A DNA stretch of 64,000 nt, taken from Eledone cirrhosa. Taxonomy: Eukaryota. The DNA lies in assembly GCA_964016885.1 (NCBI GenBank), contig OZ024741.1:358050001-358114000 (forward strand). The letters are read 5' to 3'. Shown here in pieces: positions 1 to 64,000 of this stretch. Within the stretch, counting starts at the first letter, position 1. Each line of letters starts with the position of its first letter. A model generated the notes under the pieces. The model was given only the letters and a program-made list of their open reading frames with translations, had not been told where the DNA came from and made no database searches. The position numbers and the translations under genes were made by a program.

Positions 1-692
1 AACAAACGCTAGATGTTATTGTTATCTATGTCTGCACGGACAGTGTAAACTATTGTTATCTGTTTCTGAGGTTTGTTTTGCCGAGGCTGCGTGGTTTGCC
101 GTGGGTGGGTCTGATATGTATGCCGTATATGCCTCAATTGTGTTCCTTATTTTGTCCTCCTTTGTTTATTTATATCTATTTTATTCTTTCCATTTATTTG
201 TATTATTTTATTTTACATCAGTGATATTAAACACTTGCGAAAGAAGTTGTACGTAAAGTTGAGAGAGAAAGAAAGAGAGGGAGAGAGAGAGAGGGGGGGA
301 GGGGAGAGCTGTCGCTAATTTTTCATTTATATATGGTATTTGTAGACTTTTTTTAGTGGACACAATATGGCCGTGTTATTTACCATAGCCTCAGGTCAAG
401 CCATGTCTTGTGAATAAAGTTGGGTAGAGGTAAACTGTTTAGAAACCCATCAGATAGACTGCATTTGTAATTCAAAGAGCCAACTTTGTCACATGCCATG
501 TCACGCTGAATCTCCGAGTATTACGTTATGAGTACACGTGTCTGTGGAATGCTCAATCACATACAAAATGTTCCACTGATTTGTAGTGACCCCTAGCGGT
601 GGAACCCAGAACTCATTAGAGTTACGTTCCTTTGGGACAGGTAGTGACCCCTAGAAGAAGTAATCGGAGTTACGTCCCCATTGGCTATGCTT

Positions 693-960
693 CTATGTTT
701 GGAATTTCCTCTCTAGTTCAGCCATTGATTCGGCTATGAGTGTTAGATCATCTGCGTATAGAAGTTCCCATGGGCAGCCGGTCTTGAACTTCTCCGTTAT
801 AGCTTGGAGGGCGATAATAAATAGGAGGGGGCTAAGGACGGAGCCCTGATGAACACCAACTTTTACGCTAAACTCTTCAATATATTCGTTGTTAATTCTA
901 ACCTTGCTGACTGTTTCTTTATACATGGCTTGTATAGCTCTCACAAGCCATTCATCTACA
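693..960 (-). mobile_element. RTE-clade LINE reverse transcriptase fragment
   Basis: ORF 693..944 contains GVHQGSVLSPLLF and LLYADDL. Confidence 0.9.
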
Positions 961-1299
961 CTGTGTGAGTGTATGTGTATGTATGTCTATTTGTGTGAAT
1001 GTATGTCTGTGAGTGTGCATTTTTGAAAGTGTGTCTGTGTTTGCATGTTTATATTTATATACTCATACATATAAACATGCATATGCACATATACACATAA
1101 GGTTTTACCAAGTATTGAAACCTTCCACTATGATAAGCTGGGGCCCTTACCTAGGAAGGAACAGAGGCACTGGATAGCTTTGCCTGCCTATTTTTCAATG
1201 GAATATCTTCCAATTTAGAAACATTTACAGTGATATGCTTATTCCAAAAGTCTGTCTTAGAACTATTGTGAATTAGTTCTATGGGACAAAAAGTCAGTA

Positions 1300-3090
1300 C
1301 TTTGACCCCCATGATTAGACATTGCATTATGCATGAACATTATGCATAAATTAGTAGACTCAGGAATCTAAGAGCAATAATTTTTTTTTCAAGAAAAGGA
1401 AACAGTAAAATATAACTGGGCTTTATCTGTTTTCTGTCTGTGTGGATAGTGTGAATTCTTTTTTGTCTGAGTCTGAGAAGATATTGAGGTCTGTAAAAAT
1501 ACTGGTTTGCTGTAAGTGCACACAAAGGTTTCTCTGTTATTATCATGGTACATCACTAGTGTATGGAGACTTGAAAACCATGGTTGAAGGTAAACAATTC
1601 ACCATTCTTTGAGAAAATAAATGTTTCATATTTGTTTTCATCTTCTCACTTCCTTTCTATTTAGCTAGATAAACATCTTGTATATAAAAAAACATTCTGA
1701 GCTTGAATAATCCAGATAATTCTTAACCATACCAGCCATTTGGTTTGTCACACACTCACTGTTTTACTACTACTTGCAATATACTCTTCTGATTTCAAGT
1801 TGTTTTGATTGTTATTATTCCAAATTTGCTCAGTCTTTAGACTGGTAATGATATTTAATATCCCCATCAAGTCAAATAATTTTAGATTGAAAGCACTTTG
1901 GGCATGAGCAGAGAATGTGCCATAAAAGTACCTCACTCACAGAATGAGATGCATGCTTTGTACTCACACAGGCACACATATAGAACATGGTTTTGAGTAT
2001 ATACTATTATTATTGTTGATATTTGAATTTATATAATTAATAATGAAAAAACTAATAAATGATTTACAAAGAAAAAGGATCAGAAAGAAGGAAAACGAGA
2101 AGACATTTAATTACACACTATAATGGAATGCTGGTGTGAGAATGTTTCCTAGATCCCTTTTCTTTGCTTACTGCTGTCATAACTTTATCCATTATTCTGT
2201 AATTTACACAGGGATTTCCATGTCCATAATGCATCACTTCACAGTTTTTTACATTAAATTCTATTTTTCATGTTTTTAAAATATCTTTTTAGGTTGCTAT
2301 GAAATGTTATTTACCAGAAAAATTATTTTATTGTAAATCTTAGTATCATCTGCAAATATTTTACAGACTAAGTCAATAATAGTTGATAAATCAGTTAGGA
2401 ATATAATGAACAAAAATGCTTCTATCTCATTAAAAAATATTCTCAATTACTACCAACTGCATTAATTTATACAGCACTGTTAGATGGGAGTCACTCTCAA
2501 ATACTTTTTTAAGATCCAAATATATAATATCATAAGGCTCTCCTTTATCATGATATGGTGTCCAATCTTTGATTTTTTAATTAAACATAACTATTTCCTT
2601 GTAAAACAATGCTAACAAACTGTTATTAGATAATTCCTTGTTAAATGATCCAATACTTGTCTTCATAATCTTTTCAGCAAAACTATATATTAATGTCCCT
2701 GCTTCACAACTTTGTTTTCTCATGATTTTATAGGTTAAACGTAAACTTGGAAATATTTTCATCATGCCTTCAAATTTTACATTCATAATGAATAATATCA
2801 ACTAGGATACTCTTATAGATTGTATACAGAAACGTAATATCATTTCTAGAACTATGAATTGCAAAAAAATAAAATGAAAACAAATCATCAATATAATCCC
2901 AATTTACATAATAGAAAATGTATCCATGTAGAATTTCATTAAAAATATACATTATTAAGAAAGTTATGGGGAAATAAATTTACAGGGGCACTCAGCCATA
3001 ATTATGCCAGCCTTTCCATATTTTGGGTCTGTTGAATTGAGAAAAGCATTTAAAGTTTATTTTAATAGAAGATCAATATTGTAATATTTC
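1300..3090 (-). mobile_element. Highly decayed AT-rich LINE ORF2 (CR1/L2-like) remnant
   Basis: The minus strand near 2340-2400 reads DLSTIIDLVCKIFADDTKIY (RT catalytic motif). Surrounding frames have many stops. Boundaries are approximate. Confidence 0.6.
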
Positions 3091-4044
3091 AACCTAGTAA
3101 AAAGAAGAAAAAAGTTGCAATTAAAAAATAAACATGAAAATAACGATTGTCAAATGAAAGGAAACAGTTACGGGAATAGCCAAGCACCCTCACAGACATC
3201 CCCAATGACAAGAACTTCATTATCAGTATCCCAGCTCCTGCAAACATCTGGAAAAAATAGTTCACCGATAATTCTTGGTATTTTAGAATCTTATTTCATT
3301 CAACTATAGGAGCAATGTCCCTCACTTTTACTGTAGCATCCAGGATGTAGAAAGGAGTAAAAGAGTCACTAACTGTGGAGTCCCAAATGAGACATCTACC
3401 TCTTATCTAAGAAAAAGGGTAAAGCCATCTGACTTTTTACTCTCAACCCTGGACAATCTAGCTGGCTCCAGAATTGAGTGGACATTTACAAGAGCCAGGA
3501 CTCACTTGATAATTATGTTTAGCTTGGTATGGCAAGTGAAGTGGCAGCAAGATAATTCGTGAAATCCTATGGAGTCAAGGGGCTTGCCACATCACCTATT
3601 ACTCTGAGAGCAATGGAGATGTGAAACACATCCAGACTAGGTAGGTCACCAATGTTAGCCACAGGCAGGGCATCAATCCAGACCCCCCCTCTCCTCCATT
3701 CCTTTTCTCTTTTTTTGTTTTCTTCTTTTCTTCTCTCCCTTTTTTGTTCTCTTTTCTTTTCTTCTTTTTTCTCTCCCCCCTTTTTTATATATATATTTAT
3801 CTCTCTATCTCTTTCCCCTCCCCCCTCTCTCTCTCCCTCCCACTATAAACAATTTAATTCTCTTTAACTCCCTACACTGTAAATTGACGACATCAAGTCT
3901 ACGAATCAAAACTGATCGAGGAATCCTTCCATCTTTACTCCTCCCTCCATCTCCATTTGTCCTACTTCCCACACACAATTTTGAGTTGAAATTGTGCTTT
4001 GAATGTAAATTATCCCAGACTTTCTGCTTCAGTCCATCCTCCTA

Positions 4045-4345
4045 TCATCATCATCATCATTTCATTTTACGTCCGCTTTTCCCTGCTTGCAAGGGTGGGA
4101 CGGGAACTGATTCTGGCTTGATTTCTACAGCTGGATGCCCTTCCTAACACCAACCTCATTTACAGTGAGTGCTGGGTGCTTTTTTGCCGTGGCACCTCCA
4201 CGACCTCATTTCAACAGCTGAGTAAACTGGAGCAATGTGAAATAAAGTGCCTTGCTCAAGGAAACAACCCATCACCCAGTCTGAGAATTGAACTCACAAC
4301 CTTTCGATTGCAAGGCCAATGCTCTAACCACTAAGCCATGTGCCT
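4045..4345 (-). mobile_element. SINE with (GAT)n tail (family B)
   Basis: Shares the core gggaactgattctggcttgatttctacagctggatgcccttcctaacaccaacc with 37563-37830 and, inverted, with 47230-47497; (cat)n tail. Confidence 0.75.
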
Positions 4346-6699
4346 CCTATGTATCAGGAAATTACAAACCCAGTTCCCTTAACTGTAGTAGAGCTTCATT
4401 CACCTCCCTATTGGAACTAGTCCATGTTGTAATCGAGAGGATGTTACCCACCAGAGGGAAGAAAGCTTGGATGGAGGAAGGAAAGCAGGGAAGAGACAGA
4501 GATGAGCACTGTTTATGGTGTTTAACTGCTGAATCATCTGGTAGAGCAGGTGTAACACAGGATAATAAAACGAGCTGAAAGTCAAGAGCAATAAAAGCAT
4601 CAGTGACTGAAATTAATTTTCCAGAAATATAATTGTAGAATATTTCCGAATACTTGAATAAATGGAGTGGAAGTTATTGTAGAAATAAATGAGTTGTTGT
4701 TTTGCCTGGGAGCAGTGGTTTCTTGGTGTTTATGAACATAAAAGAAGCTTCCTGAAACACATTGAAAAATCAAGCACCGAGGATCCAATTCTCAATGATT
4801 CTCAAATGAATTGCAAGATGCCACATCGTGTGATTGAACACAGGGCCTCATGAATACAAAGTGAACTTTTTAACAACTTGGCCATACCTGTGCCCACTAG
4901 TTTTCAACATGCACTCAAAAAAAGAGTTGCTATAGTAAATTGGTTTATATAATAGACAACAGAATAAAAAAAAAAAAGATTTGAGTGAGCAATTCTTTTG
5001 TTCGGTTCCTTTAAACTGAATTTGGGTAGATTTACTTGCCATTATAAAAAAGAACAGTTGTGATAAAGTTTTTGCCCCCTGAATCCTTCTCTCTCTCACT
5101 CACTAAAAAATAAGCTCTCTAACAGAACATCTCCCAAGACCTCAAGCACTGAAGCTCTAAATTCGCAATGATTCCGGAATGGATTGCTTCAGCATCCATC
5201 ATTTGGTGGGATGTGTGGGCAGCATATCAGAGTATTCTTAATTTACAATTTGATCATGTGGCAAATCACTCAAGACACTTCGTCAATCTGCAAACTGAAA
5301 TGATTATGAATCAGAGGCTATGTAAGTCACTGGACATCATATGATCAAGGACTATCTAGTGGAGTTTAAAAAGGGCTGAAGAGTTTGGAGATGTGTAATT
5401 AAAGTTTGTCGATGGTGTTCTCCTCAAAGAGAATTTATTCCAAGGAAAATAACTTTGTTAACACATCAATGAACATAGTTTGAATTATAACTGTCAAAAT
5501 TCTTTCTAATATTGGTTTGTTTTCCATTAGTTTAATGAGATTTCAGTTGAAGTTCAACTTCTTCAGTGCCGTGGATGAAATAATTCGTCCTAATATCTAT
5601 GCATTCCAGTGCCACGGATGAGATAACTCATCCTAACATGTTTGAACTCTTTTCCAACAGTTCATAACTTCAAAGTTGTGAAATCGTTTCCAACAGTTCA
5701 TAACTTCAAAACTAGATGGGGTTACTAGTTTATCAATCATTCAGATATGTGTTGTTAATAAATGTTTGTTTAAAAAATAGTAATTTTACTGAAAAAAAAA
5801 CCAACACACCAATTGTAGCTGTGTAAAATATATGTGGTAGTCAACTGGTTAAAAGCAAACATTTTAACACTGATGATTTTGTGGTGGTATTGTGTGTGTT
5901 AGTATTTTGTAGGCCGTTATTGTAGTAAAAGAAGACAAAATGTTTAAAAAAAAATATATATATATTTCATATGACTATACTTCTTTTGTCATTTTCTCTA
6001 ATACTTTATTTTCTGTAGTCAGTGGTTAATATTGTATTTGAGTAGCACAATTAAAAGTAACACAAAAAAGAAAAAGAATGAGGAGAAGGAAAACTCTACT
6101 TCTTTTGCTGGACAATATATTGCAGTTGCATCCTGCAAAAAAGATTGTGAAAGCATTACTACAGAAAACAACTAGCAATAACCACTGCATCAGCCATTCC
6201 ATCTCATGGAGCCCTTTCTTTAGGTGAGCTGCCAATATTCTGATTTGTGCAGAGGAAAACGACAGGCCAGGGACTGAGAACACTGACGGTCTCAAAATAA
6301 ACATAGTAAGCGTTTTATATTGTAAATGACGAACACACTTTCAATGATAAAAATTATTGGTAATGACTCTACTTGATTATAGTTACTAACAGACAAAAGT
6401 GTGTTAGTATATGTAAAAATGCTCTTGTAATAAGTCGAAGATAATCATGATAAATAAAGAGAAATTGCAATAAATGTTTACAAATTAGAACTAAAGTTTA
6501 GACACAGCATAAACATAAATAAAAACACATATCTATATAATTCATTAACCCTCAACCGTCTCCAGATGGCTACATAAATGCTTCTCTTTATTTCAGGTAT
6601 GGAAAACCCAAACCAACACCAATTCATCTCTCATGCCCCTCCCTAAGTGTTCATCTTCTTCCTCTCATCCTTCTGGTAAACTCCATAACTTCAGAGGTG

Positions 6700-8450
6700 G
6701 TAACTAATGAAAGGACGATTATGTGAGATAATAGAGATACTTTAACAAAAGAAAGTTGATGTATGCTGTGTACAAGAGACTAGATGGAGGGTCTGGTCAG
6801 CTAGATTCCTTGTGGGCAAAAAACAATGCTACAATTTTTTACTGGGTGGAAAATGACAATGGGTTGGGTATAGGGATCATGTTAGCAGATAAACGGGTAG
6901 ATAAGGTAATTGCTGCAAATATCGTGAATGGCAGAATCATTAAAATTAGATTAGTATAAAGCAGAACAACCGTGTCAATTATATCTGCTTACACATGCCA
7001 ATCGGATCTGCTGGACATACTAAAAGTCAGGTTTTATAAGTCCTTAATGCACACTACTTCTCAAATAAGTGACGGTGACTTTATAATCATTTCAGGTGAC
7101 TTTAATGGGCATATTGGACAACACTGTGATAGCTTCAATGGGATCCACGGAGGTTATGGGTTTGGTGCTAGAAATGAGGAAGGTTTCAGGCTTCTGGAAT
7201 TCTGTGATGCTAATGACCTATCCATCTGTAACACAAACTTCAAAAAATGAGATAATCATTTGATCACCTATAGATCAGGGGAGCATACCAGCCAGATAGA
7301 TTTTGTCCTCATCAGAAGACGAGACAGAGTGTCAGTTGTAAATACAAGTCCCTCCCTGGTGAAGAATGCATCTCCCAACATAACCTAGTAGTTAGCAACC
7401 TTATAGTTAGGGCTAGATGAACTTGATGACAGAGGACAACCTGGATGAGAAGAAAGTGGAAGTTGAAGGATCCCACAGCTAGTAAAAAACATTAGAGGTA
7501 TATTGCTTGATGCTTTTGACAGTAAGGAAGAACAAATAGAGACATGCAATATAGAGGAACAGTGATAATTCCTGAAAAATAACCTACTAGAGGTGACATA
7601 TGAAATCTATTGAAGCAGGTCACTAGGGAGAAGGAGAGGAACTAGGCGGTAGAGCAGTAGGGTGGAGGAGACAATTAAGGCCAAAAGACAGGCATGGAAA
7701 GAATGGAGGGATGGGGGAAGTAGAGAACTGCTTGGAGAGAAGCTAGGCAACAAGTATACCTTGCAAGAAAGGAAGCAGAAAAAAAATGTAAGCATGTTCT
7801 GCAATGTAAGGACCAAAGGTGTTCAGGATGGCAAGGCAGTGGTCAGGGAAAATTGTAATGTTATTGGGGAGAAATATGTCCATGATGATAATTGATGACT
7901 CAATTATGCAGCTGATACACAGGTGCAGTAAATAGCAAGAACCCACAGGATTCTAGCTCTTTTAAATGCCCAGAGGACTTGGTAGAAATAGTTGAGAGTT
8001 TCTGTTACCTAGGTGACCAAATTAGCAGTGGAGGAGGGTGTTCTGAAAGTACATGGGATGGAGGAAATCCAGGGAGCTACTACCGTTGTTAGCTACAAAA
8101 GGTTTTTCCCTCAAAATGAAGGTCAGATTGTATGATGCATGTATACAAACAGCAATGTTGCATGGTTGTAAGACCTGGGTGCAGTGTAGATTGGACAGAA
8201 ATGAAGCCTGCATGCTCTGATGGATGCGAAATAGTAATATACATGAACAGCAAAGAATAAATGAACTGAGAGAGAAACTAAGTATAAGAGGAATCAGATG
8301 CAGTGTGCAGGAGAGGAGATTGTGTTGTGATGCATATGAAGGATGACAATTGTATAAAAAGGTTTACAGCACTCAAAGTTGATAGAAGCTATAGAGTAGA
8401 AAAACCCAGGAAGAGTTGGGATGAGATGATAAAAGCTGACTTTGCACAAT
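6700..8450 (+). mobile_element. Decayed RTE LINE (APE endonuclease plus C-terminus, RT core deleted)
   Basis: GDFNGHIG, RNEEGFRLLEFC, ICNTNFKK and SQIDFVL endonuclease motifs. The sequence then jumps near 7950 to EIVESFCYLGDQIS (post-RT region). Many stops and frameshifts. Confidence 0.85.
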
Positions 8451-8783
8451 TGTACCTCTCACAGGACGTTTACTAGGAACATTTTATTGTAACTCCAGCT
8501 CTACCATCTTACAGGGTAAACTGGGTGCTTTTGTAGTGGCACAAGCACTATTTTATTATAACACAAAAGTGCGTAGTGTATATGTTGGGATGGTGGGGGA
8601 GGACTGGGATATCAGCATTTCATTGTTGGAGGGAGGATGGTGGGGTTAGTCATGTTGGTGCATGGCCGATACAGGAGTGGAGCATTTATATGCTATGTGG
8701 GCAGTGGTATCTCATTTTAGGGCTTTCCTGGGTTGAGAAAGTGTTGGGGTGCAAGGGTTCAGCAGGGATGGTGAATCAGTCAA

Positions 8784-8818
<35 letters not shown>

Positions 8819-9188
8819 GTATATATATATGTATATATATATAAACACAATGGGCTTCTGCACAGTTACTATCCATTCAGAAGGTACTGGTTAACTTACA
8901 GCTATAGTAGTAAACATTTTCCGAATGTGCTACATAGTGAAATTATATCTGGAACCATGGGGTTGTGAAACAAACTTCTTAACTATGCAGCCATTTCTAA
9001 CGATACATATTGATAAGCGATATATGATATAACTGACCTTGTGTCTTGTAAAAAGAAATCCTTTGATATATTTCAATTGGTGTAAAGAAATTCAGTGATG
9101 CATTCCAATCAGGAGTAATTTGGGTGTTGAGAAGTTAATATTTTACATAAACTTTCCCCATGGTGTATTGAATAATCACTTTGATGTG

Positions 9189-9220
<32 letters not shown>

Positions 9221-9775
9221 ATTTCTTGACCCATTTACCAGGTAAGAAAGTTGATAAAGCAACATAGTTTATCTGGATATTGATACATAAGCTTACTAGC
9301 TTAAGGGTGAAATCTATTCAAACAATGGCTTTACCATTAAAAAATTAAACTTTTTTCTACTAATAATTTATTACATTTTTTTTGTTTAAGATCTTCAAAA
9401 TATGATACGTGAACATTTTTCATAATAAAATTTCAGCGATCATATTATCAACATTTGAGTTAGAAATTAAAAATATTTTATTGATAAAAAAATGTTATAA
9501 AAATTTTAAATGGTATACCATTTATGGGTCATTCTGTATACAAGTAATATAAACTATAATTGCAGTAATAAAACATTGTGGATGTAAGAAAAAAAGGTTT
9601 GTTAAAATATCATTTAAACTTTGTATGAAGCAGTAGTCCTTATACACAGCATGTAAATACCTGTTAGATTATTTATCTACTCTATTAAATAGACTTATCA
9701 TTATAACACGATCAAAGGTTGATTTAAAAAAAAAAAAGAATAAGAACTGTATATATATATATATATATATATATA

Positions 9776-10530
9776 AGTAAATAATCGAGAATCAGAATTT
9801 CGGCCCACGAAATAACGATAAACAATCTTCGACATGTGTGGCAGAGGGTTCAATAGTTTGGATAAACCAGAGCTATAACTATCGGACCCGCTAGAAGGAT
9901 GTTACATTCTAGCTTTTTGGGTTTCTGCAGTTCCTTAATCAATTACTGTCAGCCCACATTAAAAAATATATCTGACTTCTAGTAAAGAGACGAACGAGGA
10001 AACTGCTTTCTCAGCGGATGTTTCGTTCAAAAATACAGGGGGACTCGTTACTGAACACACGTGTAGTCCAGCAAGGGAGGGAACCCCTATATTTGGCGAA
10101 AGAATTCAGTAAAGTGTAAATTTTGTAAGAATACAAAAAATCACATATCGAATAAGAGTTCTCAACAGACGTGTTAAAATAAACAAGAGCTATTCATCAG
10201 TCAATAAGATCAACTAAAAATCAATAAAATTAACTGGTCAATAGCTAAAGCCTGGAGATAAATACAAGTAAATAATCGAGAATCAGAATCTCGGCCCACG
10301 AAATAACGATAAACAATCTTCGACATGTGTGGCAGAGGGCTCAATAGTTTGGATAAACCAGAGCTATAACTATCGTTAAAATACCAACACATAGAGACGA
10401 TGCCTAAAATCATTCGCACAGCCGAAAAAAACGACCAGGAAAATTCTGGTCACTCAAATAATAAATATATAAATTAATAAATTAAATGAACGTAAAAACT
10501 CACCCGGACCCGCTAGAAGGATGTTAATGA
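9776..10530. repeat. Direct repeat pair (~110 bp), probably a transposon terminal region
   Basis: aagtaaataatcgagaatcagaat...gctataactatcg at ~9776-9885 and ~10267-10376; gacccgctagaaggatgtta at ~9886 and ~10507. Confidence 0.75.
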
Positions 10531-10587
10531 CTGGAGATATTGACAAAGGCTTTTACATAAAATTATGATGAAAGATTTATAGATAAA

Positions 10588-13500
10588 CTAGCATTAAAAC
10601 CTGGCGTTGCTCGGGGTCTGTAAGTTACCAAAGTTAGGTTGCACCACCCATTTTATGGCAGCACTTTTTTGTCTGCCAGGCACTGGTTGAATGAATTGCA
10701 AACCTGCACTGCCGAAGCAGGAGCTGCGCCAGCAGTGACAATTGTAGTTTTGCCTATTGATATTATCTCTGTGCAAAGAAGTGTTCAAATTTATTGTTTC
10801 ACAGTACTTGCGCAACACGCGCGTAGACGATGCCAGCCGAACAACAGAGCTGCGATGGAGTTGTTCTGCGTGACATGTTTTAACGGGGGAGGGGGTGGAT
10901 TGAGGGAACCGCAAACAGGGGTCTGAAAACATTGTCGAATTATGACAACCAAAAAAGAGGAAGAGGGGTCATTGTATGGTTGGTGCATCATGTACGTCAG
11001 ACGTAGAAGATGAGCCTGCTGCTGTGCCGAGGGAGGGAAATAGAGCTGAGCGGAGGCCAGGTGTTGGTGAAGTGTGAAGTAATTGCAGGGAACCGCCTAA
11101 AAATGTAAATCCCGTCATTAAAGCATTATTCACCCTTTGAGAGTCATACGGAGGTGAAATACTAACCTGTCCACGGTCCTCCAAGGCCCACCAAACGGGG
11201 GTTGGTGAGGAGCAACAGCTGATATTTGAGTAGGGTCGGAGCTGCAATGAAGCTTTGTAACGCCGCGAGAATCAGCCTTTGTACGGCAGATGGTGGGGAG
11301 TGTCCAGTGCACTGCAGTGAAGTTAACCTACTTAGTACTCACGAAAAGGCAAAAAATAAAAAGTTATAAAATTAGGAATGGATGTAATCCTATAAAACCT
11401 CCTTGTACACAATGGTTTTTGTTTTTCCTTGCGGAACGAACGCGAAATCATCATTCTTGCTGCTGACACGCGAGCAGCCAACGTAAAGCTGCCCATGAGA
11501 GAAACACGGCTCCCCCAAATGTATTCCCGCGACATACAGTGTTTGCCCCTGCGCTTTGTTAATTGACATTGCGAAGCATGGCCTGACTGGGAACTGGGAC
11601 CTCCTAAATGTGAAAGGTAGGTATGCTCCTGATGGGAAAAGATGCATCCTCGGTATGAGCACAACATTGCCCCGACCGCACCCTGTAATTATCGTGGCCT
11701 CAATCAGATTGGGAGTTAAGGAGTTAACGACCAAACGTGTGCCATTGCATTGTTTCGGCGGAACCAAATTTCGAATGAGCATTATAGGGGCACCAACTTT
11801 AAGTTTCAAAATGTGTGGGGGTAATCCGGGGGGCTCAAAGGAATTTAGTACCTCTATTGGATAGTTGATGACGTCCTCAGGGTCAGGAGTTCTATCGATA
11901 GACTTATATACGTAGCCATCCCCAGGAATGAGTTTTAGCATTTGATCATTAATATGGTTAACAGTTTTATTCTTCGGGCCAAAATAGCCCTTTGGGCAAG
12001 CCAATCCATATTCTGATAATTTGCTTGAAGATCTGGGAACATTGCATCCCTGAGATCAGAAGGCGTACTAACAACGGTACAAAGTGAGTCGATGGCAATA
12101 TTACCCTTTTCATCCCCGGGCGTTTTGCCTTCGCCAAGTGCAAGGAGGGTGTGAGAAAATGCTGCTGATGCGATATCACCTCGCATATGAGCACGCATGT
12201 TAGTGTGAAGTTTCAGAGTCTTCACCAGGGGCCACAATGCGGATGACTTAAAACACGCACGTACTGCATCAGCTCTAGTCCCCTTGGGAATAACGGGAAG
12301 CGTTTGCCTGAAGTCCCCTGAAAGGAGAAGTGTTATGCCTCCCATGGGAGCCGTAGAGTCTTTGATGTCTCTCAGAGTTCTATCTAGCGCCTCAAGAGCA
12401 CCTCTGTGGGCCATCGTGCATTCGTCCCAAACGATAAGCTTGCATCGTCTGAACACTCTGCCTGGTCGGAGCTCTTACTGATGTTGCAAGTGGGTGTCTC
12501 AGTCTTCGCTAAGTCAAGCGGGAGCTTGAAATAGGAGTGAGCTGTCCTGCCACCCGGCAACAAAGTAGCCGCAATTCCAGATGATGCCACAGTTAAGGCA
12601 ATGCCTTCTGTTCGCCTAATTTCAGCTAATATTAATTTGGTGACAAAAGTTTTCCCAGTCCCCCCAGGAGCGTCCAGGAAAAAATTCCCTCCAGCTTTTC
12701 CCCGGACAGAATTAACAACAGAGTTGTAAGCGAATTTCTGTTCTGGAAGGAGCTTTGGCTCATTCTCCGCTATGTACTGGGCAAGATCGTCAACATTCAA
12801 AGATGTCTCACGCAGCAAATCCGAAGACAGAGTGTGTGCGCCTTCCCGGTTTGTTGAAGGTAGGCCATACACAGCCAACGCACTACCGCCCATATCGAGA
12901 ACAGTATCTTCGATTTCAAGCAACGCCCTGTTGTAAATGAGGTCACTGTACCCGACCTCCATCGATGGGTTTGGCAACTGAGCGTGACGCAGGAAATCTT
13001 CAGACATGTAATGTTTGTAGGTAAGCCATAAAGAGGCCGGGTCACCCATGTCGCACCATAGGAGTAGAATAGCGAAAAGCGATCTTAGTCTTTTAGAGAT
13101 TTCAACAAAACGCCCTCTGCCATAGTGGCGCCCCATTGTGAATCATCCTCCAAAAGGCCACGCCTAAAGCAGGCTTCCCGGAAAGTATCACATAATTCAC
13201 CGTCAACAGTCCTTATGTCTCCCAAGCTTTGTGGGCCAAAAACCTCATGGAGGAGAAGGCGCAGGTGAAACCACCCATGCTGGTTGGGAGGAACAGTGTA
13301 CACTCTTCCTAGACAACTGTCAAACTTGACACCAGGATGTCCTTCAACATCCTGACCCGACTTCCTACGCACCCAAGTGTTGTTTGACCACACGGAGTAG
13401 GACGGGGCCTGAGGATATGAAAGTGTTTTTGCAAATGTGTCAAGTTGGCAAAGCGTAAAAAAACCAGTCAAAGTTGTTTCTTTTGGATTGGCCGCCAAAT

Positions 13501-14913
13501 GAGCAGCAGTCTGTTCAGTAAAGTAAGCCCGCTGGCCGTTTTTCAAATGAACCGCTAGTTGTATGATGGCAGGGTGCCTTTGGTGAAGTGGAAACCCGAA
13601 TATCCGTCCAAAAGCTTCACCACTGCTGATATATCGACCTACCAAGTACTCCGAGACCTCGTCCCTGCTATTGTCGTTTTGAAGGCCGAACATGGCAGCG
13701 CCGGAACCCTTGTTAACATAGTTACATATGTACTTTATCGACTTCACTGAATGACAGAACTCCACATTTATATGAGCGTTGAAAGTTTTCATCAGAAATG
13801 GATAGTACGGGACCACCCACCTATTATCAACTTGATGACCCCGTAACGTCATAGTGAATCCACCGTTCTCAGGCCGCCTTCGTCTGTACAGTGGGTATCC
13901 GTCGCCGCCGGTCTGGGTCTCCTCAACAAACCTCTTTGGGTATCGTTTAGTGCACACATGGTCCTTGTGGCATGAAGAGAACTCTTGAAAACCGGGGCCG
14001 CACGGACCGTGCAGCATGTGTGCCTTCACAATGTCGTACAGCTGCCGGTCAACAACGGGGTCCGGTATTTCCGATGACGTCATCTAGAACCGTAGGGTCT
14101 ATTTTGGTGACCAACCAAACCAAAATGTGCGCGTGTGGCAACCCTCTCTTCTGCCACTCAACAGTATACATGTGGCACCTAACAGGCCCGAAAACCTTCC
14201 CTTTTTTAATTAGATCAATTAGCTTAGCCAGCTTCTGCCTGAAAACCCTGGCAATAATATCATGCTGATGGCAGTACTGCTGCCCTGGGAGTTCTCGCGT
14301 AACCTCAACCTACTTGGGGTTACACGTAAACGTGATGAATAAATCGGGGCGCCCATAATGCCGAACGAACGTCATAGCGTCCTGTGTTCGCTCGTGCATG
14401 TACCGCCCCCCCCCCCCCGGTATAGGTTGAGGGGAGAATGAGAGAACGAACGGCAAATAAATAACTCACAGTTTGTTGAAAGCGCGCTTCTGTCAGCAAT
14501 TAAAAGTTGTTTGGCCCAAAATCCCTATGTGTTTCTTTTTTTCACTCAATAAACGTGTAAATATGTTATACACAAAATGTAATTGTGTGTGAGTTGGATG
14601 ATAGATGTTTTAAAAAGATTTTAAGCGTATATAAGAGAAGGTTGCAGCATGTATTTTTTTTCAAATTTTTACGTGGAGTAGAGAGAGGAAATCACATTGT
14701 ATTAGAGGGATAAAGCGTCATGTATTTAGTTTTATCGATTATTTCCGTAATTGTGGGTGATTTTGAAATAAATAAATAGTCGTTGACCTAAGTTAGACCA
14801 TTTACAACATTCTTACAGACTTTGAGTCGAATCGATTTGAAATTGTGCAAATGTATAAACATGGAACATGCACATACACACAACAACAACAATCTGCCTT
14901 TTATAGATAATGA
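10588..14913 (-). mobile_element. Helitron with decayed Rep (HUH) / Pif1 helicase ORF
   Basis: Rep motifs GRPDLFITFTCNP, EWQKRGLPHAHILVW, KYICNYVNKG. Pif1 motifs DAPGGTGKT, WDECTM, GDFRQTLPV, QFPVRPCFAMSINKAQGQT. Split across frameshifted ORFs 11390-14420. 3' hairpin CCCGAGCAACGCCAGG then CTAG|T at 10588; probable A|TC 5' end at 14913. Confidence 0.92.
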
Positions 14914-15835
14914 TACAAACATGTAAAAAGTTTTGCATCATAAAACCTTGAGTAGTTCTGGACGGTTTGGTATTGAAAGGTTTAATGTAAACAATAACAT
15001 ATATATACACAATCACTTACATGCACACATACTACACTAATGTAGAGATGTTGACAAGCATAAGCATGCAGAGGCACATCTATTGACATAATAGTAATAT
15101 ACATATATGTGTAAGAAAACATGCACATACACATCTGTACATAAACAAACACATTTTATTCACATACAGGCATTCAGATAGTAGAATTTAGACATTGAAA
15201 AAAAAAAAACTGGTGGTAGCCTGCCCTCATCAAAAATGAATTCACAAGACAGTGAGTTGATTTGTTATAATTTAATATTTTGAACTCCTCCTCCTTCAAT
15301 AAATAGGAGTGTTGTTGCTCTGGTCTAAAAGTTCTGAGTGGCAAAATTAATGGAACAAAGGAGTAGTGTGTATGAAAGGGGATGGGGTGGGATGAAGTGT
15401 GAGAAAGTGGTAAAGGATGCAAGCATAGAAAATAGATGTTAAATGGTGATGATAATGATGTTACTTCATCCAACTGTTTGGAATAAATACCAGCTTTGCT
15501 GAGATAATGTCAGTAGGATTGATCACCTAAAGATACTTTTCTGATCATATAAAGTTGAAAACAACTGAGTCTGAATATCACATCAGTGTATAAGATAACT
15601 CTTATGTTATGAAATAAAATATCCATGTATATTCAGTTTAGAATAAGCACACTGTATCACTCCATGCTGTAAGATGTAACTAAAGGGGTTGGCACCAGGA
15701 AAGACATCTGACAATAAAATACTGCCTCAAAAAGGATCCCATGCTGAGTATTATTAACTCGTTCCTTACTATAGTTCTAATAAAATACACTGTATTGAAA
15801 TTAATTACTGAAGAATTTAGTAATATTATTTCAAC

Positions 15836-16110
15836 TAGCAGAAAAACTGCCCTGCAGGCGGTTTTCTGCTAGCATATGCAGTGTGTATATTAGTATACGC
15901 AAATATATATGCATTTAGATATGTTAAAAAAGGAGAAATTGAGATTAGCGATGGAAATACAAACGTTATGATATAACGGTGGACATATATAAACTGTTAT
16001 GATATAACATATATTATATATAAATATAAGAGAGATATTTGTTGGTTGGTTCGTTCCAGCATCACACAAAAACGAAAAGTGACAATCAAAAAGTAAGTGC
16101 AGCAATGGAA
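15836..16110. mobile_element. Non-autonomous element with a long terminal palindrome (Helitron/Helentron-like)
   Basis: ctagcagaaaaactgccctgcaggcggttttctgctag palindrome, followed by sequence similar to the copy at 36872. Confidence 0.55.
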
Positions 16111-16719
16111 AAAGGGTTTAATACCCAGGAAGGTTTATTCATACTAATTTTATAACATCATAAAAGAAGAAAAACATTCTGGATGTGTTAACCAACCTAA
16201 CTGCTATTTCTAGCAGGTTGGGAATCAACCTTAAGGGATTCTCCAATTCGAACGCTGGTTTACACACACTCACATGCACATAAACGTGCGTGCACTCATA
16301 CATTTATATATACTTATTTATATCTATTCTGTGTTTTTTTTTAATATCTTCTTATTTTACATTCCATTCTTTCTTCTCAGTTAGATAAATTTTAAGATTT
16401 CATTTTAACGTCATACTAGCAGTAAAGCCCGGCGTTGCTCGGGGTCGCTCAGTAGCTGTGTTAAAGTTACAATGTTAAGTTTCTTTATTGGATTAAAAAC
16501 TGTAGTGTCTACTGTGCAGACTTGCATGTGGTGTTTTTGATTAATATTCCCTCAACCAACAATATGCCTTATGAAGTTAAGAAAACATAACGATAACCCG
16601 AATGTTATAACAAAAGAGGATGCTGGGGATAAAAACTGCACTGGTTATTTATTAACAAAGATCGAAAATGTAAACACTGCAACGCAGAGAAAAACATTAG
16701 CGTAACCAAATTATCAGTT

Positions 16720-16976
16720 ATGTCTGTCTGCACGCCTATATCACCTCTCTGCACGACTGTCTGTCTGCACGCCTATATCACCTCTCTGCACGACTGTCTG
16801 TCTGCACGCCTATATCAACTCTCTGCACGACTGTCTGTCTGCACGCCTATATCACCTCTCTGCACGACTATCTGTCTGCACGCCTATATCACCTCTCTGC
16901 ACGACTGTCTGTCTGCACGCGTATATCACCTCTCTGCACGACTATCTGTCTGCACGACTGTCTGTCTACACGCCTA
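16720..16976 (+). repeat. 37-bp minisatellite, ~6 copies
   Basis: Unit ctgtctgtctgcacgcctatatcacctctctgcacga; period 37 (16731 to 16768). Confidence 0.95.
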
Positions 16977-17229
16977 ACGAAATTTACAGATACATATATT
17001 TTAAATAAACTTATATAATTTTTGCCTTTTTTTACGAAATATTTGCTTGTTTTACGTAGTTTTTAAATAGACTTGTTTTCAAGTAAAAATATTGTTTTAA
17101 AAGGCTTTTAAATGGAAATGAAGCAAAACGGAAGCTTAGTGTTCGAACTGATGAATTTTGCAGGTCAAAATTTTGCTGGCTCGACAACTGTTCGTGTATT
17201 GTGTTAATGTCATTTTAAACGCTGAGAAA

Positions 17230-17446
17230 GCCAGCGTAATTTTTTTAATTTTTGCCAGCGTAATTTTTTTAATTTTTGCCAGCGTAATTTTTTTAATTTT
17301 TGCACGCAGAAAATGTAAACAGAACGTAAGACGCTACGCTGAATGTAAACAGAACAAAGGGAAATCATTTTTTTAATTTTTGCACGCAGAAAATGTAAAG
17401 AGAACGTAAGACGCTACGCTGAATGTAAACAGAACAAAGGGAAATA
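17230..17446 (+). repeat. 24-bp x3 repeat followed by ~80-bp duplication
   Basis: gccagcgtaatttttttaattttt x3; gcacgcagaaaatgtaaa...gaacaaagggaaat x2. Confidence 0.9.
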
Positions 17447-17992
17447 ACTGATCACTTACGCTCAAAAATCGATACATTATATTCGATTTCGTCAGATAGG
17501 GCGGGTCAATTTGAAATATTTTTTTTCCGATGTCTTCGCTAGGGCTCAATGTACAAGTATAGCAATTTCGGTGCAATTCCGTGAGAGATTCTAAGAGGAG
17601 ATGTGTGCCAAAAATCGATAGACAGACAGACAACCTCAGTTTTATATATATAGATAAAAGATTGGAACTTCCATCATTCTTTTGAGAAACGTGGATCAAC
17701 CACCTCTATACAATAAAGCATGCTTTACATTCAGGCGGAAGATGGACCACCTAGAAATCTTCATATCGTATGGACGAATGGTAAAACAAAGAATCTTGTG
17801 AATCTGGAAGATTTTTTACTGTTTATCTATTTATTTTTTGGTCACACATACACACCACGGTCTGTAAACTAGATAAACATCCAATTCTGTCGTTCTCCCT
17901 TCTATCTGTCTTCTCTTATCATCTGTTTCGCTGGGTGAAGCTGGGTACGTCATCTAGTGATATATAAGTGTTATGGAGAAATGTTATGATAT

Positions 17993-18086
17993 AATTGTTT
18001 CTACTTTTGGCACAAGGCCAGCAAATACCCAGTGCATTACTGGTACTTTATTTTATCGACCCCGTAAGGATGAAAGGCAAAGTTAA
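17993..18086 (-). mobile_element. tRNA-derived SINE family A, 3' fragment
   Basis: ttgtttctacttttggcacaaggccagcaa...ttatcgaccccgtaaggatgaaaggcaaagtt matches the copies at 46905, 48128 and 60013. Confidence 0.8.
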
Positions 18087-19031
18087 AGTTGACAACGAAT
18101 GCTACTGGAAGTTAACATTTAAAAGTTTCAAAAGAAGTGAATCTTGAAATAAGCAATATATAATGATATTTATGTTTAATCAAGAACTACGAAATTTAAT
18201 AGATAAATTACATAATATTCAATCATGATTTATTCAAAGTAAGCCAACTTATTTTTAATCGCGTAAAAAAAATAAATAAACTGGACACAGCCTCACACTC
18301 CTCCCTTTATTATATTATTAAGATGGTATTTCTAACATAACAAAAGATTTTAATTTAAATAGGAATCTAAATGGATGGTTTTGTTTCATAGAACCAGAGG
18401 TGGTTTTGGGTGAGTTGGTAAAAATAACTTCAACAATATTTTAATGTAAAGATATGGTCAACATTTTGATCCCTCATCTGTTCTATCTACATGTTGGTGA
18501 ACTGTTGATGAAATATTCTTAATCCATTGAATCTCATCATCATCATCGGTTCTGATATACACGTGCATTAACCAAATTATCTTTTTCCTTTCCTTCTATA
18601 GGAACAACCTGTCTAGTTCTGGTGTCATAGTAAACGCTGGGTGGCCGTAGGATTAATCACTGCCTGATTCTTGGGTGTCAATATCATCACCATCATCATC
18701 ATCATCATCATCATCATTTTACGTCTGCTTTTCCCTGCTTAGCAAAATATATTCTGATATACCCATTCAAACCAGACCTCACCCATATTTTCCCCTGTAG
18801 AATTGACTTACAGTTGTTTATGTTGGGTTTTAACTACATCAGTTATATCATTGTGAGAGATTCTCCAAAGTTTATGAACACTGCTTCTTCTCAACTGACT
18901 ATCTTTAAAAAATTGTATAAATCATCCCAACCTGTTCAATCCATTTATCAATCCATTTAAAAATTGAAATTGTACAAATACTGATGAGGATTTGTACAAC
19001 AGAAACCATTTGATCTATATCTTTGGGAAAT

Positions 19032-19642
19032 TTATATGGTAAATGAATAAGGATGGAATCTCGAAAACCAGTCATCAAAATGAACTTCAAATTGTATAGC
19101 CCTGTCTATGGCTTGTGTCATTGCCAGACCATCAGCTGAGGAATAAATATGTTCTTCAATCAAAGGAATGTTTTCTTGATCTGTTGTATCCAGATTGATA
19201 TTGTGAAGGTAGCAGACCAATTCTGTCATATGGTCAGGAATACTGAAGAGCTGTTGGCAGCTGTTTTTTTGTGACACATAGTTGGAATTGGTGTAGTTCA
19301 TGGCACATTCAATACAATTTGTCACTGTGCTGTTCATAACCTGAAGCAAAATAGATGGGTTAGATTTACATAATTCTGGGTAAATTTTTCTTTCCTTCCA
19401 AGCATCTAATTGCTTAGAAAAACCTTCAGAATGGATCACAAGGATGAAATTGACTGCTTTTTGAATCTCTGCTAAATTAGTCATCATTTTGTAATCCTCA
19501 TTCAGGTTTAAAACTTCACAGAAGCAGTGTTCATGTAGGTATAATATGAACGCATCACATGCCTGTTGATGTTGTTCATGGTCAAAAGTGTTTATGATGC
19601 ACAATTTTATTTTATCCTTTTCTTCTGGTTGTGGTTGGGAAT
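19032..19642 (-). CDS. IL-17 receptor-like gene, terminal exon with SEFIR domain and SEFEX-like extension
   Basis: Acceptor tttttcag|AT (phase 1) within ORF 19032..19673. KLCIINTFDHEQHQQACDAFILYLHEHCFCEV matches SEFIR box 1. FILVIHSEG, LFSIPDHMTELVCYLH, DGLAMTQAI and FEVHFDDWF parallel IL17RA cytoplasmic motifs. Confidence 0.85.
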
Positions 19643-19688
19643 CTGAAAAAGTATGGAATGAATACATTATCAATGTAGGAACATGGAA

Positions 19689-20365
19689 TCTATATACATA
19701 AATGGCAATTTCTGTCTGTTTGTGAACCTAAAACTAAAAAACTACCAAACCGATCTTGATGAAACTTGACATGTGTGTAGGGCTCATGCCCATTTGATTT
19801 CTGTCGTATATTTCAAACCCCCCGGTGAAAATTTTTTCCCTTTGATTTATATGAAATTTAAACCATAGGTAAATGACAAGATATGATGCCTATTCACAAA
19901 ATTTCAGCAAATTTCAATAATAATAAGACACCCTAATGGAGGTTAAACCCCCTATCGTGAAAATGTTGGCCAATAAATGAAACAAGATTTCACAAACTCC
20001 TCCTATGGTTTTGGAGATAGACCCCCATAACCATATATATATTCTGAAACTACATTGCCCAGGGTACTTGGATAAGTATATTTAATTTTAATCAAAGAGT
20101 TCCCCAGGGGCACAAAACCCTCGCTGAAAATTTTTTCTCTTCGAATTATATGAAATTTAAACCATAGGTAAATGACAAGATATGATGCCTATTCCTAAAA
20201 GTTTTGAATTGAGATTTAAAAAAAAATTATTTACGAGAAACAAAATAAGAATAAGATTTAATAATATAATTTTGATTAGATATATTTCAAAAAATAATGT
20301 TTTCCAATTTTTCAGGCATTACATTTTACATTGAGTAATATTGAAATGCAGCGTTTTTATCCATA
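19689..20365 (+). mobile_element. Non-autonomous Helitron (sister of 56647-57721), 3' end not found
   Basis: A|TCTATATACATAAA start. 19991-20110 and 20200-20360 match the reverse complement of 57540-57665 and 56740-56895. Internal duplication of about 80 bp (~19825-19900 vs ~20125-20200). Confidence 0.85.
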
Positions 20366-20434
20366 AATTCATATATGCAGTTCACATTCTTAGTGCACTT
20401 ACTTTATAGTCATTATACATGTATTTTGAATTAA

Positions 20435-23400
20435 TATATTACAGTTTACTGCTCACTATATTACAGCTTACAGTTGCTGTATATTACAGTGTATAGACAC
20501 TGTATATTAAGTTATTGTATATTACAGTTTATAGTTACTGTATATTACAGTTTACAGTTACTGTATATAACAGTGTATAGTTACTGTATATTACAGTGTA
20601 TAGTTACTGTATATTACAGTTTATAGTTACTGTATATTACAGTGTATAGTTACTGTATATTACAGTATATAGTTACTGTATATTACAGTGTACAGTTACT
20701 GTATATTACAGTGTACAGTTACTGTATATTACAGTGTATAGTTACTGTATATTACAGTGTATAGTTACAGTATATTACAGTGTATAGTTACTGTATATTA
20801 CAGTTTATAGTTACTGTATATTACAATGTACAGTTACTGTATATTACAGTGTATAGTTACTGTATATTACAGTGTATAGTTACTGTATATTACAGTGTAT
20901 AGTTACTGTATATTACAGTGTACAGTTACTGTATATTACAGTGTACAGTTACTGTATATTACAGTGTATAGTTACTGTATATTACAGTGTATAGTTACTG
21001 TATATTACAGTGTATAGTTACTGTATATTACAGTGTACAGCTACTGTATATTACAGTGTACAGTTACTGTATATTACAGTGTATAGTTACTGTATATTAC
21101 AGTGTATAGTTACTGTATATTACAGTGTATAGTTACTGTATATTACAGTGTATAGTTACTGTATATTACAGTGCACAGTTACTGTATATTACAGTTTACA
21201 GTTACTGTATATTACAGTGTATAGTTACTGTATATTACAGTTTACAGTTACTGTATATTACAGTGTATAGTTACTGTATATTACGGTGTATAGTTACTGT
21301 ATATTACAGTGTATAGTTACTGTATATTACAGTGTATAGTTACTGTATATTACAGTGTATAGTTACTGTATATTACAGTGTATAGTTACTGTATATTACA
21401 GTATAGAGTTACTGTATATTACAGTGTATAGTTACTGTATATTACAGTGTATAGTTACTGTATATTACAGTTTACAGTTACTGTATATTACAGTGTACAG
21501 TTACTGAATATTACAGTGTATAGTTACTGTATATTACAGTGTATAGTTACTGTATATTACAGTGTATAGTTACTGTATATTACAGTGTATAGTTACTGTA
21601 TATTACAGTGTATAGTTACTGTATATTACAGTGTATAGTTACTGTATATTACAGTGTATAGTTACTGTATATTACAGTGTACAGTTACTGAATATTACAG
21701 TGTATAGTTACTGTATATTACAGTGTATAGTTACTGTATATTACAGTGTATAGTTACGGTATATTACAGTTTATAGTTACTGTATATTACAGTGTACAGT
21801 TACTGAATATTACAGTGTATAGTTACTGTATATTACAGTGTATAGTTACTGTATATTACAGTTTACAGTTACTGTATATTACAGTGTACAGTTACTGAAT
21901 ATTACAGTGTATAGTTACTGTATATTGCAGTTTATAGTTACTGTATATTACAGTGTATAGTTACTGTATATTACAGTGTATAGTTACTGTATATTACAGT
22001 GTATAGTTACTGTATATTACAGTGTATAGTTACTGTATATTACAGTTTATAGTTACTGTATATTACAGTGTATAGTTACTGTATATTGCAGTTTATAGTT
22101 ACTGTATATTACAGTGTATAGTTACTGTATATTACAGTGTATAGTTACTGTATATTACAGTTTATAGTTACTGTATATTACAGTTTATAGTTACTGTATT
22201 TTACAGTGTATAGTTACTGTATATTACAGTTTATAGTTACTGTATATTACACTGTACAGTTACTGTATATTACAGTTTATAGTTACTGTATATTACAGTG
22301 TATAGTTACTGTATATTACAGTTTATAGTTACTGTATATTACAGTGTATAGTTACTGTATATTACAGTGTATAGTTACTGTATATTACAGTTTATAGTTA
22401 CTGTATATTACAGTGTATAGTTACTGTATATTACAGTTTATAGTTACTGTATATTACAGTGTATAGTTACTGTATATTATACTGTACAGTTACTGTATAT
22501 TACAGTTTATAGTTACTGTATATTACAGTGTATAGTTACTGTATATTACAGTGTATAGTTACTGTATATTACAGTTTATAGTTACTGTATATTACAGTGT
22601 ATAGTTACTGTATATTACAGTGTATAGTTACTGTATATTACAGTGTACAGTTACTGTATATTACACTGTATAGTTACTGTATATTACACTGTATAGTTAC
22701 TGTATATTACACTGTATAGTTACTGTATATTACAGTGTACAGTTACTGTATATTACAGTGTATAGTTACTCTATATTACAGTGTATAGTTACTGTATATT
22801 ACAGTGTACAGTTACTGTATATTACAGTGTACAGTTACTGTATATTACAGTGTTTAGTTACTGTATATTACAGTTTATAGTTACTGTATATTACAGTGTA
22901 CAGTTACTGTATATTACAGTGTATAGTTACTGTATATTACAGTGTATAGTTACTGTATATTACAGTGTATAGTTACTCTATATTACAGTGTATAGTTACT
23001 GTATATTACAGTGTATAGTTACTGTATATTACAGTGTACAGTTACTGTATATTACGGTGTATAGTTACTGTATATTACAGTGTATAGTTACTGTATATTA
23101 CAGTGTTTAGTTACTGTATATTACAGTTTATAGTTACTGTATATTACAGTGTACAGTTACTGTATATAACAGTGTATAGTTACTGTATATTACAGTGTAT
23201 AGTTACTGTATATTACAGTTTATAGTTACTGTATATTACAGTGTATAGTTACTGTATATTACAGTGTATAGTTACTGTATATTACAGTGTACAGTTACTG
23301 TATATTACGGTGTATAGTTACTGTATATTACAGTGTATAGTTACTGTATATTACAGTGTATAGTTACTGTATATTACAGTGTATAGTTACTGTATATTAC

Positions 23401-26400
23401 AGTTTATAGTTACTGTATATTACACTGTATAGTTACTGTATATTACAGTGTATAGTTACTGTATATTACAGTTTATAGTTACTGTGTATTACAGTTTATA
23501 GTTACTGTATATTACAGTGTATAGTTACTGTATATTACAGTGTATAGTTACTGTATATTACAGTGTATAGTTACTGTATATTACAGTTTATAGTTACTGT
23601 GTATTACAGTGTATAGTTACTGTATATTACAGTTTATAGTTACTGTGTATTACAGTTTATAGTTACTGTATATTACAGTGTATAGTTACTGTATATTACA
23701 GTTTATAGTTACTGTATATTACAGTGTACAGTTACTGTATATTACACTGTACAGTTACTGTATATTACAGTATATAGTTACTGTATATTACAGTGTATAG
23801 TTACTGTATATTACAGTGTACAGTTACTGTATATTACAGTGTATAGTTACTGTATATTACAGTGCACAGTTACTGTATATTACAGTTTACAGTTACTGTA
23901 TATTACAGTGTATAGTTACTGTATATTACAGTTTACAGTTACTATATATTACAGTGTATAGTTACTGTATATTACAGTGTATAGTTACTGTATATTACAG
24001 TGTATAGTTACTGTATATTACAGTTTATAGTTACTGTATATTACAGTGTATAGTTACTGTATATTACAGTGTATAGTTACTGTATATTACAGTGCACAGT
24101 TACTGTATATTACAGTTTACAGTTACTGTATATTACAGTGTATAGTTACTGTATATTACAGTTTACAGTTACTGTATATTACAGTGTATAGTTACTGTAT
24201 ATTACAGTGTATAGTTACTGTATATTACAGTTTACAGTTACTGTATATTACAGTGTACAGTTACTGTATATTACAGTTTACAGTTACTGTATATTACAGT
24301 ATATAGTTACTGTATATTACAGTTTATAGTTACTGTATATTACAGTGTACAGTTACTGTATGTTACAGTGTACAGTTACTGTATATTACAGTGTATAGTT
24401 ACTGTATATTACAGTGTACAGTTACTGTATATTACAGTATATAGTTACTGTATGTTACAGTGTACAGTTACTGTATATTACAGTGTATAGTTACTGTATA
24501 TTACAGTGTATAGTTACTGTATATTACAGTTTATAGTTACTGTATATTACAGTGTACAGTTACTGTATATTACAGTTTACAGTTACTGTATATTAAAGTT
24601 TATAGTTACTGTATATTACAGTGTATAGTTACTGTATATTACAGTGTATAGTTACTGTATATTACAGTTTATAGTTACTGTATATTACAGTGTACAGTTA
24701 CTGTATATTACAGTTTACAGTTACTGTATATTACAGTGTACAGTTACTGTATATTACAGTGTATAGTTACTGTATATTACAGGTATAGTTACTGTATATT
24801 ACAGTGTATAGTTACTGTATATTACAGTGTATAGTTACTGTATATTACAGTGTATAGTTACTGTATGTTACAGTGTACAGTTACTGTATATTACAGTGTA
24901 TAGTTACTGTATATTACAGTGTACAGTTACTGTATATTACAGTGTATAGTTACTCTATATTACAGTGTATAGTTACTGTATATTACACTGTATAGTTACT
25001 GTATATTACACTGTATAGTTACTGTATATTACAGTGTATAGTTACTGTATATTACAGTGTATAGTTACTGTATATTACAGCGTACAGTTCCTGTATATTA
25101 CAGTGTATAGTTACTGTATATTACAGTGTATAGTTACTGTATATTACAGTGTATAGTTACTGTATATTACAGTGTACAGTTACTGTATATTACAGTTTAT
25201 AGTTACTGTATATTACAGTGTATAGTTACTGTATATTACAGTGTATAGTTACTGTATATTACAGTTTATAGTTACTGTATATTACAGTGTATAGTTACTG
25301 TATATTACAGTGTATAGTTACTGTATATTACAGTTTATAGTTACTGTATATTACAGTGTATAGTTACTGTATATTACAGTTTATAGTTACTGTATATTAC
25401 AGTGTATAGTTACTGTATATTACAGTGTATAGTTACTGTATATTACAGTTTATAGTTACTGTGTATTACAGTTTATAGTTACTGTATATTACAGTGTATA
25501 GTTACTGTATATTACAGTGTATAGTTACTGTATATTACAGTGTATATTTACTGTATATTACAGTGTATAGTTACTGTATATTACAGTTTACAGTTACTGT
25601 ATATTACAGTTTATAGTTACTGTATATTACAGTGTATAGTTACTGTATATTACAGTGTATAGTTACTGTGTATTACAGTGTATAGTTACTGTATATTACA
25701 GTGTATAGTTACTGTATATTACAGTGTATAGTTATTGTATATTACAGTGTATAGTTACTGTATATTACAGTTTATAGTTACTGTATATTACAGTGTATAG
25801 TTACTGTATATTACAGTGTATAGTTACTGTATATTACAGTGTATAGTTACTGTATATTACAGTGTATAGTTACTGTATATTACAGTGTATAGTTACTGTA
25901 TATTACAGTGTATAGTTACTGTATATTACAGTGTATAGTTACTGTATATTACAGTGTATAGTTACTGTATATTACAGTGTATAGTTACTGTATATTACAG
26001 TGTATAGTTACTGTATATTACAGTGTATAGTTACTGTATATTACAGTGTATAGTTACTGTATATTACAGTGTATAGTTACTGTATATTACAGTGTACAGT
26101 TACTGTATATTACAGTGTACAGTTACTGTATATTACAGTGTATAGTTACTGTATATTACAGTGTATAGTTACAGTATATTACAGTGTACAGTTACTGTAT
26201 ATTACAGTGTATAGTTACTGTATATTACAGTGTATAGTTACTGTATATTACAGTGTACAGCTACTGTATATTACAGTGTACAGTTACTGTATATTACAGT
26301 GTATAGTTACTGTATATTACAGTGTATAGTTACTGTATATTACAGTGTATAGTTACTGTATATTACAGTGTACAGTTACTGTATATTACAGTGTATAGTT

Positions 26401-29400
26401 ACTGTATATTACAGTTTATAGTTACTGTATATTACAGTTTATAGTTACTGTATATTACAGTGTAAAGTTACTGTATATTACAGCGTATAGTTACTGTATA
26501 TTACGGTCTATAGTTACTGTATATTACAGTGTATAGTTACTGTATATTACAGTGTATAGTTACTGTATATTACAGTGTATAGTTACTGTATATTACAGTG
26601 TATAGTTACTGTATATTACAGTGTATAGTTACTGTATATTACAGTGTACAGTTACTGTATATTACACTGTACAGTTACTGTATATTACAGTATATAGTTA
26701 CTGTATATTACAGTGTATAGTTACTGTATATTACAGTGTACAGTTACTGTATATTACAGTGTATAGTTACTGTATATTACAGTGCACAGTTACTGTATAT
26801 TACAGTTTACAGTTACTGTATATTACAGTGTATAGTTACTGTATATTACAGTTTACAGTTACTGTATATTACAGTGTATAGTTACTGTATATTACAGTTT
26901 ACAGTTACTGTATATTACAGTGTATAGTTACTGTATATTACAGTGTATAGTTACTGTATATTACAGTTTACAGTTACTGTATATTACAGTGTACAGTTAC
27001 TGTATATTACAGTTTACAGTTACTGTATATTACAGTATATAGTTACTGTATATTACAGTTTATAGTTACTCTATATTACAGTGTACAGTTACTGTATGTT
27101 ACAGTGTACAGTTACTGTATATTACAGTGTATAGTTACTGTATATTACAGTGTACAGTTACTGTATATTACAGTATATAGTTACTGTATGTTACAGTGTA
27201 CAGTTACTGTATATTACAGTGTATAGTTACTGTATATTACAGTGTATAGTTACTGTATATTACAGTTTATAGTTACTGTATATTACAGTGTACAGTTACT
27301 GTATATTACAGTTTACAGTTACTGTATATTAAAGTTTATAGTTACTGTATATTACAGTGTATAGTTACTGTATATTACAGTGTATAGTTACTGTATATTA
27401 CAGTTTACAGTTACTGTATATTACAGTGTACAGTTACTGTATATTACAGTGTATAGTTACTGTATATTACAGGTATAGTTACTGTATATTACAGTGTATA
27501 GTTACTGTATATTACAGTGTATAGTTACTGTATATTACAGTGTATAGTTACTGTATGTTACAGTGTACAGTTACTGTATATTACAGTGTATAGTTACTGT
27601 ATATTACAGTGTACAGTTACTGTATATTACAGTTTATAGTTACTGTATATTACAGTGTATAGTTACTGTATATTACAGTTTATAGTTACTGTATATTACA
27701 CTGTATAGTTACTGTATATTACAGTTTATAGTTACTGTATATTACAGTGTATAGTTACTGTATATTACAGCGTACAGTTCCTGTATATTACAGTGTATAG
27801 TTACTGTATATTACAGTGTATAGTTACTGTATATTACAGTGTATAGTTACTGTATATTACAGTGTACAGTTACTGTATATTACAGTTTATAGTTACTGTA
27901 TATTACAGTGTATAGTTACTGTATATTACAGTGTATAGTTACTGTATATTACAGTTTATAGTTACTGTATATTACAGTGTATAGTTACTGTATATTACAG
28001 TGTATAGTTACTGTATATTACAGTTTATAGTTACTGTATATTACAGTGTATAGTTACTGTATATTACAGTTTGTAGTTATTGTATATTACAGTGTATAGT
28101 TACTGTATATTACAGTGTATAGTTACTGTATATTACAGTTTATAGTTACTGTGTATTACAGTTTATAGTTACTGTATATTACAGTGTATAGTTACTGTAT
28201 ATTACAGTGTATAGTTACTGTATATTACAGTGTATAGTTACTGTATATTACAGTGTATAGTTACTGTATATTACAGTGTATAGTTACTGTATATTACAGT
28301 GTATAGTTACTGTATATTACAGTGTATAGTTACTGTATATTACAGTGTATAGTTACTGTATATTACAGTGTATAGTTACTGTATATTACAGTGTATAGTT
28401 ACTGTATATTACAGTGTACAGTTACTGTATATTACAGTGTACAGTTACTGTATATTACAGTGTATAGTTACTGTATATTACAGTGTATAGTTACAGTATA
28501 TTACAGTGTATAGTTACTGTATATTACAGTGTACAGTTACTGTATATTACAGTGTATAGTTACTGTATATTACAGTATATAGTTACTGTATATTACAGTG
28601 TACAGCTACTGTATATTACAGTGTACAGTTACTGTATATTACAGTGTATAGTTACTGTATATTACAGTGTATAGTTACTGTATATTACAGTGTATAGTTA
28701 CTGTATATTACAGTGTACAGTTACTGTATATTACAGTGTATAGTTACTGTATATTACAGTTTATAGTTACTGTATATTACAGTTTATAGTTACTGTATAT
28801 TACAGTATAAAGTTACTGTATATTACAGCGTATAGTTACTGTATATTACGGTCTATAGTTACTGTATATTACAGTGTATAGTTACTGTATATTACAGTGT
28901 ATAGTTACTGTATATTACAGTGTATAGTTACTGTATATTACAGTATATAGTTACTGTATATTACAGTGTATAGTTACTGTATATTACAGTGTACAGTTAC
29001 TGTATATTACACTGTACAGTTACTGTATATTACAGTATATAGTTACTGTATATTACAGTGTATAGTTACTGTATATTACAGTGTACAGTTACTGTATATT
29101 ACAGTGTATAGTTACTGTATATTACAGTGCACAGTTACTGTATATTACAGTTTACAGTTACTGTATATTACAGTGTATAGTTACTGTATATTACAGTTTA
29201 CAGTTACTGTATATTACAGTGTATAGTTACTGTATATTACAGTGTATAGTTACTGTATATTACAGTGTATAGTTACTGTATATTACAGTTTATAGTTACT
29301 GTATATTACAGTGTATAGTTACTGTATATTACAGTGTATAGTTACTGTATATTACAGTGCACAGTTACTGTATATTACAGTTTACAGTTACTGTATATTA

Positions 29401-32400
29401 CAGTGTATAGTTACTGTATATTACAGTTTACAGTTACTGTATATTACAGTGTATAGTTACTGTATATTATAGTGTATAGTTACTGTATATTACAGTTTAC
29501 AGTTACTGTATATTACAGTGTACAGTTACTGTATATTACAGTTTACAGTTACTGTATATTACAGTATATAGTTACTGTATATTACAGTTTATAGTTACTG
29601 TATATTACAGTGTACAGTTACTGTATGTTACAGTGTACAGTTACTGTATATTACAGTGTATAGTTACTGTATATTACAGTGTACAGTTACTGTATATTAC
29701 AGTATATAGTTACTGTATGTTACAGTGTACAGTTACTGTATATTACAGTGTATAGTTACTGTATATTACAGTGTATAGTTACTGTATATTACAGTTTATA
29801 GTTACTGTATATTACAGTGTACAGTTACTGTATATTACAGTTTACAGTTACTGTATATTAAAGTTTATAGTTACTGTATATTACAGTGTATAGTTACTGT
29901 ATATTACAGTGTATAGTTACTGTATATTACAGTTTACAGTTACTGTATATTACAGTGTACAGTTACTGTATATTACAGTGTATAGTTACTGTATATTACA
30001 GGTATAGTTACTGTATATTACAGTGTATAGTTACTGTATATTACAGTGTATAGTTACTGTATATTACAGTGTATAGTTACTGTATGTTACAGTGTACAGT
30101 TACTGTATATTACAGTGTATAGTTACTGTATATTACAGTGTACAGTTACTGTATATTACAGTGTATAGTTACTCTATATTACAGTGTATAGTTACTGTAT
30201 ATTACACTGTATAGTTACTGTATATTACACTGTATAGTTACTGTATATTACAGTTTATAGTTACTGTATATTACAGTGTATACTTACTGTATATTACAGC
30301 GTACAGTTCCTGTATATTACAGTGTATAGTTACTGTATATTACAGTGTATAGTTACTGTATATTACAGTGTATAGTTACTGTATATTACAGTGTACAGTT
30401 ACTGTATATTACAGTTTATAGTTACTGTATATTACAGTGTATAGTTACTGTATATTACAGTGTATAGTTACTGTATATTACAGTTTATAGTTACTGTATA
30501 TTACAGTGTATAGTTACTGTATATTACAGTGTATAGTTACTGTATATTACAGTTTATAGTTACTGTATATTACAGTGTATAGTTACTGTATATTACAGTT
30601 TATAGTTACTGTATATTACAGTGTATAGTTACTGTATATTACAGTGTATAGTTACTGTATATTACAGTTTATAGTTACTGTGTATTACAGTTTATAGTTA
30701 CTGTATATTACAGTGTATAGTTACTGTATATTACAGTGTATAGTTACTGTATATTACAGTGTATAGTTACTGTATATTACAGTTTACAGTTACTGTATAT
30801 TACAGTTTACAGTTACTGTATATTACAGTTTATAGTTACTGTATATTACAGTGTATAGTTACTGTATATTACAGTGTATAGTTACTGTGTATTACAGTGT
30901 ATAGTTACTGTATATTACAGTGTATAGTTACTGTATATTACAGTGTATAGTTATTGTATATTACAGTGTATAGTTACTGTATATTACAGTTTATAGTTAC
31001 TGTATATTACAGTGTATAGTTACTGTATATTACAGTGTATAGTTACTGTATATTACAGTGTATAGTTACTGTATATTACAGTGTATAGTTACTCTATATT
31101 ACAGTGTATAGTTACTGTATATTACAGTGTATAGTTACTGTATATTACAGTGTATAGTTACTGTATATTACAGTGTATAGTTACTGTATATTACAGTGTA
31201 TAGTTACTGTATATTACAGTGTATAGTTACTGTATATTACAGTGTATAGTTACTGTATATTACAGTATATAGTTACTGTATATTACAGTGTACAGTTACT
31301 GTATATTACAGTGTATAGTTACTGTATATTACAGTGTATAGTTACTGTATATTACAGTGTATAGTTACAGTATATTACAGTGTATAGTTACTGTATATTA
31401 CAGTGTACAGTTACTGTATATTACAGTGTATAGTTACTGTATATTACAGTATATAGTTACTGTATATTACAGTGTACAGATACTGTATATTACAGTGTAC
31501 AGTTACTGTATATTACAGTGTATAGTTACTGTATATTACAGTGTATAGTTACTGTATATTACAGTGTATAGTTACTGTATATTACAGTGTACAGTTACTG
31601 TATATTACAGTGTATAGTTACTGTATATTACAGTTTATAGTTACTGTACATTACAGTTTATAGTTACTGTATATTACAGTGTAAAGTTACTGTATATTAC
31701 AGCGTATAGTTACTGTATATTACGGTCTATAGTTACTGTATATTACAGTGTATAGTTACTGTATATTACAGTGTATAGTTACTGTATATTACAGTGTATA
31801 GTTACTGTATATTACAGTGTATAGTTACTGTATATTACAGTATATAGTTACTGTATATTACAGTGTATAGTTACTGTATATTACAGTGTATAGTTACTGT
31901 ATATTACAGTTTACATTTACTGTATATTACAGTGTACAGTTACTGAATATTACAGTGTATAGTTACTGTATATTACAGTGTATAGTTACTCTATATTACA
32001 GTGTATAGTTACTGTATATTACAGTGTATAGTTACTGTATATTACAGTGTATAGTTACTGTATATTACAGTTTATAGTTACTGTATATTACAGTGTTTAG
32101 TTACTGTATATTACAGTATACAGTTACTGTATATTACAGTGTATAGTTACTGTATATTACAGTTTATAGTTACTGTACATTACAGTGTATAGTTACTGTA
32201 TATTACAGTGTATAGTTACTGTATATTACAGTGTACAGTTACTGTATATTACAGTGTATAGTTACTGTATATTACAGTGTATAGTTACTGTATATTACAG
32301 TTTACAGTTACTGTATATTACAGTGCATAGTTACTGTATATTACAGTCTACAGCTACTGTATATTACAGTGTACAGTTACTGTATATTACAGTGTATAGT

Positions 32401-33890
32401 TACTGTATATTACAGTGTATAGTTACTGTATATTACAGTGTATAGTTACTGTATATTACAGCATATAGTTACTGTATATTAAAGTGTATAGTTACTGTAT
32501 ATTACAGTGTATAGTTACTGTATATTACAGTGTACAGTTACTGTATATTACAGTGTACAGTTACTGTATATTACAGTGTATAGTTACTGTATATTACAGT
32601 GCACAGTTACTGTATATTACAGTGTATAGTTACTGTATATTACAGTGTATAGTTACTGTATATTAGTGCACAGTTACTGTATATTACAGTGTATAGTTAC
32701 TGTATATTACACTGTATAGTTACTGTATATTACAGTGTACGGTTACTGTATATTACAGTGTATAGTTACTGTATATTACAGTGTATAGTTACTGTTTATT
32801 ACAGTGTATAGTTACTGTATATTACAGTGTATAGTTACTGTATATTACAGTGTATAGTTACTGTATATTACAGTTTATAGTTACTGTATATTACAGTGTA
32901 CAGTTACTGTATATTACAGTTTATAGTTACTGTATATTACAGTGTATAGTTACTGTATATTACACTGTACAGTTACTGTATATTACAGTTTATAGTTACT
33001 GTATATTACAGTGTACAGTTACTGTATATTACAGTGTATAGTTACTGTATATTACAGTGTATAGTTACTGTATATTACAGTGCACAGTTACTGTATATTA
33101 CAGTGTATAGTTACTGTATATTACACTGTATAGTTACTGTATATTACAGTGTACGGTTACTGTATATTACAGTGTATAGTTACTGTATATTACAGTTTAT
33201 AGTTACTGTATATTACAGTGTACAGTTACTGTATATTACAGTGTATAGTTACTGTATATTACAGTGTACAGTTACTGTATATTACAGTTTATAGTTACTG
33301 TATATTACAGTGTACAGTTACTGTATATTACAGTTTATAGTTACTGTATATTACAGTGTATAGTTACAGTATATTACAGTTTATAGTTACAGTATATTAC
33401 AGTGTATAGTTACTGTATATTACAGTGTATAGTTACTGTATATTACAGTGTATAGTTACTGTATATTACAGTGTATAGTTACTGTATATTACAGTGTATA
33501 GTTACTGTATATTACAGTGTATAGTTACTGTATATTACAGTGTACAGTTACTGTATATTACAGTGTACAGTTACTGTATATTACAGTGTATAGTTACTGT
33601 ATATTACAGTGTACAGTTACTGTATATTACAGTGTATAGTTACTGTATATTACAGTGTATAGTTACTGTATATTACAGTGTATAGTTACTGTATATTACA
33701 GTGTATAGTTACTGTATATTACAGTTTATAGTTACTGTATATTACAGTATACAGTTACTCTATATTACAGTGTATAGTTACTCTATATTACAGTCTACAG
33801 TTACTCTATATTACAGTGTATAGTTACTCTATATAAAGTTTATATGTATTGCATATTATAGTTTACATCTAGTTTACAGTTACAGTGTAT
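20435..33890 (+). repeat. 23-bp satellite array, ~13.4 kb (~580 copies)
   Basis: Consensus TATATTACAGTGTATAGTTACTG with recurrent variants (tttata, tgtaca, tttaca, tgcaca); degenerate at both edges. Confidence 0.99.
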
Positions 33891-34669
33891 GATAGTGTGC
33901 AGTTATCATATATTACACATTACAGCTGTTTATACATAATTTACACTAATGACCTAGAGGTAAGCATTAGCTTCATTACCATTATTATTTATTTATTTTA
34001 TTTCTTCTATTGTTATTTTATTTCATTAGATTTTATAAAAACTGGTTTCAAATTGAAAAACCATTTGTTTGAAATTGTTTATATTTACATCTAAACCTTC
34101 GATGATCATTATATGTAAGAAAATTGTCTATTCTTTTAAATACCCACTTAATAAGAAAATTAGTCATATTACTTAATCCCTCCAACTTTTTGATTATCTA
34201 AAAAATTTATTGAAAATCACAAGTAATGTATTTCATTAAAAATAAGATTGTGAAATGATATCTTAATAGACTCACCATTTTTTAACACAGAATCTTGTTT
34301 GGAATGAAACATATGCCGGTATTTTACTGAAATTGAGGTAAAAAGAAAATGATGGAAAGTGGATGTTAAATGATGAGGATGTGACCTTTTAACTGTTGTT
34401 AATAGAAATGGCAAGCACATAACAGAAATTGGTGTGAAATTGTTCTCTAATTTGATAACTTTGTGTTAGAAATTAAAAATATTCTCCAAGTCCAAAGATT
34501 AAGAGATGGAAATAATGAAATTGTGGAATTTGAATGCAACAACTGTCATTGTGGTCATAGAAACCTTAGGGGAAGTCCATTAAAAAAAAATCTAACAATA
34601 AAATTGAAGGTTTCTCTGAAAAATCTGACCTCAGTGAATTCTGCCACTACTAACAATGATTTCTAATTT

Positions 34670-34865
34670 TGGCACAGGGTCAGAAATTTAAGGGGAGGGG
34701 AGAGTCGACTATATCAACCCTAGTACTTGACTGGTACTTTATTTCATTGACCATAGGAGAATGAAAAGCAAAGTTAACCATGGCAAAATTAGAATGTAAA
34801 GAACCATAACTGAATGCAGCAAAGCATTTTGTCCAACACTTTAACAATCTTGCCAATTCAATGCC
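34670..34865 (-). mobile_element. Diverged SINE family A copy
   Basis: tttggcacagg...gactggtactttatttcattgacc...gaatgaaaagcaaagttaacc...cttgccaattc. Confidence 0.65.
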
Positions 34866-34873
34866 GCTACTAT

Positions 34874-34953
<80 letters not shown>

Positions 34954-34955
34954 TT
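34866..34955 (+). repeat. (TAC)n microsatellite
   Basis: About 29 tac units. Confidence 0.95.
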
Positions 34956-35204
34956 GCCACCACCACCACACACTGGAGGACAGAATCTTGATTCTCATCC
35001 TCTTCCTCTTTAAAAAAAGCAGCATTGTTGATTTTGGTAATATACTGTACCTCACAGACACAAGAACAAAACTGAATACAGCAAAGCTTTTATTGTAGTA
35101 CTTTACTGATTAATCAAATCTATCTCCCACCACTCTTTTGGAACTAGAATTTTTTTCCATACACTGACACATATGCGTATGTGCACATGCATACATTTAT
35201 ATGG

Positions 35205-35490
35205 GAAGAGAGAGAGGAGTAGTATGAAGTAGTCATAACAACAGTGGTAGCAGCACCCTGTTTTTGTTGTAAAGAGAGAGTAGTATGAGGTAGTCATAAC
35301 AGCAGTGGTAGCAACACCCTGTTTTTGTTGTAAAGAGAGAGGAGTAGTACGAGGTAGTCATAACAACTGTGGTAGCAGCATCCTGTTCAGCAGACATAAA
35401 GAGAGAGGTTTAGTATGAGGTAGTCATAATAACAGTGGTAGCAGCACCCTACATTTCTTGAAGAGAGGAGTATAGTATGAGGTAGTCAAA
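35205..35490 (+). repeat. Degenerate ~64-bp tandem repeat, ~4.5 copies
   Basis: gagaggagtagtatgaggtagtcataacagcagtggtagcagcaccctgtttttgttgtaaaga recurring. Confidence 0.85.
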
Positions 35491-35559
35491 CTACTCCCCT
35501 TTCTTTACGTGTTGTGACAGAATTGCAGAAATTTATATATAGATGAGATAGTAACTTAC

Positions 35560-35703
35560 TGATGAACCATAATGATATGCTGATAAGTATTGCAAATATC
35601 AATGACACTATGAGTGTCAGTGGTAAGTTAAATCTGACTGTCTCTTTTGGTTGGCTTTTGGGACAGTGGTCACTTTGGAGAGAAAATGTGGTAACGTTTG
35701 TCT
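35560..35703 (-). CDS. IL-17 receptor-like gene, transmembrane exon
   Basis: tttttgtag|AG...ATCA|gtaagt, phase 1 to 1. Encodes (E)TNVTTFSLQSDHCPKSQPKETVRFNLPLTLIVSLIFAILISISLWFI, with a 22-residue hydrophobic helix at the end. Confidence 0.8.
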
Positions 35704-36590
35704 CTACAAAAAGTAAAGAAGGAGATAAATAGTACAGTAAAATATAGTGTCATTGATACATATGAAAGAAGATTAAATGGACAGAACAGTAAAAAAATAT
35801 TGTGGTTTGTGGCAGTGAAAAAAGACAAGTGGACAGTAAAATATGGTGTACTTTATATCATCAGCATCATTTTCACGTTGACTTTTCTGTTGGACTTTTT
35901 GAGGCAATGTTTCTGAGTCAGATGCCCTCCCTGACACCAATACTTTTAGTCACTTCTGACAACAGGCTAGGGTATGGCATGTCTATTATAACCAAGATAC
36001 TCACAGGCTATATATACACATATGGAGGCTGTAAACTCTGCTAAGAGTATTATAATTACTTGTCAGATTATAGAGTTTGGTGCACTTTTAGGCTACGGCC
36101 AGCCACATGGACATGTAACATATTCTGAACAAGCAATGCCTGTGCTTTGAAGGATTTTAAGTGGGGAAAAGCCTTGCACTCGACCAATCCCACTCTCTGA
36201 GCATCGAAAACACTACCCGAAAAGGAGAACTGGTCAACATCATCGGATGCTTCCGAACCCGCAGGTTTTTTTCATAGTTTCCCTCTCCTAGAAAGGTGTT
36301 GTGACAACAACTGGGGGCATTTCACTCCCAGGTAGAAAAAAAAAAAATCACTATTTGGATGGCTGTTGACTCAGCTGAGTTCCTCCACCCTTTGCCGGGT
36401 CTTGTATTTCATCCCGCAGAGTGTCCAAATATCACCCTCCTCACCAAGCAAGCTTGGTGGGGTTGCCGGTTTAGTCGCCGACAACCCGACCATGAGACAG
36501 GTTGTACTGGGTTACATATTACCAGTAGCATTCAAGAGCGACCTGACACATACACATAGACACACATATATTGTTTTTGGCCGACCTCAC

Positions 36591-36621
36591 CCAAAAGAAA
36601 CCAGCCTTGTTCATTTTCGTT
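36591..36621 (-). CDS. IL-17 receptor-like gene, 31-bp micro-exon
   Basis: atttcacag|AAC...TTGG|gtgagg, phase 0 to 1. Encodes NENEQGWFLL and restores frame exactly between the stalk exon and the TM exon. Confidence 0.55.
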
Positions 36622-36871
36622 CTGTGAAATGCTACAGATAAGCCCTAAAATATCTAACTAATTCTTCTCTATCATTATGTATTGTTTTTCCTGTTTTCAT
36701 ATGAACCTTATTACTTTAATATTTCATTTTTTTTCTTACCAACACAAACTTTCATACAAGCCCCTCCCACCCACTCTCTATTCACCACCTTCCAGTTTGC
36801 TATTTTGCAGACATGGCTTAACCACCCTACCATTATTACTTTTCCCATTTACCTGTTATATTGTTATATGT

Positions 36872-37385
36872 ACTAGCAGAAAAACCACCCTTCGGGTGGT
36901 TTTCTGCTAGCATGTATAGTGAGCATATTGATATTATATGCAAATATATATGCATTTCGATATAATATGTCAAATAAAACCGTAATTGAAAATATGCACA
37001 GAAATTGAAGAGAGACTGTGTTACACTCTCTTCTGTAATCAGTAATGTAATCCATGATACATTTAAAAAAGACGATATTATATATAAACGGCATTAGGAG
37101 AAAATTAGCGACGGAAATATATGAATGTTTATATAAGCGATGTAATAAGTGTTATAATATAACGGGCGCTAACCGGAAGTGTTGACATTTGAAAATTTTA
37201 GAGAATCTTGAAATAAGCAATAAAATTATTTATATTTAATCAAGAGTAACGAAATTTAGTACATAAATTTGTGTAATATTCATTCAATATTTATTCAAAG
37301 TAATCCAACTTATTTTACAAACGGGATAAACAAATATATTCTGGACGCAGTCCCGCACTCCTCTCTTTGTTATATTATGATATGT
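36872..37385. mobile_element. Non-autonomous element with terminal palindrome
   Basis: ctagcagaaaaaccacccttcgggtggttttctgctag palindrome; 37200-37380 is similar to 18135-18320. Confidence 0.6.
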
Positions 37386-37562
37386 ATGTATTGCATATGC
37401 ATGTGCATGCAGTGGCGGACTGGCCAGGTTGCCTAATAGCATTACAGGGCTCACAGTAGCATTGCAGGGCTCACTGTAGTATTTTAGGGGCCAATGCTTA
37501 GCTTTCAAAAAATACCTGAAGTCTAAGAGAAAGAATAAAACCTGGCCAGTCTGTCACTGTAT

Positions 37563-37830
37563 ATCATCATCACCGATTTACGTCCGTTCTTCCACGCTAG
37601 CATGGGTTAGATGGGTTGTCTTGTTGTGGGCAGTGTCCGGTCGGCTGACCATGCTTTGCTCATACGGGAACTGATTCTGGCTTGATTTCTACAGCTGGAT
37701 GCCCTTCCTAACACCAACCTCATTTACAGTGAGTGCTGGGTGCTTTTTTTCTGTGGCGCCTACACGTCCACTTTACAGTGTGGGCTGGTTGCTTTTTTGC
37801 CGTGGCACCTCCACGACCACTTTGCAGTGG
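37563..37830 (-). mobile_element. SINE family B copy
   Basis: Core near-identical to 4100-4200; catcatca tail. Confidence 0.75.
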
Positions 37831-37887
37831 GAGGGTTAGAAATTTTAATTAAATATTTATTGCAAGTTTTATTAACTTGTTACTTAC

Positions 37888-37961
37888 TTCTGTAACATAT
37901 CCACAGACGTGCCAGACTGATTCTTGTTCTTGTTTTATCGAAGGTAAAGGTGGTGTTGTAA
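37888..37961 (-). CDS. IL-17 receptor-like gene, stalk exon
   Basis: ttttcaag|TT...GAA|gtaagt, phase 1 to 0. Encodes (I)TTPPLPSIKQEQESVWHVCGYVTE. The AAG acceptor is weaker. Confidence 0.55.
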
Positions 37962-38145
37962 CTTGAAAATTCCTATGCTACTTACTGAAGTCCCACGTCC
38001 CATCAATATATTGCCTTATCCCACCAGAATATTGCTATGCCTTGCCAAAATACTGCCACATCTATCCAAAATATTGCCATGTTCCACCAAGCCACACTTG
38101 TAGGGCCTCATCATTAAAAACACTGAGTTAGTATTTTGTACTTAC

Positions 38146-38224
38146 TTGTAATATTGAAGGCGTTTGAGTATGTTCTCTTGCATATTTTGCAATCTTTAAT
38201 GTCTCCATTCTTTAGAGGAACTAC
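38146..38224 (-). CDS. IL-17 receptor-like gene, 79-bp exon
   Basis: ttccag|GTA...ACAA|gtaagt, phase 0 to 1. Encodes VVPLKNGDIKDCKICKRTYSNAFNIT (V-x-P...C-x-x-C-x-R, as at the end of IL-17R D2). Confidence 0.75.
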
Positions 38225-39384
38225 CTGGAAGGAATCACAGGCGTTTTATTAATAAATATATGATTAGTTAATTATTATTATTGTATATACCTGGTTAACC
38301 ATAAATGAAGTGATATTATCAAAGCATCCCAGTCACAGCTCAGTAGGCCTATATCTAATATGTTCTTTCTGTATTCAATATGGTAGTGTGTGATTTTATG
38401 GATATTTGGGCACTATTTTCAGTGGGTTCAACAGTCTCATAGAGCATATCTCATTGGTTTGTAAAGGATTTGAATTGAGTTGTGGGGTTTCTGGTTTGAA
38501 ATGAAGTTTTGATCACAGGCACCAATGGAAGTATATCTTCACAATTGTCTTTGATAAATCCATATTTGAGGAGTCACATTGAGTCTATGATTATGGAACT
38601 CTGGTATAGTAAACAAAGCCAAATCTCCCTTCAATTATAAAGTGCTTTTAGTATTTTGTGAACATTCTCCTATATATAATTGGGATGTTTTGAATATTTA
38701 GATTTGAAACATAGTCTAAACCTTTTTCATGATATGAGCTCAAAACAGCACTGTTAGACGTATAAAGAACTTTTAAACATGTTAATAGAAATAGTATATA
38801 TGTACACATTTTGTTTTATTTTCTTTCACCAAAAATTATACTATTTCATAAAAGTAACATTAAAGTAGAAACATGAATGAAGAACTGTCAAACTTTTCTG
38901 ACAAACCCTGTAGGAACCTCAATTTTTTTCACGAATGCCCAGAATATTTTAGAGAACCCTTTGGGTTGGTATAAACCCAGATTGGAGAACACTACTTTTA
39001 GCATTCAAGATATTGTGGTTCTATGAATGAGCAACTATGCTGTTTCAATCAGCTAGTGAAACAGCTATTATCGCTTATATCACATTTTACTTGGTTGCAA
39101 AACAAAACAGGAAAACAGTGGACAATGCAGTCTCAAATATTCTATGTCTAAACAAAATGGAAATGGAATGGTCATGGCTGGAAAACTTTTGATCATAGAT
39201 CTGCTAATCAGAGCTGACATGGTGCAACAACAAGGAAGGACAGATACATTAGACATATAATATAGTCTTCTACATTAGACATATAATATAGTCTAAGAAA
39301 AAAAAAAGGTGGTCACAGATGGAATAGCATTGATCATAGGACTGCTCAATCAGAGCTAACTCGGGGCTAAACAACAACAGCCAC

Positions 39385-39690
39385 AACGCAGAGTTAAAAA
39401 TTTCCAACTGTGTCTCAGTCAAAGCAATATCTTCATTCTTCTTACGACGATTTCTTAACAGTTCAGTAAGAGGAGACAAAAGTTTGGCACAGTGAGGAAT
39501 AAAACGTCTATAAGAATTTAGCAAAACAAGGAAATAACGCACTGACGAAGGGAAGAAGGAGGGGGTAGGTCTTCAATAGCCTGTACTTTTTCTGGAAGAG
39601 ATCGTATCTCCTCTTTATCAATAACATGGCCAAGAAAAATAATAGATGAGCCAAAAACACATTTAGCAGGGTTAATACGCACTTGGAATC
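39385..39690 (-). mobile_element. Decayed Gypsy pol fragment related to the adjacent LTR element
   Basis: YRRFIPHCAKLLSPLTELLRNRRKKNEDIALT parallels [32 protein letters not shown] in ORF 41532..42791. Confidence 0.85.
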
Positions 39691-40202
39691 CTTAACGACT
39701 TGTTTCATTTTCCTTTTCAAAGTGAAAGCATAATAGGTTGAACATTTTTACCAATCACCATTGGTAAACATTTTCAGCCTATTATGAGGGGGAGAAAATG
39801 AGGCCAACAAGACGAAATGAAAGTAACTTCAACAAAACGAGCAAGACGGGTAGCCATCTTGAAAATTTCCACTTATTTTTAGGGAATATCTCAAATAGAA
39901 ATATTCCGACATCGGAAAGTCACCAATGTAACGTAAAAGTACAACGAGATGTGACAAATATGTAAAGAATGTTACCTTAGTAACAGTTAATGTAATGTAG
40001 CATATATATAAAGGATAATACAATATAATGATTAAGGTAACGTGTTCTTTGTAATGAGTTGTTGTTGTTAAAAGTGAATTGAAAATGAAATAGTAGAAAT
40101 CAGAAGGCTTTTTTGATAGTTATTTGATAGTTATTTGTCCATTACAGCTAATAATGAATGAGTGAGAAAGCCACACAAATATGCTTGTGATAAAAACAGG
40201 TG

Positions 40203-40689
40203 TTTAGGATATTAGTATCAGTGTATATATATTATCAAGAATGACAATAAATGCAGGTGAGTGTTGTGACATGGTTTTACTTCACAGAAGTCAAATAAAT
40301 TAATATAAATAATTGTTACCACATGTTGATGGTCAGTTGGTCACAACTCCCAGACTGGAGTGTGTGGAGAAGAACAGAAATCTTCTCTTGGTAAGGTTCA
40401 AGTGTTTCTTTAGGCTGCCGTCGCAGGAAGTGAGACAGGAGTCATCTCTTGACAAGGTCTGAGGTGTTCTTGTTGCGGGCGAAGGAAGTGAGAGAGAATT
40501 GCATCACGTTCTCAAATATATAGTCCCCAGGGGGACGCAACTCCATTTAGTACGTGGATCTGCCACTGGGAGTCGCGACCGTGACAAAGGGACACAACTC
40601 CTATACGTATCTGCCACTGGGAGTCGCGACCGTCACAAAGGGACGTAACTCCTATACGTTCTGTGTTAGAGCCGTAAGGGGCCGCTACA
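40203..40689 (-). repeat. 3' LTR
   Basis: Direct repeat of 45411-45867; on the minus strand TGTAGCG...CCTAAA; preceded by the PPT; contains a 51-bp tandem duplication. Confidence 0.95.
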
Positions 40690-40880
40690 TTACCCTCCTC
40701 CAAATGCTAGGCGAAAAGCCCGAAGGTAACTGTAGCGAACCCACAAGCTTGGGCTCCCAGCACAGGCATGAAATATTAACGCAAAGGTACATGTATGAAT
40801 CAGGCATGAAATGGTAACGAAAAGGTTCATAGTAATACAATAAAGAGAAAAACAACAAAAAAAAGGCTCCAGTGGCCAGT

Positions 40881-43800
40881 TCACATGATAACAGTTTGGC
40901 AGAGTTTTTTGGGCCAGTGGACTCTTCGACTGGAACGGGTCGTGGTCTTGTATGTAGGTGAAGGTGGGGCAGAAGGAGCAGGTGTATGCACAAGAGAGAA
41001 AGATTGGGGTATTTGTGGCTCGGGTGTATGAGCGTCATTGTATGCCCTTTTTAGTCTATCCACCGAAATTGTCTCTCTGGACCTCTTAATGTCTACTGTG
41101 AAATGTTTGTCAATACGTGCTAACACACGGTAGGGTCCAGAGTACGGTTGTGTGAGGGGTGGAGTAACCGCATCATTTCTGACGAATACATGTGTCCACG
41201 AGGCAATATCCCTCGGGACTGCAGCTTTAATAGTTTGTTTCCTAGTATTCATGGGCGGTAAGTCCTGAAAATAGGAGCGCAAACGAGATACGTAGGAAAC
41301 AGGGTCCTGAAAAGCAAGATCAACAGGGGCAAGCATTTGCCCAGGCAACGCTAGAGGAGCACCATACAGTAATTCGACCTGGGAGAACCCAAGGTCCTCC
41401 TTTATTGATGACCGAATTCCTAACAACACAATAGGAAGGTACTCGCTCCAACGTTGAGAGTCTGGATAGGCGCGAAGAGCGGCCTTTAATTGGCGGTGGA
41501 ATCGTTCCACCATTCCGTTTGAAGCAGGATGTTAGGCTGAGGTCCGAATCCGTTGAGCGCCAATGATCTTTGTGAGCTCAGAGAAAAGATGAGACTCAAA
41601 TTGTCTACCACGGTCTGTGGTGACTGTAGTTGGTACCCCAAAGCGCGTAATCCACCCTGATACCAGGGCACGCGCTACAGTCTCAGCAGTTATATCTTGT
41701 AAGGGCATGGCTGCAGGCCATCGCGAAAAACGATCGATACAGGTCAAGAGGTACGAATATCCACTGCTGAATGGCCAAGGTCCAACGATATCAATGTGGA
41801 TGTGTTGAAACCGAGCATCTGGAGTACTGAAAGTACCAAGTGGAGTCCGGATGTGTCTGTGGATTTTAGATCTCTGACACTGTGTGCAGGAACGGCACCA
41901 GACAGTAATTTCTCGCCTCATATTGGGCCAGAAAAATCTAGCCGTTATAAGCTTTACTGTGGCAGAAATTCCTGGGTGAGAAATGCTGTGCAAAGCAAGG
42001 AACACAATTCGACGGTGAGTCTCAGGAACAAATGGTCGTGGTGAATCCGTAGATACATCACATAGAATCTGCCTGTCGGTGGTCGACAAGGGCAGATATT
42101 TGAAGATGCAAGTCGCAAATTCGGCAGAAAGAGTATCCAACGATTGGAGTGCAGGTTGGTCTGCAGCTAAACGACCTAAGTCGATCTCCTGGGATGACGA
42201 GATGGAGCTGATTGGCAAACGTGACAATGCGTCTGCAGCTATGTTATGCGAGCCAGCAATGTGCTGGATATCATTTGTAAATTGCGAAACGTAATCCAGG
42301 TGCCTTGTCTCTCTGGGCGAATATCTGTCGGCTTTAGCCCTCAAAGCGAAGGTCAGAGGTTTGTGGTCGGTTAAAACAGTAAAATTTCTCTCCTCAAGAA
42401 TGTGAGAGAAATGTTTCACCGACAGATATATGGCTAATAATTCCCGCCCAAACGTGCTGTAACGCGTTTCTGCTGGTTTCAGCTTCCCCGAGAAAAATGC
42501 CAAAGGTTGTTGATTTCCAGCGTTGAACTGCTGTAAAACTTCTCCCACAGTGGTATCAGATGCATCAACACAAAGCGAAAGCTTGGCCTCTGGTACCGGG
42601 TAGGCTAGCAAAGATGAACTAGCGAGTGATGTCTTGGCAGTCTGGAAGTCTTTAAGCTGTCCTTGTGTCAAGGAAATATCCTCATTCTTCTTACGAAGAT
42701 TTTTCAAAATGTCAGTAAGGGAAGATAGCAAATTAGCACAATGAGGAACGAAACGCCTATAGAAATTGATTATGCCTAAGAAGTGACGCAACTAGTGAAG
42801 TGTAGTAGGCGGAGGTAAATCCTATATGGCTTGAACTCGCTGAGGGAGCGGCCTAATACCTTCGGCGTCGATGAGGTGACCTAAAAAATATAGCGAAGTG
42901 GAACCGAAAACACACTTTGCGGGATTCACACGAACGCGGTAATCCTGAAGTCGCCGAAATAAGAGATGCATGTGGCGCATATGCCCTTCCAGAGAGGAAC
43001 TAGCGACGAGAATATCGTCTATGTAAGCATAAACGAAGTCCAGACCACGAGTGACTTCGTCTATGAACCGCTGAAAAGTGCTAGCGGCGTTCCTGAGTCC
43101 GAAAGGCATGGTAAAAAATTCGAAGGATCCGAAAGGAGTTGTAATCGCCGCTTTCGGAATATCCTCCTTCCTGACCGGAATTTAGTGGTAGGCTCGCACT
43201 AAATCTAGTTTTGAGAAAATCTTACACCCCTGCAATGAAGATGCGAAATCCTGGAGATGGGGAATGGGATACCTATCCGGGACGGTCATAGCATTTAACC
43301 TCCTGTAATCCCCAGTGGGTCTCCAATCGCCGGAAGTCTTGGGCACCATGTGTAACGGTGAAGCCCAAGGGATCGTAGATGGGTGACTAATGCCCAGCTG
43401 CAGCATATGGTCGAACTCGGACCGTGCTGCCTTTAAATTGTTCGCCGGTAAGCGGCGTGGACGCGAAAACACTGGAGCACCGGTGGTGGAAATGAAATGT
43501 TCAGTTGAGTGTGTTGGCTCAGTGACTCGACAATTTCCATCGGTGAGCTCCGGGAAAGAACCTAGCAACGAATGGTAGGCGTCTCCAGCGGCAGCGATGA
43601 AGAATATGGAGCTGACTGTTGGACCATTGGCTTTTCGGCCACGAATTGAAAAACCGGTGATGTCATCCACCAGGCGTTGGCTACGGACGTCCACAGTCAA
43701 AGAGAATTTATGGAGGAAATCCGTTCCTAAGATAGAGTATGGCAAATCGGCAACCGTAAAAATCCACTTAAAATCCCTACGAAGATTTAGGAATTTGAGA

Positions 43801-44180
43801 GGAAGCGAGATTTGCCCGTACATCTTTATAGACGAGTGATTAACTGCCTGCAGAGTAACGGATGACTCTACGGGGGTATCTTTCAGGCAATGGACCGGCC
43901 AAATACTACAGGAGGCTCCTGTATCCACGAGGAAACCTCTTCCCGATATAAGGTCCTTAATGAAGAAATGGCGGTTTGGTGGCTTTATGTTGAGGTCAAC
44001 TGCCCCATCAGCGGACCTCTTTGGCGTTTCCCGCCTTATGAAACGAGCAAGGTTGCACGCAGTGGTTCGCGCTCTCAACGAATCGCTCATGGTACCAGCA
44101 TAAAGATGAAGCTGGTGACTTGGAGTGGCGTCTAAAAGATTGAAATCTCCCGCGGCTGCGGAGGCGCGAACGGGCACCAC
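40881..44180 (-). pseudogene. pol: Gypsy pol (PR-RT-RH-IN) with in-frame premature stops
   Basis: ORFs 43182..44180, 42822..43109, 41532..42791 and 40881..41513 are in one frame, separated by stop codons. Confidence 0.93.
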
Positions 44181-44793
44181 ACCAGGCCTTCATCTTCTGG
44201 AGCTCCAGGGTGAGTTCTGCATCGCCATAATAGCTGAGCTCTCTATAGGAGCTGCCGCGCAGATGGCATGACCAGGTGTGGCCTGAGCTGGTTGGGAATC
44301 AGCGGCAAGGGCTTCGCTGCCTCCAGCATCCGTGACTTCGAAAACTTTGTCCGCGGAGGCGGCAAGCTGATCCACCGTGCAAGTATCCCTAATGGGGGCC
44401 AAAATTGCCTGTACTTTGGTCGGTAGGCGCGAGAAGAACAACTGCCTCAGCATGGCAGTTTCCGCTACCAACCCCTCCGTTAGGTCCTTCATTCTCCTTA
44501 GGAGGTTCGATGGGGTGCCATCACCGATATGCTCCAGATGGACCAGAGCCATAAACCTTTTTTCTGCGGACTGTGCAGTCCGGCTGAGTATTTCACCTTT
44601 CAGAGACTTGTACGTCGCGCCGGTGGGTGTCTCTAACACCAGGTCCTTAATCGCTGGGATAAGTGCCGGCGGAATTGCACTAAGGGCCAGAGGACGTTGT
44701 TGTGCCTCGTCAATTCTGTTCGCCTCGAAAAATGCTTCGAGTTGGGCGAACCATAACCTTACGTCGCCCGACGGTAGAACAGAATGAGATGCC
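44008..44793 (-). pseudogene. gag: Gypsy gag, frameshifted before the CHCC knuckle
   Basis: VRLWFAQLEAFF...YKSLKGEIL...IGDGTPSNLLRRM...LFFSRLP in ORF 44190..44876; zinc knuckle in the other frame (44008..44193). Confidence 0.88.
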
Positions 44794-45410
44794 ATTGGTA
44801 TACCGTAGGTAATCTGCCAAAAAAAAATCGTCTCCGTTTGGAAAAATGTCTCCAACACAACAGAAAAAGAAAACAAAATCGCTTATTTTTCTCTGCCAAA
44901 CAACTGGACAGGAAAAAGAATGTATTCGAGACAATATGCAAAGGAGCGACTAACCGAGCGATGTCATTAATAAGGTATAGGCAGGGAATTTAAAACTAAA
45001 ACCAACATGGTGGACTATTTCGCGCCAAAAATACTATTGAAGGAGAAGAGGAGAAGAAAGCCGCCATCTTGTCATCCTCAAAAATGTTAGCCAGAGAAAA
45101 GAAGAAAAGAAGAAAAGAAGAAAAGAAGAAAAGAAGAAAAGAAGAAAAGAAGAAAAGAAGAAAAAAAAAAATTCATACAATTGCTGTTTGTTTGTGTGTA
45201 AATACTTTGGATGCTCGTTTTGCACATATGAAGAGTTTGATGTTAAGTGTTACAGAGAAATATGTTTAGATCGGTCAATACAGCCATATCAGAATCAAGT
45301 GTGTTGTTCTGTATTAAATGTTTGTTTCTTTCTCTTTTTTTTTTATATACACATGGTACTATTTCCCATTCTTTAAAAAAAAACAAAACAAAAAAACGTC
45401 AGGTCACCAA

Positions 45411-45867
45411 TTTAGGATATTAGTATCAGTGTATATATATTATCAAGAATGACAATAAATGCAGGTGAGTGTTGTGACATGGTTTTACTTCACAGAAGTC
45501 AAATAAATTAATATAAATAATTGTTACCACATGTTGATGGTCAGTTGGTCACAACTCCCAGACTGGAGTGTGTGGAGAAGAACAGAAATCTTCACTTGGT
45601 AAGGTTCAAGTGTTTCTTTAGGCTGCCGGCGCAGGAAGTGAGACAGGAGTCATCTCTTGACAAGGTCTGAGGTGTTGCGGGCGAAGGAAATGAGAGAGAA
45701 TTGCCTCACGTTCTCAAATATATAGTCCCCAGGGGGATGCAATTCCATTTAGTACATGGATCTGCCACTGGGAGTCGCGACCGTGACAAAGGGACGCAAC
45801 TCCTATACGTATCTGCCACTGGGAGTCGCGACCGTCACAAAGGGACGTAACTCCTATACGCGCTACA
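45411..45867 (-). repeat. 5' LTR
   Basis: Direct repeat of 40203-40689; followed on the minus strand by T-TGGTGACC (tRNA-Trp-like PBS). Confidence 0.95.
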
Positions 45868-46826
45868 GGTGTATTGGAAGAGGGAAAGTAATTTTACAAA
45901 GGTGTCTGTATATAAGTCAATATGCCTTGTCTGTTATTGGCGATAGTAGTTGAATTTGAGTTGGTCAGTCTTGGCAGGTTGGAAGCGATGACCATGTCTT
46001 GACAGCTTGGAGTTTCTGCGGCGACTGAGTAAAGTCTTGGCGCCTCTTCATACTTCGGCGGAAGTGACGTCACTAAGTTTTTGCGCATGTATCCACTACA
46101 CAACCATCAGTTCTGTTAAACTAAAAATCCAAACGGGGAGTACCATGAAAAAAAAATGCCCCAAAATGGGGAGATTTTACAAATGAAAGCTATACCCATT
46201 TTCACAAGAGAAGACATCTCTCACTCGGAAATGGGTGGGAGATCTCCCTGTCGGATGGAGAGAGTTGACAGGTCTGATCCATACATCTCAACTCACTGAG
46301 ACACACACATGTCTGTCTCATAACAATGAACAAACTGACTAACCTACTAAATCAACAATACAACTACACATTTAATTAACTAACATTCAAATTTTAAATA
46401 CCGCTACATTTGGTGACCTCGAACGAAAAAAAAAATGCCTCTACACACATGGCACACGTTCGTCAATTGTACCAACAAAGGTTTCAACAAACTTTCTTTT
46501 AATGTAATAGCGGAAGCGAGATTAGAATCCATTATCTTTGGATTAGTGAAAGAGCAGGTTAAATACTATATGTAGAAAACCATACTACCGCAAATTCAGC
46601 ACTTGTAATGGTATTTATGTATATATTTAAAACATATGTTTTAAACATTTGTAATGTTATTTATACAGCTGCGAATAAAACATTTTTTCAAGTTCAAGAA
46701 ATGACAAGGCAAAATAGATGGAAAAAAAAGTTAATCACTATATGTAAATAGTCACAATGAAACATTGAAGATTCATTATCTCTTCAGATCAATGACAAAG
46801 CTAATAGAAAGAGATGATTCACTTAC

Positions 46827-46874
46827 CAGAGCATGGTATTTCGCAGGTTTTACGTTGGTAAAGGTGTAAGTAGT
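46827..46874 (-). CDS. IL-17 receptor-like gene, 48-bp exon
   Basis: tttccacag|ACT...CTG|gtaagt, phase 0 to 0. Encodes TTYTFTNVKPAKYHAL, a typical FnIII E-F strand pattern (F-x-N-V-x-P-x-x-Y). Confidence 0.75.
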
Positions 46875-46904
46875 CTGTGGAAAGTACATATGTATTATTA
46901 TTAG

Positions 46905-47092
46905 GTGGATTGGCAGTATCGGTAGAGGGTCGGACGCCATGCTTTGCAGCAAAGAGTTACGGCCCTTTATGGTCTGAGTTCATATCTCGCTGAGGTTAAA
47001 TTTGCCTTTCAGCCTTACAGGGTCGATAAAATAAAGTACTAGTAATGCACTGGATAATTGCTGGTCTTGTGCCAAAAGTAGAAACAATTATT
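46905..47092 (+). mobile_element. tRNA-derived SINE family A
   Basis: A-box-like TGGCAGTATCGGTAG, B-box-like GAGTTCATATC, core gcctttcagccttacagggtcgataaaataaagtact. Confidence 0.85.
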
Positions 47093-47229
47093 AGTCTAGA
47101 CTTTTTCACATTCAAGTTAAGGCAATTGCCGATCATAGTTATATATATATATATATATATATATATACCCATCCACTTCTGTCCACTCCACCCTTACACT
47201 GTAAACAAAATATATCCAGCCCACACCAA

Positions 47230-47497
47230 CTGTAAAGTGGTCGTGTAGGTGTCACGACAAAGTCAGCCAGTTCACACTATACTGTGATCATGTAGGAGTC
47301 ACGACAAAAAGCACCCAGCACACACTGTAAATATGGTTGGTGTCAGGAAGGAAGGGCATCCAGTCGTAGAATCCTAGCCAAAATCGGTTCTATATGAGTA
47401 AGACACGGTCACCTGATCTAACTTGCCTCAAATGGGACAGCCCGTCTAACCCATGCTAGCATGGAAAATGGACGATAAATGATGATGATGATGATGA
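47230..47497 (+). mobile_element. SINE family B with (GAT)n tail
   Basis: aaaaagcacccagcacacactgtaaa...ggaagggcatccag...cccatgctagcatggaaaatggacgataaatgatgatgat. Confidence 0.75.
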
Positions 47498-47509
47498 TAT
47501 ATATATGTG

Positions 47510-47541
<32 letters not shown>

Positions 47542-48000
47542 AGGGATAACAAGTTATCGTTATAGGTAATCCAGTTAGAGGTTGTGAATACTCCGTATTG
47601 TGGATAGTTTTAGCGTACGGCGTTGTTTGACTCAATAAGAGGTTTCCTTAGGTAGCGAATTTATGAGTTCTCAGGAATTCCTATGTAAGTTAATCTTGGA
47701 GTGTGAAAGAATGAAGAATAACATGGTCAACAGTACAAGAAGGGTTTTATTTACAGTATTAACAATTGTTTGATTGATTAAGTTATCTTAAAATTGTTAA
47801 TCACTTGGGAGTTGTGTCACTCAATTTTAAATACGATGTATGCTTAACCAAATCATCAGATAACTGGATAAAATTATACATAGCGTTTACAAATTCAAAT
47901 TACAACATCAGTAATAAATAAAGAAAAAGAAATAGAGGAAAAAGAAAAAGATAGAGAGAAAAAAGAGAAAGAAAGAAAGAAAGAAAGAAAAAGAAAGAAA

Positions 48001-48044
<44 letters not shown>

Positions 48045-48127
48045 AGAAAAAAGAATAAAGAAAAAAGATAAAGAAAAAGAAAAATAGAGAGAAAAAATAA
48101 ATGAATAAAGTAATGATAATAAATGAA

Positions 48128-48316
48128 TAATTGTTTCTACTTTTGGCACAAGGCCAGCAATTATCCCAGTGTATTACTGGTACTTTATTTTATCGACCCC
48201 GTAATGATGAAAGGCAAAGTTAACCTCGGCGGGATTTGAACTCAGTCCGTAAAGGGACGTAACTGTGCTGCAAAGCATGGCGCCCAACCCTCTATCGATA
48301 CTGCCAATCCACCTCC
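48128..48316 (-). mobile_element. tRNA-derived SINE family A
   Basis: Reverse complement of 46905-47092; flanked by taaatgaataat on both sides (probable TSD). Confidence 0.85.
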
Positions 48317-48733
48317 ATTATAAATGAATAATAATAAATAAGTTATAGCGAAGATGATAAAAAAAAATAAAAATTTATGCTTGCGAAGAAAATGAACATA
48401 ATATGATTGTTGAAAATAGTGGTGTTGGTGGTTAAAATATAAATATATGATGGTATAAACATAAAAAATATTAAATAAATTCATATATTTATTAGTTAAA
48501 TTAATAAATTGGAAGTTATATTAGAAGTGAAGATAGTACGATAGGTTATAATGTATGAGATGAAATATATTTAGGGAAAGAAATTGAAAGATAGAAAATG
48601 AAAGAGAGAAAATATAATAGGTTATGATGTTGATTCATTGACAGTTAATAACAATAATAATAACAATGGTGATAATGGGTTATTATAATAGACTCAGGTG
48701 GTATAATTTGAATTATGGAATTGTTGGGTCGAA

Positions 48734-49600
48734 TCAAGTTGGTTTAAAATTATCGAATTTATTTGCTGCTTTATGTATACATAAAATTGACCGTTCAATT
48801 TTGCTGTTAAGCAGCATTTTGTCATATTTTAAAATATGGAATAATTCCATATTACAAAGCCTACAGTGGGACATACGAATTTTGTAGGCCATTGCCCCTG
48901 ACAATTTAGACCAGCTAATCCTGTATTCTTGGTTTGTATCTTTAAGCTGCCAGATTTTATTGGCGAGCGTTGTTGTATTAATTAATTTACGGTTCTTTAT
49001 AGAGTGTCTGTGGACGTACCGTCGTTTTTTGAACTCCCCCGCCGTAGAACCTATGTAGTGCCATGCTAAGTTGTCTGAATTTATAGTACATACGTACACT
49101 ATATTTGATTCAAGGCATCTAGTAAGTGACAGTTACATTTTGAGGCCTTCCTATGTGCCGATTCAGCGATGCGGTTTTGTATGTTCTTATGTATGGGCTG
49201 AGATTTGGGTTTGTTGATGTATTGTGGTGATGTGTTCTGACGTGTGTGTGGTTGTGATGTAGTTATGTGTATGTGTTTTGTATTTTGTGTTATGGTGTTT
49301 GTTATTAGAGATTCTTTTATAGTTAATTTTCTGTATGTGTGATTATATGTTGGTTGCAGTAGAGTAAGATAGTTTGATAGTATTTCTATTAAAGATTTTA
49401 TGGTATTTGTGAAGTTTAGTGAAGTGCTTGTCAATTAATTTAAAGAATATAGAAGGTAGTTTGGTTTTTATAGAGGAGTTAAATATTGGATTGAACCATA
49501 AGTATTTTCTATCTCTGGATCTTCTATAGTTCCTAGGGGTCCTTATATTAGTATTCGGTTCAATTATTTCTGGTGCTCGTTGCCTATTTCTATGTTTAGT
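48734..49600 (-). mobile_element. Penelope-like element 3' part (linker plus GIY-YIG endonuclease), frameshifted
   Basis: WFNPIFNSSIKTK...IDKHF...HKIFNRNTIKLSYS, then YVCTI...YIGSTAGEFKKR...H...CRLCNME...LLNSKIE...CIH. Confidence 0.85.
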
Positions 49601-50735
49601 CCTATATATATATATAGTCCTATATATATAGTTAACAAAGGGGGTTAAAGTTCCACACAAATCGAAGATAGAAAGTAAAAATGGGAAAGCACAGAAATAT
49701 ATTTAAAGATTATTTTTTTCTTTAATTCATCAAAACAAATATTTTCTATATCTGTGACACCAAATGGATTTAATTTCTATCAAATTTTACTGGTTATGTC
49801 AATCTTATATCAAATAATATTTAATCAATATGAAAAATTCTGTTATTGTATTTTGCAAGTTGTTAAACATATGGGTATTTTCTCTCAGTTTCATCTTATA
49901 TATATTTTTTATGTAAATAGGTGGAGGTGGGTAGGCGTCTTTTATATAACAAAAGAGAATAAATAAGAAAAACAATTGATTAACAAATATAAACCATACA
50001 TAAACATGTAATTGTTTCCCATTAGATATTAAATAATGGTCTAATGGGAACAACAAAATTACACAATTCTATAAGCAAACTTCTGTATGTAAAACCACGC
50101 ATACGATAAAAGAAATATTACCACTTTTCCAAAACAGCTCACTACGAAAGCATTAAGTTAATAATAATATCATAAAACCGTAATTCAAGAAACCATAATT
50201 TATATTCTTAAAATCTACATTATTTTGTAAAAATCTAATTAGTATGTAATAATCATCTAAAAAACGAAAAAAAAAAAAAGAAATTTAAAGCTAACTACCT
50301 TTTAATGATTTTGATGTGACTGCTTATTGTAGGAAAGCATTTTGATATTTGGTTGTAACATGGAATTCTGAAGTTTCAACTGAACCTCTAGATGGCATCC
50401 GCCATTTGTGATCTCAAAGGCGTTTTTATTTTGTTTAGGTAGGAGAATGTAGATTCGTAGCAATAAATGGTTGAAAAACAAGAGAGCATTTTTCGTGCAT
50501 GTTGCTGAAGATATGGGTATTCTATTCAAAAGACCACACAAAATGGCATAGAAGGCCGCATGCGTCCTTAAGACCGCAGGTTCCCCATCTCTTGACAAGA
50601 CGATATACATTTCAGCCTAGTTAATCTGGTGGTAAGATCTGTGTCAACATGGAAATGATTTCACAAAAGTTTTCAGGAACGAAAAAGAACACCAAAAACA
50701 AAACAAAATTACGTTGTAATCATCAACATTAAATC

Positions 50736-50768
<33 letters not shown>

Positions 50769-51064
50769 GACGCTAATTCAAATATGTTCACGGCTTGAAT
50801 GTCATTGATTATCGGTCTGCTCATTCAGAGTTTATTAGGAGTAAAACAATTACCACGACTATAAGGATCATGCTGCTTCTGAAGATGATAATCATCATCA
50901 CCAGCATGACCATTTTTTATGTGACAACTTTGTTAATTCGCCACATATATACATAAGAGTATCCCCCAGTCATGTTTAGATGGCGAGCCTTTCAATCCAA
51001 CTTCGATTCTCAATCTAAGTAGACAGTACTATCTTATCATACCAGGTCGCCTTGATATACTTAC

Positions 51065-51222
51065 TTTGTTAGTCGTATCTAATATCTTGTAACTTTTTAG
51101 ATACGGAGCCAAAGAAACGATATAACTGCTGATGTTCCATTGATCTGGTGCGTGTGTAAACTTCAAGTGGACGGTTGCCTGGACAGGATCCACCCGGACG
51201 GCGATACACGGTATCCAAGTCC
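51065..51222 (-). CDS. IL-17 receptor-like gene, ectodomain exon (start of second FnIII-like domain)
   Basis: Acceptor cttttcag|GG, donor AAA|gtaagt, phase 1 to 0. Encodes TWIPCIAVRVDPVQATVHLKFTHAPDQWNISSYIVSLAPYLKSYKILDTTNK; the W-x-P...V-x-F-x-H-A-P pattern resembles the IL17RD/IL17RA D2 domain. Confidence 0.8.
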
Positions 51223-52382
51223 CTGAAAAGAAATTTAATAAATTCATGGCATAACGTCTCTCAGAGTAATAATGGAAAAAAAAATGCAATTACGCGATGT
51301 TCATGCCTTTCTCGTGAGATACTAACGACATAAGGAGACATGGAAAAGGAAAGTTTCTCATCTGAAATTCCATTGAGTGTCGAAATTGGTACGAATTAAA
51401 TACTACATACTTGAGATGGGGTGAAAAGGAACGATAGGAAGAAAGAAAAGGAGAACAAGAGGAAAAAGAAAAGAAGAAAAAGAGAAAAAGGCAGAGGAAA
51501 GAAAAAGAGAAAAAAAATAAAATAAAAAGCAGAGGAAAGAAAGCGAGAAAAGAAATAGAAGTAGGAGAGCAAAGAAGGAAAGAAAAGAAGAATCGACCCA
51601 GTACTTGATTGATAATTAGTTTGTCGACTCTAAAATGACAAAAGAAAAACGTTAACGAGATTTAACATCAAAACAGAGAATCAGAACAAACATGCTTTAA
51701 AGCGATCTATTCGATGATCGAACAACTCTGCCGCTTTGCTGCTTCGTCTCTCTTTCTTTCTTTAGAAATGCAGAAGGGTTGAGTGAGGGGAGGGACTAGC
51801 AACCCCTTCTCGTAGAAAAAAAGAAAAAGAAGCTGATATACTATTGGAACATAGAGGTAGGACGCCCTGATACCTTTCCTTTTGGAAAGTCGCAAATCCG
51901 GCTGTTGGGACGTTCAGGGTTTCCCCATTAGCAATATAAGTGAAGCACAAGCCCTAACCATGAATTAAACTTGCACCGCACTTGTTCTACACTAAAACAG
52001 ACTAATAGTAGGCAAAGCATCATGCTATCATCAAATATTTGATATCTTGAAATATCAAATATTTGTCAAGTATCGTCGTGTAATGTGTTCGTATCAGTGC
52101 TGCTTATTTAAGACGCATAACTTCGATGAGTATAATATCGTCAACAGATCTCATACTCATATTTTATACAAGAAGCAAATGAGTTAAAGTCAATTGGACA
52201 ACCATGTTTACACCCTGATGTGAACTTTGTTCCTAAGTTAGCTAAATAAGTCATTGCGATCACACACGCTGATCTTTTGGTCTCATAGATATTTAATTCC
52301 TTTGTTTGGGACTAGTGTCACCAAATTATCTGGAGGAATGGTTTTCTAGAGGAGAAGCCATTTGCAGATTGTCAGAAGATAA

Positions 52383-55300
52383 CGCTTCTTCGCCTATTTA
52401 TTCCTGAGAGGGTTGTGGAGGCAGACTCCTCAAACACTCCTTCCAGCAAGTCCTGTCAGAAGCAACCGTCTCCAACTGATCCGGCTCGATCCTCAAGGGA
52501 GACCAGCCAAGCTCATGGATGTCATCCAACCATCTTGCTTGGGTCTACCTCTGGATCTCCCACCGGTTGGTTTTGCCCGTAAAATCTGTCAAGCGATTTT
52601 TTCCTAAGACATTCTAACCACATGCCCATAGTATCAGAGATGTGATCTCTCAATACGGAGAAGTAGCGGCTCTACCTAGAGTGACTCTCTGATCTCTTAG
52701 TTATGCACTCTATCGAGTAACGTTACTCCAAAGGCCCTTCGAAGGAACCCCATTTCAGCTGCTTGTATTTGCGATCGTATTCTTTCGGACATTGCCCAAG
52801 ATTCATGACCATAGGTAAGGGTTGGGACGAATACCGAATTGAAGATAACGAGTTTGGATTTTACGTCTACCTCCCTTCTTCTGATTACTGAATGCTGAAA
52901 TGATGCATTACTGCACCAGCTCCTGCAATTCTTGCACTTAATTCAGCCTCTTGCCTTCCATCACTCGTGAACACGGCCCCGAGATATTTGAACTTCTCTG
53001 CCTGCTTCAGTGGAAGAGTGCATTTACATGTAGAGTGCACCGTGCAGGCTTCCTTGAGAGGATGAGTCTCAGTTTTCGCAGCACTGATTTTCATTCCAGC
53101 CATGCAGCACTCAGTATCAAACCTATTAAGTGCAAGTCGGAGATCACTTTCCGTTGAGTTAAGTAACACTATGTCGCCTGCAAATTCCAGCCGACTGATT
53201 TTACACGCGCCAGTTATAACACCACTTTCAACCCGGCTGCGTATATCCAGCCTGTTCATGCAAATAATATACAGGAGAGGTGACAGTATGCACCCTTAGC
53301 GAAGTTCGACTCCAACATTGAATGGTTTCGATTAAGCACCATTTATCCGAACACAAATAATCGGGGATTCGTATAGAGACATCAGGGCAGCCAGAAGCTG
53401 ACCATCGATCCCATACTCCTGCACAACCTTCCACAACAGGTCCCGAGGAACGCGGTCATTTGCCTTTTCAAAGTCGACAAAACAAAAATATAACTCTTGG
53501 CAATACTCTCACGATTTATCGAAGCCCTGCCGCAGAGCTGTTCTGCTAGAGAACGAGTCGCAGGTGGCGGATAGCGATACGGCCAGCAGATATGATGGCT
53601 AGTTGCGATATAAGCGGGAAAATGCCGGGCGAATAAGCAACCCCGGACCTACAGCGGTAACCTACTAGTGGAGATGGAGAAATGGGTGACACCTGCGTCA
53701 CAACCCAGTGACGTAGCTAAGACGAAGCAAGTAAAGGTCGCCTCATAAAAAGCATAGTCTTCGTGGGTTTGACAAAGTACCAGATTGGTGACTGGCGCGA
53801 ATAAGACAACTGAAACTGAAACTGAAACTGAAACTGAAACTGCAATATGATAAGTAAAACAAGGAATAACCATAACGCATCGTACTTCACGCGGGTTAAC
53901 AAGGGACACGTTCAGGCCTTAGATAGAGGGGCTTTTTCGGAAAATATATTGCAGTCTCTATTTCATGCTGCAAAAGCTGGCGATGGACCTATGATCTGTT
54001 GTGGGAGGCGTGAGATGGACCTACTAAGATTGCGAATCCCGAGATAAAAAAAAGGGGTCCGGAAGGGAGAAAATCTTGATATTTGGAACCTGGAACATTA
54101 CAATCCTTATAGATAAGGAGCAAGAACTAGTGGAGGAGGCTAGATACTGCCGACTAGATATAGTCGGGATTTCCTCAACAAAGTTCCATGTTCTGATACT
54201 GTAGATTTGGATGGAGGATGGAAACTCCACTATTCAGATGTGGCGCTGGGAATGACTGCACGGGCGGGAGTGGGGATACTCACAAGCCTCTGGCTGTCAG
54301 AATATGTAATGGATTGGATCCCATTAGGAGGGAGGATTTGCCTCTTGAAGCTTAGGTTGAAAGATAGGTCTCTGTGGGTGTTGCAAATTTATGCACCAAA
54401 GAAGGAGTCCGAATACAGGCCCTTCCTTGATGAAGTCACTGCTGCATTAGATGTAGTTAAGACTAAGTTATATATCCTAATGGGAAACTTCAATGCACAT
54501 GTTGGCACTGACCACATGACTTGGAAAGGAGTGATTGGAAGGAATGGCGACCCTGATCTATATACGAATAGAGAGTCCTCACTAGACTTCTGTTCTAGAA
54601 ATGGATTCTCTATTACGAACACCTTCCAGCACAGAGACACCCATAAATGTACATGGTATAAGGGGAATCAGGGACAAAAACAAAAAAAAGATCAATAATT
54701 GATTTTGGTAGTGTCTCTGATCTCTTTGATTCTGTGCTGGATGTTTGTGTTAAGAAAGGGGCTGAGCTGTCAACTGATCACCATCTAGTTATCTGAAACT
54801 TGAGACTACTGAAAACCAAAGAAGCCCACGAAACTAGCAGATCCAGGCTGGCCAACAGGATAAAGTGGGAAACATTGGTGGATAACGAAATTAGGACCAG
54901 GTATGTACATACTATTACATTCAAATTCAGAGAACTCCTTGAGCAAACCGAGGATGTTGAGACAAAATGGGGATTGTTTAGCCCAGCAGCTTCTGCTGAG
55001 CGAAAGAGGTTTGGTATGGCATAGAATTGCAGGAGGACCTCTTAGTTAAATCAAGAGGTCAAAGATACCATCCGAGCAAAGAAGGTGGCTTACAAAGCTT
55101 GACTTGGAAATAAGTCCTCCTCCTTGCACTTGTGGTACAAGCAGGTACGAAAAATCGCAGCAGGGACGTCCAAAAGTTAAGAATGGGAGGAATTTGGGTT
55201 AAGCTGGAATCCGACTTCAGATCAGCAAATAAAGTGTTCTGGCAGACCATATGCCAACTTCGTAATAAGAAGCACTATTCCACACCTGCTATCAAGAACG

Positions 55301-55991
55301 CGTCTGAGGTTCTCCTCTCTTTAGAGAGGTAAATCCTCACGAGGTGGAGAGAATACTTTGCCAATCTCCTAAACCCGATCACAACAGCCTCTGCGGATCT
55401 ACACGAGTTGCATCTGGGAGCAGTGACTAATCTCTCAGAGGCTAAGGTCACAAGAGCAGTTACTGAGCTGAAACGTGACAAGGCCGCCGAGGAAGATGAA
55501 AACCGACCCAAGATGTTAAAGGCCTTAAATAGAGAAGGTATTTTCTACCTGACTCAGGTGGCCTGGATCTCTGGAAAGACACCTAAGCAACGGTAATCGG
55601 GAGTGATAATCCCAATTTTCAAAAAAGGAGACAAGAGAGATGGTTTCAATTACAAAGGGATATCCTTGTTAAGCCTCCCCAGTAAAGTCTATGCTAAGTG
55701 TCTGGCAAAGAGATGTACGGAGATTGTCGAGTCCAAGCTAGCTGATGAACAGTGTGGTTTTCACTCCGGACGCAGCACAGCCGACCAAATATTCACACTG
55801 TGACAGGTCTTCGAGAAATCATGGGAGTATTGCCAAGAGGTATATTCTTGTTTTGTCGACCTTGAAAAGGAATATGATCGCATTCCTCGGGACCTGCTGT
55901 GGAAGGTTGTGCAGGAGTATGGGTTCGATGGTCAGCTTCTCGCTACCCTGATGTCTCTATACGAATGCCGGAGTGTTTTTGTTCGGATAAA
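52383..55991. mobile_element. RTE LINE with 5' inversion (3' part on minus 52383-53536; 5' UTR, endonuclease and RT start on plus 53540-55991)
   Basis: Plus: GTWNITIL, QIYAP, GNFNAHVG, IIPIFKKGDK, QCGFHSGRSTADQIFTL. Minus: LEFAGDIVL, FKYLG. Flanking direct repeat AGAAGATAA at 52374-52382 and 55992-56000. Confidence 0.9.
53808..53843 (+). repeat. (TGAAAC)n hexamer repeat in RTE 5' UTR
   Basis: aactgaaactgaaactgaaactgaaactgaaactg. Confidence 0.9.
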
Positions 55992-56646
55992 AGAAGATAA
56001 TTCTATCCTCATAAGAATATTCTGCCGTCAGCTGTTCATGGCAGTTCGCTCCAGTTCACGAAAGACATTAGAACGATGTAATTTCCCGTAGATTTAGCAC
56101 GACCCAATGTGGTCTTGACCTCAAGGTCAGCAAGTTCTATCAACAAAGGTTAGTTATGTACAAATTTTAACACATTTACTACATACACCAACACCAAACC
56201 ATCACACAGACACTCACATAATTTTACTGTGAATATCTTGGTTTTTCCTATATTGTCACAATAACTTTAAAGCAAGTTATTAAGTAATAAAATTATTAAA
56301 GTAGTGGATCTTATTTATCGTTCATTCACTGCGGCATTTCACATAGCTCTTTATATGTGTACAGATCAACTTACACACTCACCCACCAAGCCAACGTGTA
56401 CTACAATTTCTACCATACTACAATGAACCACTGACCAATTCATTCAACAACACAACATCAAATTTACACCAGTTACAATCGGTGAACACATTCGGTCAAC
56501 AACAATCGTCAAAATCAATATTAGTTTAAAAATGAATTCCTCTACAGTGGAAGTCGTTTATTATAATTCATAGATAATGTTGTCGACCATTTCGACCATT
56601 GGGTTCCATATTCTTTGTTTATAATGAATTGAAAATTATTAGTTTA

Positions 56647-57721
56647 CTAGCCGAATTATCCGCGCCTTGCTGCGTTTCACACATTTTTTTTGTAAGAAAA
56701 TGATGATTGATTTTAAATCAGTGATATAATTTATGGAGAAAAACTCTGCATTTCAATATTACTCAATGTAAAATGTAATGCATGAAAAATTGGAAAACAT
56801 TATTTTTTGTAATATATCAAACCAAAATTACATTATTAAATCTTATTCTTATTTTGTTTCTTGTAAATAATTTTTTTCAAAATATAAATTCAAAACTTGA
56901 TCATTTCATTTTTGTGTAAAGCATTATTTTCAAATTAGAAATTCTAAGTTTAATTATTTATTTTTTAATATAATAAATACATGAAAATATATTTCATACT
57001 TTGTCCTAATGAAGAACTTCAGGGTAAACAACATTTCTTGTCTTTCTTTGATTGACTAAAATGTAGAGATTTTTTGAAGTTCCAGTCCTTGAAACAGCCA
57101 CATAAAACATGCCATGACTGAAACATGGATTTGTCAGATCTATACCAATAGTTTTGAAAGTTTGACCTTGACTCTTATTGATGCTCATGCCAAAGCATGG
57201 TCTCACTGGGAATTGCAGCCTCTTAAATGTAAAAGGCAACTCACTATCACTTGGTATAAGTGGAATCTTCGGAATGAGAAGAGCTTGACCTTTGTAAGCC
57301 CTAATATAATGGTTGCTTCAATCAAGTTCTCATGCAATCTTTGTTACAACACATCTTGTTCCATTTATTGGCCAACATTTTCCCTATGGGGTTTTAAGCT
57401 CCATTAGGGTGTCTTAATATTATTGAAATTTGCTGAAATTTTGTGAATAGGTATCATATCTTGTCATTTACCTATAGTTTAAATTTCATATAAATCGAAG
57501 GGAAAACATTTTCAGCGGCGGTTTGTGCCCCCGGGGAACCTCCCGTCCCGGGGAACCCTTTGATTAAAATGAAATATACTTATCCAAGTACCCTGGGCAA
57601 TGTAGTTTCAGAATATATATGGTTATGGGGGTCTATCTCCAAAACCATAGGAGGAGTTCGTGAACAAACAAACAAAAAAACAAACAAACAGACAGGAACT
57701 ACAACTTTATATATATATAGA
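56647..57721 (-). mobile_element. Internally deleted Helitron with both termini and Pif1 C-terminal fragment
   Basis: A|TCTATATATATAT... at the 5' end; hairpin CGCAGCAAGGCGCG then CTAG|T at the 3' end; ORF 57006..57239 FKRLQFPVRPCFGMSINKSQGQT...FSHGMFYVAVSR. Confidence 0.92.
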
Positions 57722-57782
57722 TTATAATTTATTATAAACGCTATTACGACATCGACAGAAATAGCCATGACGTCATCTAAAG

Positions 57783-58059
57783 ATATGTAACGGAATACTC
57801 CTATATTTTACCTGGCGAATATTCGAAACCGAATCTGAGGGTTCTCGCCTCTAAAACCACCTATTGTTGGGAGTTCCCACCATTGTCCTGTCAAGAACCT
57901 GGAGTCACACAGGTCAAGTGGTATTTACGTTTATCATAGTTGTCTCTTGACAGGGCAATGGTGGGAACTCCCAACAATAGGTGGTTTTAGAGGCGAGAAC
58001 CTTCAGATTCAATTTTGAAACTTCGCCATGTAAAACATAGGAGTATTCCGTTACAGATA
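57783..58059. mobile_element. Foldback MITE with ~112-bp inverted repeats
   Basis: tgtaacggaatactcctat...tgtcaaga (57786-57897) pairs with tcttgaca...ataggagtattccgttaca (57945-58055). Confidence 0.9.
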
Positions 58060-58065
58060 TGTTAA

Positions 58066-58269
58066 CCTTTTGCATTTATATTACTCTATATTTATTATTA
58101 TATTTTCGCAGTAAACAGTTTACTTCACATAATATCGAATCTATGAGATTTTGATATTTATTGTGAGAACAATAACTTAACATCAGTATGAACAGCCGGT
58201 TATTGCCAATTTGAACAGAAAAAGGTGAGAGAATTCTGGCCGTATATGGCTGGTTTAAATGCTAAAGGG
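58066..58269. mobile_element. piggyBac-type MITE
   Basis: TTAA at 58062-58065 and 58270-58273; imperfect TIRs ccttttgcattta / taaatgctaaaggg. Confidence 0.75.
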
Positions 58270-58999
58270 TTAAGGCACCTCAGAGGCAGGCATATTCATT
58301 TTTTGCTTTTTCTTCGCCAAATACGAACATAGGACTGCTTACTGTTCTGGCTATCTTTGACCAGCGAAACAAACAACTAATTTCTCCACTAAAGTGGTGA
58401 CGTCCCGACGTTAGAACACATAACCCCATTTCAACAAAAAAACATCCAAACAAGCCAACAGTACCGATTTCCTACCCTCGTATTCAACAGCATGGAAACC
58501 CAAAGAAGAAAAATATTCACACATAAGAAGAAAAAAGAGAACGAAAATACTATAAATCTTAATTGTTTAAGCCAGTTATATTTTTACTCTTAAAAAAAAA
58601 TCGGATATGAACTTCTAACTCTATCACTTTTCCCTAATGTTTGACGTATTTTTCATGTCAATTTCATAACCCAGTTTATACACACACACACACATATATA
58701 TATCTATATATCTATGTAGGAGGTAAGTTTTATTGTAGTACAATAAAGCAATGCAGATATCGGATAAGAAGCACTCTACAGTTTGTAGGACTGGAGTATA
58801 CATAATATATAAGATCAAAAGATGGTTAAAAGAGTTCCATGATATGTTGATTTAAAACTGCACTATCCACAAGTGTTTTTTAACCTTCATATCATATCTT
58901 CCTATTTTATCTGATGAAAACACAAATGTTATTACATGATGATATTTGTTTTTGAAATGCGCATAATAAAATACATGGAACTCTTTTAACCATCTTTTG

Positions 59000-59039
<40 letters not shown>

Positions 59040-59599
59040 TATCGTGTGTTAGATTATTGTAAGACGATCAAATTGAATTTATAAATCCCCTATAATTTAA
59101 TGAGCTCATTGAATAGATTCCGGGCTCTTTATAAATCAGCATATAGAGAGAAGTACACATAGAGACACGTGTTCAATCATCGGGGATCAAATAACACCAG
59201 AGCGACGAGCATATCAACTACGGAAGGACTGGTGAATACAAATCAATTAAAAGAATATATTAAAATTATATTAATAGTCAGATATTGTATCAGGGCAGGA
59301 GAGAGGCCACGGTAGTAATAGTTAACATTAAAAGAGAAATGATATAGGGGGATACTATAGGAAGTGTATTATAAATAATTGTAAAAGTGAATGAGTTAAA
59401 ACGAGAATAGGGGTTCAGGGTTGTCAATTAAAATAATATAATAAGTAAAAGTAAAGAAGAAAATAGCATTAATATAAGACAGGCAAAAATAAAATATTGA
59501 AAAAAGAAAAAAATCGGATATAAATTAATTAGGAAGAAAATTTGAACTAGTAGGCATATCATTTGACGGTGAGGTGATAGGGGAGTTAAAAGAATAACT

Positions 59600-60910
59600 A
59601 TTGTAGTTAGAATTACTAGTGTATGAAGGGTTAAGAGGTAGAGTTAAATTAACAGAAAGGGAGACACTATGTTTTTTTTTAGTTTCTTATGGTTACTAAA
59701 AGCAATATAATCGGCCAAGTTATGGGTAGTAGAGAAATTTTAACGTTATTTGGGGTAGGATTATTCTTGCACAATCTACAATATGGCTTCGTCTAGGATT
59801 TGTTGACGATGGATTTGTCGTTCTTTTGCGTAATGACACATCCATCTGTCCGATGTAGTTATGCCGGCATCTACCACATATGATTTCGTAGATCAAGTTC
59901 TCTGAGTTGCAGATGGAGTTATCTTTCATTGTAAATATTTGGTGGGTTTTTTTAAAATGTAAATTCTTGTCTCTCCTAACACGCCTCTATTATATATTTC
60001 TGATGGCTTGTCGGTGGATTGGCAGTATCGGTAGAGGGTCGGACGCCATGCTTTGACGCATAGAGTTACGGCCCTTGCCATTCTGAGTTCAAATCCCGCC
60101 GAGGTTAACTTTGCCTTTCATCCTTACGGGGTCGATAAAATAAAGTACTAGTAATGCACTGGGTAATTGCTGGCCTTGTGCCAAAAATAGAAACAATTAT
60201 ATATTTCTGATGTAACATTCCCTGCTTGTCTCTGCTGTTGACGAATTACACTTATCCACACATATGTAAGGAGATATCCACCTACATAAGAAGTCAGCCA
60301 ACCATGAGCACATATTAAAGTATATTAAGTATAGGCATGTGCCACAATTTGTTCTTGCTCCTTTTGTCACAGTTGGGTTGGGGCTGTGATTGTGTATTTT
60401 TGTTCCAGTGAGAATATGTTTTAGTGTTTGGTGTTGTGTGTTTCTAGGATTTTTTCATTTTTCATTTTCAAATAGAATGGGTATGTTTTTGTGGAGATAG
60501 TCGAACATTTCGGTGTTTCTGGGATTGAAGGGGGATAAATATGATAAGGTATTGTTCTTGGTTCTGTGTTTTGGCTTGTTAAGTTCATGGAAATCAACGT
60601 GTTTTACTCTGTCTGTTCCGTTATTAATTATGTCAAGTGGGAAGGCTATTAAGCATATGTGTCTATTAGTTCATTTAGTCTTTGTTTCCATTTAGTTGGG
60701 TCTGATACTATGGTGCATATACGTTTGGCTAAGCTAAAAGGATTATAGTTTTGTATGTTTTGGGTGACTTGATGTGAAGAGAAGGTACTGTTTGGAGTTC
60801 GTGGGTTTATAAAAGATGTCCGTTTCTATTTTGTCATCTGTTTTTTTTTTTGTAATTAGGATATCTAAGAAGGCTAATTCCTTGGGGTTGGATTCCATTG
60901 TTGTTTATTT
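59600..60910 (-). mobile_element. Second Penelope-like element remnant (RT C-terminus plus GIY-YIG)
   Basis: ORF 59720..59929 reads CNSENLIYEIICGRCRHNYIGQM...LRKR. Upstream decayed RT-thumb-like sequence. Boundaries approximate. Confidence 0.7.
60006..60195 (+). mobile_element. tRNA-derived SINE family A inserted into the Penelope remnant
   Basis: A/B boxes (TGGCAGTATCGG, GAGTTCAAATCC); 17-bp TSD attatatatttctgatg at 59989-60005 and 60196-60212. Confidence 0.9.
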
Positions 60911-61153
60911 ATTGTCAAAGATCTTTCGTCACACATTCTGTGACCTCCTCAGTGACACACAAAAACAAGATGGTGTAGGACAGAACAAAGAAGAGACGCA
61001 AAATAAAAAAAAACAGTCACCGAGGGGGTCACAGAATGTATGACGAAAGAGTTTTGACAATAAATAACCAACCAACCGGAAATTTTAAATAAATTGAATT
61101 GAAAACCAACAGGTGCGTCTGTTTTTATTGGCAGCATGACATTCCCAAAGTAT

Positions 61154-61320
<167 letters not shown>

Positions 61321-62698
61321 TGACAAAGGCGCTGTTTGGTTACTAACAAATATTGTTTAGAAAATGTAAGAGAAACCAAACACAAGGACAATTCACGCTC
61401 TTCGGCTGTCTGCTGTCGGTCGCTGATGTTTTGGCGCATTAAAGACAGTACATCTCACCACAGTGCGTTAATAATTAAGAGGAATGGTTATTAGGGAGGA
61501 ATTCCCCCTCCAACAAAAACAAAGACGATAGGGAAGAGAACGACAGAAAAAGAAAATAAACAATAGAGACAGTAGTATATGTAAGTTGCAGTAACCAATG
61601 GGAGAGAAGTTAAAAAGAAGACCAAACGTAAGCCCTGAATCCGTATTAACAGTACGAGAGAGAGCGAAGAGAAAACGTTTGATCATAGCGAGAACAGTGA
61701 CTTTGTCACTTTTAATTCATATTAATTTATTGCTGTGACCTCCGTTCTATCCGCCCTATCTTGCTTGTTGTTAATTCTGGTTTTGAACTTAAGTTCTGCC
61801 ATTTTGGATTAACTCTTTTTTTCTCTCCTTTCTCCCTCTTTCTTTCTCTTCCTTTCTCACCCTACCCCCCACTAATTCTGAAATGCTTCTACTATCCTTG
61901 CATCCACAACCAATACAGTTTCCATATCTACAGCTCAGTTTCCGTCGATGTTACAAGTTACGCATTTTTCGACAGGCTACATGCACAAGTCTTTCTGTAG
62001 ATTAAATTGTGTAAAAGCACACACACCCTGGATACTACATGCACACCATACTGACTTAAACGAAAGGAAAGGGCACACGAGATAATGTAGTCCTAGATAT
62101 ACTTACTTAGTTTGAAAACAGAATGAGTTTGGAATGCTTTTGATTATCTATCTACTCAGTCAGAGCTGACCTAGTGATAAACAATAAATACATCAACACT
62201 AACAGCTGCTGTCAACAATGGGAATATTGTTACGTTACACCACTCCGTCACCTCCACTATTAACAAGAGCAAGAACAACAATAGCAACTACAAAAACAAT
62301 AATAAAAACAACCTCAATCACAACAAATATAACAACAATAAACACAAGAACAGCAGTGAGGTACTGCTAAGTGAAATGACTCTAAAAGCCTCGTTAACCA
62401 GAATAATCGCAGGACAGGTTGTGATACTGTCCAAGGAAGTAGAGGTTTCCTGGCACTACCAAACCTGTTCATCTCAGCATCTATTATCTGAATGTAGCAG
62501 TTATTTATTTCAAGTGTTTGTTGATAGTTGTTTATATCAAATAGTTTGGCGAACTATTAAGTGTTTACTTCCTTCCACTCTCATTCACTTTGCCATTTGC
62601 CTCACCTGTTACAAAATAGATGTATGTTTTGTAGGTTAAATCTCAACTACGCACACATGTGTGTTTTTATTGTATGCGTGAAAGTACGCGCATGCAGC

Positions 62699-62807
<109 letters not shown>

Positions 62808-62855
62808 TATGTGCGTTAAAAAAAAGATATTGTTTGTAGAGGACTTTATTGTAAA

Positions 62856-63620
62856 ACTAACTGAGTTACCCGGCTTCGCCAGGGAGAGCAGTTCAGAGAA
62901 GACGAATAAAAGATAAAACGACTGTATTGGATGTGTTGTCTGGTTTATTATATGAGGTGAGACCGCAATGTGTGTGTGTGTGTGTGAGAGAGAGAGAGTG
63001 AGAGAGAGACATAAAAAAACAATAATAAAACTTCCTTTTTAGGCTGGGGGAGTAAACTGCCGATTAAATGGGATCATTGGTCTTGGATTTTAAATGTTGT
63101 GAAATAACCATAGTCAGTATGACCTTTATTAGCTCCAAAGGACGTCATCTGAAATGCAACAATATTCCGCATAACATTGCTTCTGAAGTGTTTAGCTTCG
63201 TTAGTACGGTCTGTAAGCAGTATATGGATAAAAGCTGGAAGGTCCTCTATCAGTGGAAGTCTGACTTCCTCCTAAGCAACACATGCCAAGTGTAATATCC
63301 ATGCTACCAATTGCGACTTTAGGATCATTTCTATAATTCTTCGATGGACCATATGAAAACACAGCTCTAAGCCAGTTTATTCTGCCTTGAAGAGTCGTTT
63401 GTGCTCGTCAAGTTTGCATTGCAACTGTCATTGCCTCTTGGTGATTTTCATATTGAACCTTTGTTTATTGCGATAGTCTTTCTTCTTGCCTTAATCTTTC
63501 TGTTTCCTGTTTTCAGCTTCTGTTCACTTTCAGAAAACTGCGGTCGTATTTCTCGTTGTCTTAATCTTTCTTTTTCACGTCTCATATTCTGAATTACGTC
63601 AATAATAACACAGAACAAAA
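62856..63620 (-). mobile_element. Helitron deletion derivative with Rep N-terminal fragment
   Basis: Minus strand 63040-63300 reads GMCC../VRLPLIEDLP...AKHFRSN.../AFQMTSFGA...TTFKIQ...HLIGSLLP. 3' hairpin CCCTGGCGAAGCCGGG then TTAG|T at 62856. 5' end not located. Confidence 0.75.
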
Positions 63621-63719
63621 TAGAAATAATGCAAATAGCAGCCTTAGAGAAGAGAATGTCTTCTGAATTAGGTCAATAATAACATGTCACTCTCCTCAAA
63701 AAGATAAATTAATATACAC

Positions 63720-63721
<2 letters not shown>

Positions 63722-63763
<42 letters not shown>

Positions 63764-63765
63764 GA

Positions 63766-63826
<61 letters not shown>

Positions 63827-63840
63827 TGAGAGAGAGAGAG
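63722..63840 (+). repeat. (GA)n microsatellite
   Basis: Direct reading. Confidence 0.95.
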
Positions 63841-64000
63841 TATTTTTCAAGACGCAGATAAAATTACATTCTAATAAAAGCCTTCATTTATGCAGTCGAA
63901 GGAGTGCACAATATTGAACACGGTGCTATTTACAAATGTATTAAGTTCCACATAAACGGTAAAACTCTTAACGCCCTGTTCCACTTGAAACTGTATCACC

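Follow-up and report, generated by a model that had tools for sequence, protein, structure and literature searches.

IL-17 receptors of molluscs and their octopod relatives

The closest described systems are the IL-17 receptors (IL-17Rs) of bivalves and gastropods, such as Mytilus IL17R-A to F (PMC8353272), Mytilus XP_071176103, and Haliotis XP_067684366, the latter an "interleukin-17 receptor D-like" protein, in which an Ig_ILCR1 domain, a transmembrane (TM) helix, and a SEFIR domain follow one another. Full-length members comprise 600 to 900 amino acids and possess a signal peptide, a first FnIII domain, and a long tail, in many of them ending in an SLGGxSV-type motif. In the human receptors, the first FnIII domain provides the tip-to-tip contact between receptors as well as two of the three ligand sites (PMC9477748). 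C. elegans ILCR-1 carries an Ig_ILCR1 (PF23608) and an ILCR1_N (PF25519) domain. We found no description of a cephalopod IL-17 receptor in the text of the non-subscription literature searched, and both octopus rows of a recent pathway-wide dataset represent Torso (PMC11087794, Dataset S1).

Here, we show that a 64,000-nucleotide stretch of Eledone cirrhosa DNA (the window) contains a real gene of the IL-17R family. It shares the domain order of the bivalve and gastropod receptors at about 20 to 25% identity, but is devoid of the tail and of the SLGGxSV-type motif, and a first FnIII domain was not found. With human IL-17RA (4NUX, 9OT1) and IL-17RB (3VBC), this gene has in common a predicted SEFIR fold plus an RA-type helical extension, at 18% identity. 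It has the Ig_ILCR1 family in common with C. elegans ILCR-1, whereas a genome-wide search with PF25519 returned no match near this gene.

Orthologues were identified in four octopods: Octopus sinensis XP_029642535.1 (LOC115217083), O. vulgaris CAI9730328.1, O. bimaculoides XP_052827614.1 (LOC106867782), and Argonauta hians GAB1601287.1. All have the same order of parts; the stop position is shared with O. bimaculoides and Argonauta, whereas the O. vulgaris and O. sinensis proteins carry 19 additional C-terminal residues. The gene model presented below is identical to the orthologues P0003 and P0002 at 210 of 353 and 190 of 360 positions, respectively (53 to 59%, two orthologues measured), its last exon reaches 72% identity to the Octopus and 62% to the Argonauta proteins, and locus and orthologues form one clade (100/100) in a 24-row tree of two domains. 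The orthologues are annotated, but only as "uncharacterized"; none is called an IL-17 receptor, the UniRef name is "ILCR1 Ig-like domain-containing", and we found no mention of the four accessions in the literature searched. Thus, the gene is already present in databases, without a family name. The expectation of the preliminary description that automated annotation could easily miss or fragment such a gene was borne out by these unnamed entries and by an older O. bimaculoides annotation, in which the gene is split into pieces of 111 and 171 amino acids. The locus gives a family identity to this orthologue group, along with a corrected exon model.

Exon model and intron content

The preliminary description had proposed seven exons, five of which (158, 48, 79, 144, and 611 nt) stand: they lie on the minus strand, have AG/GT ends and the phases claimed, and all align with the orthologues. 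Two further exons of 74 and 31 nt were dropped and an overlooked exon of 51 nt was added, resulting in a six-exon model with canonical splice sites and a frame open over 362 codons. We infer that these six exons are spliced together. The most 5' exon found (51065..51222, minus strand, 158 nt, phase 1-0) encodes the first half of the membrane-proximal FnIII domain (Ig_ILCR1). It was the sole 158-nt candidate, matched P0001 in tblastn (E 2e-10), is identical to P0003 at 27 of 52 residues, and, as a half-domain exon, just missed the PF23608 cutoff (25.9 versus 27 bits). FnIII strands are contributed by the 48-nt exon (46827..46874, minus strand, phase 0-0), identical to P0003 at 10 and to P0002 at 9 of 16 residues; a paralogue at C2:202.0 Mb has a 48-nt exon at the equivalent position. 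The 79-nt exon (38146..38224, minus strand, phase 0-1) encodes the last part of the FnIII domain, including a CxxC motif. Reading through its donor yields nearly the residues with which P0058, a truncated O. bimaculoides model, ends, which indicates that this donor is conserved.

A short stalk and the TM helix are encoded by the 144-nt exon (35560..35703, minus strand, phase 1-1), whose top 19-residue hydropathy window is 2.9 and where a long helix is predicted in the orthologue structure model; the counterpart of exactly this exon is missing from the O. bimaculoides model P0057. The added 51-nt exon (34276..34326, minus strand, phase 1-1) encodes a basic juxtamembrane segment. It was the better of two candidates in the interval and raised the alignment scores against P0001/P0003/P0002 by 47 to 54, from 1059/1066/943 for the direct join of the 79- and 144-nt exons without it to 1106/1113/997; 5 of its 17 residues are identical to P0003 and 7 of 17 to P0002, and P0057 has a junction at the same residue. 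The last coding exon (19032..19642, minus strand, 611 nt) encodes a divergent SEFIR domain with an IL-17RA-like helical extension, followed by the stop without a tail. The FnIII-like, stalk, TM, and cytoplasmic parts described earlier were thereby recovered in order in one open frame, with a single TM helix between FnIII and SEFIR. Ig_ILCR1 was detected in the orthologues P0001, P0002, and P0057 (29.9, 33.6, and 35.4 bits; cutoff, 27), the orthologue structure model also matches FN3 domains, and the window's own FnIII exons score below the Pfam cutoff. Four N-glycosylation sequons in the ectodomain, found at aligned positions in the orthologues, and basic residues after the helix suggest a location at the cell surface.

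The 74- and 31-nt exons had been reported without coordinates, and we enumerated candidates in the intron 35704-38145, which holds 8 for the former and 12 for the latter, forming six open pairs. The likeliest 74-nt exon (37888..37961, minus strand) occurs in four of these pairs; this and the likeliest 31-nt exon (36591..36621, minus strand) have no orthologue counterpart and are probably intronic. The pair 36214-36287 plus 36005-36035 creates a stop. All six open pairs scored 1010 to 1014/1017 to 1021/897 to 910 against P0001/P0003/P0002, below the direct 79-to-144 join. Such pairs numbered 32 in the sense versus 37 in the antisense direction, and at least one arose in 185 of 200 resampled introns, placing them at chance level; the two exons are probably chance fillers. 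That the seven-exon model nevertheless describes the actual transcript, which would then lack the 51-nt exon and carry an insert of 35 stalk residues peculiar to this species, is very improbable. It would be in line with the six open combinations and with the good donor of 37888-37961, but the insert is missing in every orthologue compared, the 79-to-144 join is gapless, and omission of the 51-nt exon would deprive the helix of its basic stop-transfer residues and leave a gap of 17 residues relative to the orthologues.

The exons were said to be threaded through 32 kb of transposons, which is partly right. A Ty3/Gypsy LTR retrotransposon of about 5.7 kb (40203..45860, minus strand), with a coding region split across several frames and LTRs of 456 bp that are 96.9% identical, lies in the intron that separates the 48-nt from the 79-nt exon, but 41% of the span is a single array of a 23-bp tandem satellite (20510..33862; about 581 copies, 94% matches) within the last intron. 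This largest intron therefore consists mostly of 13 kb of satellite rather than of transposons. No RNA run covering the locus was listed among four runs of one study. Among contigs of the runs X4 and X1 aligned on 33900-47900, which are swamped by repeats, none of the 15 listed joints coincides with an exon boundary (313 more are unlisted). Contigs of X4 cover intronic pieces as DNA would. The heavy repeat load of the introns and the absence of RNA from that listing might point to a decaying, unexpressed copy, yet the open frame, the canonical splice sites, the conservation of the last exon, and the occurrence of a single locus of this kind in the genome make this scarcely credible.

The SEFIR domain and the missing tail

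For the last exon, the preliminary description had staked the SEFIR assignment on a profile or structural match. The former is absent: a Pfam search with 19032-19642 gave no match, including SEFIR (PF08357) at its curated cutoff, and neither did phmmer with this exon alone against the PDB. The Argonauta orthologue likewise scored 17.5 bits against PF08357 (cutoff, 23), 18 of 20 scanned relatives have a Pfam SEFIR, and degenerate SEFIR domains are described as frequent in the IL-17R family (PMC11087794). The structural match was found. The predicted structure of the last exon (pLDDT 86.5) is best matched by 4NUX, the SEFIR domain of human IL-17RA with its extension (Z 19.8, rmsd 2.5 Å, 177 residues), Foldseek searches with it yielded E values of 4e-8 to 9e-8, and TIR domains reach a Z of 9.4 at best; because the prediction drew on an aligned set of relatives with SEFIR domains, it is partly dependent on the homology search. 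A family profile retrieved the IL-17RA and IL-17RB entries 9OT1 (E 1e-45), 4NUX (6e-26), and 3VBC (9e-13) from the PDB, and in an atlas look-up the O. sinensis orthologue falls into SEFIR clusters at 0.93. The cytoplasmic domain is thus predicted to be a SEFIR domain folded like that of IL-17RA, and fold and profile together support the earlier proposal of a divergent IL-17R paralogue. Identity as a TLR or IL-1R was rejected, considering the far weaker TIR matches and an ectodomain that fits Ig_ILCR1/FN3 rather than LRR or Ig. AlphaFold is reported to fail for SEFIR dimers (PMC12828022).

The stop lies about 5 residues past the SEFIR module, and the tail behind it measures 5 to 24 amino acids in this clade, compared to at least 37 in 92 of 101 compared rows. 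Structural correspondence to IL-17RA breaks off at its residue 591, with no equivalent of IL-17RA past about this point, and the IL-17RA repeats anchoring ACT1 begin near residue 617 (PMC12828022). Hence, the long ACT1-anchoring tail of an IL-17RA-type signalling hub is absent, suggesting that the protein assists or restrains signalling as a subunit and is not itself the principal receptor. On balance, we favor an intact octopod IL-17R-family gene of at least six exons, whose single-pass product would consist of an FnIII domain, a stalk, a TM helix, and an IL-17RA-like SEFIR, would end directly after this module, and would likely possess a single FnIII domain, preceded by a putative leader exon that our searches did not recover. 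It would pair with a full-length IL-17 receptor and, as a likely accessory subunit, tune or dampen ACT1 recruitment. This putative role is based on analogy to human co-receptors with short tails, which stabilise IL-17RA but make no contact with ACT1. The analogy is partial, since the extension is IL-17RA-like and the short-tailed human IL-17RB aligns over 123 residues only.

The 5' end and the octopod receptor set

Neither a start codon nor a signal peptide was found at the locus, and the four orthologue models, all beginning 4 to 10 residues ahead of the FnIII domain, have no signal peptide either; protein database searches, representative set included, revealed no longer orthologue. Over 413 kb of upstream sequence, the best first-FnIII candidate of a splice-aware profile (8.6 bits) did not stand out from the antisense background (8.0 bits). 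Searches for 5' exons with a profile on open frames (213 kb), splice-aware profile scans (213 and 413 kb), the first nine residues of the orthologues, and tblastn with paralogue N termini returned background only, as did a leader-peptide heuristic over 150 kb (11 sense versus 8 antisense candidates). In control scans, the same method recovered the first FnIII domain in one of three paralogues, as two exons (18.5 and 8.7 bits) less than 4 kb from that at C2:202.0 Mb. One miss was expected because the orthologues of that paralogue lack this domain; for the C2:202.39 Mb paralogue, the upstream scan was empty.

What is absent at the 5' end may be no more than a leader, rather than an entire second FnIII domain. 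A related cephalopod clade (O. vulgaris CAI9729820.1 [P0018], Sepia P0020/P0092, P0027, and the locus G000 C14:40.04 Mb) has its FnIII domain starting within the first 61 residues; unlike this gene, its members have a recognisable signal peptide, an extended Ser/Thr stalk, a SEFIR that Pfam detects, and a tail of 93 to 117 residues. In P0018, P0027, and P0092, grouped with this gene in a cephalopod-wide clade (98/97), a hydrophobic N terminus is followed directly by the FnIII domain, so that this gene may, judging from its sequence relatives, be a single-FnIII form as well. In the best 24-row tree, the two putative single-FnIII groups stand apart and the two-FnIII protein P0086 joins the C14 group (94/88); their union is not rejected (p-AU 0.129). 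A SEFIR-only tree, built by a quick method on 59 rows after dropping hand-listed cluster mates and rows below 150 residues, left the deep nodes unsettled.

A rather unlikely alternative is an ordinary two-FnIII paralogue, binding ligand as usual, whose upstream signal-peptide and first-FnIII exons are too divergent or too distant. It agrees with the start of the FnIII domain at residues 184 to 221 in full-length bivalve and gastropod relatives and in cephalopod P0086, with the equally empty scan upstream of the C2:202.39 Mb paralogue, and with the report that about half of IL-17Rs have FN3 domains too degenerate for domain models to recognise (PMC11087794), but is at odds with the background-level scan over 413 kb by a method that succeeds within 4 kb at C2:202.0 Mb, and with four orthologue models starting just ahead of the FnIII domain. 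More improbable still is a leaderless product, either a type III membrane protein whose single helix would direct its insertion or, by skipping of the in-frame TM exon, a cytosolic FnIII-SEFIR protein acting as a dominant-negative ACT1 sink. The three Octopus models share a starting methionine without a hydrophobic leader and P0057 lacks just the TM exon; however, these features may reflect incomplete 5' annotation and an assembly gap, respectively, related paralogues have normal leaders, and the retained ectodomain sequons suggest passage through the ER. If the favored single-FnIII form is true, it departs from the textbook definition of a double-FN3 family, and absence of the first FnIII domain would preclude the tip-to-tip assembly found in all human IL-17 complexes, calling for another ligand-binding or a ligand-free mode.

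The earlier statement that octopus IL-17 ligands are expanded agrees with 31 genes in O. bimaculoides, a count cited in PMC8353272, and with 48 IL-17 matches in the E. cirrhosa genome. The same genome contains four further IL-17R-like loci (five in total) and one ACT1-like SEFIR adaptor (E 5e-12); a set this small, together with one candidate decoy at C6:84.18 Mb, makes ligand-receptor pairing testable. It is a tentative idea, somewhat short of an even chance, that coleoids rebuilt their IL-17R set beside the ligand expansion, with two-FnIII receptors, single-FnIII receptors of which this gene would be the most reduced, and a secreted-decoy retrocopy. The candidate decoy is the one intronless, signal-peptide-bearing, ectodomain-only retrocopy in this genome.

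Family identity of the gene

Against the protein database, the last exon of the gene matched two proteins, with 72% identity in Octopus vulgaris and 62% in Argonauta hians, and cluster look-ups gave further orthologues in O. sinensis (LOC115217083) and O. bimaculoides (LOC106867782). None of the four carries a proper name; where there is a label, it refers solely to the Ig-like domain. The window occupies C2:358050001-358114000 of a 3.0-Gb genome, and these levels of identity suggest an octopod other than the annotated species. A SEFIR search of the whole genome returned four other loci and not this gene, and the last exon alone had no PDB sequence match. A profile built from three orthologues retrieved 54 proteins at an E value of 0.001 or better. 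SEFIR was detected in 18 of the 20 scanned and Ig_ILCR1 in most, and the named ones, from molluscs, are annotated as "SEFIR domain-containing" or IL-17 receptor-like. In the PDB, the family profile matched the intracellular structures of IL-17RA and IL-17RB (E 1e-45 to 9e-13) and, at about 1e-3, IL-17RA ectodomain structures. The predicted structure of the last exon (pLDDT 86.5) superposed 177 residues on the 376-591 segment of IL-17RA (rmsd 2.5 Å, Z 19.8), ahead of ACT1 (Z 12.3) and all TIR domains (Z 9.4 or less); since the same relatives supplied the alignment behind the model, this fold match is not fully independent of the homology search. The SEFIR domain proposed for 19032-19642 escaped the Pfam HMM but was recovered in the predicted structure, and the proposed IL-17 receptor-like identity is supported by the profile relatives and the predicted fold.

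A 24-row tree based on the FnIII and SEFIR domains placed the gene in one clade with its orthologues (100/100), nested within a set of paralogues that appear to be cephalopod (98/97); three of these paralogues (P0027, P0086, and P0092) are assigned to cephalopods by clustering only. The gene almost certainly belongs to the IL-17 receptor family. Molluscan IL-17 receptors are already known, with six isoform groups described in mussels (PMC8353272), and IL-17 receptors reportedly often have degenerate FN3 and SEFIR domains (PMC11087794). In Dataset S1 of the latter study, the word "octopus" occurs in two rows, both Torso; of its 94 IL-17R rows, 30 are covered here. The open-access papers searched yielded nothing on cephalopod IL-17 receptors, single-fibronectin invertebrate IL-17Rs, or the orthologue accessions. 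The gene is thus a real member of a known family, present in databases but unnamed, that has lost its tail and whose ectodomain may be reduced.

Exon structure and intron content

The minus strand was scanned for AG/GT-bounded candidates of the sizes and phases in the preliminary seven-exon model. The 158-nt (51065-51222) and 611-nt (19032-19642) exons were sole candidates, and the 48-nt (46827-46874), 79-nt (38146-38224), and 144-nt (35560-35703) exons were clear best candidates. The 74- and 31-nt exons found no such support. Six frame-open pairs exist in the 79-to-144 intron, but each scored 33-49 points below the direct join in orthologue alignments, and the residues of the flanking exons are directly contiguous in the three orthologues having a transmembrane segment. 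Moreover, frame-preserving filler pairs were as common antisense as sense (37 versus 32) and occurred in 185 of 200 resampled introns. It is therefore very improbable that the seven exons represent the true transcript. About 17 basic residues following the helix in orthologues were missing from that model; an overlooked 51-nt exon (34276-34326, minus strand, phase 1-1, good splice sites) supplies them. With this exon, the model scored highest of all (identity 210/353 with O. sinensis and 190/360 with Argonauta), giving a predicted frame of 362 codons with an open 5' end; that the gene is a pseudogene is scarcely credible. The O. bimaculoides model P0057 joins the 79-nt donor to the 51-nt exon with the same boundaries as our revised model, and read-through past this donor in the truncated P0058 gives nearly the window's own residues. 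P0057 (XP_052827614.1) lacks precisely the in-frame transmembrane exon, which reflects either a gap in the assembly or an isoform that skips this exon and is free of the membrane.

Of the 32 kb of transposons described for the span, one Ty3/Gypsy element was found in the introns, but 41% of the span is a 13.4-kb tandem array (20510-33862; 23-bp unit, 94% matches, strong strand skew) within the last intron. A minus-strand fragment at 48734-49702, without Pfam match, is presumably Penelope/GIY-YIG-like. Helitron-like PIF1 helicase pieces lie downstream (11390-14083) and upstream (57006-57317) of the gene, both on the minus strand, and a LINE endonuclease/RT remnant lies upstream (52885-54698).

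Ectodomain and cytoplasmic tail

The ectodomain carries four sequons, and the O. vulgaris orthologue model showed FN3 matches plus one long helix. Searches reaching up to 413 kb upstream of the gene gave no candidate exon for a first FnIII or a signal peptide that exceeded the antisense background. As a control, such exons were recovered at the C2:202.0 Mb paralogue and missed at two others. The miss at the C14 paralogue is explained by its orthologues: in P0018, P0027, and the P0092-bearing Sepia cluster, a hydrophobic N-terminus is followed by FnIII within 43-61 residues. P0092 occurs on 57 contigs, the longest 3.6 kb, which are probably transcripts. Therefore, single-FnIII IL-17 receptors appear to exist in cephalopods. 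The four orthologue models of the window gene start 4-10 residues ahead of FnIII with no leader, which fits, but does not prove, a single-FnIII receptor with an unannotated leader exon. A hidden first FnIII is a possibility we consider doubtful, and a leaderless or transmembrane-skipped form is unlikely. The tree neither supported nor rejected a single origin of first-FnIII loss (p-AU 0.129). In human IL-17 complexes, the first FnIII makes the tip-to-tip contact between receptors and contributes two of the three ligand sites (PMC9477748). A form with one domain would therefore bind ligand weakly or in a different way.

About five residues separate the SEFIR module from the stop codon, the same end point as in the Argonauta and O. 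bimaculoides proteins; the O. vulgaris and O. sinensis orthologues extend 24 residues. Of 101 rows in the comparison, which counts near-copies, 92 have a tail of at least 37 residues, and a shared motif closes many of them. In human IL-17RA, ACT1-anchoring repeats begin near residue 617, and deletion of 611-866 strongly lowers signalling; the short-tailed IL-17RB is described as stabilising IL-17RA with no ACT1 contact (PMC12828022). We somewhat favour an accessory subunit, which would be displayed at the cell surface, pair with a full-length receptor by SEFIR contacts, and alter ACT1 recruitment without itself anchoring the ACT1 filament.

Receptors, adaptor and ligands in the same genome

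The four other IL-17 receptor loci, which together with the adaptor and ligand genes below could act as partners of the window gene, lie at C14:40.04, C2:202.0, C2:202.4, and C4:312.0 Mb. The C14 paralogue (40.04-40.05 Mb; L003, L033) corresponds to P0018, P0020, P0027, and P0092-P0104, its octopus and cuttlefish orthologues having a signal peptide and then one FnIII; these proteins form an apparent single-FnIII receptor clade that includes transcript-sized contigs. The C2 genes (202.008-202.07 Mb, minus strand; 202.39-202.416 Mb, plus strand) lie in head-to-head orientation with about 320 kb between them, each with a SEFIR exon near or below the Pfam cut-off. A strong SEFIR at C4:312015448-312015900, whose 601-aa open frame includes a glutamine run, probably marks a conserved long-tailed receptor. 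An ACT1/CIKS-like SEFIR exon was found at C12:18468534-18468794 (E 5e-12 to TRAF3IP2).

An intronless 390-codon ORF on the plus strand of C6 (84178542-84179714; L029:997-2166) has a signal-peptide-like start, two FnIII, and a Ser/Thr tail but lacks both SEFIR and a transmembrane helix. Within it, six adjoining segments each correspond to a different exon of the receptor gene at C2:202.0 Mb (76-89%), which marks it as a retrocopy and a candidate secreted decoy. Its frame is intact, but with dN/dS of about 1.1 (dS 0.19, 225 codons), selection is not demonstrated.

IL-17 matches number 48, with two at C26:7.17 Mb and 46 in one 0.8-Mb cluster (C1:348.60-349.39 Mb), many of the latter with identical scores (recent tandem copies).
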